A stretch of DNA of 61,668 nucleotides from Mizuhopecten yessoensis (GCF_002113885.1 NW_018408021.1:356358-418025); one strand, 5' to 3'. Shown: positions 1 through 61,668, counted from the stretch's first letter. Notes: generated by a model from the letters alone, not told the origin. Made by a program: numbers and translations.

Positions 1-1366
1 CCAACATTTTCTTAGGTGGGTAACCATACAATTGAACGTCGAACTTGAAACACTGAGCCAATCACTGCTCCTATTTGTGTTATTTGACTTGTGTTCAGAA
101 TGCAATTTTATATTCGAAGTATTTTAAGGTCAGAAACAATTTGTTTTGTTTTGGTTTTAAATGTTTTGTTTGGTTTTAAACTTTTGGTTTGGTCAAAATT
201 CAAATAAATAGCTTACGTCACCCAATGCTTGCCCATTACCTATAACGGGAATAGTCCTTGGCGGTACACGATAGGATGGCTTCACATAGTTTGCTTTGAT
301 AGCTTCAGTATCCGTACGCACTCTAGTTAGGTGATAGGTTATGACAAAACATACGACTGCAAACAGAAGATAAGGTTTTCATTTGCTAAAAGTAATGGAG
401 TGATGACTGACTGATTTAGATGTATGGCCACCATCTGGACATCGTTTTTTTCTGTAGTCAGAGACGGCTCTCCCTATGGGAATAGGGCAATCTACATACA
501 GATACATCTGAACCCTATCCGCTCTTGTGCGTTTCACTCAATCACGGGGCACCTGATGGAATCAGTACAAATATACATAGTGAGTCGGGAATAGTTGGCT
601 GTTTATTTAAACACCTTATACAGCAACAAAGAAACTCGCATACCATTTTATTACGACGCAGTTTTATTAGCTAAGTGACACGTACAGCTATAAAGAACTG
701 TTACCCGAGTGTTATCCAGTGGCCATGTGGTCTGAAAGATCAAAATACATAAGTAAAGTTGGTTACTTCAAGACCACATGCGTTGCAGAACATGTCATCA
801 AATAAACTCTCAACACTAAGCTGAAGCGTGATATTACCAAGTAAGATTGTACAAAGCGACGAAGTAAATAGATAGGAGAACAAAATATAAGGGTTCAAAA
901 TGATGTGATTGATATAGCAGATTTATTTTGATTTAAGTCTCGAAGCAGAGGACCTTCAATAAAATCCATAAATCGGGAGGGGTCTCCTGCACTTGTCGCC
1001 TCTTGTAAATCATAATGAAAGTAGTCTTACGGAAATATAGTGAACCACAAGTTTAAGTATTTTCAAAATATCTAAAATGGGAATGAAAGTGATCCAACAG
1101 AATGTAAATGACGAAATATTGATTTCAACTACTTTTTGATGCATCATGTTCTACAAAGCTTAGTACAATGCTAAACAAATCTCTGTACCAATAACACAAC
1201 TTTGGTTAATTCAATTATGATCTTTTGAAATTGAGAAAACTTTTAGATGATACATTTCCATGTAAACAAAATTCAAAATTGATGTAATCCGTGGTTATTT
1301 ATGTAACAAAACCATAAATCGAATTTTGTATAATATTTGTTATATCTCTTATGGAAATAAAGACAC

Positions 1367-1611
1367 TTACTTTGGTTTTGCTTCACAAATTGCTCCGCGT
1401 GATAACGTGCATTCGTTATCATTCCAATGAACGTAGATGTTTAGCTCCAGGCAATGTTGGTGTCTGTGCAAATTATTCGGTTCGTCCTCGCCCCACGCAC
1501 AGAAATTGTTAGACCTACCACAAGGGGGCATGGGAAGAGGTGTATTGTCTTCTATCCAAACCCAAGTGTTGTTTTTGTCTATATCTGTACCTCCTATCCA
1601 AAACGATACAC
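1367..1611 (-). CDS. C-type lectin exon 4 (carbohydrate-binding loop, EPN/WND)
   Basis: VSFWIGGTDIDKNNTWVW...WGEDEPNNLHRHQHCLELNIYVHWNDNECTLSRGAICEAKPK*. Confidence 0.92.
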
Positions 1612-4600
1612 CTGTAAAGTTAGAGTCTACTTTATGTGTTAAAACATGAAATGAAATTTGTAGAATGTGCGAGTGTGTTAGGTGAATGTACGAGTGTGTT
1701 AGGTGAATGAACGAGTGTGTTAGGGGAATGTACGAGTGTGTTAGGTGAATAAAGAGTTTGTTAGGTGAATGTACGGGTGTGTAAGGTGAATGTATGAGTG
1801 TATTAGGTGAATGTACGAGTGTGTTAGGTGAATGTACGAGTGTGTAAGGTGAATTGAGTGTATTAGGTGAATGTGTACGAGTGTGTAATGCGATTTTACG
1901 AGTGTGTTAGGTGAATGTACGAGTGTGTTAGGTGAATAAAGAGTTTGTTAGGTGAATGTACGAGTGTGTAAGGTGAATGTATGAGTGTATTAGGTGAATG
2001 TACGAGTGTGTAAGGTGAAGGTATGAGTGTATTAGGTGAATGTGCGAGTGTGTAAGGTGAAGGTATGAGTGTATTAGGTGAATGTACGAGGGTGTTAGGG
2101 GAATAAAGAGTTTGTTAGGTGACTGTACGAGGGTGTAATGTGATTTTACGGGTGTGTTAGGGGAATGTACGAGTGTGTTATGTGAATGTATGAATATATT
2201 AGGTGAATGTATGAATATAATAGGTGAATGTACGAGTGTGTAAGGTGAATAAAGAGTTTGTTAGGTGACTGTACGAGTGTGTAATGTGATTTTACGGGTG
2301 TGTTAGGTGAATGTACGAGTGTGTTAGGTGAATGTACGAGTGTGCTAGGTGACTGTACGAGTGTGTAATGTGATTTTATGAGTGTGTTAGGTGAATGTAC
2401 GAGTGTGTTAGGTGAATGAACGAGTGTGTAAGGTGAATACAGAGTTTTTTTGTGACTGTACGAGTGTGTAATGTGATTTTTCGAGCGTGTAATGTGATTT
2501 TACGAGTGTGTAAGGTGACTGTACGAGTGTTGTAGGTGAATATACGAGTATGTAAGGTGAATGTACGAGTGTGTTAGGTGAATGATGTAGTGGTTAATGC
2601 ATGCATCGGGCAAAACGAGCGTAAGCGTAGTATACATTAGATTCACGTTCTTTTTCAGAGGAAACAAATGTTTGCCGAGTACAGAAAACTTCATTTTTTT
2701 CTGTTTTGTTTTTGTTTTACGGCACAAATGTAGCTCCAGGTTGTTTATTTTGACCAATATTATCAACGCTATTGATACAATTCGTCAAATGGTCTCGTGA
2801 AACTATCATATTGAGATGCCGATATACAAAAGTGTAAGTATGAAAGAGGCATTTATATCATTTGTAATATCACAAACTTTATCAGACCTATACTTGTAAG
2901 CATACATGTACCACAATACCGCTTGTACTGTACACACCAGAACATGTTACAGCTTGTTCCGAATTATTCTGACGATTTATCGACTTTTTTATATCGGTCT
3001 GTCGTCGATTTACGTCTGAACTCCGGCCCTCTATAATATGCGGGAATTAAGCGACCGCGCCTGGGTCGCTCTTCGAACTGATATTTTAGTAACAAATCGT
3101 CACCTTCACCCACATGTCGCACATGGATCGAAAGAAACAAAACGTCAGAATAATTCGGACTAGTTACAGTTTTTGTCTAACTAATAACAACTTCTGTCTC
3201 CAGGACGGACCATATCAAAGTCTTTGAAAATAGCAGTTGCTATTCCCTACTTAACGTCTAGCATTTAGGGGATGGTAACTTCTGATTCACCCGGAATAAT
3301 GTGACCGGGTGGAATGCTGTGCTGGGTGCCTTCGGCATGGTATTTCAGTGAGATAGCACTATACAGTTGGCAACATAACCGCTCTATCACTAGGAGGCAG
3401 GTACACCAACATACCATGTATTCGTCATACATGCACACCTCTTCAACACACATGGAGGCACGTCCTTAAAGGACCAACTTTGTTGATTGGACACTAAACA
3501 AAATGAAATTAACCAAACTAAAATAACTCAAATGTCTGGATATTTATCGTCTTTATGTTTTAGATTTGCCGTTTTTAAATCGTTTTTGATGTTATAAACA
3601 GCTTAGGTCATTTCAGTACGTGCCTCCATGTGTGTTATGTATTCATGCATGTGTGATGGTGTGATCGAGGCAAAGCTACCGTATATTGGTTTGATTGCCT
3701 CCTTTCGATAACGCGGATCTGATGCCGGCTTTATAGTGCTACTTCACTAAAATATAATACCAAAGGCACCTAGCATAGCATTCAGCCCGATCTCATTTTA
3801 CTGACGAACAAACTGTTGCCATTACCCTAAGTGCTTAACACTGCACGTGCACTTTCAATGACTGGGCATTATATTAATGAGTCATTCGGCGATTGGTCAA
3901 TGAAAGAAAAATATAGTAGAATGAGGGCAAATGAAAGGTGCGAGCTGGAATTTTAAACAAAATGACATATAACAATCAACAAGGTTAAATACAAAATTGT
4001 AAATCTTTTAAACAAAAGTGGCTATATCTATATCTATTTAAACAGACCAACTGTTTTTAAGTGGTTTAGAATTTTTATGTATATATTTATTCTATTATTT
4101 GAAAGTGTTAAATTGTATATTATATATACATTGTAGCTGAACAATTTGTGGTAAAAAATATAATATCAGTCGTCCAAATTAGTCGTTTAATAATAATCTT
4201 TTATTATATGTATTCGTAGTCGAATTGTGTCATAAGTTGGAGAATCTCGGTAAGTTTAATTGGATGCAAACATGTGACTAGCAAGGCAAGTTGATGTGCC
4301 AACTTTATTACCTTTATAACCATAAGTGTTTTCACATAACCAATGCAACTCGCATGAAAGGTTTTTAAATTACTCATTTCCCTGTCTATAACTGGTCTAA
4401 TAAAGCATAGTTTTAAAAATATCCATTAGCATACGTCGCCTCTGCACTTCTGCCTCAAGAAATGAATTCTCTGCTGCGTTGTTAACTGTCGCCAAATGTC
4501 CATCAACATCAATACAGTGTTGCTGAAAAAGAAATATGCATCGATACACACGGACAATTACAAAGGTTTACTATTAAAGCTAAAGGGGAAAACTTGTTTG

Positions 4601-7204
4601 ACAACGGTTTCGTTTCTTCGCAATAGCCAAGGTCGTATGAGGGCGGATAGGGCCGCACAGAGCAGCTTTCAAAAGTTATCTCAATCTCAATAAATCGTCC
4701 AACAACCGGTGAAGGAGATGTGCTTACAGGGTTTCTTGAGCACAAATGAAGGTTTCAAGGCCAAACTCCATAAAACTAAGCGAATCGTTCTTCATGTATA
4801 ACGTTTACTTAGCTATGAAAATCAATCGAACAGTGAAGAAAAAGTTTCGCTTAAAAGGTTTTTGGAGCCAAACTGTAAAGTTTCAAGGGCGAAATCCAAC
4901 AAACGGTTCATAGTTTCTTGAGAAGAAATAACAGTCTCGATGACCATATATAACCCTAAAAAATCAAAATCCCCAAATGCCCTTCGTCATGCACATCTTC
5001 ATATGATTTACCTTCGCTGTGCCAAGTAACGTAAAATAAAAATAAAACAAACAAAAAGAAAGGACGACTTTCTCTCTACGGTTCGCTTTGCTTCTTTTTG
5101 GCAAACACAAGCGCTATTTGTTTAGTGTGTGCCTTGATTTGCCGATGTTCTTCAACGTCTTTGTTACAGCTTAGGTCATACCAAGATTGGTGAAGAAAAT
5201 TGTCAGCTTATCAGATGACAATGCAGACAACATCCATATTCTGCAAAATGTTCCATTATAGTCGGCTTTCGAAAAATACATTGGGATACAGCAGGAATAT
5301 TGTATTCCCCAACCGTACAGGTGTTGTTTGTTCCGAAGTTTTATATTCAAAATAACGTGATATTGTGAGCAAAGTAGATCATTTCAAGTGTGGTAACAAC
5401 TCTTGGAATGGTATTTTCAACAATTTGCCTTTCAGATGGCTTTTTGTAACATAAGCTGAAATGATGTTACTTACCATGTGTTCGACCCATGTCTCAGACG
5501 AAGTGACAAAGAGGTAACATGATTGTTCATACTGTATCCAACCATCACGACACTTTGCAATAGCTAAATGAATGGAATATGTATGTCAACATATCAACAG
5601 TAATATAACGAGAAGGCATAATTTACACACCATTTATTTTTTGGGAAAATATGTTTGACAGTTAAAGGTGAAATAATTTTCCTGGAGCAACAAATCATAA
5701 GAGATATTGAAAAGTAAGGTGTTAGTTACTTCCTTTCTTAACGGAAGGCAATGCTTAAGTTATATCGGACCCTGAAAAAATAATTAGGTGCACTATCAAA
5801 ACATCACACCAGGTCATGTCGGAATACGTGGAAACGAGAAAGTCACAGTCAAATATTTTATCAATGAATGCAATAGTTTGACACAAATCCCTGAACGATT
5901 CTTCAATATTGAACCATCGGTGAATGAAAATTTTATTTGATTCAGTTGTTGATCCATTATAATAAGTATATGATTATTAACACTTAATTGATTTGTACAG
6001 TAAGATTTGTTACATTTTACAAGCAATTCGTATGATGCTTGTTTATTTTTACACCAACATATTTAATTCTTGTTTGATGTACTCTTTTCAGTTAACATCT
6101 TATTTTTAATGATGTTGTTTGCCTAAAAATGACTCCCATTGTCGACGGTCGTACGCTCACAGTGATATGTTGATACAAACATATTTTCATATCAGGCACG
6201 TTAGAGTATCTGTCTTGAATCTTACTATATCGGCACTGTTGATCAATAGGTGAGGCACTATCATATGTTCGTTACATGGATAACAAAAGGGCTTATCATC
6301 TCGCCACGAAACCTTCGCAAAGTTGTGAGAGGACAATGTCTTCTCTACGGTCTTCTGTGATAGCGAGTTTTGTCCAAGATTGGATTGAATGGCAACAATT
6401 TTTTGATATCAACTGACGATCTCCTTTGGCAGTTACATTTGATGCAAAATGGCAAAATTAGGTTTTAAAAGAGATTTATTGATTTGTAACTTAAGTGTTG
6501 TTTTTGCACATAAGTTTGGATTAATTGATACCAAAATTACCTTACACCATGCAATCCTTGTAAGTGAGAAATATTTATTTATAAGTTGCCTTTAATTAAT
6601 AGCACAGCAATAATGATGAGGTCACAGTTACAAAACGTAAGTCCCTAAAAGGACGCTGAATGAATAACAAGTTTTTTTCAAAATTTGCATTTTATGGCAG
6701 ATGTAATGCCAAGTTTCAATTGTGGATGCATCTCATCATTCATACATGTGTGTTAGTCTGCACCTAAATACATGTGTCGATAGTGGGACCAGGATTGCGA
6801 AATGACCCGCCTTCATAATCCTCATTTATTAAAACGAGTATTTATCCGTGTTTGTTGCACTTCCATCTTACGAATCTATCATCTGCATGGTTAATTTATT
6901 GCAGATTATACTGGTACAAGCTGAAATGTTGGAGAAGTAAAGCCACTCTTCTCTGGTGAGAGCAAAAATATCAATTCAATACAAACACGTAGCACATTCG
7001 GTAAAGGTATTTTTTACGGTAGACACAATCTACATACCTGTCCCGTATCGGTGACAAAACTGAACAGAAAGCGGTTAGAGATACAGCTTGTAATCGGGCA
7101 AACTTTTCAAAGGCAAAGACACATATCTTACCTTCCGTATGATGCCATCCCAAACCAAATATAACAAACTTCAACGCCAGAAATGTAAAATGGAGTCTAG
7201 CCAT
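1367..7204 (-). CDS. Secreted single-domain C-type lectin (perlucin-like), 4 exons, 164 aa
   Basis: Exons 7204-7132, 5563-5475, 4522-4435 and 1611-1367 join in frame through GT-AG introns (495 nt). Protein: signal peptide MARLHFTFLALKFVIFGLGWHHTEA, then CRDGWIQYEQSCYLF, CIDVDGHLATVNNAAENSFL, FWIGGTD, WVW, WGEDEPNN, HCLEL, WNDNEC, ICE = canonical CTLD motifs. Confidence 0.92.
1663..2583. repeat. Minisatellite, ~21-bp unit GAATGTACGAGTGTGTTAGGT, in lectin intron 3
   Basis: Roughly 40+ tandem degenerate copies visible directly. Confidence 0.95.
2958..3161. mobile_element. MITE-like element with TIRs TCCGAATTATTCTGACG / CGTCAGAATAATTCGGA
   Basis: 17-bp terminal inverted repeats; homologous copy at ~57269-57450. 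Confidence 0.75.
3255..3520 (+). mobile_element. SINE-family fragment (same family as 14695-15230)
   Basis: Shares ATAATGTGACCGGGTGG core and GGAGGCACGTCCTTAAA 3' block with the other copies. Confidence 0.65.
3570..3840 (-). mobile_element. SINE-family fragment, tail-to-tail with 3255-3520
   Basis: CAGCTTAGGTCATTT...TTATAGTGCTACTTCACT blocks shared with the family. Confidence 0.65.
4435..4522 (-). CDS. C-type lectin exon 3
   Basis: TTTTCAG acceptor, QHCIDVDGHLATVNNAAENSFLEAEVQRR, GTATG donor. Confidence 0.9.
5475..5563 (-). CDS. C-type lectin exon 2
   Basis: TTTAG acceptor, IAKCRDGWIQYEQSCYLFVTSSETWVEHM, GTAAGT donor. Confidence 0.92.
7132..7204 (-). CDS. C-type lectin exon 1 (signal peptide)
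   Basis: ATG at 7204, hydrophobic stretch, G|GTAAG donor in phase 1 matching exon 2. Confidence 0.8.
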
Positions 7205-10200
7205 GTCTGGATGAAGGATATCAGGGACGGGCGTACATGTACTAAATGTCTGAAGGACGCACATTGAGATAAGATCATGCTCATTGTAAAGTCAAAAGAT
7301 AAAATTGTTTGTACTGAGCGAACTTTTGGCTTTTATGAAATACAATGTTTTTTTCATCGCATGATATATTTAGGTTAAGCTCTATTAACGTTTCAATACA
7401 TAATCTTAATGCAATTACAATGTGCTTTTAGCAGATAACTACATGTGTTGTTTGCAATTTAACCGTATTTTGATATCAATGTGTAAACTAAAGAGCAAAC
7501 CGCTAATAGAAACAACGTTTTGGGAACGCACATAGATAATATCTATGTCACATTTTATTAACGGAAGATAAGCCTTATTTACAGACATGGGACGACCTTT
7601 TTAATTCGACAAATTTTAACAAGCGTGTTTCGGCTTTATCTGTAATAAATACTTATTTGCAGAATCCAGTGTTTTCTTTTTGTCTTCTGCTAAGAGAACA
7701 CTGAAGAAATCAAAATTGACCTCCCTTTTGCAAGGACATTTAACAAACAAACAAACATAGAAAATGCTTTTAATGAAGATTATTTCATGAACTGAATTAT
7801 TGTTTTTTGTAATAATTCCTTTATTGTGACAGCATAAAGATACGTTTTTCCCCTATTTCATTTAAAGGTGTGTTTGTATTTGTCACTCATCTATATCTGT
7901 TTTGTTAAAGTATTGTTCTACGGTTTATATTTAATTTGAGTTATATGGGCCTGACGATACATATACCATCGAACAAGACGTTCACAAACAAGGAATACAT
8001 AAAGAGTGTTTTTATAAAATGCGAAAATCAATTAAAGTCAACATTTGTAGCATGATAATTACAACTTCTGGTAAAATTCAATTAACGATTTTGAATTTGT
8101 TTAGTCTTAACGGGGTCCTTGGCACAAGGTCAATTTTGGCATTCAGAGTAAAAAAGAAATTCAAAAGTCGATACCAACTTTAAACGCAAAGAAAATGTTA
8201 AAATTGGCAAGATGTAAATAGCGAAATTGTTGAAGTAGTATTAATAGTATAGTATAATGTAACGGCCCATTTCCTGTTTGCACAAGGCAAATATTTGTCA
8301 TTTGTTTCATGTTTGTACATTAACATAAATATCACGAACCTATTTCAGATCTCAACATGTGAACATGTAATGTTCAACAGTATATGGAGGTATACAAACC
8401 AAGTAAGGTAAGCAAGTTAGCAAGTGTGGATGACTAATATATGTATGCCTCATTATGTTTCGGACCAAAACTAAATATCATTTTCTAATTTGTTTTATGA
8501 AAATAACACCGTTTACCTAATATATAAAATGACTTAACATAATTAACTCAGAATATGTATTGATGGAGAATGCTTTGTATTTGACATCTTTTGTGAGAAC
8601 CTCAACATCCTATAGGGGAAAACAAAATTTCGGTATTTTTCTTTCATCTTTTCGACTTATATTTTGACAAAAAATATATGAACATAATATGGTTGCCAAT
8701 TCAACTTTAGTATCCTTCAGAAACGGTCTTAAAACAAAACTATGACAAAATCTAGCGATGACGGGTTTAGCGTGTGTTGTCGGTTACTGCCAGGCTTGTA
8801 TCATTTCACAGAGTTTGTTAATGAAATACGTAAACATAGCATCATCAAGATAAAACTCGGAAGGAGTAGAGAACGTATTGAGTTATTGGATACATTGGTG
8901 AAGATTGAATATTACCGTATATATATATATATATATATAGATCTCTATAATAAATCCACAGACAAGCTGATGTTTGTCGGAATGACACCTATCAACCGGT
9001 CCCCACCAAGAAGAATATTGCATTCGGTCTCGAACTTATGTTACAGCGTATCTGTGATAAGGATGAAGACAACGATAAGTATAGAGCAGGGCTCGAATCC
9101 CAGCTACGAAAGTGTGGTTAATACAGAGAGTAGAGGGGACCAAGGGAGAGAATCCTCAGGCAAATATGATCCGAAAAGAAGCATCGGGAAGTGTACCTAT
9201 GTTGTTACGTTTTCAAAACATTTACCCAATGTATCCTGTCTAATAAGGAATCATCACCATATACTACAGAAGTGAAGACGCCTAAATTCAATCTTTCATC
9301 AACCACCTTTGGTAGTGTTTCAGGGGAGGAAACACTTTTTAGTGATGTGCTTGTAGATGACAAGACAAACAAAATTGTCAACGAAAATGTATCTGTTGTT
9401 GCTTTGCTTGAAGATAAATCATTAATTTCCTGGTCAGTAACACTACTCGCATTTCAAATTACAGCTCGGTAGAGTATGGATAGTGTACTTACAGAAATAC
9501 ATGTTCTACCTAATGTTTGGTATGCAGAAAATGATTGTTTGGTTGTATATGTGGATGAGACAGAACGCTCGTTAGAAGAACGGTTCGAAAAACCTGTGAG
9601 AGACGTCACACTGAAGGCAAAAAAAGTATATACATCAATAGGCTGATGAGAGAGAGACCTGACTCTCGACATTGTGTTGACGTCTTGTGATTCTGACGTC
9701 GTGCTTTTATGTCGTCATAGATTTAAAGAGATAATGTGACGTCTCAATTTTGTACGTCATTTCCGCTATCAATGAAGCAAAATAGATGTAACTTGATTCA
9801 ATTGCTAGCTTTCGCAACTGAAGCAGGCCAGGAGGCCGAATTATTGGGACTTAGAGTGACAATTGTTTTATCATTTTCCATCTACGGAAATCAACGGTTA
9901 TTTAAAATTGTTTGTTTGTTCAAAAAGATATGATCATCCCTAAACAACTTTACTTTTGAAGATGGCATTTGTCTTTAACCATTTTGTTTGTTTTATGTCG
10001 TTTCTGTTAATACATCTACCTTTAATTGGCCCTAATACCTACCCATTTTTGGCCTCAACGCATCTACAGTGTTAATAGGCCGTTGGAAATGAAATAACCA
10101 ACTAACTGTTGTCAAATGACTGACGTTGGAGATATGGGTTCAAGTTGACCACCGTATATTTTACTTAGCTGAGACACGAAATACAGGACACTTTAACTTT

Positions 10201-11863
10201 TAAAAAGCTGAGAAAATTAAGATCGTTTATTTTCATTTGGACCGTCGTATTCGATAAACCTTTGTGTGTCGCTTCGACATGCAGCAAGTTACAGCAGTTA
10301 AATATTTTCGCAGAACTCTCCAGCAGGTTCAGGGATTCACTGCTTTTTTCCAATGTAAACGGGACAGGTGAATATGCGTAGAAGTAATTAAATATAACTA
10401 ATTAAACAGGTGCATGATATCCTCATCGAGGTAAACAATATTTTATTGATAACTGTAACTGAGGTATTGATTAATTGATTAGATTGGTCAGACTGCAACT
10501 ATAATTTCCAATTGTTCTAACGTCCTATAACGGTGCATACTGACACTCACAAGCATGGAAGAGTTGGCTCCCTTCCTACCGGTGAATCGCCGTTACAATA
10601 GACATCATTTGAACATTTCATGCATCTGTTTGTCCTTTTGATAAGTTGAGCTACTCTGTTATTCTAATGGTACTGCTCTAGTTTTGGTTTAGATTTAAAG
10701 GGACAATTTAGTGTAAGTTTTTTTATAACCTTGTCAAATAAATCTTCATGATTATGTAGTTTGATACTCCCTATGAACAATTGATGTCGAGGCATTGACA
10801 AGAGACAATTTTTTCTTGGCGTTTTTATTCAGTAGAAATCCTTAACTGTACAGCCGTATGTTTTAGCGGCATCTGTCTGTGAATTTCTATCTAACAAAAA
10901 TGTCTTTCCAGCTGAGGAGAGAAGGTGACTTCTGATTTTATTCGCATAGCCTCTCTGAATGCATATATTCTGAATCAAAATCATCTTCCATTAACATATA
11001 AAACATCGTTAGAAATGAGTGGTCTGTTGTACGTTTAAACCTATTGATATCGTACTTTCTGTGGATTGAAATTTTCCCTGCGGCACCCTCTCAGTGCGTG
11101 CATGCTCTGATTGAACCTGTTTGTTTTTATTCAAATCCAAATGTGAACAGAAATATCTGATTAAAGGTTTATATTTTTGAAACTTATAAGTACAACAATG
11201 TGATACAAATGTAAGTGTGAACTAAGACTCAAAACTGACACTGTGTTGTCGGTCGACAGCGTAGTGCTGTACATGCTTACTTCTCATTGAAAGGCCCGGT
11301 TATCGCGCTATTTCGGTCGTAGCTATTTTCACCACCGGTTTTCCGAAAAGATGAAACTGACCACACTGGACGGCGGCTTCAGGTCATATCATTATCAACT
11401 ATGTAAACTTTTGTTAGGAGATATACATTTTCAGTATCGACTATTTTTCAGGTAATCAAAAAACTTTCTTCATTAAATAAAAAAGTATAATCCAACGTGA
11501 CCAGTGTTTACTGATGGGAAGTGGGTGTTTTGGGCCACTTTCCTTCAGTAAACCTACTGAAATACTGATCAATACTTTTTTGTTCATTGTTTGTCACGCT
11601 TCAGGTCTCAACACTTCAATTTGTGTTAGATACATGTACATGTACTTGTTTTCGTGTCTGTCATGATGATCAGTATCGTTATTTCTAAAAGTTGAAAAAC
11701 GAGCCAATTCGTTAAAATTGAATGAGGACAATTAAGAATGTCCTGATCTATTTAAAGAAAACTGAAACCGTTGGAAAATCTGAATGGTACATTTGCACGC
11801 AATTCAAGACGGAGACCGTAATACTGTGGAAAGCTGACGTTTTATTTTACTGATCATGCACAC

Positions 11864-12094
11864 TTAAAGAAAGCTGTGGTAGAATGGTGGCGCTGGAAGG
11901 TCAGTGTCCCGTCCGTAAACTGCGCACTGTTTGAATACACAGGGACTTTCCCGCCACGCATACCGAACTGCAGCTACGGTCACGTGGCCACACTGACTTG
12001 TGTTTAGAGTGACAGATGCCACATTGTGTGATATCATTGGTGCAGGTTTCCAATTTCCGGTGTTTTGATTACAATGCGCTGCTGAACAGCATAC
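11864..12094 (-). CDS. SIAE: SIAE-A exon 9
   Basis: VCCS...WKPA...VRYAWRESPCVFKQCAVYGRDTDLPAPPFYHSFL*. Confidence 0.95.
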   Translation of the reverse strand, partial: VCCSAAHCNQNTGNWKPAPMISHNVASVTLNTSQCGHVTVAAVRYAWRESPCVFKQCAVYGRDTDLPAPPFYHSFL

Positions 12095-15000
12095 CTGTAG
12101 GTGGAGAATTGATAATGTTACTCAAAATAATCTTTGATCAAAAATAAATACTCATCTCTAATATTTCACATAAGATATCATGTTAATCTCACTGATACTC
12201 TAAGTCTCTATAGAGGTGATTCGTATTCTGCTTTGTGTCTTAGTAATTGTAAAAAACCCTGATAATTATGTATTTTTTATAAGATTTTGAAATAGCTGCC
12301 CAATACATATGCGTCAGCGTTCTTCTGCAGTCGTCTGTCACAATCTGTATACAAGAACTGAGCGCTTGAAATCGGGAACTGTGATATGTGTATTCCGTAT
12401 CGCTACTGACAAAGGGGGTAACTCTCATTATTTAAATATACCGTAAAAAATGCTCAACACAATTATATCTATTTGGATTTACTGTTTTCAAAATTTTAAA
12501 TGATGACATATGAAAAAAGGTTGTTTTCAGTTTGAATCCGTAGGCAGGTACCAGTGTGTTTCCATTATATTCAAGACCTAACTAGAAACTCCTGTCCGAA
12601 TAACAGGTAATTTACCGTATTATCTGACACATACCTCGAAATTGGAGACGTTAGCATTGACCATGATAGGAACTCGTCCCTGGTCATACTCTATATTCAA
12701 AGAATGACCTGTCAAACGATAGTCCGATGGGAAAGGACCTTGGAACTCCAACCCTGACTGGTGGTATGCCACCCCCAGAGCTGATAGTGCCAGACGGGAA
12801 GCTACGTCATGCTTGAAACGGGGATGGATGCTAAATTGAGAAACAGAAACATCTGTATTAGTAATATGAAAATATTATATAATTGCATCTTCAGGTCAAA
12901 GTACAAGTTAACTGTCAAAATATAATAGTTTGTGCAAGTAAAAGAAAAAACTTCAGTCAAAATTGACGAGATTCTATGAATTTCACTGAGAGACTTGGTA
13001 TAGTTAAGGGTTTGTTTGGGGTTTAACGTCCTCGTGGGTGCCTTGGCCTTGAAAGATGAGTACATAAGTTGCTGCTAGATTTAATCTGCTTACATTGATG
13101 AACAAAACTGATATACGGATTGATATGTGGTCGTGTTGAGAGGCACGAGTCTTACGCATCACCAAAATGTATCTGGAGAGACACATAGGTATCAAGGGAA
13201 TGACTAGCCTGTGCGTATTCATGGTCTATGCATGCATCGATTTAGCAATCAAGCTAAGACTGACACTTGCCAATATGAATACGCAGATAAATTCGTCTGA
13301 AAATCAATTATATTTAGGAGCGGTATTTCACGAAAACTGGAAACCAATAACCTTTCATAAGTCCTTAGGTACATTAATCATGTGTTCATTTGAACGCATT
13401 GATTTGAACATGAAACTGAGACTAACACTCACCAATACAATTGTGCAAACAACATTTGGGTGAATTTGAACCACGTATAGAGCAGTTATTGTACAGGAAA
13501 CAAGCGTGACAGACACATGCCCTAAATTAGTATCATCATATTCTTAAAAATCGGAGAAATGAAAATGTCAGAGAAACGCGTGGATAAAGTGAACCGTACC
13601 TGCCGTATGGTGAGCTAAAATCTGGTAGGTCTAATGCAACAGACATGAACGTGTTCGGCATCTTGGCGTTCGGTACTTTCCCATAGCCGGCGGTTTGGGC
13701 CCATCTCAGAGACGGAATTGGTATCACCTTTTCTTGCCCAGGCCTATATGGTGCAAGCTGTGTACAATCACATTTATTGGACTTTGTGATTATCAATCAT
13801 TACGGATTTTGTATATTTGCATGCATATCAAATATTGAAAATGAAACCGTGACGTTACCAAACGAATGGGAAATCTTAAAACAGGAACAATAATACCTAA
13901 AAAACAAATACAAAATTGATATTTTCTGCGTGTAGAAGAGAATCACGCTATAACTTGATCAAGATTGTTATTTCTAACTTGGAATCTAATTCCATATAAA
14001 TTTGTATTGTTTTATTTGTTGTAAGTGTCTTTATGCTATGCTTTGTACATAAAAATGGAAGTAGTTGGGCACAGTGGGTAGCGCGCTGGCCTTTCACCAA
14101 GACAGCCGGGCAATTAGTTATTGCATTCTTAACGGCCTTTACATCACACAAACGAAAGTTAAAAACACAAAACTTGTAAAGAAAAAGTGGCTATGGTTTG
14201 TTATTCAGGTAGTTTGAAAATGAATGATCCATTCGTAGACGGGCAAGGGCACTCATTAAGACCAAACGAGAGCGGTTAATGCATGAGTTGTTTCATTACT
14301 GTTGTAAAATAAGTATTTATTTTTAAACACTATGATTCAGAATTAAATAAATTATATACAAGAGTTTATTTTTTACTTACATTTTAATGATACGTTAACT
14401 TTGATAAATTCAAAGAAAGAGCAAAGGAAATCGTTCTTTCAATGAATAAATGTCTGTTACATAAGGCACCTAGCAGTCACGAAGGTTTATTGATAAATAA
14501 CTTGTTTTGTAAGATATCAAATTATGTGAAGTATTTCACCTGAACGAATCCGAAAGGAAATTCTGCGGACGTTGTATGCAGAGAGGCTGAGCTAAACCTT
14601 TGTCTCCAGTCGTTTATCATGGCAGGGAACTGGCATCTATACAAATCATATGCTCCGGCATTAGACTCTCCTACAAAGGGCAAGTGGAATCATTTGTTTG
14701 TTTGTTTGTTTGATTTTGTTTAACGTCCTATTAACAGCTAAGGTCATTTAAGGACGGCCTCCCCTGGGTGCAAGATGCATGCGTGTAGTTTATGTGTGTG
14801 TATTTTGGGAGGCTGCGATATGTTCGTGTTTGTCTCCTTGTGATAGCGCGGAACTGATGCCGACTTTATAGTGCTACCTCACTGAAACATACTGCCGAAG
14901 ACACCCAGCAGGACGCCCCACCCGGTCACATTATACTGACAACGGGCGAACCAGTCGTCCCACTCCTAATTTGCTGAGCGTTAAGCAGGAGTAGAAACTA

Positions 15001-18000
15001 CCATTTTTAAAGACTTTGGTATGTCTCGGCCAGGGGACAGAACCCAAAGCCTTCCTCACAGGGGCGAACGCTCAACAAATGGCCAAAAGTGAGGCATTGT
15101 CAAGGGAGACATTAGGAAGAAGAAAGTTATTTAGAAAGGAGAGAAGAGATAAGGTCCCAAATTTAGTCGCCTCTTACGATCATGCAATTGGGGGCAGCAG
15201 GTACAATTCTTACGCCCTACCTGCAGGGTAAAAAAAAAACTTGTTACATTTACACGGTAACGCTGAGATTGTGGAATCAGTGTTATATATATATATATCA
15301 TATTTATGAATGTGCCGGAGATAAATTTAATGTACTATCTTTGTATCAATTAATTTCATCCGACACTATTCTAGGAGAAGAGAAAGAAGATCAATAAATA
15401 AAAATATTAAAACCTAGTCTCAACAGGCTACGGTAAAATTTCGCGCTAGTCTGTCCATCAATCTTGAGTACTTTGTGACGTCACGTTACTATTGTAGTGT
15501 GATGACATGTAATTTTGACGTCACGATGTTGTCCTATTTAAATATACCTGAAGAGCCATGTGAAGGGTGAAAACAGCTTATTTTTTAGTCGGTCGTTAAT
15601 CTTATTTTTTCTATATTTACTTACTTCAAATGGACATTTAATCCTTTTTTATGATATATATATATATATATACAAAAGTGTTGCGTGACTAGTATACGTG
15701 TTTCAGAATAAAATATAAAGGATAAAGTTAAATTTCAATAATTGACACGACATGTTGGTGACTGTCACATCAATATCTTTTTCATGGATACAAATGTACA
15801 CGTGGGCATTTCTTATAATGTACATTAAATAAGATGAGGAACTTTATTTAATGTCCACTATCATAACGTATATCAACTATCGATACTGTCACAGCAACAT
15901 GAAATAAGACACATACAATTATCCTTTTAAAACAAGAATGCTGAGAAAAAAACGCCAAAACTGGTCTGCACTGTAACAAGTCCTTTTAAAAGAAGGTACT
16001 TTTGTGTTCGCATCTGATACATGCAGCAACCAAAATTCACATTACCTTGATACCAGATAGCTCCGTAAATAGTATTCCTAGTTAGAGGACTCATCATTGC
16101 ATTCCATAAATCCGAGTTTTGAATGGCTCTGAAATTGCAAATATTGGCATGAATGAACAATTATGTAATTCAGGTATAACATTTGTTTATTTCTTTCTAA
16201 AACTTATCGCTTGAAGCTCAAAAATAGATGCAACCGTGTTTGGTTAAAATACAACTTCATCACATGCGATACAAATAATATACTATCGAAGAAAATGCCA
16301 GCTTTTTTTTGTACGAAACGTGTTTTTGTAAAGAATTATAGTGTTTTTATCTTTTTAATCATTTGATTACTTACCGTTTGCCATTGTGGGGACATTTACT
16401 AAGGGCAAGCGTCGAAGACCACCATTCAATTTTCGTTCCACCCCAGTTTGATTCAATTAATCCGATCGGATATTTGAATTGTGAGGATAATTGTTTTCCA
16501 AACAACCAACAAACAGCGGAAAACTTGCCCAGGTTTGCTGAAAAAAAGTGGCATGAAACGTTGTTTTAACAGCTGTTGTATTGAACATTAGCATCCCGTA
16601 TCTCATTTAATTTTCGCCAAATCTACATTTGTGTTCTGATCTGCAAAGAAGGCTAATCGTGATTGGGAAATGCAGAATACATGATAAGTAAGTTATTTAT
16701 TAGATTATTAACGGCCAATAAACACAAAAAAGGTCATGAGGGTTAATTGAAAGTAATTTAAACATGTTAATTAAAATGTCATCAAACGAACGTTAAAGTA
16801 AAAGACAAACTTTGACGTAAAAAGTGAAAGTGACTGGTTATTAATATATTTTTGAACAGACAAATAATTTTTAGGTAGGTTAGAATTGAAGAGATATTAC
16901 CTGTTTCGAAAAGAGATTTGTGATCTGTTATATTATTATAAAAAATCTCTTGTTGTCTGAACGTCAATGCAAGCTAATAACAAGTGTTTTACTATAAATG
17001 GTTCATTGCAAGCAATGCATTGAGGCCGGTCTTTGTGTTTCAATAAATAAGAATGGGTTAAGCCGCAAGAGAACAATGAACATACAGCTGATGCTCTTTT
17101 CTAAAAATTACAATCCTCCCGCATCAGTTGCAACTGGAGCAATAAAAGCAGATATACACATGATAAGTAACAGACAACACCAACAACACATATATGCGTG
17201 TTCAGAGATAAACTAATTTAATGACGTAAATCATTTATTTATAAAGGTATATCGTTATACTTCTTCTAATGCCCTTGACCAAATTTGATAAATTATGACC
17301 CTATTTCGGCCATTTAGGTAATAAACTCGGCAAAATTCTGATCGCACGTCTACAATATGATTTTGTAGATCATGTGTTATTATTGTTAAACAATCAAATA
17401 CTGTTTTGTTAAAGGATTATAACCAAGATATTATTTACCTCGAGCTGGAATAGACCAGTGCAGAGCAGGTGTCACATTGAAGTCATCTAGTTCAGCATTG
17501 GACTGTGCGTGCGTGGCCTTAAATAGGCGGACATTTCTGTAGCTTGAAGCCTCTGCGTACTCGGCAGAAGCGTTTACGACCTATTCGACAGAACCATATT
17601 ATTCAAATTAGTAGTCTGTACGGATTGATTTAAAAAGATGTTTGCAGCAATGAAATTAAGATACATTACTTGTAAAACATCGGCAATAAGAAAGTAACCA
17701 TGTTATCTCGTGTAACGTTTAAATTGATAAAAAATGGGTCAACTTTGTAAAGTAAATTATGTTTTTAAGCTTTAATTTTTGTTTCATTAAAATGTTGGGT
17801 GAAATTCTCCAGATAATTTCAGAAATGGATACTGAAAGTTTTGCACTTGGTGAACTCTTATGACCCTGACCCTTTGTCACCTTGGAGACAACGCGCTTCC
17901 AGAGTATACATTTTGATCCTCATCATCTAAGCATCACTAATGAACCGTTTGTTAAAATACACCCGTTAGTTTCATAGGAGATGATTTTAAAGGTTTTGCA

Positions 18001-19678
18001 TTTTGCACTCTGTGACATTTTACCGCCACGCCCCTCAGCCCCATCTTAAGGATTGACACTTGAGTATTAATCTCAAAATAAACGCCCAGTTTGTCAACAA
18101 TACCATAAAAACTCACCCCACTCATGGTAAATTCCATGTTGCTCTGTCCGGAACAAATCCACACATCACCGAACATGACGTCATGTAGAGTTATGGTCCC
18201 TTCACTCGACTTTGCCGCAAGAGTGAATGGACCATAGTTATCGCCAGTGACGACAACTTTCGATATCCACGTTATGACTCCTTTTGCGTTTTGCGTGACA
18301 ATATCTTCACCGACCTTGTGACCGTTTAGGAACAGCTGTACTGTGTCGCCGAGGTGAGAGGATGTCCCCCAAACAATCGCCCCGCCCGCTCCCTGCTGCA
18401 GCACCATATGGTTGTTGTAGTACGATGCAAACTTAAATGTCGAGCTGCCCACTGGAGACAGGAAATTAATTTCTATGTTGGTCGACTCATATACTATGCT
18501 TGTAAATAACACCATATGCAAGTGGAATTGCTAGGATTTATACGCTTATCTCGACATTGTGCGGGGATATTGTTGACATTTTTAACTCGATTCTGATTAT
18601 TCCACGTAAAATGAGATTTAGTTGGGGGTCACTGCAGCATAGTGTTTTTTTCTGTGTGTTCTGCTAAAAGAACATGTAATATGAAAGAATCAGACTGCTG
18701 CCCAAATAGCAACACTTTAGGTCGTTCGCATTTCCTATCGTTATATATGTATATATTTGTATTGTATATTGGCAACCATCCTCATTTGACCCGTGCTTTC
18801 GAATAGAAGTTAAACGCGATACATTTTTTTTCATGAGTGCTTTAGCTTGGTACAGATTCGTGCACTACACTTCCGCTTCTCAATCAAGTTCTGGTGTCGG
18901 AGCTTGTCTAATTTGCTTGATCAGAGTTTGGCATCATTGCAACAGAAACAAATTAAATAAAAGCCTATTTATAATCATATATTTACTGCCTTTTTCGTAG
19001 GAAACACGTTTCTATGTTTCTCTGAGAATTATAATGATGCGACCCTCGTGAAACATGGTAAATCATAGAGAAACAAATAATCGTGTTTCCCTACAAAAAG
19101 GACAAACCATATTTTATTACAATAACACTATAGTAAAGATGATCAGATTACTGAGCCATTGTATTCTGCTTCAATTACTTGTAACTCAGTTGCTCTGAAT
19201 AAGGGATCTATGACCGGGAAAATGCGAGCGCGTGAAATAGACATAATGTTTGATTTCCCTAATGCAATTTACATAACCTAATCATGTAGTTATAAAGATG
19301 AAGTAAACTAATAATATTATTTTCATATGAATTAGGTCCAAAATCAACAACTCATGTATATTCTACAATATCTTGGGGAATTGCTATTCTTTTGCTTTCA
19401 AATTGTCATTATTAAATTTACAAGTTTACCCTAACAAAATTTGTCTGTCCTATAGCTGTTGATAGTTTATCATTAGATTGGTGCCAAGGGAAACACCACA
19501 GGAAAGAAAAGTAGAAAAGTAAGAATAAGTTATAGATAGACCTGTTAAGGTAAACACGTATTGTATGCTTAAAATGGGCCTAACTAGGAACCTTTGAAGA
19601 CATTACATAGACAAATTACTTACAGCCCACGACATTGCAAAAGGTCACACAACACAACAGCCAATGGATTCCAGTCAT
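11864..19678 (-). CDS. SIAE: Sialate O-acetylesterase-like protein, copy A (intact, 9 exons, 497 aa, signal peptide)
   Basis: Exons 19678-19624, 18451-18117, 17580-17439, 16537-16375, 16128-16046, 14670-14540, 13757-13600, 12830-12635, 12094-11864 give an open 1494-nt frame with GT-AG introns. Motifs HMVLQ, FGDVWICSGQSNM (nucleophile Ser), FSAVCWLFG, PIGLIESNWGGT, WYQGESN, FPAMINDWR, FGFVQL, DL..IHP, RYAW, LPAPPF. Confidence 0.95.
12635..12830 (-). CDS. SIAE: SIAE-A exon 8 (catalytic His, IHP)
   Basis: IHPRFKHDVASRLALSALGVAY...QGP...NFE. Confidence 0.95.
13600..13757 (-). CDS. SIAE: SIAE-A exon 7
   Basis: LAPYRP...LRWAQTAGYGKVPNAKMPNTFMSVALDLPDFSSPYG. Confidence 0.95.
14540..14670 (-). CDS. 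SIAE: SIAE-A exon 6
   Basis: GESNAGAYDLYRCQFPAMINDWR...FPFGFVQ. Confidence 0.95.
14695..15230 (-). mobile_element. tRNA-derived SINE, most complete copy of a dispersed family, (AAAC)n tail
   Basis: Minus strand has a tRNA-like block GTTGAGCGTTCGCCCC...GGGTTCTGTCCCCTGGCCG, a central GTCAGTATAATGTGACCGGGTGGG core and an AAAC tail at 14695-14712; about 10 partial copies in the window. Confidence 0.8.
16046..16128 (-). CDS. SIAE: SIAE-A exon 5
   Basis: SDLWNAMMSPLTRNTIYGAIWYQ. Confidence 0.95.
16375..16537 (-). CDS. SIAE: SIAE-A exon 4
   Basis: FSAVCWLFGKQL...PIGLIESNWGGTKIEWWS. Confidence 0.95.
17439..17580 (-). CDS. SIAE: SIAE-A exon 3
   Basis: VVNASAEYAEASSYRNVRLF...HWSIPAR; 142 nt in all three copies. 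Confidence 0.92.
18117..18451 (-). CDS. SIAE: SIAE-A exon 2 (GQSNM catalytic Ser)
   Basis: 335 nt, CTCCAG acceptor, GTGAGT donor. Confidence 0.95.
19624..19678 (-). CDS. SIAE: SIAE-A exon 1 (signal peptide MTGIHWLLCCVTFCNVVG)
   Basis: Phase-1 GTAAGT donor; near-identical exon in copy B. Confidence 0.85.
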
Positions 19679-19689
19679 TGTTTTCGAGT

Positions 19690-19905
19690 CGTTTCCTCAC
19701 TGACTGGTTAGATAAGACTGTGTGATCTAGTATAAGACTCGTACCTCTTATCTCTTATCTCTCCACACGCTATGACCGTTGCGTTTGCAAGCATACGTAA
19801 AAGGAAAGGGATCACCTCATTTAAAGACATTCAAGTCGTAACAACTGAATGTACCACTGCAAAGAGTTAAAACGTACGTATGTAGGCTATGACGTAGCTT
19901 ACGTG
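19690..19905 (-). promoter_or_regulatory. Putative SIAE-A proximal promoter, conserved with copy B
   Basis: Alignable to 32610-32820: shared ACAACTGAATG, TACCACTGC, TATGACGTA (CRE-like) and AGATAA (GATA) blocks. Confidence 0.5.
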
Positions 19906-22137
19906 GCTCAAAACAAAAAACATTGTATTTGTATTACTTATTCTTTCTAATTTTACTTCCATTTTGTGAGTGTGTGTTTCTTTGAGTTTTTGTTATAGTT
20001 TTTAACCTTTATTTCATCTTCTAATATCACACATTCATAAGCTTTTTCAGTGTATGTCTGTGCCATAATAGGTTTAATATTTTATATTTCTTGTAAAAAA
20101 AAAAACGCTGTCAAAAATACGTTCATCAGTCCGGGGTGTTTTTATATATGTTTTAATTTGTGTAAAACTCCCTCTCCCCGCTCTAGTACAGTGAACTCGA
20201 GGAACAATACCTCAACGGGGTCGGGTTTCTTTTCGCCACTTTATATTCAACACTTTGTTTTCATTTTGTATTGTTTACGGTCAATCTACACAGAAATGTC
20301 ACTAAGCCTATAGCGATAAAAATAAACTCTAAGCTTACATTGGTAAAAAGAAACGACTGAAATGTTAATATTCCTAAAGAAAAGATATATTGCTCGATTA
20401 GTGTAAACGCTATATTCTATAATAGAGGCCTATTTCTTGCATTTATGTGATGATAGTACCGCAGTAACTTGTTACATGAAGTAAGGAGTGTTAAGTAAGT
20501 GAAGTAATGTTGATAGCGCTTCTTGCTTTAATAAACGTAAGCATACTGTTTTAGGTATTTTTCTGTTACGCGTGGTTTCTTAATCGTTGAATTGGTGTTG
20601 TATAAATGGCTTTCATTACTGTGACGACAATAAAGACAGCAATGGAAAGATAATTAATAATTCGAGGTTCTTATTTACCGCTTTATCACAACCAAGTTCG
20701 TAGGTTGTCTTAAAGCGGTTCACAAATTATTAAATGATGATGATTTTAACAAATTCGACAAACGAACAAAAATTCGTAAATAAATAACTACATGAGGAAG
20801 TCATGAGGAGGGAGGGCCGTAGGTTAAGGGGGTTGCTATTTTTTCGAATTTGTTTTATTGAATATATTCTGACAGTATTTCTTAAAAAAATATTACATCC
20901 CTTTTAATGACTGTAACTTATTATGAGAATGTTCCGGTCCATATTATAGTTACAGCTGTGGAATGGCACAACGTTACACGAGAAGCAGTGTGCGCAGCAT
21001 GAAGAAATACTGTGCGATACTAACGTTTGCACAAATGTGCGATGGTTTGATGAATATTAAGAAATGGTCAGTGAAGATATACAATTTCTGATTTAATGTA
21101 TATCTTTTCTGATTTAAGCATGTTGTCATACATCTACGTTGTATACACAATAAACATAGGTAAGGTCTAGTTGTGTTTTAATACGTTAACTATCGAATTA
21201 TCGATGAACTCTAATTGGCAATTAACTCCATGCAATTCACGACGTATTTGTACTAGAAATGTACCTGACGGTGCAGCCCCATTATTAACAGTTTTACGGT
21301 TTATGAAATAATGTGAAAAATGTTTTGAAATAAGAAAAGATGAAACAATATACCTATCTGATATTTAAAAGATGTGACGTTGGTGCGATCGGTAGTTAAA
21401 TCACGCAGTTGTGCGCTATATGTGCGGATGATGCATGCACAATGTGCGCACGTTAATTTTGCTGCGTTATGCTATCACACAACTGTATCACACATGATCA
21501 ATCCATACAGGAGAGACCCTGACAGCCAATACATTGTCTATTAAAATCAAATGTTATATGAAAATGACATACAACAAACGTGAAGGTAAACGACAAAAGT
21601 CAACTTGATTATTGAAAGTTGCTATGGGGATTCTTTGGAAAAAGACCAATAGCTTTCCGATAGTTTAAAATTGTAAAGAAAGTCATTATTTTAAAGAGAG
21701 AATTAAGTTATATTACGTTATCAAAGAAGTTTTCTCGAGTCGACTGAAGGTTAATGCAATCATACAACAAATGTTTTACTGTAAATGGTTTCTGGCATGC
21801 TACATTGTATACAATGAGGCTGAAAATCATCGACTCGGTGACTTTCTCTGTAGGTACGATGTTGGAGTTCAAAATTGATGGAGTGTGATTGTTGTCTATG
21901 CGTTCTTATAAACTTTGTAATAAGTATTTGAAAACAAACAGGTGGTATCAACAGAGCTGCTTTCGCGGTGCAAACTGCCTTTCTATTAGCGAATGGAACC
22001 GATGGTATGCCATAAACTCACTAATACATTCTTAATTGCGATTGGTGACGGCGTGTGAATGCTATTTCCCATTAAAGCAAAGAAAAAGTCTTCAAATGCG
22101 CTAAGATTTGAAAATTTATTTTTTTCATCTTGCACGC

Positions 22138-22368
22138 TCAAAGAAAGCTGTGGTAAAATGGTGGCCCCGGTAGGTCAGTGTCCCGTCCGTAAACTGCGCA
22201 CTGCTTGAATGGACACGGACTTTCCCGCCACGCATATCGAACGGCAGCCACGGTTACGTGGCCACACTTAATTGTGTTCAGAGTAACAGACGATACATCT
22301 TGTGATGTCATTGGTGCAGGTTTCCAATTTCCATTGTTTTTATCACAGAGCGCTTCTGAGCAGCATAC
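22138..22368 (-). CDS. SIAE: SIAE-B exon 9
   Basis: VCCSEALC...RYAWRESPCPFKQCAVYGRDTDLPGPPFYHSFL*. Confidence 0.92.
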   Translation of the reverse strand, partial: VCCSEALCDKNNGNWKPAPMTSQDVSSVTLNTIKCGHVTVAAVRYAWRESPCPFKQCAVYGRDTDLPGPPFYHSFL

Positions 22369-22770
22369 CTTTCAGTAAAGAAATGATACATTTACTATAA
22401 TATATCTACTAACAAATAGTTAGTTACTTAACGGTCAAGCAAGGGTCAAGTCACTTCGGGCCTTACAACAATGATAAGGTTCACTTAAACACTGGCACTG
22501 TCATGCGTCGTCAGAGGATAATTCAGATACTGATCAATTATATAATATACAGTGATTATTACGCGTGTCGATACATTATTACATGTATGACCCTTCTTGT
22601 ATTAATGTAAGATTTGCATACTTGATCCATACAAATGTAAATAACTTCTTCAAAATCCCGTCTTGCATTTTTCTGTTTAGTAATCATAAAAGGTTACTGG
22701 AACTTCTTGTTTATATTTCAAATAACGTTCATATATAAAGATATGCTTCATAATATTGTGTTTACTCTAC

Positions 22771-22966
22771 CTCAAAGTTAGTGGTGTTAGCATTAACCCT
22801 GATAGGCGTTCGTCCCTGGTCATACTCTATATTCAGGGAGTGACCGGTCAATTGGTAGTCCGAAAGGTATGGGCCCTGGTACTCCAGCCCAGACTTGTGG
22901 TATGCCACAGCAAGAGCAGATAGGGCCAGACGGGATGCCACATCATGCTTGAAACGGGGATGGATG
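22771..22966 (-). CDS. SIAE: SIAE-B exon 8
   Basis: IHPRFKHDVASRLAL...NFE. Confidence 0.92.
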
Positions 22967-23149
22967 CTGAATTGAGAGAGAACACCAAATTAATATTGCA
23001 GTAAAGATAATAACAATAAAATACAACATAACCTGAAGTAAATTGACATATTTGAAAACAATTGACATTTACAACGAAGCGACTATGTATTTGATGTTTT
23101 GTGATATATTCTCGAATTTCGGGAGTGTTTGGATTATTTTTATTGTGGT

Positions 23150-23400
23150 AGGCATCCTTCATTGACCAGGCCATTTAAGGACGTCCCTCCATGTGTATTA
23201 TGTATGTGTGCAAGCGACGTGTATTTGATGCCCACTTGAGAGTACTACCTCAGTGAGCGAGACGCAATGCCGATACGCCTGGTTAAAAAATCTACCAAAT
23301 CACATTAATATATTGACACCGGATTACGATTACCCTGAAAGTTAAAAGTGTATCTTGGAACAAGTACCATTTAAAGGACTTTGGTATATCCCAGCCTGGG
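23150..23400 (-). mobile_element. Degenerate SINE-family copy
   Basis: GCCATTTAAGGACGTCCCTCC, GTACTACCTCA and GACTTTGGTAT blocks shared with 14695-15230. Confidence 0.55.
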
Positions 23401-24450
23401 CACACTACGTAGGAATTGGATTGCACAAAATACACATAATTAGACATGTATACATCTATATACCTACATAAAAATAACAGAAACTAAAAAACGATTGTAA
23501 AACATTGCTCTTGAAGATATCTTACTGATGATTTTTTTTTTTTGCAAAATAGCAAAGGTGGAATGACCAACATGTATGCGGAATTCTTAAACTTTGAAAA
23601 AAGTCTATTGAGAAAGGAGTAGATAAAGTCATGAAAATAAATCGTGATGCGATGGGCTGGATGGGATAGACATGGGCAAGCCTTTTCCCCACTTTTTATG
23701 GGTAAGGGGGTGGGTGGGGGCATTATTAACAAGGGTAAACGCTTAGCCTTGGGTTGATGAACCTGATAAACAGAGGCAACTGGGCAAAAACATCATAAAC
23801 TCTCACAGATGTGCCACAGTCCACTAGTGTATGGAGTATAAGATGCAGATATAATGATGGACACGCTTGTGGAAGAAAAAGGCTATCTGATCATTTTCGG
23901 CTGATATGCTAGACTACGATTTTCATCTTTCGAATTGGAACAATTTCATGTGCATGAACGTGTAATGTATTTACCGAATACATATAATTAGAAGGTATGC
24001 TTGCGATGTCTTTCGATTATAGGGGAGACAAATGGAAAAATAATTACGATATCCATGTCGGGTGCAAAAAACGTTCGTTGTTTTGCATGTATTACAGATA
24101 TAATTTTCTTCTGCTATTTAGCGAAATCCCGCCATTAGAACAATATATTTCCGTATTTTACCAGCAACGTTTTTAAGCTTATCCCTTATACATTTTAACC
24201 AGACATGGTCAGAAAGACGCTTGGTATCAGTAAGTGCCAAATTCAAATGCAGCGGTGCAGTTGTTTTTTATTAACGACTTCAAATTGTAGAAAGGGGATA
24301 AAGAAATCAGGAACCAATGCAGGTGTGATTGGTTAGAGAAAGATACATAAACAAATTGATTTCAAAGGACATGCTCTTTGTATCTTGAAAACTATTTTGA
24401 AAACTACATGTAACAGTAAAACATGTAGAAACGTGTGAAGTGATTCGTAC

Positions 24451-24605
24451 CTGCCGAATGGTGAACTAAAATCCGGTAGGTCTAAAGCAACAGACATGAA
24501 GGTGTTCGGCATCTTGGCGTTTGGTACTTTTCCATAACCGGCTGTTTGCGCCCACCTCAGGGAAGGAAACCCTTTGCTTTCTTCTCCAGCCCTAAATGGT
24601 GCCAG
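24451..24605 (-). CDS. SIAE: SIAE-B exon 7
   Basis: LAPFRAGEESKGFPSLRWAQTAGYG...DLPDFSSPFG. Confidence 0.92.
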
Positions 24606-25623
24606 CTACAAAGATAAGTTTCTATATGCAATCCCATAATATAAAAAAATGTTATATTATACAGAGAGAATCTTCTGTACATTATATCAGCGTCAACTAG
24701 GTGGGAGGGAAGGGGGATGGGGACATATATAACCCCGCATACACGTATATATTAAATATATAAATATTATTCTTTGTATTCTGATGTTATTTTTTATCGA
24801 ATTGCCTTTTTATTTTTTTGGGATGATCTCGCGTTGAGAACACATTTTCCCGCCATTTTCTCGCTAAAGAAGGGGGATGTGTGAACACTCTGTCACATAT
24901 AAGCTTCAGTTTCTAGGCTTATTCAAAACACCGAGAACACTGCTATCAGGATATTATAATGAAACGATGTGGACACGGTTACAGATTTCCGGAATCGGCA
25001 GAAAAAATACTAAATCATAGAGTGAATAGGTAAAATGTTAAGTGTACTTTTTTATGTTAAAATCGTAAGGATTACACCAAAAGAGGATGGGTTGGCACTT
25101 CTGCATTATACTGCCAATACAGAAGGATTAAAAAAAGATTGAAAAATGAGCAAATGCAAATGAGTGTTGTACAAATGTTTACGTAAAGGGGCATTACTCT
25201 CTTAAAAAGGTCCAAAACATGAAATTATAAAAGGGGGGTAACTTTCTATAGTAATGTCACTACGCAAAAAAAATCAAAGAAATCTACCAAAATGCATAAC
25301 CGGACAAATTATGTCTACGGAGAGACGGAGAGACGGAAAAGCTGATTAAAGTATACCCCCCCCCCCCCNGTGGTTGTAGGTTGATTGGGTATAGTAATCG
25401 AATTGATATTTTCTGACGAAAAACAACTTGTTTTATCACTGTCAATTTCTAAATGATGGGGATATGAATAATCTAAGGCGTTTTATAAAATTCTAGGCAT
25501 AATTACAAAACAAATTACATCACGAATATTGATTGTGATATATTGAGCTCGATTTATCAGATCGATTTATTAGGATAGCTTGATTAACTGCATTCTGTTA
25601 TGTCGTAAATACAAGCACTCAAC

Positions 25624-25754
25624 CTGTACAAATCCAAATTGAAATTCTGCGGATGTCGTATGAAGGGATGCTGAGCTAAACGTTTGTCTCCAGTCGTTTA
25701 TCATTTCTGGGAACTGGCAAGTATACAAAGTAGACGCTCCAGCATTTGCCTCCC
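25624..25754 (-). CDS. SIAE: SIAE-B exon 6
   Basis: GEANAGASTLYTCQFPEMINDWR...FGFVQ. Confidence 0.92.
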
Positions 25755-26829
25755 CTACGACAGACAAGTAAAATCAACATCTTGTTTTTAAATTCTGGTA
25801 TTCGTATGGCTAATAAGTGTCATAAAGAAAATGTAAAGCTTCAAAAACATACATGAAAAGTGATATCAGTAAATAGTATGCCCTGTCGTGGTGATTTTGC
25901 TGCAATACTGTGCTGGTGTCTTTTGCACGTTATTTAAGTTATTTACAGAAGAAATTGCTAGCACATGTAGATACTATGGGCCAAGAAATAAAATCTAATA
26001 TAATACTTGATCAGCTTAGAAACCATGCTAGCAACCAAAACTTGTATATGGATCATCTGAATGACACACCAGCATGCAGATATGGACATGAATTTGTTTT
26101 TATTTTTATAAGCCCACTCTATAATAGCATTAGAATGAAATTAGTACAAAACATTTCTCAATTTGGTATTATTGATAACCATGATCATTTTAATCTGAAT
26201 AATCATGATATGCTGCACTGATACCAACAAATACATTTTATAAAATATGTAAAAGTGGAGATAATTCGGATACTTAACATTCGATATTTACGATTGACAG
26301 TTCACCACGTTTCGTCGTCCATCTTGTTGTTTTCACATTCAGAACCTAGTTACGTAACCGGAGTGTTCCGAGTAGCTTTTGCGCGGCTATTGCACGTGCA
26401 AAGTGCCGTGTTTCTGTCTATATAAAGCGGTGGTTTTGTTTAGAAGGAAAGTCCTCGTAAGGCTATGCTTATAGGAGTAGGCCTCGTAGCCACTAGTATT
26501 AATGAACGGTGTTGTATAGTGTGCGTAGGATGGGTTGTCAATAAATATACATGATTAATTTAATTGTTAATATCAAAAACATAAACAGAAAATGATTGAA
26601 TAATAGTTGAAAACTATTTATTTGACAAGCTAAATTAGACTTATCTCCCCTTCTCTATTTATTTGGATTGTTTTGACAATATATATATATATATATAATG
26701 TTTGTAAATAAGAAAGGATTTAAAAAGTCCTTGTCTGATGTCTAATCTAACTAATATATAAAGCCAATCAAACCTGTGGAAATTGAAATTGAACATTTAG
26801 GTTTGTAACATGTACAATTCTAAAAGGAT

Positions 26830-27100
26830 TCATTTCTAAAGTACAATGCCAAAGGCACGCAACAGCATTCCGCCCGGTCACATTATACCGACAAAGGGTT
26901 ACCAGTTGTTGCTTTTTTATAAATCCTGAACGTTAAGTAGGGAACAACAACTATCATTTTGAGGATTTCGGTATGTCTTGGCCTCGGGACAGAACCCATA
27001 TTGTTCCCCACTTTAGCAAACGCTCAACACTAAGGCCGAAAAAGGAGGTATTGCCAAGCAAAGCTCTACGAAACAGAACTATTTCAAGACATTAGAGATA
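26830..27100 (-). mobile_element. SINE-family fragment
   Basis: CCCGGTCACATTATAC, GGGACAGAACCC and AACGCTCAAC blocks. Confidence 0.65.
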
Positions 27101-27543
27101 AATGTAAATATCCTATTGATTCAAAATGTGCAGCAGATTTACAATATCTTTATACTCGATTTAAATTAAGTGCATCTAAAGGAGACGTTTATTTGATACA
27201 GTTTCTGTGCAATCAATCTATGATCATTTACATTCAATTAATCTTCATAATAAGATAAGATATATTTTATAAACAATTCGTTTGCTATTGATATATTTGG
27301 ACCTCTTTACACATCTTAACCTTTTGTTTCTGGTTTTTATGTATTCAGTTTTTTTGTGAATGTCAATTTTTTACATGGTTGATTGGCCCTAAATGACTCA
27401 AATTGTCGATGGGCCGTAAAACAATACAAAACACAAATACAAATACGTTGGTTTAACAGCTTAATACTGGTAAAATACTACATTTACAGCCGACCGAAAG
27501 CATATTTGTTAGGAGATGTCTACCAAATTACAACCAGCCTTAC

Positions 27544-27626
27544 CTTGATACCAAAAAGCTCCATAAATAGTATTCCTGGTAAAAGGACTCATCATCGCAT
27601 TCCACAAATCCGAGTTATGGATTGCT
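27544..27626 (-). CDS. SIAE: SIAE-B exon 5
   Basis: SDLWNAMMSPFTRNTIYGAFWYQ. Confidence 0.92.
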
Positions 27627-27725
27627 CTGAAAATTGCAAGTATTGCTATAATTGAACAGCTTTTTGATTCGGGGATTTTGTATTTACTAAATAAATAAAC
27701 TTGTTCTATGTATGAAATCGCCTAC

Positions 27726-27888
27726 CTTTTTCCATTGTGAGGACATTTACTAAGAGCAGACGCCAATGACCACCATTCTATTCTCGTTCCACCCCAGTTA
27801 GATTCAATTAATCCGATTGGATATTTGAATTGTGAGGACAACTGCTTCCCAAACAGCCAACAAACAGCCGAAAACCCGCCTAGGGTTG
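27726..27888 (-). CDS. SIAE: SIAE-B exon 4
   Basis: FSAVCWLFGKQL...NWGGTRIEWWS. Confidence 0.92.
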
Positions 27889-28772
27889 CTAAAAAGTGAT
27901 ATGAAATGTGATTTCAATGATAGTAATGTTTGCCATGAACATAATGTATATTGTTTCATTTGCGCTAGGTCGACATGTTGGTGCCGATCATGAATTCGAT
28001 ATTACTGATGTCCTTTCCTAAATTTGAAATCATACAAAATCGTTAGAGCACTCATAAAGATATGTAATTGTATTTATCTCAAATTTCAAAACACTAATTG
28101 TACCTCGATGATTGTAAAGAGATACGCCAAAAAAGTCACCTGAGGTTAACAAAAAATGAAAAATGGAACGGAACTCAAAATGGAACACTTTTTACATATA
28201 TTCATGTAACAGTCATTTTGTTTCTCAAAATAGACGAATATATTCATTTCAAAATTAAAATAAAATATTGTTTAATTCAATTTAAAGGAAATTTTATCCG
28301 TCTACATTTTTATGTTCAAACGAGGACAAATATTTTGAATTCTTTCAGTTAGTTTTGTTAAATGATTTATATGACGAATTGTTCCATTTTGGTTACCCGC
28401 AAGCTAAATCTCTTAAGTAAATCTTTGGTTAACCACAAGCTAAATCGTTCAATCTTACTCAACTAAATTAGCTGTATGAATAGACACACTCGCTGGTATT
28501 ACCAAAGAAATACAGGAAATAAAAGCTAAAGGCATTTACTATTTCATTTTTGGCAAAATGTAGGTATTTTAGACATTGAAAAGGAAATGTTTATTTTTTT
28601 TTTCAAAAGAATTCCAATTTTGGTTCTCATCTCTTACCCATTTCATTAGCTTAACAACCTTATCGCCCGTGTTAAATATGTTGTTTTTCCTCACGTCACA
28701 CGAAGTTAATTCTAAACCTATAAAAACTATATTATTTTTTGATGACAGAATTGCTGTTTAAGTATTGTTTAC

Positions 28773-28914
28773 CTTGAACTGGAACAGACCAATTAAGGAA
28801 AGGTGTGTCGTTGAAGTCGTGCAGTGCAACGCTGGACTGTGTGTGCTTTGTTTTGAATATGCGGACATTGCTGTAATTTGAAGCCTCTGCGAACTCGGCG
28901 GAGTGATTTGTAAC
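28773..28914 (-). CDS. SIAE: SIAE-B exon 3
   Basis: VTNHSAEFAEASNYSNVRIF...NWSVPVQ. Confidence 0.9.
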
Positions 28915-29617
28915 CTGTTCGACGAAACCATATTATTAAAATTAGTACTGTCTAGCAAGGATTTGTTTTATAATTACTGTTGATGATTCTATTTAAATGC
29001 TTTATTGGATACAGCATGTTTCCATCGACTGACCCAATGTTTAGTTTAGTATTGTTACCATTTTTCTTTGTAACAGCCGCCTTGACTGGTAATACCTTGA
29101 TGGTAATACCTATCTCGCTATTGCCGTTTGGTTTCCCAAATGAGGAAAATGAAAGGTTCTGTACGAGGACAAACACCAACCAAAGTCGCGTAAAAGTGAT
29201 ACATTAAACTTAATTTTGTTCTTTTAACATTTAAATTTTAAAGAAATCTAAGAATGTGTTAGCCCGGTATCAGATGCGACTGGCTCGGAATTCAAGCTTG
29301 ATCGTTTCCTAGTGTGGCTGTTAACCAGTGTAGACTTACGAATATACATTATCGTGAACAGTCGCAATATTGCCTGACTTATGGCATCGACTAAAATTCA
29401 AACAAAGCAAAACAAAATCTGTAATTGTTTGTCAGGGTTAACGACGTAGTAGCAGTTAAGTAATATGAGGACCCCAGCAAAGGGAAGGGAAGACACTGCA
29501 TAAAAACAAAGATTTAGTAGGACAAATGATTGATGTCACAATCTTGCATTGTGGGCACGGATCAATTATGCTTATACGCAAAACCTTCAAACATATTTGA
29601 ACATCATCCACACTCAC

Positions 29618-29929
29618 CCCATACATATTAAATTCCATATTACTCTGTCCAGAGCATATCCATACATCACCAAACATGACATCATGTAGAGTTCTCGTCC
29701 CTTGACCCGACTTTGCCGCCAGGGTGTACGGACCATAGTTGTCGCCAATGACAACAACTTTTGCAATCCAAGTCATGATTCCTGTCGAGCTGTGGGTGAC
29801 TACATCTTCGCTGACCTTGTGACCGTTTAGGACCAGCTGTACTGTGTCACTGAGGTTAGAGGATGTCCCCCAAACAATCGCCCCGCCCGCTCCCTGCTGC
29901 AGCACCATATGGTCGTTGTAGTACGTCAT
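29618..29929 (-). CDS. SIAE: SIAE-B exon 2, main part
   Basis: MTYYNDHMVLQ...FGDVWICSGQSNMEFNMYG, GTGAGT donor. Confidence 0.9.
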
Positions 29930-31698
29930 TTATTGTGGAAAAACGACTGCGTTGCTGTCCGGTGAGATACCATTGCATAATCTGTTCTTGACGTTTTACA
30001 GTTTTGAGTTTAGCTGGTGAATTCATTTTCTCAGCTTCATCAGGCATGATAATCACATATGTGTAATTACCCATTCTAAATTGTACACTCGGCACGCGAC
30101 GCCAATATTCAAAAGCCACCCAAGTAACCATTCAGCTTGTGTGTTCATAGGACGGTGGGGTCACTGATAAGGTGGGGTCCTTACCTGGAACGATGATTGG
30201 CTTGTTTCGCAGGTGATTGATGGCTAAGAAATTTGCCGAAAGAGTTATCAATGTACGTTTTTGTTAGAACAAGAAGTCTATTGTCTACTATTACGGAATT
30301 AGATAATCAGTTTTGACCATATCGGCCTTTGAAAATTGAAACTTAAAGCCTTTCATCGTTTTTCTTTCTTCTTTACATATACAATTAATATACATTATTG
30401 TTTTCAAAAACAGATAAGGCCTATGTGGTCAAACAATTTAACATATGGACTCCCATATTTATTTACTTAAACACGTCTTTCAATTAACTTATATTTACAT
30501 ATAGAATATTTAATTTCCAGACTGATGTCCGTTTTTTGAGTTGGAAAATTGCATATTTTCTTTGAAAGATACTTAGAAGTTTCCTTTGATTGAACTGTTA
30601 AGCGTTCACATCGTCTGCACATAAATAAGTACAAGAACAAAGGATAAATTCAACCTTAATGGCTTCTTTTATAAGATCGTAGACGTGATGGTATTGTAAT
30701 CGACACATTAACACCAATTAATATACTCAAAATATATTCATGCTATTTATTAAGAGTTGAGTATAAGTTATTAAAAATTTGTTATCATAATGTCATTTCC
30801 AATGTTTCATGCGTTATGACATCGCAATAACAATCTCATATATACATGTATCAATGAGAAAATAACCCAGATACATATTAATTATATATGTAATATATAA
30901 TTCTCTGAATAACCCTTTTGATAGAATAAAACAGACATATATTGGAACCTCGGCCTGGCAATTTATATATATATAATTTAGTCCGATCCTGCCCCGTTCC
31001 TGTAATTGCAATTCTTGTATCATATATACTTTATACCCGATAAGGATAACTAAATATATACAAGAAATATATATATATAAGTCCGATCCTGCCCCGTTTC
31101 TGTCCGTTCCTGTAAATCGTCGCCCATTTCTGTCCTTTCCTGTAAATCGTCCCCCGTTCCTGCCCGATCCATATCAATACAATACTCGTAAATCGTTGCA
31201 ATTCTTTTATCAAATATATCTTATACCCGATACAAAATATATAATAACATAAATATAGGTATCATAAGTAATAACGACATAAATGTATATATATAATTTA
31301 GTCCGATTCTTTTATCATATATATCTTATACCCGATAATGATTCTTAAATGTATCCAATATGAATATTCATTAATGTACATAATGATTAATAGATTTCTT
31401 CCCGTTCCTGTCCGTTTCTGCCCATTTCTGCCCGTTTCTGCCCGTTCCTGCCCGTTCCTGCCCTTTCCTGTAAATCGTCGAACCCCCAGAGACGTAATTG
31501 TTTTCCCCTCTGAATGAGTATGTAATGATAGGTTTCGTTTTTAATCTATTGTTGCAAAACATGATATGTTTCCTCAAACGATGATTTGTTTCTTTTTGTT
31601 AAAAGTATGTGTATACTGTAACGTCACGCTACCACAATTGACATTCTACCCAAATTGGTAACACGGTCAGAAAATGGTGCGAATAGTACTTTATAATT
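29930..31698. mobile_element. ~1.77 kb non-coding insertion inside SIAE-B exon 2 (probable non-autonomous element)
   Basis: Absent from exon 2 of copies A and C. Contains repeated ATATATAATTTAGTCCGAT...TTATACCCGATA blocks (30960-31340) and a 10-bp CCCGTTCCTG array (31400-31470). No clear TIR or TSD seen. Confidence 0.65.
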
Positions 31699-32543
31699 AA
31701 ACTGAAATGTCGAGCTGCCAACTGAGAAAAAGTAAATAAATGTGTCTGTGTTTATCGAGATATTTTTCGTTGCTTGCTTGTCACACTCTGTATACCAGTC
31801 GAATTGTGAACAGAGAATAGTAATTTGGGAACCGTACTATAATGATAATGTCCACACTGAAATGTATTTACGAAGTTCATAAGTTTGTGCAATCGTTTTA
31901 TGTATGTTTGTTTTAGGAACTATATATTCAATAGTTGGACGCCATTCAAATCCTCTTAAACCAAAGATGGCTATGGTCTGGGAAACTATTGTGACACCCT
32001 TAAGTTAGGTATATCTTTCCGTCATCATATATTACATTTTGCTGTTGAATATCCATAGATCTTCTTTTTTGCTTCTTCAAGTTTATCTCTTCCATTCTAA
32101 ACTTCTGTAATTTCACGACACAGTTAATTTGACAAAGTCCAACTTAAACAGTTTATGGCTTATTTTTACATATTTCCCAACACAATTGATTTAAGGCAGA
32201 AAATCGAGTCATATCAAAACTGTAACGAATCTTTTTTGTTAAATATTATAGGAGTAGGATTTTGTTTTATGTTTTGTAATATTTAACGGCCCATCGACAT
32301 TGAAGTCATTAGAGGTCAAACAACACAGAAAAATTGAACACATTAAACTTGAAATAAAATGGGTTAGCAGGTGTTCACTGTAAAGTATAACAACAGGGAA
32401 CAAATTGATTGTAAAATATATCAGATTTTATTATAAAGATCAATTGAGTGTAAATAATCATATGTTGATTTCATAGAAACTGGATCAAATACGTTTCAAT
32501 TAGTCTATTATCTTTGAAGAAACTTCATAGAGAAAATACTTAC

Positions 32544-32598
32544 AGCCCACGACATTGCAAAAGGTCAGACAACACAACAGCCAATTGATTCCAGTCAT
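32544..32598 (-). CDS. SIAE: SIAE-B exon 1 (signal peptide MTGINWLLCCLTFCNVVG)
   Basis: Near-identical to A exon 1, same GTAAGT donor. Confidence 0.8.
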
Positions 32599-32609
32599 TG
32601 TTTTCGAAC

Positions 32610-32820
32610 CGTTTCCTTACTAGCCAGACACGACTGTGTTCTTTAGTATAAATTCCCTTTCCTTATCTCCCTTAACGTTATGACCGGCTAGCTGAATTGT
32701 TTATCTAGAACAAGTACATTGTAAGTGATCACCTTAGTTGGACTTGATATAATCGTGACAACTGAATGGCTACCACTGCGAAGATTGAAATATACTAGTA
32801 CAGGTTATGACGTACCTGAT
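32610..32820 (-). promoter_or_regulatory. Putative SIAE-B proximal promoter, conserved with copy A
   Basis: Homologous to 19690-19905 (TTATA-like box, GATA, TATGACGTA). Confidence 0.45.
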
Positions 32821-34610
32821 TTCCAAAGTGCAGTGTACGGATGTAATGGGAAATATGCACAAGAGACCTAAAGGGCCTGTATCGCTCACCTGGATATTTA
32901 CGCAATCATCACAAAATATACATTTGTATTATACAAGTATATACCCAAGAACCTTATCCCTAGGATTGTGGCAAGACCCAAGGCCCGATTCTGATATCAT
33001 GATTTTGTTTGTCTTTTAATGCCCAGCAATTGTATATATGGTTATGGGGTGGGGATCTCAACTGGTTCAAAGTTATGACGCAGGGATTAAGTCTCCACGC
33101 TCCAGGGATGGATCAAGACCTCCCGGGTCATCCTGATATTATATGTGCATTCCTCTCATTATGTTCAGCTTTTGTTCATATGGTTACACGTCGGGGATTT
33201 TAAATCTTAACTGTGTCCAAGGTATGTACTCTTTTTTTTTTGCACCGCCCCTCAGCCCCTTTATTTGTACAAGTTTGAATCTACACCACCGGAGAATCTT
33301 TGTAACCATATATGGTCGATATATATATCTTAGTTCCAACGAAAAAGTCTTTTATAGCAATAACGCCAAATTTCCATGTATTGCAATAACGCAAAACCCC
33401 CATTAATCTAACTGAATGCCAAAAGGAAATAGCAATAAGAAAATGACACCAACATCAAAAATCCTTTTTACTCGATGTTGTATAATACTGCGACAATGAT
33501 GTTGGCTACAAAACACTACATACGTTTTGTGGCAGTTTATATCGTTATCCCAGCAAATGAAAAACAAGATATCGATTCAAACAGTCTAATTTCGTCATCT
33601 TATTACCTTTTTGGCTTCATTTCATATGGAAATAGGCAAACAAAATAATTAGTATACTGCGAATAACATACAATGTATAGAACATCAAAAGTCAAAAGTA
33701 ATTTCCCTGTTAATTTTCCTTCTCTATCAGTTTTCAAAAGGTCGTTGAAAGGTTAAGCACTGAATATTCAGGTACAAACAAAACGCCTAATAACTTGCTG
33801 AAGATGGCCAGATAAATGTTTCGAGGAACAATATATTTTTGATAGACGTGGGTTATCAAAATAACTTAATTGTTTTTCCAAACATGTGAAATTGTAATGA
33901 AATTGAATTTTTTTTTTTTTTTTTTAGTTTTGTTAAATAAGAGTTATGGTGTGACGCAAAGATTTTTACGATTATGTAAAGCTTAGCCATAAACCGTGCA
34001 AGCAATACTTTTAAACCAATTCCGAATTATATTCCGGTTGGCAGAGTTATCTCGCTTTATGTCAAGTTTCAATTTGTTCCACGAACCCGAACATAGATAT
34101 TCATGTCATTATATTTTATAGTCATAAAAGATTGAGACAGATTAAAGCGAATTATTATGACGTGCCTGATATGAAAACATAGTTCTGTATATCAACGTGA
34201 AACTGGACTATACTAAGAAATTGTTTTATTTAATACTATTTTCAATAATTTCTGATTATTTAGCTGTATACAAATGTTTTTAGAATTCAATATTTTACCT
34301 TTCATTGTTTTGTTTGGTCTATTGAACTTTGAACTAACTCTGTAAATAGTTATTTACGCCTTTGTATCTAAGGGAAATGCGTGCGAATCGATTCATACAT
34401 TTTGTATCTGTAATTTAAAGATATCTCCAGCGGGCCAGAACCACATACCTTTCTAATGAGGTATCGCCAACCAAGGCACCAGAAACAGAAGGTTCAAAGG
34501 GGTAGGGATACATATTTCCAGGTGTAGTATCCAAATTAGTGCATACTGATTAATAAATAACTGACAAAGATAACAATCGATTTATTTTCTTGAAACAATC
34601 CCAAGTTCAT

Positions 34611-34841
34611 TTAGTGTAAATTATGGTAAAACGGTGGTCCTGGAAGGTCAGTGTCCCTCCCATACTAGGCACACTCCTTAAAAGCGCAAGGACTTTCCCT
34701 CCAGGCATATCTGACGGCAGACAGGGGTACGTGACCACAAGGACTTGTATCAAGGGTAATGGACGATACATCATGTGACGTGATGGGTGCCGGTTGCCAT
34801 ACTCCATAGTTTAAGTTGCATTCACGATACGAACAACACAC
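34611..34841 (-). CDS. SIAE: SIAE-C exon 9 with internal TAG
   Basis: VCCSYREC...RYAWRESPCAFKECA*YGRDTDLPGPPFYHNLH*. Confidence 0.88.
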
Positions 34842-37800
34842 CTGAAATCCATTAAACATAGTATAGACAAGATACAATATATTTATCGTACAGAACGCAA
34901 CAAGATATTTAAATAGTTAAAACAAAAATGCCACTAATTTTTTTTATTTTTTTTATGGGTCTTTTCACAACGTGAATGCTGCTTCGTCACTCTGTAAAAA
35001 TAATCTACATCTGCTACAGCCTATAAGCACAAACATACATGTACGCATACACAACTCTCACAGAGGCACGTCCTTCAATGACCTCAGCTGTTGGAAGGAC
35101 ATTAAAGCCTGTACCAATAACCAAACATAATGTCCTTCCAACAGCTAAGGTCATTGAAGGACGTGCCTCTGTGTGTGTTGTGTATGCGTGCATGTATGTT
35201 TGTGCTTATAGACTGTAGCACATGTATATTATTTTTACAAATTGATTGTAATTGTAAAGTGGCGAAACACAAGACAAGATATTTAAATTGAAATTTATAA
35301 ATATTAGATTAAAATGTAATGTATTAAGAAAAGTTTGTTTTCTGTATTTATACATGGTAGTTTGTATTAATTAGCTACGGATTATATCTACATAGTGGAC
35401 AAAATACGCTTATCCTTCTGATCTGATTCTGAACAACGGTATTGAAAAAAATCTACATGTGCTACAGTCTATAAGCGCAAACACACATGCACGCATACAC
35501 AACACACACAGAGGCACGTTAGCTATTGGAAGGACATTATGTTTGGTTATTGGTACAGGCTTTAATGTCCTTCCAACAGCTGAGGTCATTGAAGGACGTG
35601 CCTCTATGTGTGTTGTGTATGCATGCATGTATGTTTGTGCTTATAGACTGTAGCACATGTAGATTTTTTCAATACCGTTGTTCAGAATCAGATCAGAAGG
35701 ATAAGCGTAATTTGTCCACTATGTAGATATAATCCGTAGCTAATTAATACAAACTACCATGTATAAATACAGAAAACAAACTTTTCTTAATACATTACAT
35801 TTTAATCTAATATTTATAAATTTCAATTTAAATATCTTGTCTTGTGTTTCGCCACTTTACAATTACAGTCGGTCTTTTGCGGTACATACGTAATCTCTAA
35901 AACAAATCAACATTATTGAGGCGAAATATCGATGTTGCGATTTTTTCCCCGATTCCGTAAAGTTTGAAACACCGCAGTTTGACAAGATTTACATTCTTAA
36001 AGTGAGAATCAGTGTATAAGTGAAATAAAAAAAAAGTTGGACCAATAAATTATAACTTATACTTGTATAGCACACAGATACTTAACATTTTCCAATACGG
36101 TCATAATGGCGACCGCAAGTTTTGCTTTCAGGTAAGTCAATATGCATCTCTTGAACCAAACGTGTTGTAAGTTTACCCCTCAGCAATCGATACGTATATA
36201 ATTATTGGTTCTATGTCATTCAAACATATTACTCAATTGAGGGAAGTAATATGTCCTGTCCCCTGATAGAAACAAAATCAAGCTAATTCAAATTGGTATT
36301 TTACGTTTCACTGCTTGACATTCACTTCACAATTGATATTGGTAAGGTCTTGGCAGTTTGCTGTGAGTAAGATATGACAGGGTGAAATGTCATGCTAATT
36401 AATGGCTACACGTTACATGTATGACAATTCAGTGAGTTGGTACTTAAGTGTTGCCCCATCATCCGTATAAACCGTCTTCAAATGACCTTGGCTTTTTCGA
36501 AACCATAGAAATCCAGCAGTACCAACTCAATAGTATTCCGTTTAAACGGGAAAAAAATCCTAGAACGATTTGTTTTTGACTGCCTAAGGGAGTGCCACAT
36601 GTACGTTAAAACAGATAAACAAATGCTAAAGTCCGCAGAAAAAGACATAAACTTCAGCTTTACAATTCACTTGATCCCAACAAAGTTAACATCTCAGAAA
36701 ATATTTTAGGTGAAGACTAAGACTGAAAAACAAAAGACACATTTGTTTCTTTGGGGTTAAAGTCCTCGCAACAGCCAGGGTCATATAAGGATGGGTGTCT
36801 AGGGAGGTACAGCCTAAAACAGAAAGTAAATAGAAAAACGACAAGACAAGAAAGTGTTGCAATCGGGGCAGCTAATCATATTTTGGGTTCTTCCATGTCC
36901 CCTTCCTTGAAGACACGGCCCCATAAGTCACCCTTTTCGATACTTTGTCTATTCTTGATTTCTTCATTGTCCCCTAAATGGAAGACAAGGAAGAAACCAC
37001 CCCAGATACTGCGGGGGCCCATATTAGTCGCCTCTTTCCATCATGTAGTGGGAAACAGCAGGCCTTTTGTTTTCCCGAACATGCTAGGATTAAAAAAAAA
37101 CACGTACCTCGAAATTAGTTACATTAGCATTCACCCTAATGGGGGTTCGTCCCTGGTCATATTCTATATTAAGAGAGTGACCAGTCACATGATAATTTGA
37201 TGGGTAAGGACCCTGGTACTCCAGCCCAGACTGGTGGTACGCCACACCGAGAGCTGACAAGGCCAGACGGGATGCTACGTCATGCTTGAATCGGGGATGT
37301 ATTCTGGAATGTAAGAAAAGCAATTATTCATTAAATGTTTTATGTTGAACAGCGCAGACCAAATTTTGTTTGGACCACTTTATGAATGATTTCGTGTATA
37401 AATAAATAGTACAGTACTTTTGCAGTCCACTATTTTACAACAAAAACAGAGGATATCCACTGGAAATTTTCAGATTTAATCAACATTCAAGATCAGATGG
37501 TACAAAATAAAGGCAAAATACTAATGATTGCTCTCTATAAGGTACAATTTAGAAGTACCTTACACGTACAACCGAAACGCTATTATATTTGGTTGAATAA
37601 CATACATTCTATTTACGTTTTTAGTCTTGTCTTAACTTTGTACATTGAGTTGTTAAAGTCGCGCCATTTTTAGAAGTCAAAAGCATTCATTGTGATAATA
37701 TGTTTGCAGAATCGAACATAAATATCAACATTAGTATCAGTAGTTTTCAGAGCATTGCTGGCTGTCTGGATGTTGCCTTACGTTCCGTAAGGAGATTTAA

Positions 37801-40800
37801 AGTCTGGAAGATCCATAGCCACTGCCATAAATGTATTTGGCATCTTTGCGTTTGGGACCTTCCCGTAGGCTGCTGTCTGGGTCCATCTCATCCACGCAAA
37901 ATAGGTTCCGTTCGTACCATTGTGGTTCCCTGCAAGCTAAAAACGTTTCCTATGTTAAAAAGCGTTCATACGATGTACATCTACAGAAACGTTATAGTAT
38001 ATAACCAGACGATCTTACCAAAATAAATTAAAAAACCCCCAAAAAGTCTACCACACAACTGTTTTACATTCTTTGAACAGCTTGGGTCACAAACGCTAAA
38101 CAAAACGAGAGCAAAGCTACACTTAACAATATATTAAGAGCCAACCTATCCCACGTAAACAACAGTAAACGCCACATTATAAAAAACAACCTGTCATATT
38201 AAGAACAGCAGTAAGCACCACCTTATCAAACCAACAATGACCAGAGAGCGCCTTGTTATAAAACGAACTTGTCCCACCTAAAACAAAAGTAAGCGGCAAA
38301 GTATAAAACCAGCCTGTTCCACACTGAAAAGTGGGCACCTTATTATAGAAACAACAACTTGTTGCACACAAAACAACGGTAAGCGCTTTATTATAAAACC
38401 AACCGGTCCGACATAAAACCAACAGTAAGCGCAAAAGTATAAAACCAGCCTGTCCAACACTGAACAGTGGGCACCTTGTTATAGAAACAACTTGTTGCAC
38501 ACAAAATAACAGTAAGCGCTTTATTATAAAACCAACCGCTCCCACACGAAACCTACAGTAGGCGCCATAGAGGAGAGTTGTCTACCTTAATGGTGTTACA
38601 GTGGCTCAAAACACTCTGTGCATTTTTCACCAAACTCCACATTTAGTTAGAGTCTACAGCTGTGAATCGCTACCTAAGCCCATGTAACATTCCAGAGCAT
38701 ACAAGACTCATCAAATTGTTATAATGGACACTATTTCTAGAGAAGCCAATGTGCACTAAGCTTAGCCAGCGACAACAAAGGCAGTGTTACCTGTGCTAGA
38801 GCCCAGACAACCTGGCTAGAAATCGCACAGGTAAGGCTACAAATAAAACACAGCAAATGGGTACAGGTGAACTGTCAGTGGAGCGTGGGTCCCACGAAGA
38901 GATTAAGGACATGCCTCAGTCAAAGGATGACTGTATTGACAAAAATCGTAGAGGCGATTAAAGGGGAACATAACATTGCAAAGTGTACAGGCAATGGGTC
39001 ACAAGCCCAATTAACGCCTATGCAAAGTAATCAGGAAATACCTAATGTGACTACAGTTATTCTTTGGGCTTCCAACTGCAAGAGAATGTGCATAGTCAAT
39101 CAAAATGCAAATATTATTGCAAAATCCGGAGTGACTTCACCCAGAGTACAGGAACTACTAGACTTTGCCGGCCGCGACAAGGACATAAATACGAGTGACA
39201 TACAGGAGGTTTTTGTAATCCTCGGCACCAACAACGTGTCAGGAAATAAAGGTGATGCAGAAACTGTGGAAATAGCATTTGCAAAAGCTGTGGACAGTAC
39301 CAGACATTTCTTTCCAAACGCACATGCGTACATTTCCGTTACACTACCACGGAGAGAACAGTCCAAGCATTTACAAACCTTAAACAATACAGCAAAATGA
39401 ACTCATTTATGCAGAAATGGTGTAAAAATGTAGAGCGAGTGATCTACATGTACTTAGAAATAGACAAACTATTCCTTAATAAGGATGTCCCTATCAAAAG
39501 GCTCTATGACCTGAATGACACTCAGGGGGTTCACAATAGTTCTCAGGGAGCAGAAATGATTGTGGCATCCTACAAGGGAATTTCAGAACAAAGTAACAAG
39601 AAGTGACATTTCCATGGACAACCCTCCAGATGCCAAACAGGTTCGATGTGGTAAGCATTCATTTGAAAAATGATAAGGTATTGAGAATATTACTTTTCCA
39701 ATGATTTTCTATGGCTCTTTTAATATACACCATCAATGTTAATGGTCTTAATAATTCTGGAAAACTAAGAAATTTATTTTAATGGTTTCGGAAAATTGAA
39801 GCAGATACATTTTATGCCAAAGAAGTTCATTGTGGTGATAAAAGTAATATGCTTAAATAGAAAAGAGAGTGGAATGGGGAATGTGTTTTCTCAAGAGGTA
39901 CATCCTCTTCTAGAGGAGTTGCAATATTAGCTAAACGTGGTTTAATTTTAAAAACATTATGTATTGAAACTGACAAAGAAGGTAGATATATTATTTTAAT
40001 TTTTGAGCATGAAAATGTGAAAATAACTTTATGTAACATATATGCACCGAGTGATACTAAAAGTAAACAAGCATTCTTTAATGCAATACGACAGAAACTG
40101 TCGACAGAAAAATATTAAAACAATTCCATTATAATGGGTGGTGATTTTAATTGTGTCTTTAATAAGAATTTAGATAGAAATATAACTGTACCTCCTTAAA
40201 AGCAGAGGGTGGGAAGCTAGAGCTAAACAAAATAATCCAGTCAGTGGAATTAGAGGATGTTTGGAGAAGGAGAAATCTGGATAAAAGACGCTTCACATTT
40301 AGGGGAAACAATAAACAATCAAGAATAGACAACATTTTAATTTCTACTTATTTAGACAGTAAAGTTTCTAAAACAGATATAGAGTTCTGTCCCTTTACAA
40401 AAGGTGACCACTACGGCGTGCGTTTTATTAAAATGATAGGATACTGCCAGGATACTGGAAAATGAATAGAAACGTCATAAAAATGATATATTCGAAGAAA
40501 TATTTACCAAATTCTGTAATGAATGGAAAAACAGAGATAATCGTTTTGCATCAATTAATGGATGGTGGGATATTACTAAGACAAAAATAACAGATACATG
40601 TATATTTGTAAGTAAACAACTTAATGTTAAAAATGAAAAAAAAAATAAACATCATGAAAAAGAGTTAAAAAATACTGATGGTAATCCTGAAACAACAAAA
40701 CAACTAGAAAACCAAATCAGCTCGTACTATGAAATTAAGGCAAACGCTGCTTTGGTAAGAAGTAGGATAAAATGGTATGAAGAAGGTGAGAAATCCACTA

Positions 40801-43800
40801 ATTATCCACAAACAGTGGGTCTCAATTAAATGTGAAGACGGAAGCTATACAAAAGATATAAACGATATACTTAAGGAACAAGTAAAGTTTCATAGCAATC
40901 TGTTTACTACTGAAATAGATGTTGACGAAGCAAATAATCTACTACAGAATGTAGAGGCATCTATTGCAAATGAGGTAAGAACTGACTATGAGAAATTGCC
41001 TATTTAAAATGAAATGTATTCGTCCATTAGAAATTTGAAAGCCAACCGATCACCTGGTATGGATGGTATTATTGCAGAGTTTTATCAAACTTTCTGGAAT
41101 TTAATAAAGCACCAATTTACTAATGTTATAATAATTATATTCCAAACAAAAGAGCTATTGTCATCTCAATATAGGGGTTTGACAATCCTTTTTTACAAAC
41201 AGGGAGAAAGGGAGGGCATCCAAAATTACAAAAATTTAACCAAAATTCTTGCAGGACGCATTAAAAGGGAACTTTAAAATATTATTCATAGCGACCAGAA
41301 AGGATTTGTAAAGGGAAGAAACATAGAAGTATCGAGAACTCCAATGAAAAAAATAAAGGTGGAAGTATTGTTTTTTTAGATCAACAAAAGGCATTTGATC
41401 GGATGGAATGAGAATGGGTAGAAATGTGTCTTAAAAAAAATGGATTTGGGAAAGCAATTATAGAATGGTTAAAAATGACATATAAGCAATCATCTAGTCA
41501 CATCCTTACAAATGGCTTCATTTAAAAACCATTTAAGTTATCACAACCCGTAAAACAAGGGTGTCCGATAGCACCGTTGATGTATACCCTCCAAGCTGAA
41601 CCCATGGCATGTTCTACTAGGAAAAATATAACAATAAAAGGAAATGCTATTCCATATAGTACAAATGGAAAAATTGAAGCAAAAATTGATGTTTGCCGAC
41701 GACTCACAATTATTTGCTGGGAATGAAAATTCTATTCCATTAAGTTTTAAACCAATACGAAAAGGCATCTGGTCCCAAAATAATTAAGAAAAAACCCCAA
41801 AAGGTATGTACATAGGTACATGTACATGGAAACAGAGACCTCCTAACTTTAAGGAAATTACTTGGGTAGAGAGAGTAAAGGCTCTTGGGATAATGCATGG
41901 TTATGGAATAAACACGGATGAAATTTAGGAAGATAAAATAAGAAAAAATTAATCAACCATATATTGTCGGAAAAAACCGAAATCTTTCACTTCAAGGAAA
42001 AATTCTTATAATAAAATCATTAATACTCTCAATTATCAGCAATGAAGTATCACAAACAATCATACCAAAGATACATAAAATCACCATAAACATTTTTTTA
42101 CACATACTTATGGAACTATAATGTAAATAAAGTTGCAAAAGAAACATGTTATATAGAAATTGAAATTGATGGATTAAATATGATTGATTTTGACTGAATG
42201 GAGACGTTAAAGGGTATTAAAAGTATATTCAATATCATTCACTCAATATTACAAAGCTGTATGCGTTGGGGGAAATACTGGCTTCAACAATATGATTCTA
42301 CCTTCTTTTAGTGTAAATGTAACACTACAAAATCACTAGAATTACAAAATATTCAACAGTTCTATAAGATCTCTCTTCAATGTTGGCAGGTTATGCTAAA
42401 ACAACGTTCGGTCAAAACAAAAAATGAAATACTTAATCAAATACATGTATCACATTAAAAAAAAATCGATGTTCTGAAAAACTGGACAAAATCAAATATA
42501 ATGAAAACAAAAGACATATGGAGTGAAGAAAGAAATAATTTTATAAATTCTTAAGAATTATTGGAGAAGTTACGATTCAAAGATAACTGGATATCAGAAT
42601 TCTCCATAGTCAAGAAGGCAATTTCTTCATGTAACAATTGGTTACAAGAAATAAAACCAATTAACCATGATACTCCAGAAATTGAATAGTTGTAACTGAT
42701 GAACTAAACACTAAAATAAATAAAAACGATGAAGTAATAGATCCGAATCGATTAAAGAATAAAATATTGAAAGAACTAATTTGGAATAAGAACTATTATC
42801 CCAAATCACAAAATGGTTGGGATGCTGTATATCATAATAATGACATAGATTGGGTTAAAATTTGGACTTCTTTGAAGTCATCTATAGCAAACAGGAAATG
42901 TAACGACTGCCAATAGAAATGCTTACATAATATTATTTCTACGCAGGCAAAATTATCTAAAATGAGACTGTCAAATGGTTTATGTACACTTTGTCATTTA
43001 GTTCAGGAAAATCAAATTTACTTATTCTTCAGATGTAATAAAATAACAGACATTTGGAAGACAGTTGACTCATTAATAAACAAAGCCTTACAGAAATATC
43101 AAATTAAAATCAAATATACCAAATAACTGAGAAAGTTGTAATGTTAGGAAGCTGTAATTTAAACCAAGAATATAATGCAATAATCAATTTGTTTGTCTTT
43201 ACTACAAAGTGGCACATATGGAAAGAAAAAAATAAGATAATAATTGTTGACGAATATGAAGTTGCTGACTTCACACAGCATATTTTAAAGTGTATAAAAC
43301 AAGAACTAAGGTTCACAATCAATGCAATTGAAAGCGTTCAAAGATACCAACAATTGTGGAATAAGTTACAAGCAATTTTTTCAAATTGAATTGAAATCAA
43401 TGTAAGAGAAATTAAGTGGAAGGAAAGAAAATGATAAGAGAAAAAATGGACAGAGTGAGGAAGATGAGCGTACAAAATAGAGAGAGTCGGATAATGAAGA
43501 TGCTGCATGCACTATTTACACGGATTAGGCCAGGCCTTATCCTGATATTCCCTATTGTATTCGGGATAATAAACTATAAAATAAAAAAAAAAAAAATCAT
43601 ATCAGCAGAAAGTCAAGACTTTATCATAGTCATAATAGAAAAAAATAGGATGCTAGCAATATTAATTACATACAATTTAACATTAGTTTTTGTTAAGATG
43701 AACACCAAAGTCGGATCCAAAACTGTCAAACAACAGACATATCGATCTCTTGTAAGACCTTCCTTAGAGTATACCTGTTCTTCCTCGGACCCACACACCA

Positions 43801-46800
43801 AATCAGACATAAACAAAGTTGAAATGGTTCAACGTAGAGCAACCCGTTATGTCTCCAACATGTTTAGGAACACATCCAGCGTTGGCGACATGCTAAACAC
43901 TCTAGAATGGCACTCTTTAGCTGATAAAAGAAAAGATCAAAGGCTTACTAATCTCTACAATATTAAAAATGACTTCATAACTATAAGGAAAACTCAACGC
44001 GGAGAATGAAGATGATGCATGTACTAAGTACAGGGATTAGACCAGTCCTCATCCTGGTATTCCCTATTGTATTCGGGAAAATAAACCATAAAATAGAAAA
44101 ACAAATCATATCAGCAGAAAGTCAAGACTCTATCATAGTCATAATAGAAAAATTAAAAATGACTTGGTAACTATAAGGAAAACTCCACTCATTCCACTAA
44201 ATCGCCTCTCCCGCGCACCATTCCCATCAAAATTCTTACCAAATACCATCTTGCAAAATACAGTGTAGAAAATTTTCTTTTTTTCCAAGAACTAATTCCG
44301 ACTGGAACACCTACCGCGACATATCACCTCTATTGATTCTCTTGATTCCTTCAAATTAGCACTTTCTCACATTTATTAGACCTCTTGTTATTCAGGTTTT
44401 TACAGTTTTTAACCAGCGTAGCTCTCTCTCTTGCAAATTATCTTCTATTTGTTGAATATTAAGCAGTATCCAATAGACAAAAACAGGATTCTGTAATGAT
44501 CATAAAAGAGAAACGGAAATCCATAGTCAGGCATCTTTCATCGGGGAGTAAGGTTTGTGTTATAAATAAAACATGTACCGGGGAGTTAGGTTTGTGTTAT
44601 GTATAAAACATGTACCGGGGAGTTAGGTTTGTGTTATGTATAAAACATGTACCGGGGAGTTAGGTTTGTGTTATGTATAAAACATGTACCGGGGATTTAG
44701 GTTTGTGTTATGTATATTACCGGAAGTTAGGTTTGTGTTAAATATATTACTGGGGAGTTAGGTTTGTGTTTTATATATTACCGGGGAGTTAGGTTAGTGT
44801 TAATCATATTACTGGGGAGTTAGGTTTGTGTTATATATATTACCGGGATTTAGGTTTGTGTTATATATGTTACCGGGGAGTTAGGTTAGTGTTATATATT
44901 TTACCGGGGATTTAGGTTTGTGTTATATATATTACTGGGGAGTTAGGTTTGTGTTATATGTATTACGGGGGAGTTAGGTTAGTGTTATATATGTTACCGG
45001 GGAGTTAGGTTAGTGTTATATATTTTACCGGGGAGTTAGGTTAGTGTTATATATTTTACCGGGGATTTAGGTTTGTGTTATTTATATTACTGGGGAGTTA
45101 GGTTTGTGTTATATATATTACCGGGGATTTAGGTTTGTGTTATATATATTACCGGGGAGTTAGGTTTGTGTTATTTAAATTAATGGGGAGTTAGGTTTTG
45201 TGTTATATATATAACCGGGGAGTTAGGTTAGTGTTAAACATATGACTGGGGATTTAGGTTTGTGTTATATATGTTACCGGGGAGTTAGGTTAGTGTTATA
45301 TATTTTACCGGGGAGTTAGGTTAGTGTTATATATTTTACCGGGGATTTAGGTTTGTGTTATATATATTACTGGGGAGTTAGGTTTGTGTTATATATATTA
45401 CCGGGGAGTTAGGTTAGTGTTATATATTTTACCGGGGATTTAGGTTTGTGTTATATATATTACCGGGGATTTAGGTTTTTTATATATATATTACCGGAGA
45501 TTTAGGTTTGTGTTATATATATTACCGGGGAGTTAGGTTAGTGTTACATGTACATGTATGCATACATATCTTACCGGGGATTTAGGTTTGTGTTATGTAT
45601 ATTACCGGGGAGTTAGGTTTGTGTTATTTATATTACTGGGGAGTTAGGTTTGTGTTATATATATTACCGGGGAGTTATGTTAGTTTTATATATATAAATT
45701 ATCGGGGATTTAGGTTTGTGTTATGTATATTACCGGGGAGTTAGGTTAGTGTTATATATATTACTGGGAGTGAGGTTTGTGCTATATATATTACCGGGGA
45801 TTAAGTTTTTCCATTCTTTTGAAACAACAACAAAAACACACAAAAAACTGTAAGCGCCATAGAATAATACCAACCTTTGTCACACTGAACAACGGTAAGC
45901 GCAATATTACAAAAATGAAAGGTTCCACAACACTGTACGAAAGGGTATGACAATGAACCACAGTAGATATTAGCAACAGTAAACGCTGTATTATACTAAT
46001 TACGATTACGAATTGGTACGAAACAGAAAAATCCAAGTACCATTGTATAGAACCGAACGAGTCTAAAAGGTACCTCATTGTACATAATTAAACGAGGCTG
46101 TATCAGAAACAAATATGCAACAAAAACGACATCCGAACACGATATTAACTATTGCTGTCAAACCTTTATTTCATTTGCAAGGAGCTTCTTTATTTTAAAC
46201 AATATCATTATATCACCCTTTCAGTTTTAAGGACACTAAACTAACACTCCCGGTAAACGCATATCAGTAAGCAAGGGGAAAGTTCGACCAGAACTCTTGC
46301 TCCACTGGAGTTGGACGGTTATCGAGGCAGTTTTCACTGAAGATCCACTACATACCTGTACGAACCCAAATGGAAAGCTAGGGGATGTCGTGTGAAGCGA
46401 AGCGTCACTGAACTTATGCCTCCAGTCAGCGATCATGGCAGGGAACTGACATGCATATTTTCCGGGATTTGGTGTGTTAGATTCACCTTTAGTAACACAC
46501 ATACGAAGTATTACTTGAAGGAAAGAAAATGGTATACTGATTGATTGTTAATGATTCCGCCAACTGATTAAGAAAGTAAGAAATTAGTTGTGAAGGTTAG
46601 AAAAAGATAGGTATTCTCAAAACTGACCCATTTCTCCTTACCAATGATTAACCCTTCCACCACTGTAGACCATAATGGACTCATCCAGATCAATGCATGG
46701 TAGAGTTTATTAAAGTTACATAGTGGTGAAAGGATTACGGAGGCAGTTTTGCTGAAAACATCGAAATATGCAGGTGACTAGTAAACTTTAATAACTATTC

Positions 46801-48988
46801 ACACCATGGGCAAATTTAAGGAATATAACATTGTCAATATGACTTAATATTTAGTGAAGACGTAACAAATCTAGCTAACAAACCTTGGTACCAAATCGTG
46901 CCGTATATTGTGTTCCTTAGCAAGGGGGAGATCATGCCATTCCACAGTCCCGAGTTAGCAATATTGTTCGCTCTACAAATGAAACGCCAAGTTAAACAAA
47001 TAAGTTCGCAAAATAATGTATTTAACACCTCATATTAAAAAAACAAGAAGCAAAAATGAAAAAAACTAATTAAAGCAAAATAGATACTATTCGCAGTACA
47101 AATTAAAGTTAGTTAGCAACGTAATGACTAAGCAAGAGTTATGTCGAGCCTGAAACAACATGACGGAACATTTACAAAACATAATTCATCAAAAGGAAAC
47201 GGAAAGACCAAAGGTTAAAAACTGCAGTGTAAGTACACTGCGACATGAAATAATGTTTGTCTCGAATCCTGTCCGACATCAGTGAGTCGAATTGTAAAAA
47301 CGTTTATTGTTAATATGTTACATGTACCATCATGAAATTAAAAATAAAACACTTTCTTTTCAAAACTTATTTTGCAACTCCTCAAGATAAAGTAAAGTTT
47401 CAATTTGTTCATTATGACAAAGAGGATTTGAAGATAAATGAAACGGTCAATAATGTTTATTAAAACTTGAAATAAGACACTTATTGATTGAGTTACACAC
47501 TCTTTTAGACCGTTATTGTTTTACTGGATTTTATGTTAAACATATTAACGTATGCGCTTGACAAAGTCAAAAACGTGTTTCGGTTCCAAGTAGTCTGTTT
47601 CATCTGAAATTGTATTTTATATTACCAAAAAGATGTCCATGCAATAGTGTGTTTTTTTCAAAATGATAAAGAATCATTATTTTATGGTGACTTATCTTTA
47701 TTTTAATGGTTAACCTACGTATAATATCTATATCATATACTTCAGTACCGTCACGAGGTTACGTGTACTGGTAATTAAAAGATAATTTTACAAATAGAAA
47801 GGATGATGTCTCGCCTCAGAATACGCAACAAGTATTCCATCAACTGCTTGGTTAAGTCCTGGTACATGTATCACCTTTAATTTCCTTGTAATTATTGCAA
47901 CGTGGTATGCAATGGTCAGATTTGCATTAGATTTTCACATTTATATATGTCGCACTATAAAGTCGGCATTAGTTCCGCGCTATCACAACGAGACAAACAC
48001 GAACATATCGCAGCCTCCCAAAACACACACGCATACACTACACGTATGCATCTTGTACACAGAGGAGGCCGTCCTTAAATGTCCATAGCTATTAATAGGA
48101 CGTTAAACAATAATAAACCAAATCAAAATATATATGTATATATATACTCCCCAAAAAAACAAAATACAAAATGATAAAAATTGATAATTAATTAACATTA
48201 CAGTTTTGTTACACTGTCAACTTGATCACCATTACTTGGTTATTTGTGAAATGATTGTAATAGTTCTATACTTACTATGTGTCGCATACATTGGATTATG
48301 AAACTCACCTTTTTCGCGATGAACATTGGCTAAGAGCGTCAGGTGAAGACCACAACTCGATTTTCGTCCCACCAAAATTTGATTCTATCAATCCGATCGG
48401 ATATCCAAACTGTGAGGACAGACGCTTTCCAAACAACCAGCATACAGCGGAAAAGCTTGTCAGGGACGCTGTTGGGAATGTAGATGTGAATCATTTGAGA
48501 GGATGTTTATAACAGGCTAAACGTCCCGCAAACCCAGATATTGTTCAAGGTCAATGAATGATCAACAAATTGTAAAATCACGCAAAGTCATATAAATGAC
48601 ATTGAACATGTTTCTTTTTTAATTGTCAATTGTTAATTGAGTTACTTCACATTGATAATAAAAAAGAACGAAAGAGGTAAATTAACATTGATAAATCAGA
48701 TGTTTTTTATTACATTGATTCAGATAATAAGAAATAGTGGTTCCTCAATGATTGTACATACGTAGTTGGTTATCATGTTTATCCAACTAAAGTTACTTAG
48801 TTTTCGAATTGTATCAGGAGGTGTAAAGAGTGCTATAACAATTTGAAAATTAACTTAAAGAGTTAGACAAAAATGATAATCAACCATATATCATGTTTGT
48901 CTAACTCTCTTAAGTTAATTTTCAAATTGTTATAGCACTCTTTACACCTCTTGATACAATTCGAAAACTAAGTAAAAAAACTCACAAT

Positions 48989-49019
<31 letters not shown>

Positions 49020-52000
49020 CACACACACACACACACTTAAAGCGTTTTATCAGAGCCTCGAATTAGAATTATTATTATTATCATATTAATGTTCCAGAAA
49101 CCCAACCCATGTTCTTTTTTGTAAACACTATTCTTGTTTCCGATCACGGAAACAATCGCCATGAACTATGACATTACAATAGCAGATGACTTCGCAAAGC
49201 ATTGTTACTTGACGTCATAATTAGAAGATTGACCGATGAAATTTCGTTCGTGATGCTACTCACTAGTGGGTTACCAAAAACTGTTTACCAACTCCCAGTA
49301 CAAATGAGTCGGGAGGTAGAAAACTTTAAGTGTTTTTTAGAGAAAATCTGTGTACTTTCTTTTGAATATAATGTCGAGATTGACATCATTTGAAGACACT
49401 ATATCCTTTATCAGTTTTTGATGGTTTTTGAACTGAAAATAATTATACAAACACTCTTTAGCATACAAAAAATAGGATTTTCACGGAGCCAATCTAAAAT
49501 TGCCCGAAACTAATATCACATTATATATCGGTACAACTCTATACATATAAGTGTCGGTCTTCAACTACATGCCTTCATATCATACCTAATGCATGATTTC
49601 AACAACTACCAATAATGTTTGATTGTAATTGTTAAATGTAAAATGTTGGTTTCCCCTGATCGATTGTTCGTGTTTTATTTTCAAAAATTGTTAATCAAGA
49701 TATATATAATTATGTCTGTACCAGTTTTTGGTTTTGCCGGATTTGATGTCCAATGAACAACTAAGGTAATTTAAGGACATGTTTCCATGTGTGTTGTGTA
49801 TGCGTGTGTGTGCTGGAGTTTCTTCCTTGTAATAGCGCGAGTCCGATTCCGACTTTATAATGATTCCTCACGGAAATATCATACCAAAGGCATCCAGCGC
49901 AGCATTCCTCCCAGTCACATCATATTGACAACGGATGAACCAGTTGTTGTCATTACCCTAAATGCTTAATGTTAATCAGAGAATAACAACTACTATTAAA
50001 AGAACTTTGTATGGCCCGGCCTGGGGACAGAACCCTTTGACTTCCTCACCTTGGTAAACATTCAACATGAAAGCCTAACAAAACAAAACCAGTGATGTAT
50101 TGGAGATGAGTTTAGAAAATAATCATACAAGATAGCTTTATCCTGTAAAGTGTAGGCAAACAACGAAAATTGACATTTCGCAGCGTTTTTGACCATTTCC
50201 CGATCTATTGTTTCCGTAGTTACCAGTCTTGTAGACAACGGGGCAGGTGATTATGGGGTTAACATATACATTAAGATTATTACCAAACTCAGCGGGTTGA
50301 CCCTGTTGTGTGCATTTTCGATTTTGTCTGAGGTCGTTCCAGTTTGTCTCTGTCGGTGGTTAATGGAGTTTTCGTTCAAGTTATGACTTGGTCTTTCATT
50401 TCGGTAGTGCCTCCTAGGCACCCGCTTTATTTGCCATTACACATAAAAATCCATCGGATAAAAATTGTAATAGGTAAAAGAGAAATATATTTGTCATTCA
50501 TTTAAATATGAAGTATCAAGTTTATTCCACATTTAAATATATCAAATACAATTACGTAAAACTGGCCTTAAAGTATCATCCATTGAAATTGAAAAATCAT
50601 TTTTCATATATTGTACTGCGTATTCCTGTCTTCGTATGCTCGTATAAAGAAGACATTTATTTAATGATTTTAGAGATGAAATTTTATTGCTTATTTTAAG
50701 GAAAAATTAAAGCATTTGAATGTTTTAAATGAAAACTTGAAATTACATATTGTAGCTTGTATTTGTAAATATACAAAAGAAATCGTCGGCAGCGATCACA
50801 CAATAGATACAATGAAAACCATAATGTGTTCGTTCAAACGTACTTGTACAAGATTACTTGCGAATAAATAAAAAAAAATTGTGGTTTCAGTTATCTTCGG
50901 CTATTTCGACATTTTTGTTTGTATTACGGTCATTGACAATGTGAGTCATTTAGGGCAAATAATACTATTAAAAGAAATATTCACAAAAACTAATACAACC
51001 AGCAAAAAATTAAAATGGTAAAATGTGTAAAAGATGAAAAAAACATCAATAGCACACACATTGGTTATTTTGTTTTGTTTTTGTCATTTAGGGTGAAACA
51101 ACACTGTATAAAGAAAGATTTGAAAACGTGAGGACTTCGAACTTGAAATTGGAAAAGTAAAAAGGTATACAAATGCAGGTTCATCAACAGGGAACGAGTT
51201 GGTTATAAAATATATCATTACTTGTTTTAAAGATCAATTGAGTGTAAATAATCATATATTGATAGCAAAGAAACTGTATCAAATAAGCTTTTCGTAAGCA
51301 GTGTATTATAGTCTGTCGGTTGTTTGTTTAAAATTAGCGCCTGCAAACATAAACTGTTAATGTTTAATCACATGCATACAAATAAGGTTGTATCTTTGTG
51401 TGACCTAGTTATGACCTAAGCACAGTCGCGAGAGGACAAATTCGGTTTGGTATTATTTTGTTTATCATACTGTTAACAGCTAAGGTAATATAAAGACGTG
51501 TCTACTATTCTATTATGGCCCTTTCCCCAGGGCACTGTTCTCTTATAGTGTTGTCTGAGGAGGTATAGTGCCCTAGCCGTTAGACAACACTATAAGAGAA
51601 CAGTCCCCTCGGGAAAGGGCCATAATATATTTAGTACATCACAAGACTGTCATTTGACAATAAAAAGTAACATATTTCATAATGAACAACAAATGTCAAT
51701 AAGATATGTAGATCTCCTTTTTTTTGTTGCGTATTCAATTCAGTCGTTTGAATCACCGCTAGGTCACATACGGTCCCCCTTTTCAGTAGGAAGTCTTTTA
51801 AGGACTGTGACGTCAAATGGTTTCGTCTGCTTCGTCTTTATGCATTGCTGAACCTCTGCGAAGCAATCGGCATTTCTGGTCCCGAAATTCGAAGCCATTT
51901 TGGCAGACGACAACTAACAATGAAGTGAAAGTAGAATATATATAGCGCACCCTAGGAGAAGGGGCGCAACTCTTAGCGCCACGCTACTTTTCCCGCCGTC

Positions 52001-55000
52001 TCAGCGGTTCAAAACAAAGGTACAGTGCCTGTCTCCAGGTATAGTTCCCGTTGTCAAGGGCGGATGCTAACTATACCAAATACAAGGGTAGTTTTCCAAT
52101 AGCTTACTTAAAAATTATCATGTGATGTACTGAATGTGTTTAATGTATGCGTGCCTATGTTAATGTATGCTTGAGGCAGGGTATGTTGATGAATGCATCT
52201 CCTTGCGATTGCGCGGATCTGATGCTGACGTTACAGTGCTACCTCAGTAAGATACTATGCCACAGGTACCCAGAGCAGTATTCCACCTTGTCACATTATA
52301 TTGACAAAGGGTTAACCTAAATGCCAAATGTTAAGTAGGGAATGACAACTATCATTGTTAAGGATTTTTGTATGTCCCGGACTGGGCAAAAGCTCAACAG
52401 AAAGGCAAAAAGTAAGGCATTGCCAAACAAGGCGCTAGGAAACACACTTATTTTTAGAAAGTAGAGATAAGACATAAAGTTCCCAAATGTTGCAATGTTG
52501 GCCACACACACACACATATTAAGACCCCCGCGCTAACATCCAGGCCAACAAGAATGATTAATTTAAGTTGCAAAAACTTGTTTCATAATTGTTGTAAAAT
52601 AAATAAAGTTAATATTATGTTAAGGAAGGAGAGTATAGCTGCCTCTCTGCGGTCTGCTAGACCTGTTGCACATGAACTTACATTAGGTTGAATATAGCGC
52701 AAAATAACTTAATGTTATTTATTCAGGCCATTTATTTTCCTAATTTGTTTTCATAAAATTTGTCAGTACAGATTTAAAATCATTATCAGACAGTTTGATA
52801 TCATTTGAGTGCACTGTGCTAAACACATTTTCGAAAACGAAAATCATTGTTTGGATCAAACACCGTGATAAGATAATAAATCACCAGTCCAGCTACTCCT
52901 TCGATTGCAAAAATGTCATATTCATCTTATCGATATCATTGACAACATCACACTATATTGTGGTCAGATACCTACATCTTGAAGGTTTTGCCCAGCTTGC
53001 GATGGTATGTGGATGAAAATCCCCCAGACTGGACGAAGAATGGTAATGGTTTGCCTTGAACACTCGTATATCTTGGTAGTTAGAGGCGTCCGCGTATTCA
53101 GAAGTGTCGTTGATAAGCTGTTAGTCAGAAAGAGACACGGATGTGAACATTTCTACCAAATGCGTACAGAGAGAGAGAGAGAGAGAGATTTGTATCAGCT
53201 TATTACAATAAAGATATTACCTTTAATGATTTAGGTAACGTTATGTCTGTATACCTATAGCTATAGGGGTTGTTATGTATTCACACAAAAAAACAGCCTT
53301 TCGATGAAGATAAATGAATACCTGTCTTCCATTCAAGCTAACAATTGTGTAGGTTTACAATATGACTTGCGCATTATTAGACATTTTATATTTTCAAGTA
53401 GAGACGTAATGACCATAACGGCAATTTTCTTTTCTTTGTCATCATATCAAAATAATGAAATCAATGTACTGACATCAATTTACTGAAAGTATATTAACTT
53501 AAAGACACCTAGGATTTGTTTTTTTTATATATTTACCTTACTTAGAGTAAATTCCATGTTGCTTTGGCCAGAGCACAACCACACATCACCAAACATTACG
53601 TCATGAAGAGTTATCGCCCCTAGACTTGACCTTGCGGTCAGGTTATATGGACCATAATGATGTGACGTCATAACTACCTTAACCATCCAAATCAGCCCGC
53701 CGTATGCATCATGAGTAACGTTACTATGAGCAACCTCATGACCATTTAATGAAACATGAACGGTATCGCCAAGCTTCGAAGACTTGCCCCATACAATTGT
53801 ACCACGTGTTCCCTTCTGTAACACCACGTGGTCAGAGTATGAAGAGGCAAACGTAAACGTTGATTCGCATGCTGAAACAAGGAATGCAGCACATCGCGAT
53901 TCATAAGATACGCAAAAATAAAATATTGGTAAAATTGTGGCAATCGTTTCCCAAACTACAACACTAGCCACGATAAAATTGTTTTACTATTTCATACACA
54001 TCAAATCTGTTATTCGTGTGAAAAATGTTTTAGAAGACCTTAATAAAACCAAAATCAAACCAAATTTTCACAAATTTTACAATATTTTCTAAGAGCAACT
54101 CTCAATTTCATATCTCTGCAATATATAATATACATTTATCTATCAGCTTATCTACATTATAGTACGTGTGTCAACACCCGACTTAGTGAATCGTATGTCG
54201 CATTTCAAACTGACCTTGTAAGCAATGCCACTAAGTAAAACTTTTGAAAATCTTTTACGTTACACAGCATTCTTATGTTATGCATTAATAAGATGTAATA
54301 CGTACACGTTATGCATAGGCTCAGACACACAATGAACAGTATTGTTTTCAAGTCCACCATATTGAACGGTCCTTTAACGGTCCTTTAACGTCAATCCATG
54401 TTATCAGTGATCGTGGAACAAAACTTGCCTTATCTCGAGTCCTAGCCATTCACATATGTCCTCTCATAGTTAAGAACCGTACGAGTTGAGTAAAATGGCC
54501 TGCTGTATCCAACTGTATGTAATCGTACGAGATGACTTATGGGGAACCCTATTCAAGGTGTTGTTTCCTTAAATTATTAAGACTTCTGTTCATTTCAATT
54601 CGTGTTTTTGGAACGTAAAAACCTCACAGCAACGATTTATTTTAACTGCATTATTACGTAAATGTCACGTAATTGTTTTTCCTTCCAATTTTATACAAAG
54701 TACGGGACCATTCGATAAAATGGTTTGATAAAACAAGACATAATGACTGTAACAATGATTAAAAACAAATATAACATCATATACAATCAAATGTGTTACA
54801 CAAATTCTTCAAAACTGTAACGCACGATACATAAATAACTTAATTTAATTAAAAGACGGATTTCTTTAGGAATTGATACAAAGTATCAATGTTTGTAATC
54901 AATGAATTTAAATACTGTGGAATGTAACGCTTCTACAAAATCTCGAAATTTATCTACATGAAGCCAAAAGAGGTCACCTTTATGACTCTCAGTACACAAC

Positions 55001-55656
55001 TCCGTTGTGTAATCGTAAGAGTTATCCGATATGTCATTGCACAATATTGTCACTCTTAAGGCAAAACAAATACAATATCAGAACAGATGATTTAGTATGT
55101 AATGCTAATATATTGGACAGCGTGTAATTAAATATCAGAGTTATACGCTGTAATGATATGCCTGTGTTATAACTCAAATGCATTGCCACTCACAATGAAA
55201 TTGCGTTGTACCTCGAATTCAAACATAAAACAATATTTGCGCTTGGTTTTCTCTTCCGTAATTTAACAAACTGACATGTTTATGTCAAAATACATTTTTG
55301 TTCCACGGACAACCTGCACTGAAGAGGTCAAACTGTCATTTGTTATTATTTTTTGACCCACTGTATGGGAATTATCTCAACAATCATTATGTTTTTGTTT
55401 TAGTTTCATTCATTTATATGTCCACCGCACATCATAATTACAAATTCCTCCAACCATTATTTTGAAATTTCTATTGACATTAAAACAACCTCGGTCCTCC
55501 ATCGTGAAGCTAAATTTCAACTACGTGAACTTCTACCTCTGTCATAACAACGGAATCCATACCTAGTAGTTCAGCAGCGTATCGTGCATCTACACCATGG
55601 AGAGTCAACAGAAAAACAATCAATGAAATAATTACATGCAAATGTTTGTCAAACAT
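34611..55656 (-). CDS. SIAE: Sialate O-acetylesterase-like, copy C (9 exons; premature TAG at 34667-34665 gives 492 aa instead of 510 aa)
   Basis: Exons 55656-55563, 53871-53537, 53117-52976, 48468-48309, 46972-46884, 46486-46356, 37936-37782, 37303-37108, 34841-34611. Phases are consistent and GQSNM, QGESN and IHP are retained. Confidence 0.88.
34993..35867. repeat. Two adjacent long inverted repeats: 34993-35239 (112-bp arms) and 35247-35867 (~300-bp arms)
   Basis: Arms are near-perfect reverse complements around a 23-nt loop that occurs in opposite orientations in the two hairpins. Confidence 0.92.
36745..37085 (-). mobile_element. SINE-like fragment
   Basis: GTTAAAGTCCTCGCAACAGCCAGGGTCATATAAGGA and TTAGTCGCCTCTT blocks resemble the ends of the 14695-15230 element. 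Confidence 0.5.
37108..37303 (-). CDS. SIAE: SIAE-C exon 8
   Basis: IHPRFKHDVASRLAL...NFE. Confidence 0.93.
37782..37936 (-). CDS. SIAE: SIAE-C exon 7
   Basis: LAGNHNGTNGTYFAWMRWTQTAAYGKVPNAKMPNTFMAVAMDLPDFKSPYG. Confidence 0.93.
38150..38570. repeat. Degenerate ~40-bp tandem repeat (...CAGTAAGCGC..TTATAAAACCAAC...), resuming at ~45820-46000
   Basis: Visible periodicity; similar units flank the LINE/minisatellite block on both sides. Confidence 0.7.
38867..39606 (+). pseudogene. LINE ORF1 remnant with SGNH/GDSL esterase domain (frameshift near 39397)
   Basis: Blocks VILWASN (I), AKSG (II), VILGTNN (III), ISVTLPR, DTQGVH (V). Confidence 0.75.
39711..43389 (+). pseudogene. LINE ORF2 remnant (endonuclease/reverse transcriptase)
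   Basis: Motifs as listed for the element; fragmented over several frames. Confidence 0.92.
43670..44380 (+). mobile_element. 3' fragment of a CR1/L2-like LINE ORF2
   Basis: YRSLVRPSLEY..DPH...KVEMVQRRATR...MLNTLEWHSL..R...SFFPRTNSDWN, typical C-terminus of CR1-group elements. Confidence 0.8.
43996..44151 (+). mobile_element. 5'-truncated 156-bp copy of the Tx1-type LINE 3' end, flanked by a 34-bp duplication
   Basis: Matches 43488-43646; flanks 43962-43995 and 44152-44185 are ATTAAAAATGACTTnnTAACTATAAGGAAAACTC. Confidence 0.8.
44540..45800. repeat. Minisatellite, 31-bp unit TACCGGGGAGTTAGGTTTGTGTTATATATAT (first units 37 bp)
   Basis: About 40 tandem copies visible directly. Confidence 0.95.
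46356..46486 (-). CDS. SIAE: SIAE-C exon 6
   Basis: GESNTPNPGKYACQFPAMIADWR...FPFGFVQ. Confidence 0.93.
46884..46972 (-). CDS. SIAE: SIAE-C exon 5
   Basis: SGLWNGMISPLLRNTIYGTIWYQ. Confidence 0.93.
47950..48125 (+). mobile_element. SINE 3' fragment
   Basis: Close reverse complement of 14705-14875. Confidence 0.8.
48309..48468 (-). CDS. SIAE: SIAE-C exon 4
   Basis: FSAVCWLFGKRL...PIGLIESNFGGTKIELWS. Confidence 0.93.
48793..48975. mobile_element. Fold-back/MITE-like near-perfect palindrome (~85-bp arms)
   Basis: TTACTTAGTTTTCGAATTGTATC... is the reverse complement of ...GATACAATTCGAAAACTAAGTAA. Confidence 0.8.
49730..50070 (-). mobile_element. SINE-family copy
   Basis: CTAAGGTAATTTAAGGAC, CCCAGTCACAT and GGGGACAGAACCC blocks. 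Confidence 0.7.
51511..51626. repeat. Hairpin with ~45-bp arms (MITE-like)
   Basis: TATTATGGCCCTTTCC..CTGTTCTCTTATAGTGTTGTCT pairs with AGACAACACTATAAGAGAACAG..GGAAAGGGCCATAATA. Confidence 0.75.
51633..52131. mobile_element. ~500-bp non-autonomous DNA element with 14-bp TIRs, nested in a SINE copy
   Basis: AGTACATCACAAGA / TCATGTGATGTACT (13/14 match); SINE sequence stops near 51503 and resumes near 52133. Confidence 0.6.
52133..52500 (-). mobile_element. SINE-family copy
   Basis: GTGCTACCTCA, GTCACATTATATTGACAA and GCTCAAC blocks. Confidence 0.65.
52976..53117 (-). CDS. SIAE: SIAE-C exon 3
   Basis: LINDTSEYADASNYQDIRVF...SWAKPSR; 142 nt. Confidence 0.88.
53537..53871 (-). CDS. SIAE: SIAE-C exon 2
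   Basis: 335 nt; FGDVWLCSGQSNMEFTLSK. Confidence 0.93.
55563..55656 (-). CDS. SIAE: SIAE-C putative exon 1 (signal peptide MFDKHLHVIISLIVFLLTLHGVDA)
   Basis: Hydrophobic core with VDA cleavage-like site; G|GTATG donor in phase 1 fits exon 2. Not homologous to A/B exon 1. Confidence 0.65.
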
Positions 55657-57268
55657 TTAATCCATAACAAGACACAAAACACTGACAGAGAATGATTGCT
55701 ATGTTCGAAGCGACCTGCCGTTTCGAGTTTAACGACATGTGAAGAGGGGTAATTATAGTTATATTGTGTCGTTACACAGATACGATAAACAACTCGCAAA
55801 TGCTTATTTGGTGTTGTATTTCTGTTGTAATGCTGCGCAAGGCACTAATTGGGATACAGTTATCAATTATAGCATTATACGGCGATGTGAGACAAGACTT
55901 TTTCTGGTGGTTGGTTTAACGTCCTCCAAACGAATATGATCATATCAAAAGGAGTGCAATGTACCTAGGGGGACAACGACAAAAAGAACGAGTAGATTAA
56001 TGTGATAACGAGAAAAAGATTAAATCCTAAGATCAATTATTGTCTCTTTAATATCCCCTTAGCAGTACAATCTACAACCGAAAAAATAGTGTCAACAAAA
56101 AAGCAAAGGTGACTGAACTATGTATAGCTTAATTTATATCCTTGTTGAGGCTTTTTAGCAAAACATTTGAAGAAAGTTAGTTGTCTTGTCAAAATTCTAA
56201 GGGGGAATACTTCCGTTTATTATGCATTCACGTCAAATATTTGAAACATTTTAAGATATTGTTTCGGTCGAATAAGTTTACGATTTTACAAGAAAGCATT
56301 AAGAGATTACCGAAGTGTCGACAAACGCCTTAATTTGAACTAGAAGTCAATGCAATTATGGCAAAGTTGAGAAACTGTGAGGGAACTGACAACAATATAC
56401 CCCCGCGTCATCTTATCTATGTTTTCCTTAGTGCCTCATATACATCTGGATGTTATGTACTTTCACTTTTCTAGGTTACAAAAGATATCCAGTTAACAGT
56501 AACGTAGCTCTTCAGCAGGAATTACATTTTCAAGGGCCATAACTGACTGAAAAACAATTGGATCGCACGTTCGTTTCTTTATGCACTTCTACATATTTAT
56601 ATATCTTCCCTGTGCAAAGTTACAAAACTATCCAACTGTTTAGGATAAGTTTCCCGTTCAAAGTTAGACGGACAGACAGTGTTATCATTATGTATCTACT
56701 TAGACGTCGATTGCGGGGGTGGGTGGTAAATATGAACAAAAGAAAAACGTTATGATAATTTCTTTTTGATAAGTAATGATCTTGTTTTTGTAACACCTTT
56801 CGATTAGTTGTGTTTTGCGCTAAACAACAGTGTAAAGAAAGATTAAAAATGGTAAAGGTCAAAATGAAACAACCATTAACGATGACCTCGAAAAAGAGCC
56901 TAGGGACATCCTAACTCGAACTTGTTCAAAGTAAGCCGGAGGCAAACATAACAGTGAAACCAAAGTTTGTTAAAAATACAGCCACGAGAGTGCTGAGTAT
57001 GATATCCAGATGAATATAAGGAATATTAAGCTTTGCCTTAATCGGAACATGAACTCGGCAAATCTATAGCTAGTTGTATACATGATGTAATTAGTTAACA
57101 AACGTAGCTGTCGAATTGCCGGCGAATTTCTAGTTTCTACTTTATCAACAGACCTTGACCATTGTCGATGGTAAGGTCAATGCAAACATAAGTGAAGTTT
57201 AACAAAACATCGGTGAAGTAATTATAGCCGATAGAGTGATGACCCCAGGGGAAATGTAGGTAAGGACA

Positions 57269-57450
57269 TAGTCCGAATTATTCTGACGTTTTATCGACTT
57301 TTTTCATATCGGTCTGTCGTCGATTAACGTCAGAACTCCGGCCCTCTATAATATGCGGGAAATATGCGACCCGCGCCCGGAGCGCACTTCAAACTATTAT
57401 TTTAGAAACAAATCGTCACTTTCACACACATGTCGCACATGGATCGAAAG
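57269..57450. mobile_element. Second copy (one end) of the MITE at 2958-3161
   Basis: About 180 bp clearly alignable, starting with TAGTCCGAATTATTCTGACG. Confidence 0.75.
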
Positions 57451-58099
57451 ATCTATTCTTTATGCACTANGCCACGTAAATTGATATGCCATGTCACTTT
57501 AGCCGTAAGTGTTCCGCCCTGACCGAGTAGTCATTACACAATATGCCTAATGAATGTTAAGGGAACTATCAGTGTCCCTGTCTTAGTTTAAGGACTACAT
57601 AGGCTATGATATTCTGTTTTTTTGTGTGTCTGAAATGTTATATGCTCGATTCCAGAGTAAGATATATATATATGCGTTTTGTTAGGTTTTAAGTGGAGCT
57701 ACGTTCGTTTCGCAGTTTCGGATTTTCTAGGAACGGAACTAGGTTCTAGTCACTGGTGTAGTGTTTCTTTATAACAACGCTTGATTCGGTTTTATTGTAT
57801 TTAACGTCCTAAGGAATGCTAAAGACATGCCTCCATTTGTGTAATGTTGGCGTGTATGTGTGTTGGAGACAGTATCTTATAATGAATCCTCATAAAAAGG
57901 AAAATCTGTTTGATAAGTTGCGTTCGTACTCGTTATAATTGAAATCAAATCAATAATAATAATAATTCAAGGTTCCTACCTTTTTTTTATCACAAACGAG
58001 TTCGTAGGTGGTCTCAAAGCGATCCACAAATTATCAAACGTGGTAAAAGGGCCTTTGTAACCAGCCAATATCTTTCTCAACTCCCTGGAAAGCATAGCT

Positions 58100-58290
58100 C
58101 CGATGATGCCAATCCGGCAGCAACAGCTAGTTTCAGCAATTCTAGCAATGCCCAACCACGTATTCATTTACAGCTGAGGTGACTAAAACAAGCGGATTCA
58201 AATATCTTGCTCAAAGGTACAACACAGTGTCGTGCCGTTACTCGAACCCGCAGCCCTCGGTCACAATCCCGGCAGTCTATACTAGACTAC
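58100..58290 (-). mobile_element. Fragment of a second tRNA-derived SINE family
   Basis: ATCTTGCTCAAAGGTACAAC...CTCGAACCCGC (reverse of a B-box GGGTTCGAG). Confidence 0.5.
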
Positions 58291-61259
58291 CATGCCTCCT
58301 AAACTAAAGACAATATCTATCATAAAGTGCTACTAAAAATAATATGGTGGACTCTATAGCAGCCCCAATCGATCATACTATTTTGATAAAGAGTTAACCA
58401 GATGTGCCAAGGTTTTACAAATCATTTACAACAGCAAAGATCATATGAAGTTGTTTAAGAAACCACAACTGGAAAAACGTGAGAGAGAGGTTTGATTTGA
58501 TCTGATTTACTGAACGTCCTATTAACTGCTTATATTATTATATAAAGGACGTGCCTCCACTTGTGTTGTGTATACATGTATGTATGCTGGAGCCAGTGTG
58601 TGGTGATGTGTTTCCGTAATGTTGAATGACATCAATCAAATGAAAAAAATAAAACCAAAACCAAATAAGAATGAGGAAATATTCACTTTTTGGAAAAAGA
58701 GATTTTACTTTTAGATTAAGTTTAATGAACTCCATTTTTGTTTACCCCATATTTAAGCATTACATAAGAACGGTTATTGTGTGAAAGACTCTCACGGAGA
58801 CGGGTAAGGAATACCTCGCCATGGCTCCTTTCAAAGGTCATATAATAATGGTACAGAAAATGTATCAATCTCTTTTAAATATTTCCTATCTGTTACATTA
58901 TAACACGTTTCACATTATTGTTTAAAATTGGTTGAGTTGATTATAAAACGTTTTGAATTTCGTAAAATGTAAGAATCTTTATTGTATAAGGTATAGCCGA
59001 TTTCAAGCGCACTTCATAAGCGCATTGCTTTACGGAAACTGAAGTTTTCCACTGATAAACCAACAAGAGGAAATCTTTTAACATAACAGATCTCAATATT
59101 TCCACAATTCTTACATACCTAAAATTGTTGGTCTGTTCAACGAAATATTGATTACTGTACCCATTTTTACTTTTCAAGTTGGCATTTGCCGTTATGTTCG
59201 TTTGAGGTGTCAGTTCTTTTAAGATATGCAGTTTACTTTTTATTGACCTAGTGATCTCTTGTGTGTTAGTTGGCCGTAACGAATCGAATAATTTACTATC
59301 TAACGATAGTTAAAATACTTTTTTGAGAGAAGAAAAATGTTGTGCTGAAGAAGCTAAGAAGAAAGATACAAATGTTTCCCTCTAAAACAATAACCTGGAT
59401 GATTGCGGGCTTGCTCAGCGCATTATGTATGGAAATATGGCATCAAGGGATATAGAAACAGACATGAAAAAGAATATAGCCCAAAACTTATCAACACTTT
59501 CCGTAGATTCAAAATGAGCAATGCAAAAAAAAGCTTTAGTTTATATTCGCCTGGATAACAGTGTATATACCTCCGAAGATACAGACCGAAATCGATTTCT
59601 GTTGTATCATTGGAACTTTAAGTTTCTAGCAACATAAATCCGTCGTGAGACGGATATATGAATATAAAGCAGTTTGTTTCATTCCGAATATTTTTTATTG
59701 ATACTATTCATGCTGTTTGCGATTAGAAAATCAATTGTATTTAACACGAACATACTTCACTCGGTTTTTTAAAAACATTTTGCATACTCGGGAATATATT
59801 TTGTGTAATATATCTGTGATCAATCTGTGCACTTACATGTGAGAAAACTCCATATATCAACGACCTGAACTGAAAAATAGTATTGCCAGTTGAAAAGTAT
59901 TGTTCACATCTGCAACGTATCATTAACAGCTAAATATGCGCGTAGGTTTAAAACAGAATTAAATTTGACCATATTGATTTTGGTTACAATGCAAGATACT
60001 CGACAGCCTTTTTGACAAAAGATAAGGAACTGAGTAGAAGAGCTAAATTGTGTAGTGAATGGATAGAAAGGAGGTGAGAAGCCATTTATTATTTAAGTAA
60101 TAGCACCAGCTCCAGACTAAACTACTTTCACCTTTCACTTTTCTACTGTCTAAACGTCTAATAAAGAGTTTCAAAATCTTATCACCAAAAACATCCCGAC
60201 TTCTAACCGCTGGATCGTAGTTTCATTCCTTCTCTTCTTCAAAATACTCATGTGGGTCTTTATCGTGAAAAGTTGGACAGTTCTCACACGGGCCACCATT
60301 TACAGTACCATCTGACGGACGATAGGTTAATGGCGAGTGGTTAGAGTAATGGAAGTGCTATTTGTTGTTGTTCTTTTCAGTTAACAAACGGAAATCAAAC
60401 GATCCTTTTTAAACCTCGTAATTTTCCTGCGTATCATTAAAACACATAAATTGTTGTGAAGTTCAATTGATTGCAATTATATCAATTACAAATAAACTGT
60501 ATGGTCAAAGTTGCTAATAGACGGTACATTAAACGGATCTGTCATGTATCTGTTTAAAATTGCATTCAATCATCACATGTTTTATTTATAGTTATATGCG
60601 CGGTCGCAATAGAACGACTTCTCTGCGATCTTAATTGCAGAACAGTGAAAAGTTTATTCGTTTTGATAGTGTAATCGAAATGGGAACAAAACATCAATTG
60701 GACAACATTAATATTCAATCGTTAGATTCAATTCAGCATTTTTGGCAATAAAATATTTCAAAATATTTAAATGAAAAAAAAAAAATTCTACAAATGAAGT
60801 AGATCAATATACCCGACAACGAAATATGTTAAAGAGTTTTTGTTTAATATTCGATAGAGACTGTACTATTAACCATCGATTGTGATATATTAATATTGAA
60901 AGGAATTAGACAAGGTAGTTACATGTGCTTAAATCTGTAAATACTATTTGTTTTCCTTGAGCCTGTTCGTTTATACGTAACAACCTGTAAACAATTTTGG
61001 TCCAACCATATGGTTCGCTTTCAATAAAAGCAGCACTGGAGTTGTCTTCCTTCGAATATATTAATTTAAGCTTTAAATATTTCGAAACATACGTCAAATC
61101 TAAATTCCTATTTGGACATCTCAAATTGACAATCAATGATAATCAAATCCATCAAGTGTAAGGAAGATTGGTCAAAACGTGAGGGAGGAGAGATCCAGCA
61201 ATAACGTAAAGGTAAAAATATTCACCTATAACCACTCTTTGTTTCTTATAATGTACGTA

Positions 61260-61410
61260 CTGCATGTGTGTAATGTATGTGTGCTGAAGACTGTATGTGT
61301 TATTGTTTTGCAGGTATGATGCTAATTTTGGAGTGCTACCTCACTATAACACCATGCTGAAGGCACCCAGCATGGTATTCCACTTTTCACATTGTACTGA
61401 CAACGGCCCT
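61260..61410 (-). mobile_element. SINE-family fragment
   Basis: GTGCTACCTCACT..CACCCAGCA..TCACATTGTACTGACAACGG. Confidence 0.6.
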
Positions 61411-61668
61411 TACATCTGTACTGAAGACATCGAGAGAGCACTGCATGAGTGCCGTCCACCTGTTCGCGTGAAAACAAATTAGAATACGTCCACTATACCA
61501 ACATATGTAAAAACCTTTTATGGTTCAACAGTGAAATAGAAAATAATAAATTCATTTTGAATAACTTATTGTTAAAGAAGTCTTTTTTCCTTAATCTTTT
61601 CTCCTGATTGTGTCTCGCTAGGAAACCGTTTTAATATGACATGATATGTAACAAGGTTCTCAATGCCC

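What the first reader, a model, noticed from the sequence alone, without database searches (positions are those of the whole stretch)
1367..55656. Co-oriented locus of three secreted sialate O-acetylesterases plus a secreted C-type lectin: candidate glycan unmask-and-bind module
Seen: four minus-strand genes, all with signal peptides and all acting on glycans, with nothing else clearly coding between them. Known: SIAE removes O-acetyl groups from sialic acids, is single-copy in mammals and gates lectin (Siglec) binding; protostomes generally make little sialic acid. Inference: the expanded esterases may act on foreign O-acetylated glycans (microbial nonulosonic acids, algal or bacterial polysaccharides) in mucus, gut or haemolymph and expose ligands for the lectin. 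Adjacency alone does not prove a functional link in a eukaryote.
Basis: partly seen in the sequence, partly recalled or inferred. Interest (0 to 1): 0.7.

Follow-up and report, generated by a model that had tools for sequence, protein, structure and literature searches.

The report
Scallop acetylesterase repeats beside a lectin
This scallop locus holds one intact and two damaged copies of a sugar-deacetylating enzyme gene next to a lectin gene; the enzymes likely strip acetyl groups from food or microbial sugars rather than the animal's own sialic acid, and a working partnership with the lectin is possible but not shown.

Summary
The four minus-strand genes are real, and the lectin has a fifth exon outside the stated start. 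Only esterase A is intact and strongly spliced in RNA. B has a 1,772-bp repeat inside exon 2. C has a stop 18 codons early that removes invariant residues. All three belong to a mollusc-wide, multi-copy subfamily of CE20/SIAE-like esterases that falls apart from vertebrate SIAE in quick trees; this genome holds at least eight such genes at four loci. The lectin is an EPN/WND (mannose/glucose/fucose-type) C-type lectin, not a sialic-acid-type receptor. For a link: accession numbers place its orthologue beside the esterases in Pecten maximus, and it is spliced in the same three RNA runs as A. Against: no lectin lies near the three other esterase loci, a tandem duplication copied the whole lectin but only a broken esterase tail, and the wider region is syntenic among scallops anyway. 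Best reading: an ordinary tandem array of likely digestive or mucosal de-O-acetylases with a co-expressed neighbour. The more interesting point is the family's expansion in a phylum reported to have lost sialyltransferases, which ten literature searches did not find described.

The parts
701..7204 (-). C-type lectin CTL1, 173 aa, 5 exons (7204-7132, 5563-5475, 4522-4435, 1611-1371, 731-701); hydrophobic leader, single domain, EPN and WND motifs
   Evidence: PF00059 66.7 bits against cut-off 22.6; exon 2-3 joint in 3 of 4 RNA runs
1663..2584 (.). 21-bp minisatellite in CTL1 intron 3
11864..19678 (-). Esterase A, intact, 497 aa, 9 exons (19678-19624, 18451-18117, 17580-17439, 16537-16375, 16128-16046, 14670-14540, 13757-13600, 12830-12635, 12094-11864); Ser122 in GQSNM, WYQGE, His358
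   Evidence: all 8 introns spliced in X13, X14, X16; model pLDDT 93.4, TM 0.86-0.88 to mammalian SIAE
22138..32598 (-). Esterase B, 81.5% identical to A, same 9-exon layout, disrupted in exon 2 in this assembly
   Evidence: exon 4-5 joint in X14 at contig depth about 9 against 400-572 for A
29927..31698 (.). 1,772-bp dispersed repeat with internal short tandem repeats, inserted in B exon 2; likely a non-autonomous transposon remnant
   Evidence: 146 matches from 40 of 649 candidates scored in G000; thousands-fold depth in DNA runs; junction at 31699 bridged by an X1 contig
34611..54360 (-). Esterase C, 66.9% identical to A, 9 exons, catalytic motifs intact but truncated at 479 aa
   Evidence: matches P0009; orthologues in Pecten, Ylistrum and Argopecten are full length
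34665..34667 (-). Premature TAG in C exon 9; removes the last two predicted strands, including Tyr481 (69 of 69) and Pro488 (69 of 69) in A numbering
   Evidence: same letters in DNA run X1
38741..43386 (+). Fragmented LINE-like retroelement in intron 6 of C: ORF1 with weak GDSL-esterase match, then endonuclease- and RT-like pieces
   Evidence: PF13472 E=0.0011, below cut-off; endonuclease/RT motifs recognised from memory, not hit by Pfam
44542..45808 (.). 31-bp minisatellite in intron 6 of C
1..12691 (-). Part of a unit (whole lectin gene plus the last 1.3 exons of esterase A) that is tandemly duplicated just outside the window at G000:C4694:344559-355169
   Evidence: pieces 70-92% identical; second lectin 83.8% identical in protein; esterase tail has a 1-base deletion and a Cys-to-Tyr change

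Best explanation
The window holds a tandem array of CE20/SIAE-like esterase genes, one intact and two damaged, whose product likely enters the secretory or lysosomal route and likely removes O-acetyl groups from ingested or microbial glycans, beside an EPN-type C-type lectin that is transcribed in the same samples but likely works independently. Shown: gene structures, catalytic motifs, fold, splicing of A and the lectin, lesions in B and C, and the family's multi-copy state in molluscs. Inferred from family knowledge: Ser122 attacks the acetyl ester, activated by His358 as in the mammalian Ser-His dyad, with the Gln of WYQGE in the oxyanion hole. Inferred from weaker evidence: the substrate is exogenous because molluscs reportedly cannot sialylate; the site is digestive gland, gut or mucus; B and C are loss-of-function alleles tolerated through redundancy; the linkage is inherited regional gene order among scallops.
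For: Fold and motifs. Mollusc clade (SH-like 99, 30 rows, chiton to scallop) apart from vertebrate SIAE and the scallop's four other copies (one search agrees for the scallop and pteriomorph clades). The clade differs at two conserved positions near the catalytic region: aromatic in HPR-x-K in 25 of 28 against Asp in 11 of 17 others; His in RW-x-Q in 0 of 28 against 13 of 17. At least 8 genes at 4 loci. Loss of GT29 in molluscs (PMC5811610). No match to PF00777, PF03102 or PF02348 in G000 (weak). CE20 enzymes act on many polysaccharides. No lectin at 3 other loci. Lectin duplicated with only a broken esterase tail. Paralogue D, 320 kb away, also stays on the same scaffold or chromosome in Ylistrum and Pecten, so the region as a whole is conserved.
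Against: The Pecten lectin orthologue (XP_033739754) is numbered next to the esterases (..756..758) on the same 51.4-Mb sequence, so the linkage has lasted. Lectin and A are both spliced in X13, X14 and X16 and both absent in X21. Plain chance adjacency is only 0.7-4%. A CASD1-like O-acetyltransferase gene is present and sialic acids are reported in cephalopods and a slug (PMC10225777), so an endogenous substrate is not excluded. The negative family searches are weak: the same kind of search with PF03629 missed all eight esterase genes, and the PF00777 control rang nowhere. No tissue label, substrate or localisation was observed. Trees were quick, without bootstrap, midpoint-rooted, and built from hits chosen by likeness to A.
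Confidence: 0.55

Rival explanations
1. Unmask-and-bind module in revised form: the esterase removes O-acetyl groups from mannose, glucose or fucose residues of microbial or algal surfaces, freeing the ring hydroxyls that an EPN lectin needs, and the genes stay linked because they share regulation.
For: Linkage apparently kept in Pecten by accession order; both spliced in the same 3 of 4 runs; adjacency unlikely by plain chance; same strand and both with leader exons. EPN lectins bind mannose/glucose/GlcNAc (PMC12842671); that O-acetylation would block this is inference from recalled lectin chemistry.
Against: 0 of 3 other esterase loci have a lectin in 12-30 kb flanks. The duplication copied the lectin without a working esterase. 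The only relative over 50% identity found was a scallop protein, whereas the esterase subfamily spans molluscs. The three positive runs were found because they hold gene A, and contig depth is a poor measure of expression.
Confidence: 0.12
2. The enzymes are housekeeping lysosomal or secretory esterases acting on the animal's own O-acetylated glycans (made by the CASD1-like enzyme, on sialic acid or another sugar), for example in mucus, shell matrix or gonad; the lectin is an unrelated neighbour.
For: CASD1-like gene present as 7 exon matches; mammalian SIAE has lysosomal and cytosolic forms (PMC6160089); closest structures are mammalian SIAE; SIAE-named proteins occur in a coral skeletal proteome and are listed with spermatogenesis genes in a snail.
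Against: Repeated lineage-specific duplication and damaged alleles fit environment-facing enzymes better than housekeeping ones (inference). The genome keeps four other copies outside the expanded clade that could serve this role.
Confidence: 0.2
3. The esterases are true sialate O-acetylesterases that de-O-acetylate bacterial or dietary nonulosonic acids, and the lectin then recognises the exposed sialic acid, as in the Siglec pathway.
For: 41-44% identity and TM 0.86-0.88 to mammalian SIAE; Arg after the catalytic His is kept (66 of 69); one bacterial CE20 clade is predicted to act on O-acetyl sialate.
Against: The lectin has EPN/WND; in the review's table no EPN/WND bivalve lectin is listed with a sialic-acid ligand, and one (GYL) binds better after desialylation. 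The window genes lie outside the vertebrate clade.
Confidence: 0.05

Closest known systems
Mammalian sialic acid acetylesterase (SIAE; PDB 8F9O, 8F9P, 8F9Q, 8F9R)
   Same: Same three-part fold without ancillary domain (TM 0.86-0.88, 41-44% identity); GQSNM Ser, WYQGE, DL-x-D..IHPR His, C-terminal LPAPPF; N-terminal leader.
   Different: Separate mollusc clade with at least 8 genes in this genome against one in human; HPRFK and RW(A/T)Q for HPRDK and RWHQ; host lineage reportedly lacks sialyltransferases; substrate untested.
Bacterial CE20 polysaccharide de-O-acetylases (XacXaeA 7KMM, Fl8CE20_II 9H4U, PpCE20_II 9EGA)
   Same: Same SGNH core flanked by two beta-sandwiches with Gln for Asn (TM 0.77; PMC12313940).
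   Different: 20-28% identity; they carry an inserted ancillary domain and, as described for these enzymes, a water-mediated triad; they sit in polysaccharide-use loci.
Single-domain EPN/WND bivalve C-type lectins (Cflec-5, AiCTL-3, codakine)
   Same: Secreted single domain with EPN and WND.
   Different: Sequence subfamily found here only in scallops (57% to Pecten, which has EPD); His-rich loops; ligand untested.
Duplicated SIAE in the earthworm Eisenia fetida (PMC6160089)
   Same: More than one SIAE-like gene in a lophotrochozoan, function unknown.
   Different: Two genes on separate contigs with opposite expression; no lectin linkage or mollusc subfamily described in the passages read.

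Membership tests
CE20 / SIAE-like SGNH esterases | Catalytic Ser in GQSNM and His in the block V IHP motif | tested here: met
   Ser122 and His358/357/358 in A, B, C; both invariant in 69 of 69 rows
CE20 / SIAE-like SGNH esterases | Gln in place of the SGNH Asn (WYQGE) and block II GGT | tested here: met
   Present in A, B, C; definition from PMC12313940
CE20 / SIAE-like SGNH esterases | SGNH domain flanked by N- and C-terminal beta-sandwiches, no ancillary domain in eukaryotes | tested here: met
   A: pLDDT 93.4, TM 0.86-0.88 to 8F9O-R. C lacks the last two predicted strands; B is interrupted in the N-terminal sandwich
Vertebrate-type SIAE (EC 3.1.1.53) | Orthology to vertebrate SIAE | tested here: not met
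   A, B, C, D fall in a mollusc clade (99) apart from the vertebrate rows; quick trees, no bootstrap, no formal clade test
Vertebrate-type SIAE (EC 3.1.1.53) | Hydrolysis of 9-O- or 4-O-acetyl sialic acid | not testable with these tools
   Needs an enzyme assay
Vertebrate-type SIAE (EC 3.1.1.53) | Endogenous sialylation pathway supplying the substrate | tested here: inconclusive
   No PF00777, PF03102, PF02348 match but the search is insensitive to split genes; CASD1-like gene present
C-type lectin domain proteins | PF00059 domain with conserved cysteines | tested here: met
   66.7 bits, cut-off 22.6
C-type lectin domain proteins | Ca-site-2 motifs EPN and WND (mannose-type) | tested here: met
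   Both in CTL1 and CTL2; EPD in the Pecten orthologue
C-type lectin domain proteins | Ca-dependent sugar binding | not testable with these tools
   Needs a binding assay; motif predictions often fail in bivalves (PMC12842671)
SIAE-Siglec gating pathway | Partner is a sialic-acid-binding Ig-type lectin | tested here: not met
   The neighbour is a C-type lectin with EPN/WND
Functionally linked eukaryotic gene cluster | Linkage kept across species more than background synteny | tested here: inconclusive
   Kept in Pecten by accession order and sequence length only; background not measured; paralogue D is also on the same sequence
Functionally linked eukaryotic gene cluster | Co-expression | tested here: inconclusive
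   Both in 3 runs, neither in 1; runs selected on gene A, tissues unknown
Functionally linked eukaryotic gene cluster | Partners duplicate together or recur at paralogous loci | tested here: not met
   0 of 3 other loci; duplicate unit has a whole lectin and a broken esterase tail

The most novel reading that the evidence does not exclude
Molluscs, having lost their own sialylation, repurposed and repeatedly expanded an SIAE-derived CE20 subfamily as the first animal-encoded polysaccharide de-O-acetylases, and in scallops one of them is co-regulated with an EPN lectin so that stripping acetyl groups from microbial or algal surfaces exposes the lectin's ligand.
Probability: 0.1. Interest if true: 0.7.

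Novelty: new member of a known kind. Interest (0 to 1): 0.3.

Why it matters
If A deacetylates polysaccharides, a family annotated everywhere as 'sialate O-acetylesterase' would be an overlooked animal carbohydrate-active enzyme for digesting algae or countering the O-acetyl masking that microbes use, and the annotation of many mollusc genes would need to change. If deacetylation also licenses lectin binding, it would be an enzyme-gated recognition step in an invertebrate, relevant to particle sorting and immunity in farmed bivalves. If neither holds, this is a routine tandem array with two damaged alleles beside one of some hundreds of lectin genes.

Tried and rejected
1) ATG 55656 as start of C: rejected; ATG 54360 gives a phase-1 exon of the same 55-nt length as in A and B and matches P0009. 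2) Rescue of B by splicing out the insert: the two upstream AG acceptors I traced by hand either run into the TAA before the second half of exon 2 or are out of frame; skipping further would delete a conserved motif. 3) An empty B allele from reads: the depth-400 X14 contig that skips the insert carries gene A letters, and the X9 joint (side 26) fits gene A's genomic sequence, so neither proves it. The public B model has Ala-Ser at the break, letters absent from the genome there, which hints at an intact transcript elsewhere (inference). 4) The TAG in C as an assembly error: rejected by X1; X9 covers it with 2 unlisted differences, so polymorphism is open. 5) The orphan last exon beyond the lectin as an alternative 3' end of A: rejected, it is part of a duplicated block with a frameshift. 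6) ORFs at 8.7-10.4 kb and other long ORFs: no Pfam match above cut-off among the non-esterase, non-lectin ORFs in the 23 pieces scanned, no RNA in 7811-9547. The atlas gave only generic lectin clusters. 8) PF03629 family search in G000 found one intronless match on a 1,087-bp contig and none of the eight genes. 9) No complex prediction was run, as direct binding is not claimed. 10) Earlier scan notes: nothing in three look-ups. 11) Ten paper searches: 0 papers with both 'sialate O-acetylesterase' and 'yessoensis'; 6 with it and 'bivalve', 5 listed, 4 opened, and the passages read do not treat bivalve SIAE. No supplements were read; expression tables there may bear on tissue.
Full report
Gene anatomy. 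Six-frame translation and self-comparison showed three sets of homologous exons and a lectin on the minus strand. Exon-level modelling gave three 9-exon genes with identical intron phases and GT-AG ends. A (497 aa) is identical to public protein P0001, named by its source as sialate O-acetylesterase-like of Mizuhopecten yessoensis. A-B identity is 81.5%, A-C 66.9%, B-C 64.4%.

Two of three esterases are damaged. In B the first 23 bases of exon 2 are separated from the rest by 1,772 bp that recur across the genome (146 matches from 40 of 649 candidates scored), with an in-frame TAA before the second half. An X1 contig bridges one junction. B is still transcribed weakly: a spliced exon 4-5 contig at depth about 9 in X14, against 400-572 for A. 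In C a TAG at 34667-34665 ends the protein at 479 aa. X1 has the same letters. The lost tail includes two predicted strands and residues invariant in 69 of 69 aligned relatives, while Pecten, Ylistrum and Argopecten orthologues are full length. Whether either lesion is fixed could not be settled.

What the enzyme is. The model of A (pLDDT 93.4) matches mammalian SIAE at TM 0.86-0.88 and bacterial CE20 polysaccharide acetylesterases at 0.77. PMC12313940 (passages and section 6) assigns eukaryotic SIAE to CE20, describes its Ser-His dyad (citing Ide et al. 2024, which I did not read), and lists xylan, xyloglucan, pectin and N-glycan contexts for bacterial members; PMC13450560 (passages) adds one sialate clade among twelve. 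The name therefore does not fix the substrate.

The family is expanded across molluscs. G000 has at least eight genes at four loci: A, B, C; D 320 kb away; three on C1786; one on C5390. The best 120 of 7,972 hits include several copies each from oysters, mussels, pearl oyster, clams, abalones, limpets, snails and a chiton. In two quick trees (91 and 51 rows, chosen from these hits, no bootstrap) A-D form a scallop clade (100) inside a pteriomorph clade (99-100). In the 51-row tree a mollusc clade of 30 rows (99) excludes vertebrates and the other four scallop genes; in the 91-row tree, rooted near two bacterial rows, those mollusc rows are not drawn as one clade but vertebrates still group with the other mollusc copies (93). 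A/B, C and D each have orthologues in other scallops. Two positions separate the groups imperfectly.

Is there sialic acid to act on? PMC5811610 (passages) states that molluscs lost GT29 sialyltransferases and that Lophotrochozoa lost the supply systems; PMC10225777 (passages) cites sialic acids in cephalopods and a slug. My searches found no PF00777, PF03102 or PF02348 match but did find a CASD1-like gene. The negatives are weak, since the same method missed all eight esterases. An exogenous substrate is the more likely reading, not a shown one.

The lectin. It is a single-domain protein with EPN and WND, the mannose/glucose/GlcNAc signature, though such predictions often fail in bivalves (PMC12842671, passages). 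Bivalves have about 200 to 500 such genes (PMC10140915, section 2.1); G000 gave 148 matches from 150 of 476 candidates scored. The only non-Mizuhopecten relative over 50% identity among the 150 listed was a Pecten protein.

Evidence on a link. For: the Pecten lectin (XP_033739754) and esterases (..756..758) share a 51.4-Mb sequence and near-consecutive accessions; in M. yessoensis the same numbering tracks the known order (..168..170..171-173), though B's number (..145) does not. The lectin exon 2-3 joint appears at depth 81-136 in X13, X14 and X16, where A is at 175-572, and neither has reads in X21; the X14 exon-1 contig carries second-copy letters. Plain chance is 0.7-4%. Against: the three runs were found because they hold A, tissues are unknown and contig depth is crude. 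A lectin profile over 120 kb, 50 kb and 60 kb around the other three loci, and 30 kb beyond the window, hit nothing; it hit only CTL1 and CTL2. The window's first 12.7 kb is tandemly duplicated just outside it, giving a whole second lectin but only a frameshifted esterase tail behind a repeat. Paralogue D is also co-located with A-C in Ylistrum and Pecten, so the neighbourhood is conserved generally. I could not measure background synteny.

Literature. Ten searches found no description of the mollusc expansion or of this locus. Scattered mentions exist: two paralogues in an earthworm (PMC6160089), an immune-responsive transcript in a snail (PMC3299671; PMC8791074), a testis-related list (PMC11184841), a coral skeletal proteome (PMC7853314), a gut-microbiome enzyme (10.1101/2020.09.13.295170) and an abbreviation list (PMC9334734); all seen as passages only. 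Most subscription papers are not searched.

Verdict. The genes are already annotated members of known families. The module is an unproven reading with modest support. The residual interest is the untested substrate of a mollusc-expanded CE20 subfamily. Interest 0.3.

Noticed in passing
G000:C4694:344559-355169 (L002:8160 to L001:8770): Tandem duplicate of window 1-12691: an intact second lectin (P0382, more His-rich, EPN/WND kept) plus a broken esterase-A tail joined to a short dispersed repeat.
   Followed up: yes
G000:C2031 (L004, L005) and G000:C5232 (L006, L007): Small scaffolds that repeat the lectin/esterase-tail unit and the 5' part of gene C; probably uncollapsed alleles.
   Followed up: partly
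window 38741-43386 (+): Broken LINE-like element whose first ORF has a weak GDSL-esterase match, lying antisense in intron 6 of esterase C.
   Followed up: partly
G000:C4694:332758-333093 (-), in L003: Exon that looks like a neuromedin-U/pyrokinin-type peptide receptor, the next gene beyond the lectins (identification recalled, not tested).
   Followed up: no
G000:C4694:752107-758206 (+), L012 and L036: Exons that look like an aminopeptidase N, next to esterase D (identification recalled).
   Followed up: no
G000:C72795:68-808 (L013): Intronless PF03629 match on a 1,087-bp contig; a different SGNH type, possibly a contaminant.
   Followed up: partly
G000:C5283:278816-294523: Multi-exon CASD1-like O-acetyltransferase gene in an animal reported to lack sialyltransferases; its acceptor is unexplained.
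   Followed up: partly
P0007, P0025, P0131, P0161: Clam and pearl-oyster models of 766-997 aa; P0007 holds two esterase units in tandem. They may be fused tandem genes or annotation merges.
   Followed up: no
P0002: One Ylistrum paralogue has Asp for Gly in the GQSN motif.
   Followed up: no
window 14701-15230, 3192-3840, 26836-27100, 47949-48127, 49727-50081, 52134-52488: A family of short dispersed repeats recurs in introns of all four genes and at the duplication breakpoint.
   Followed up: no
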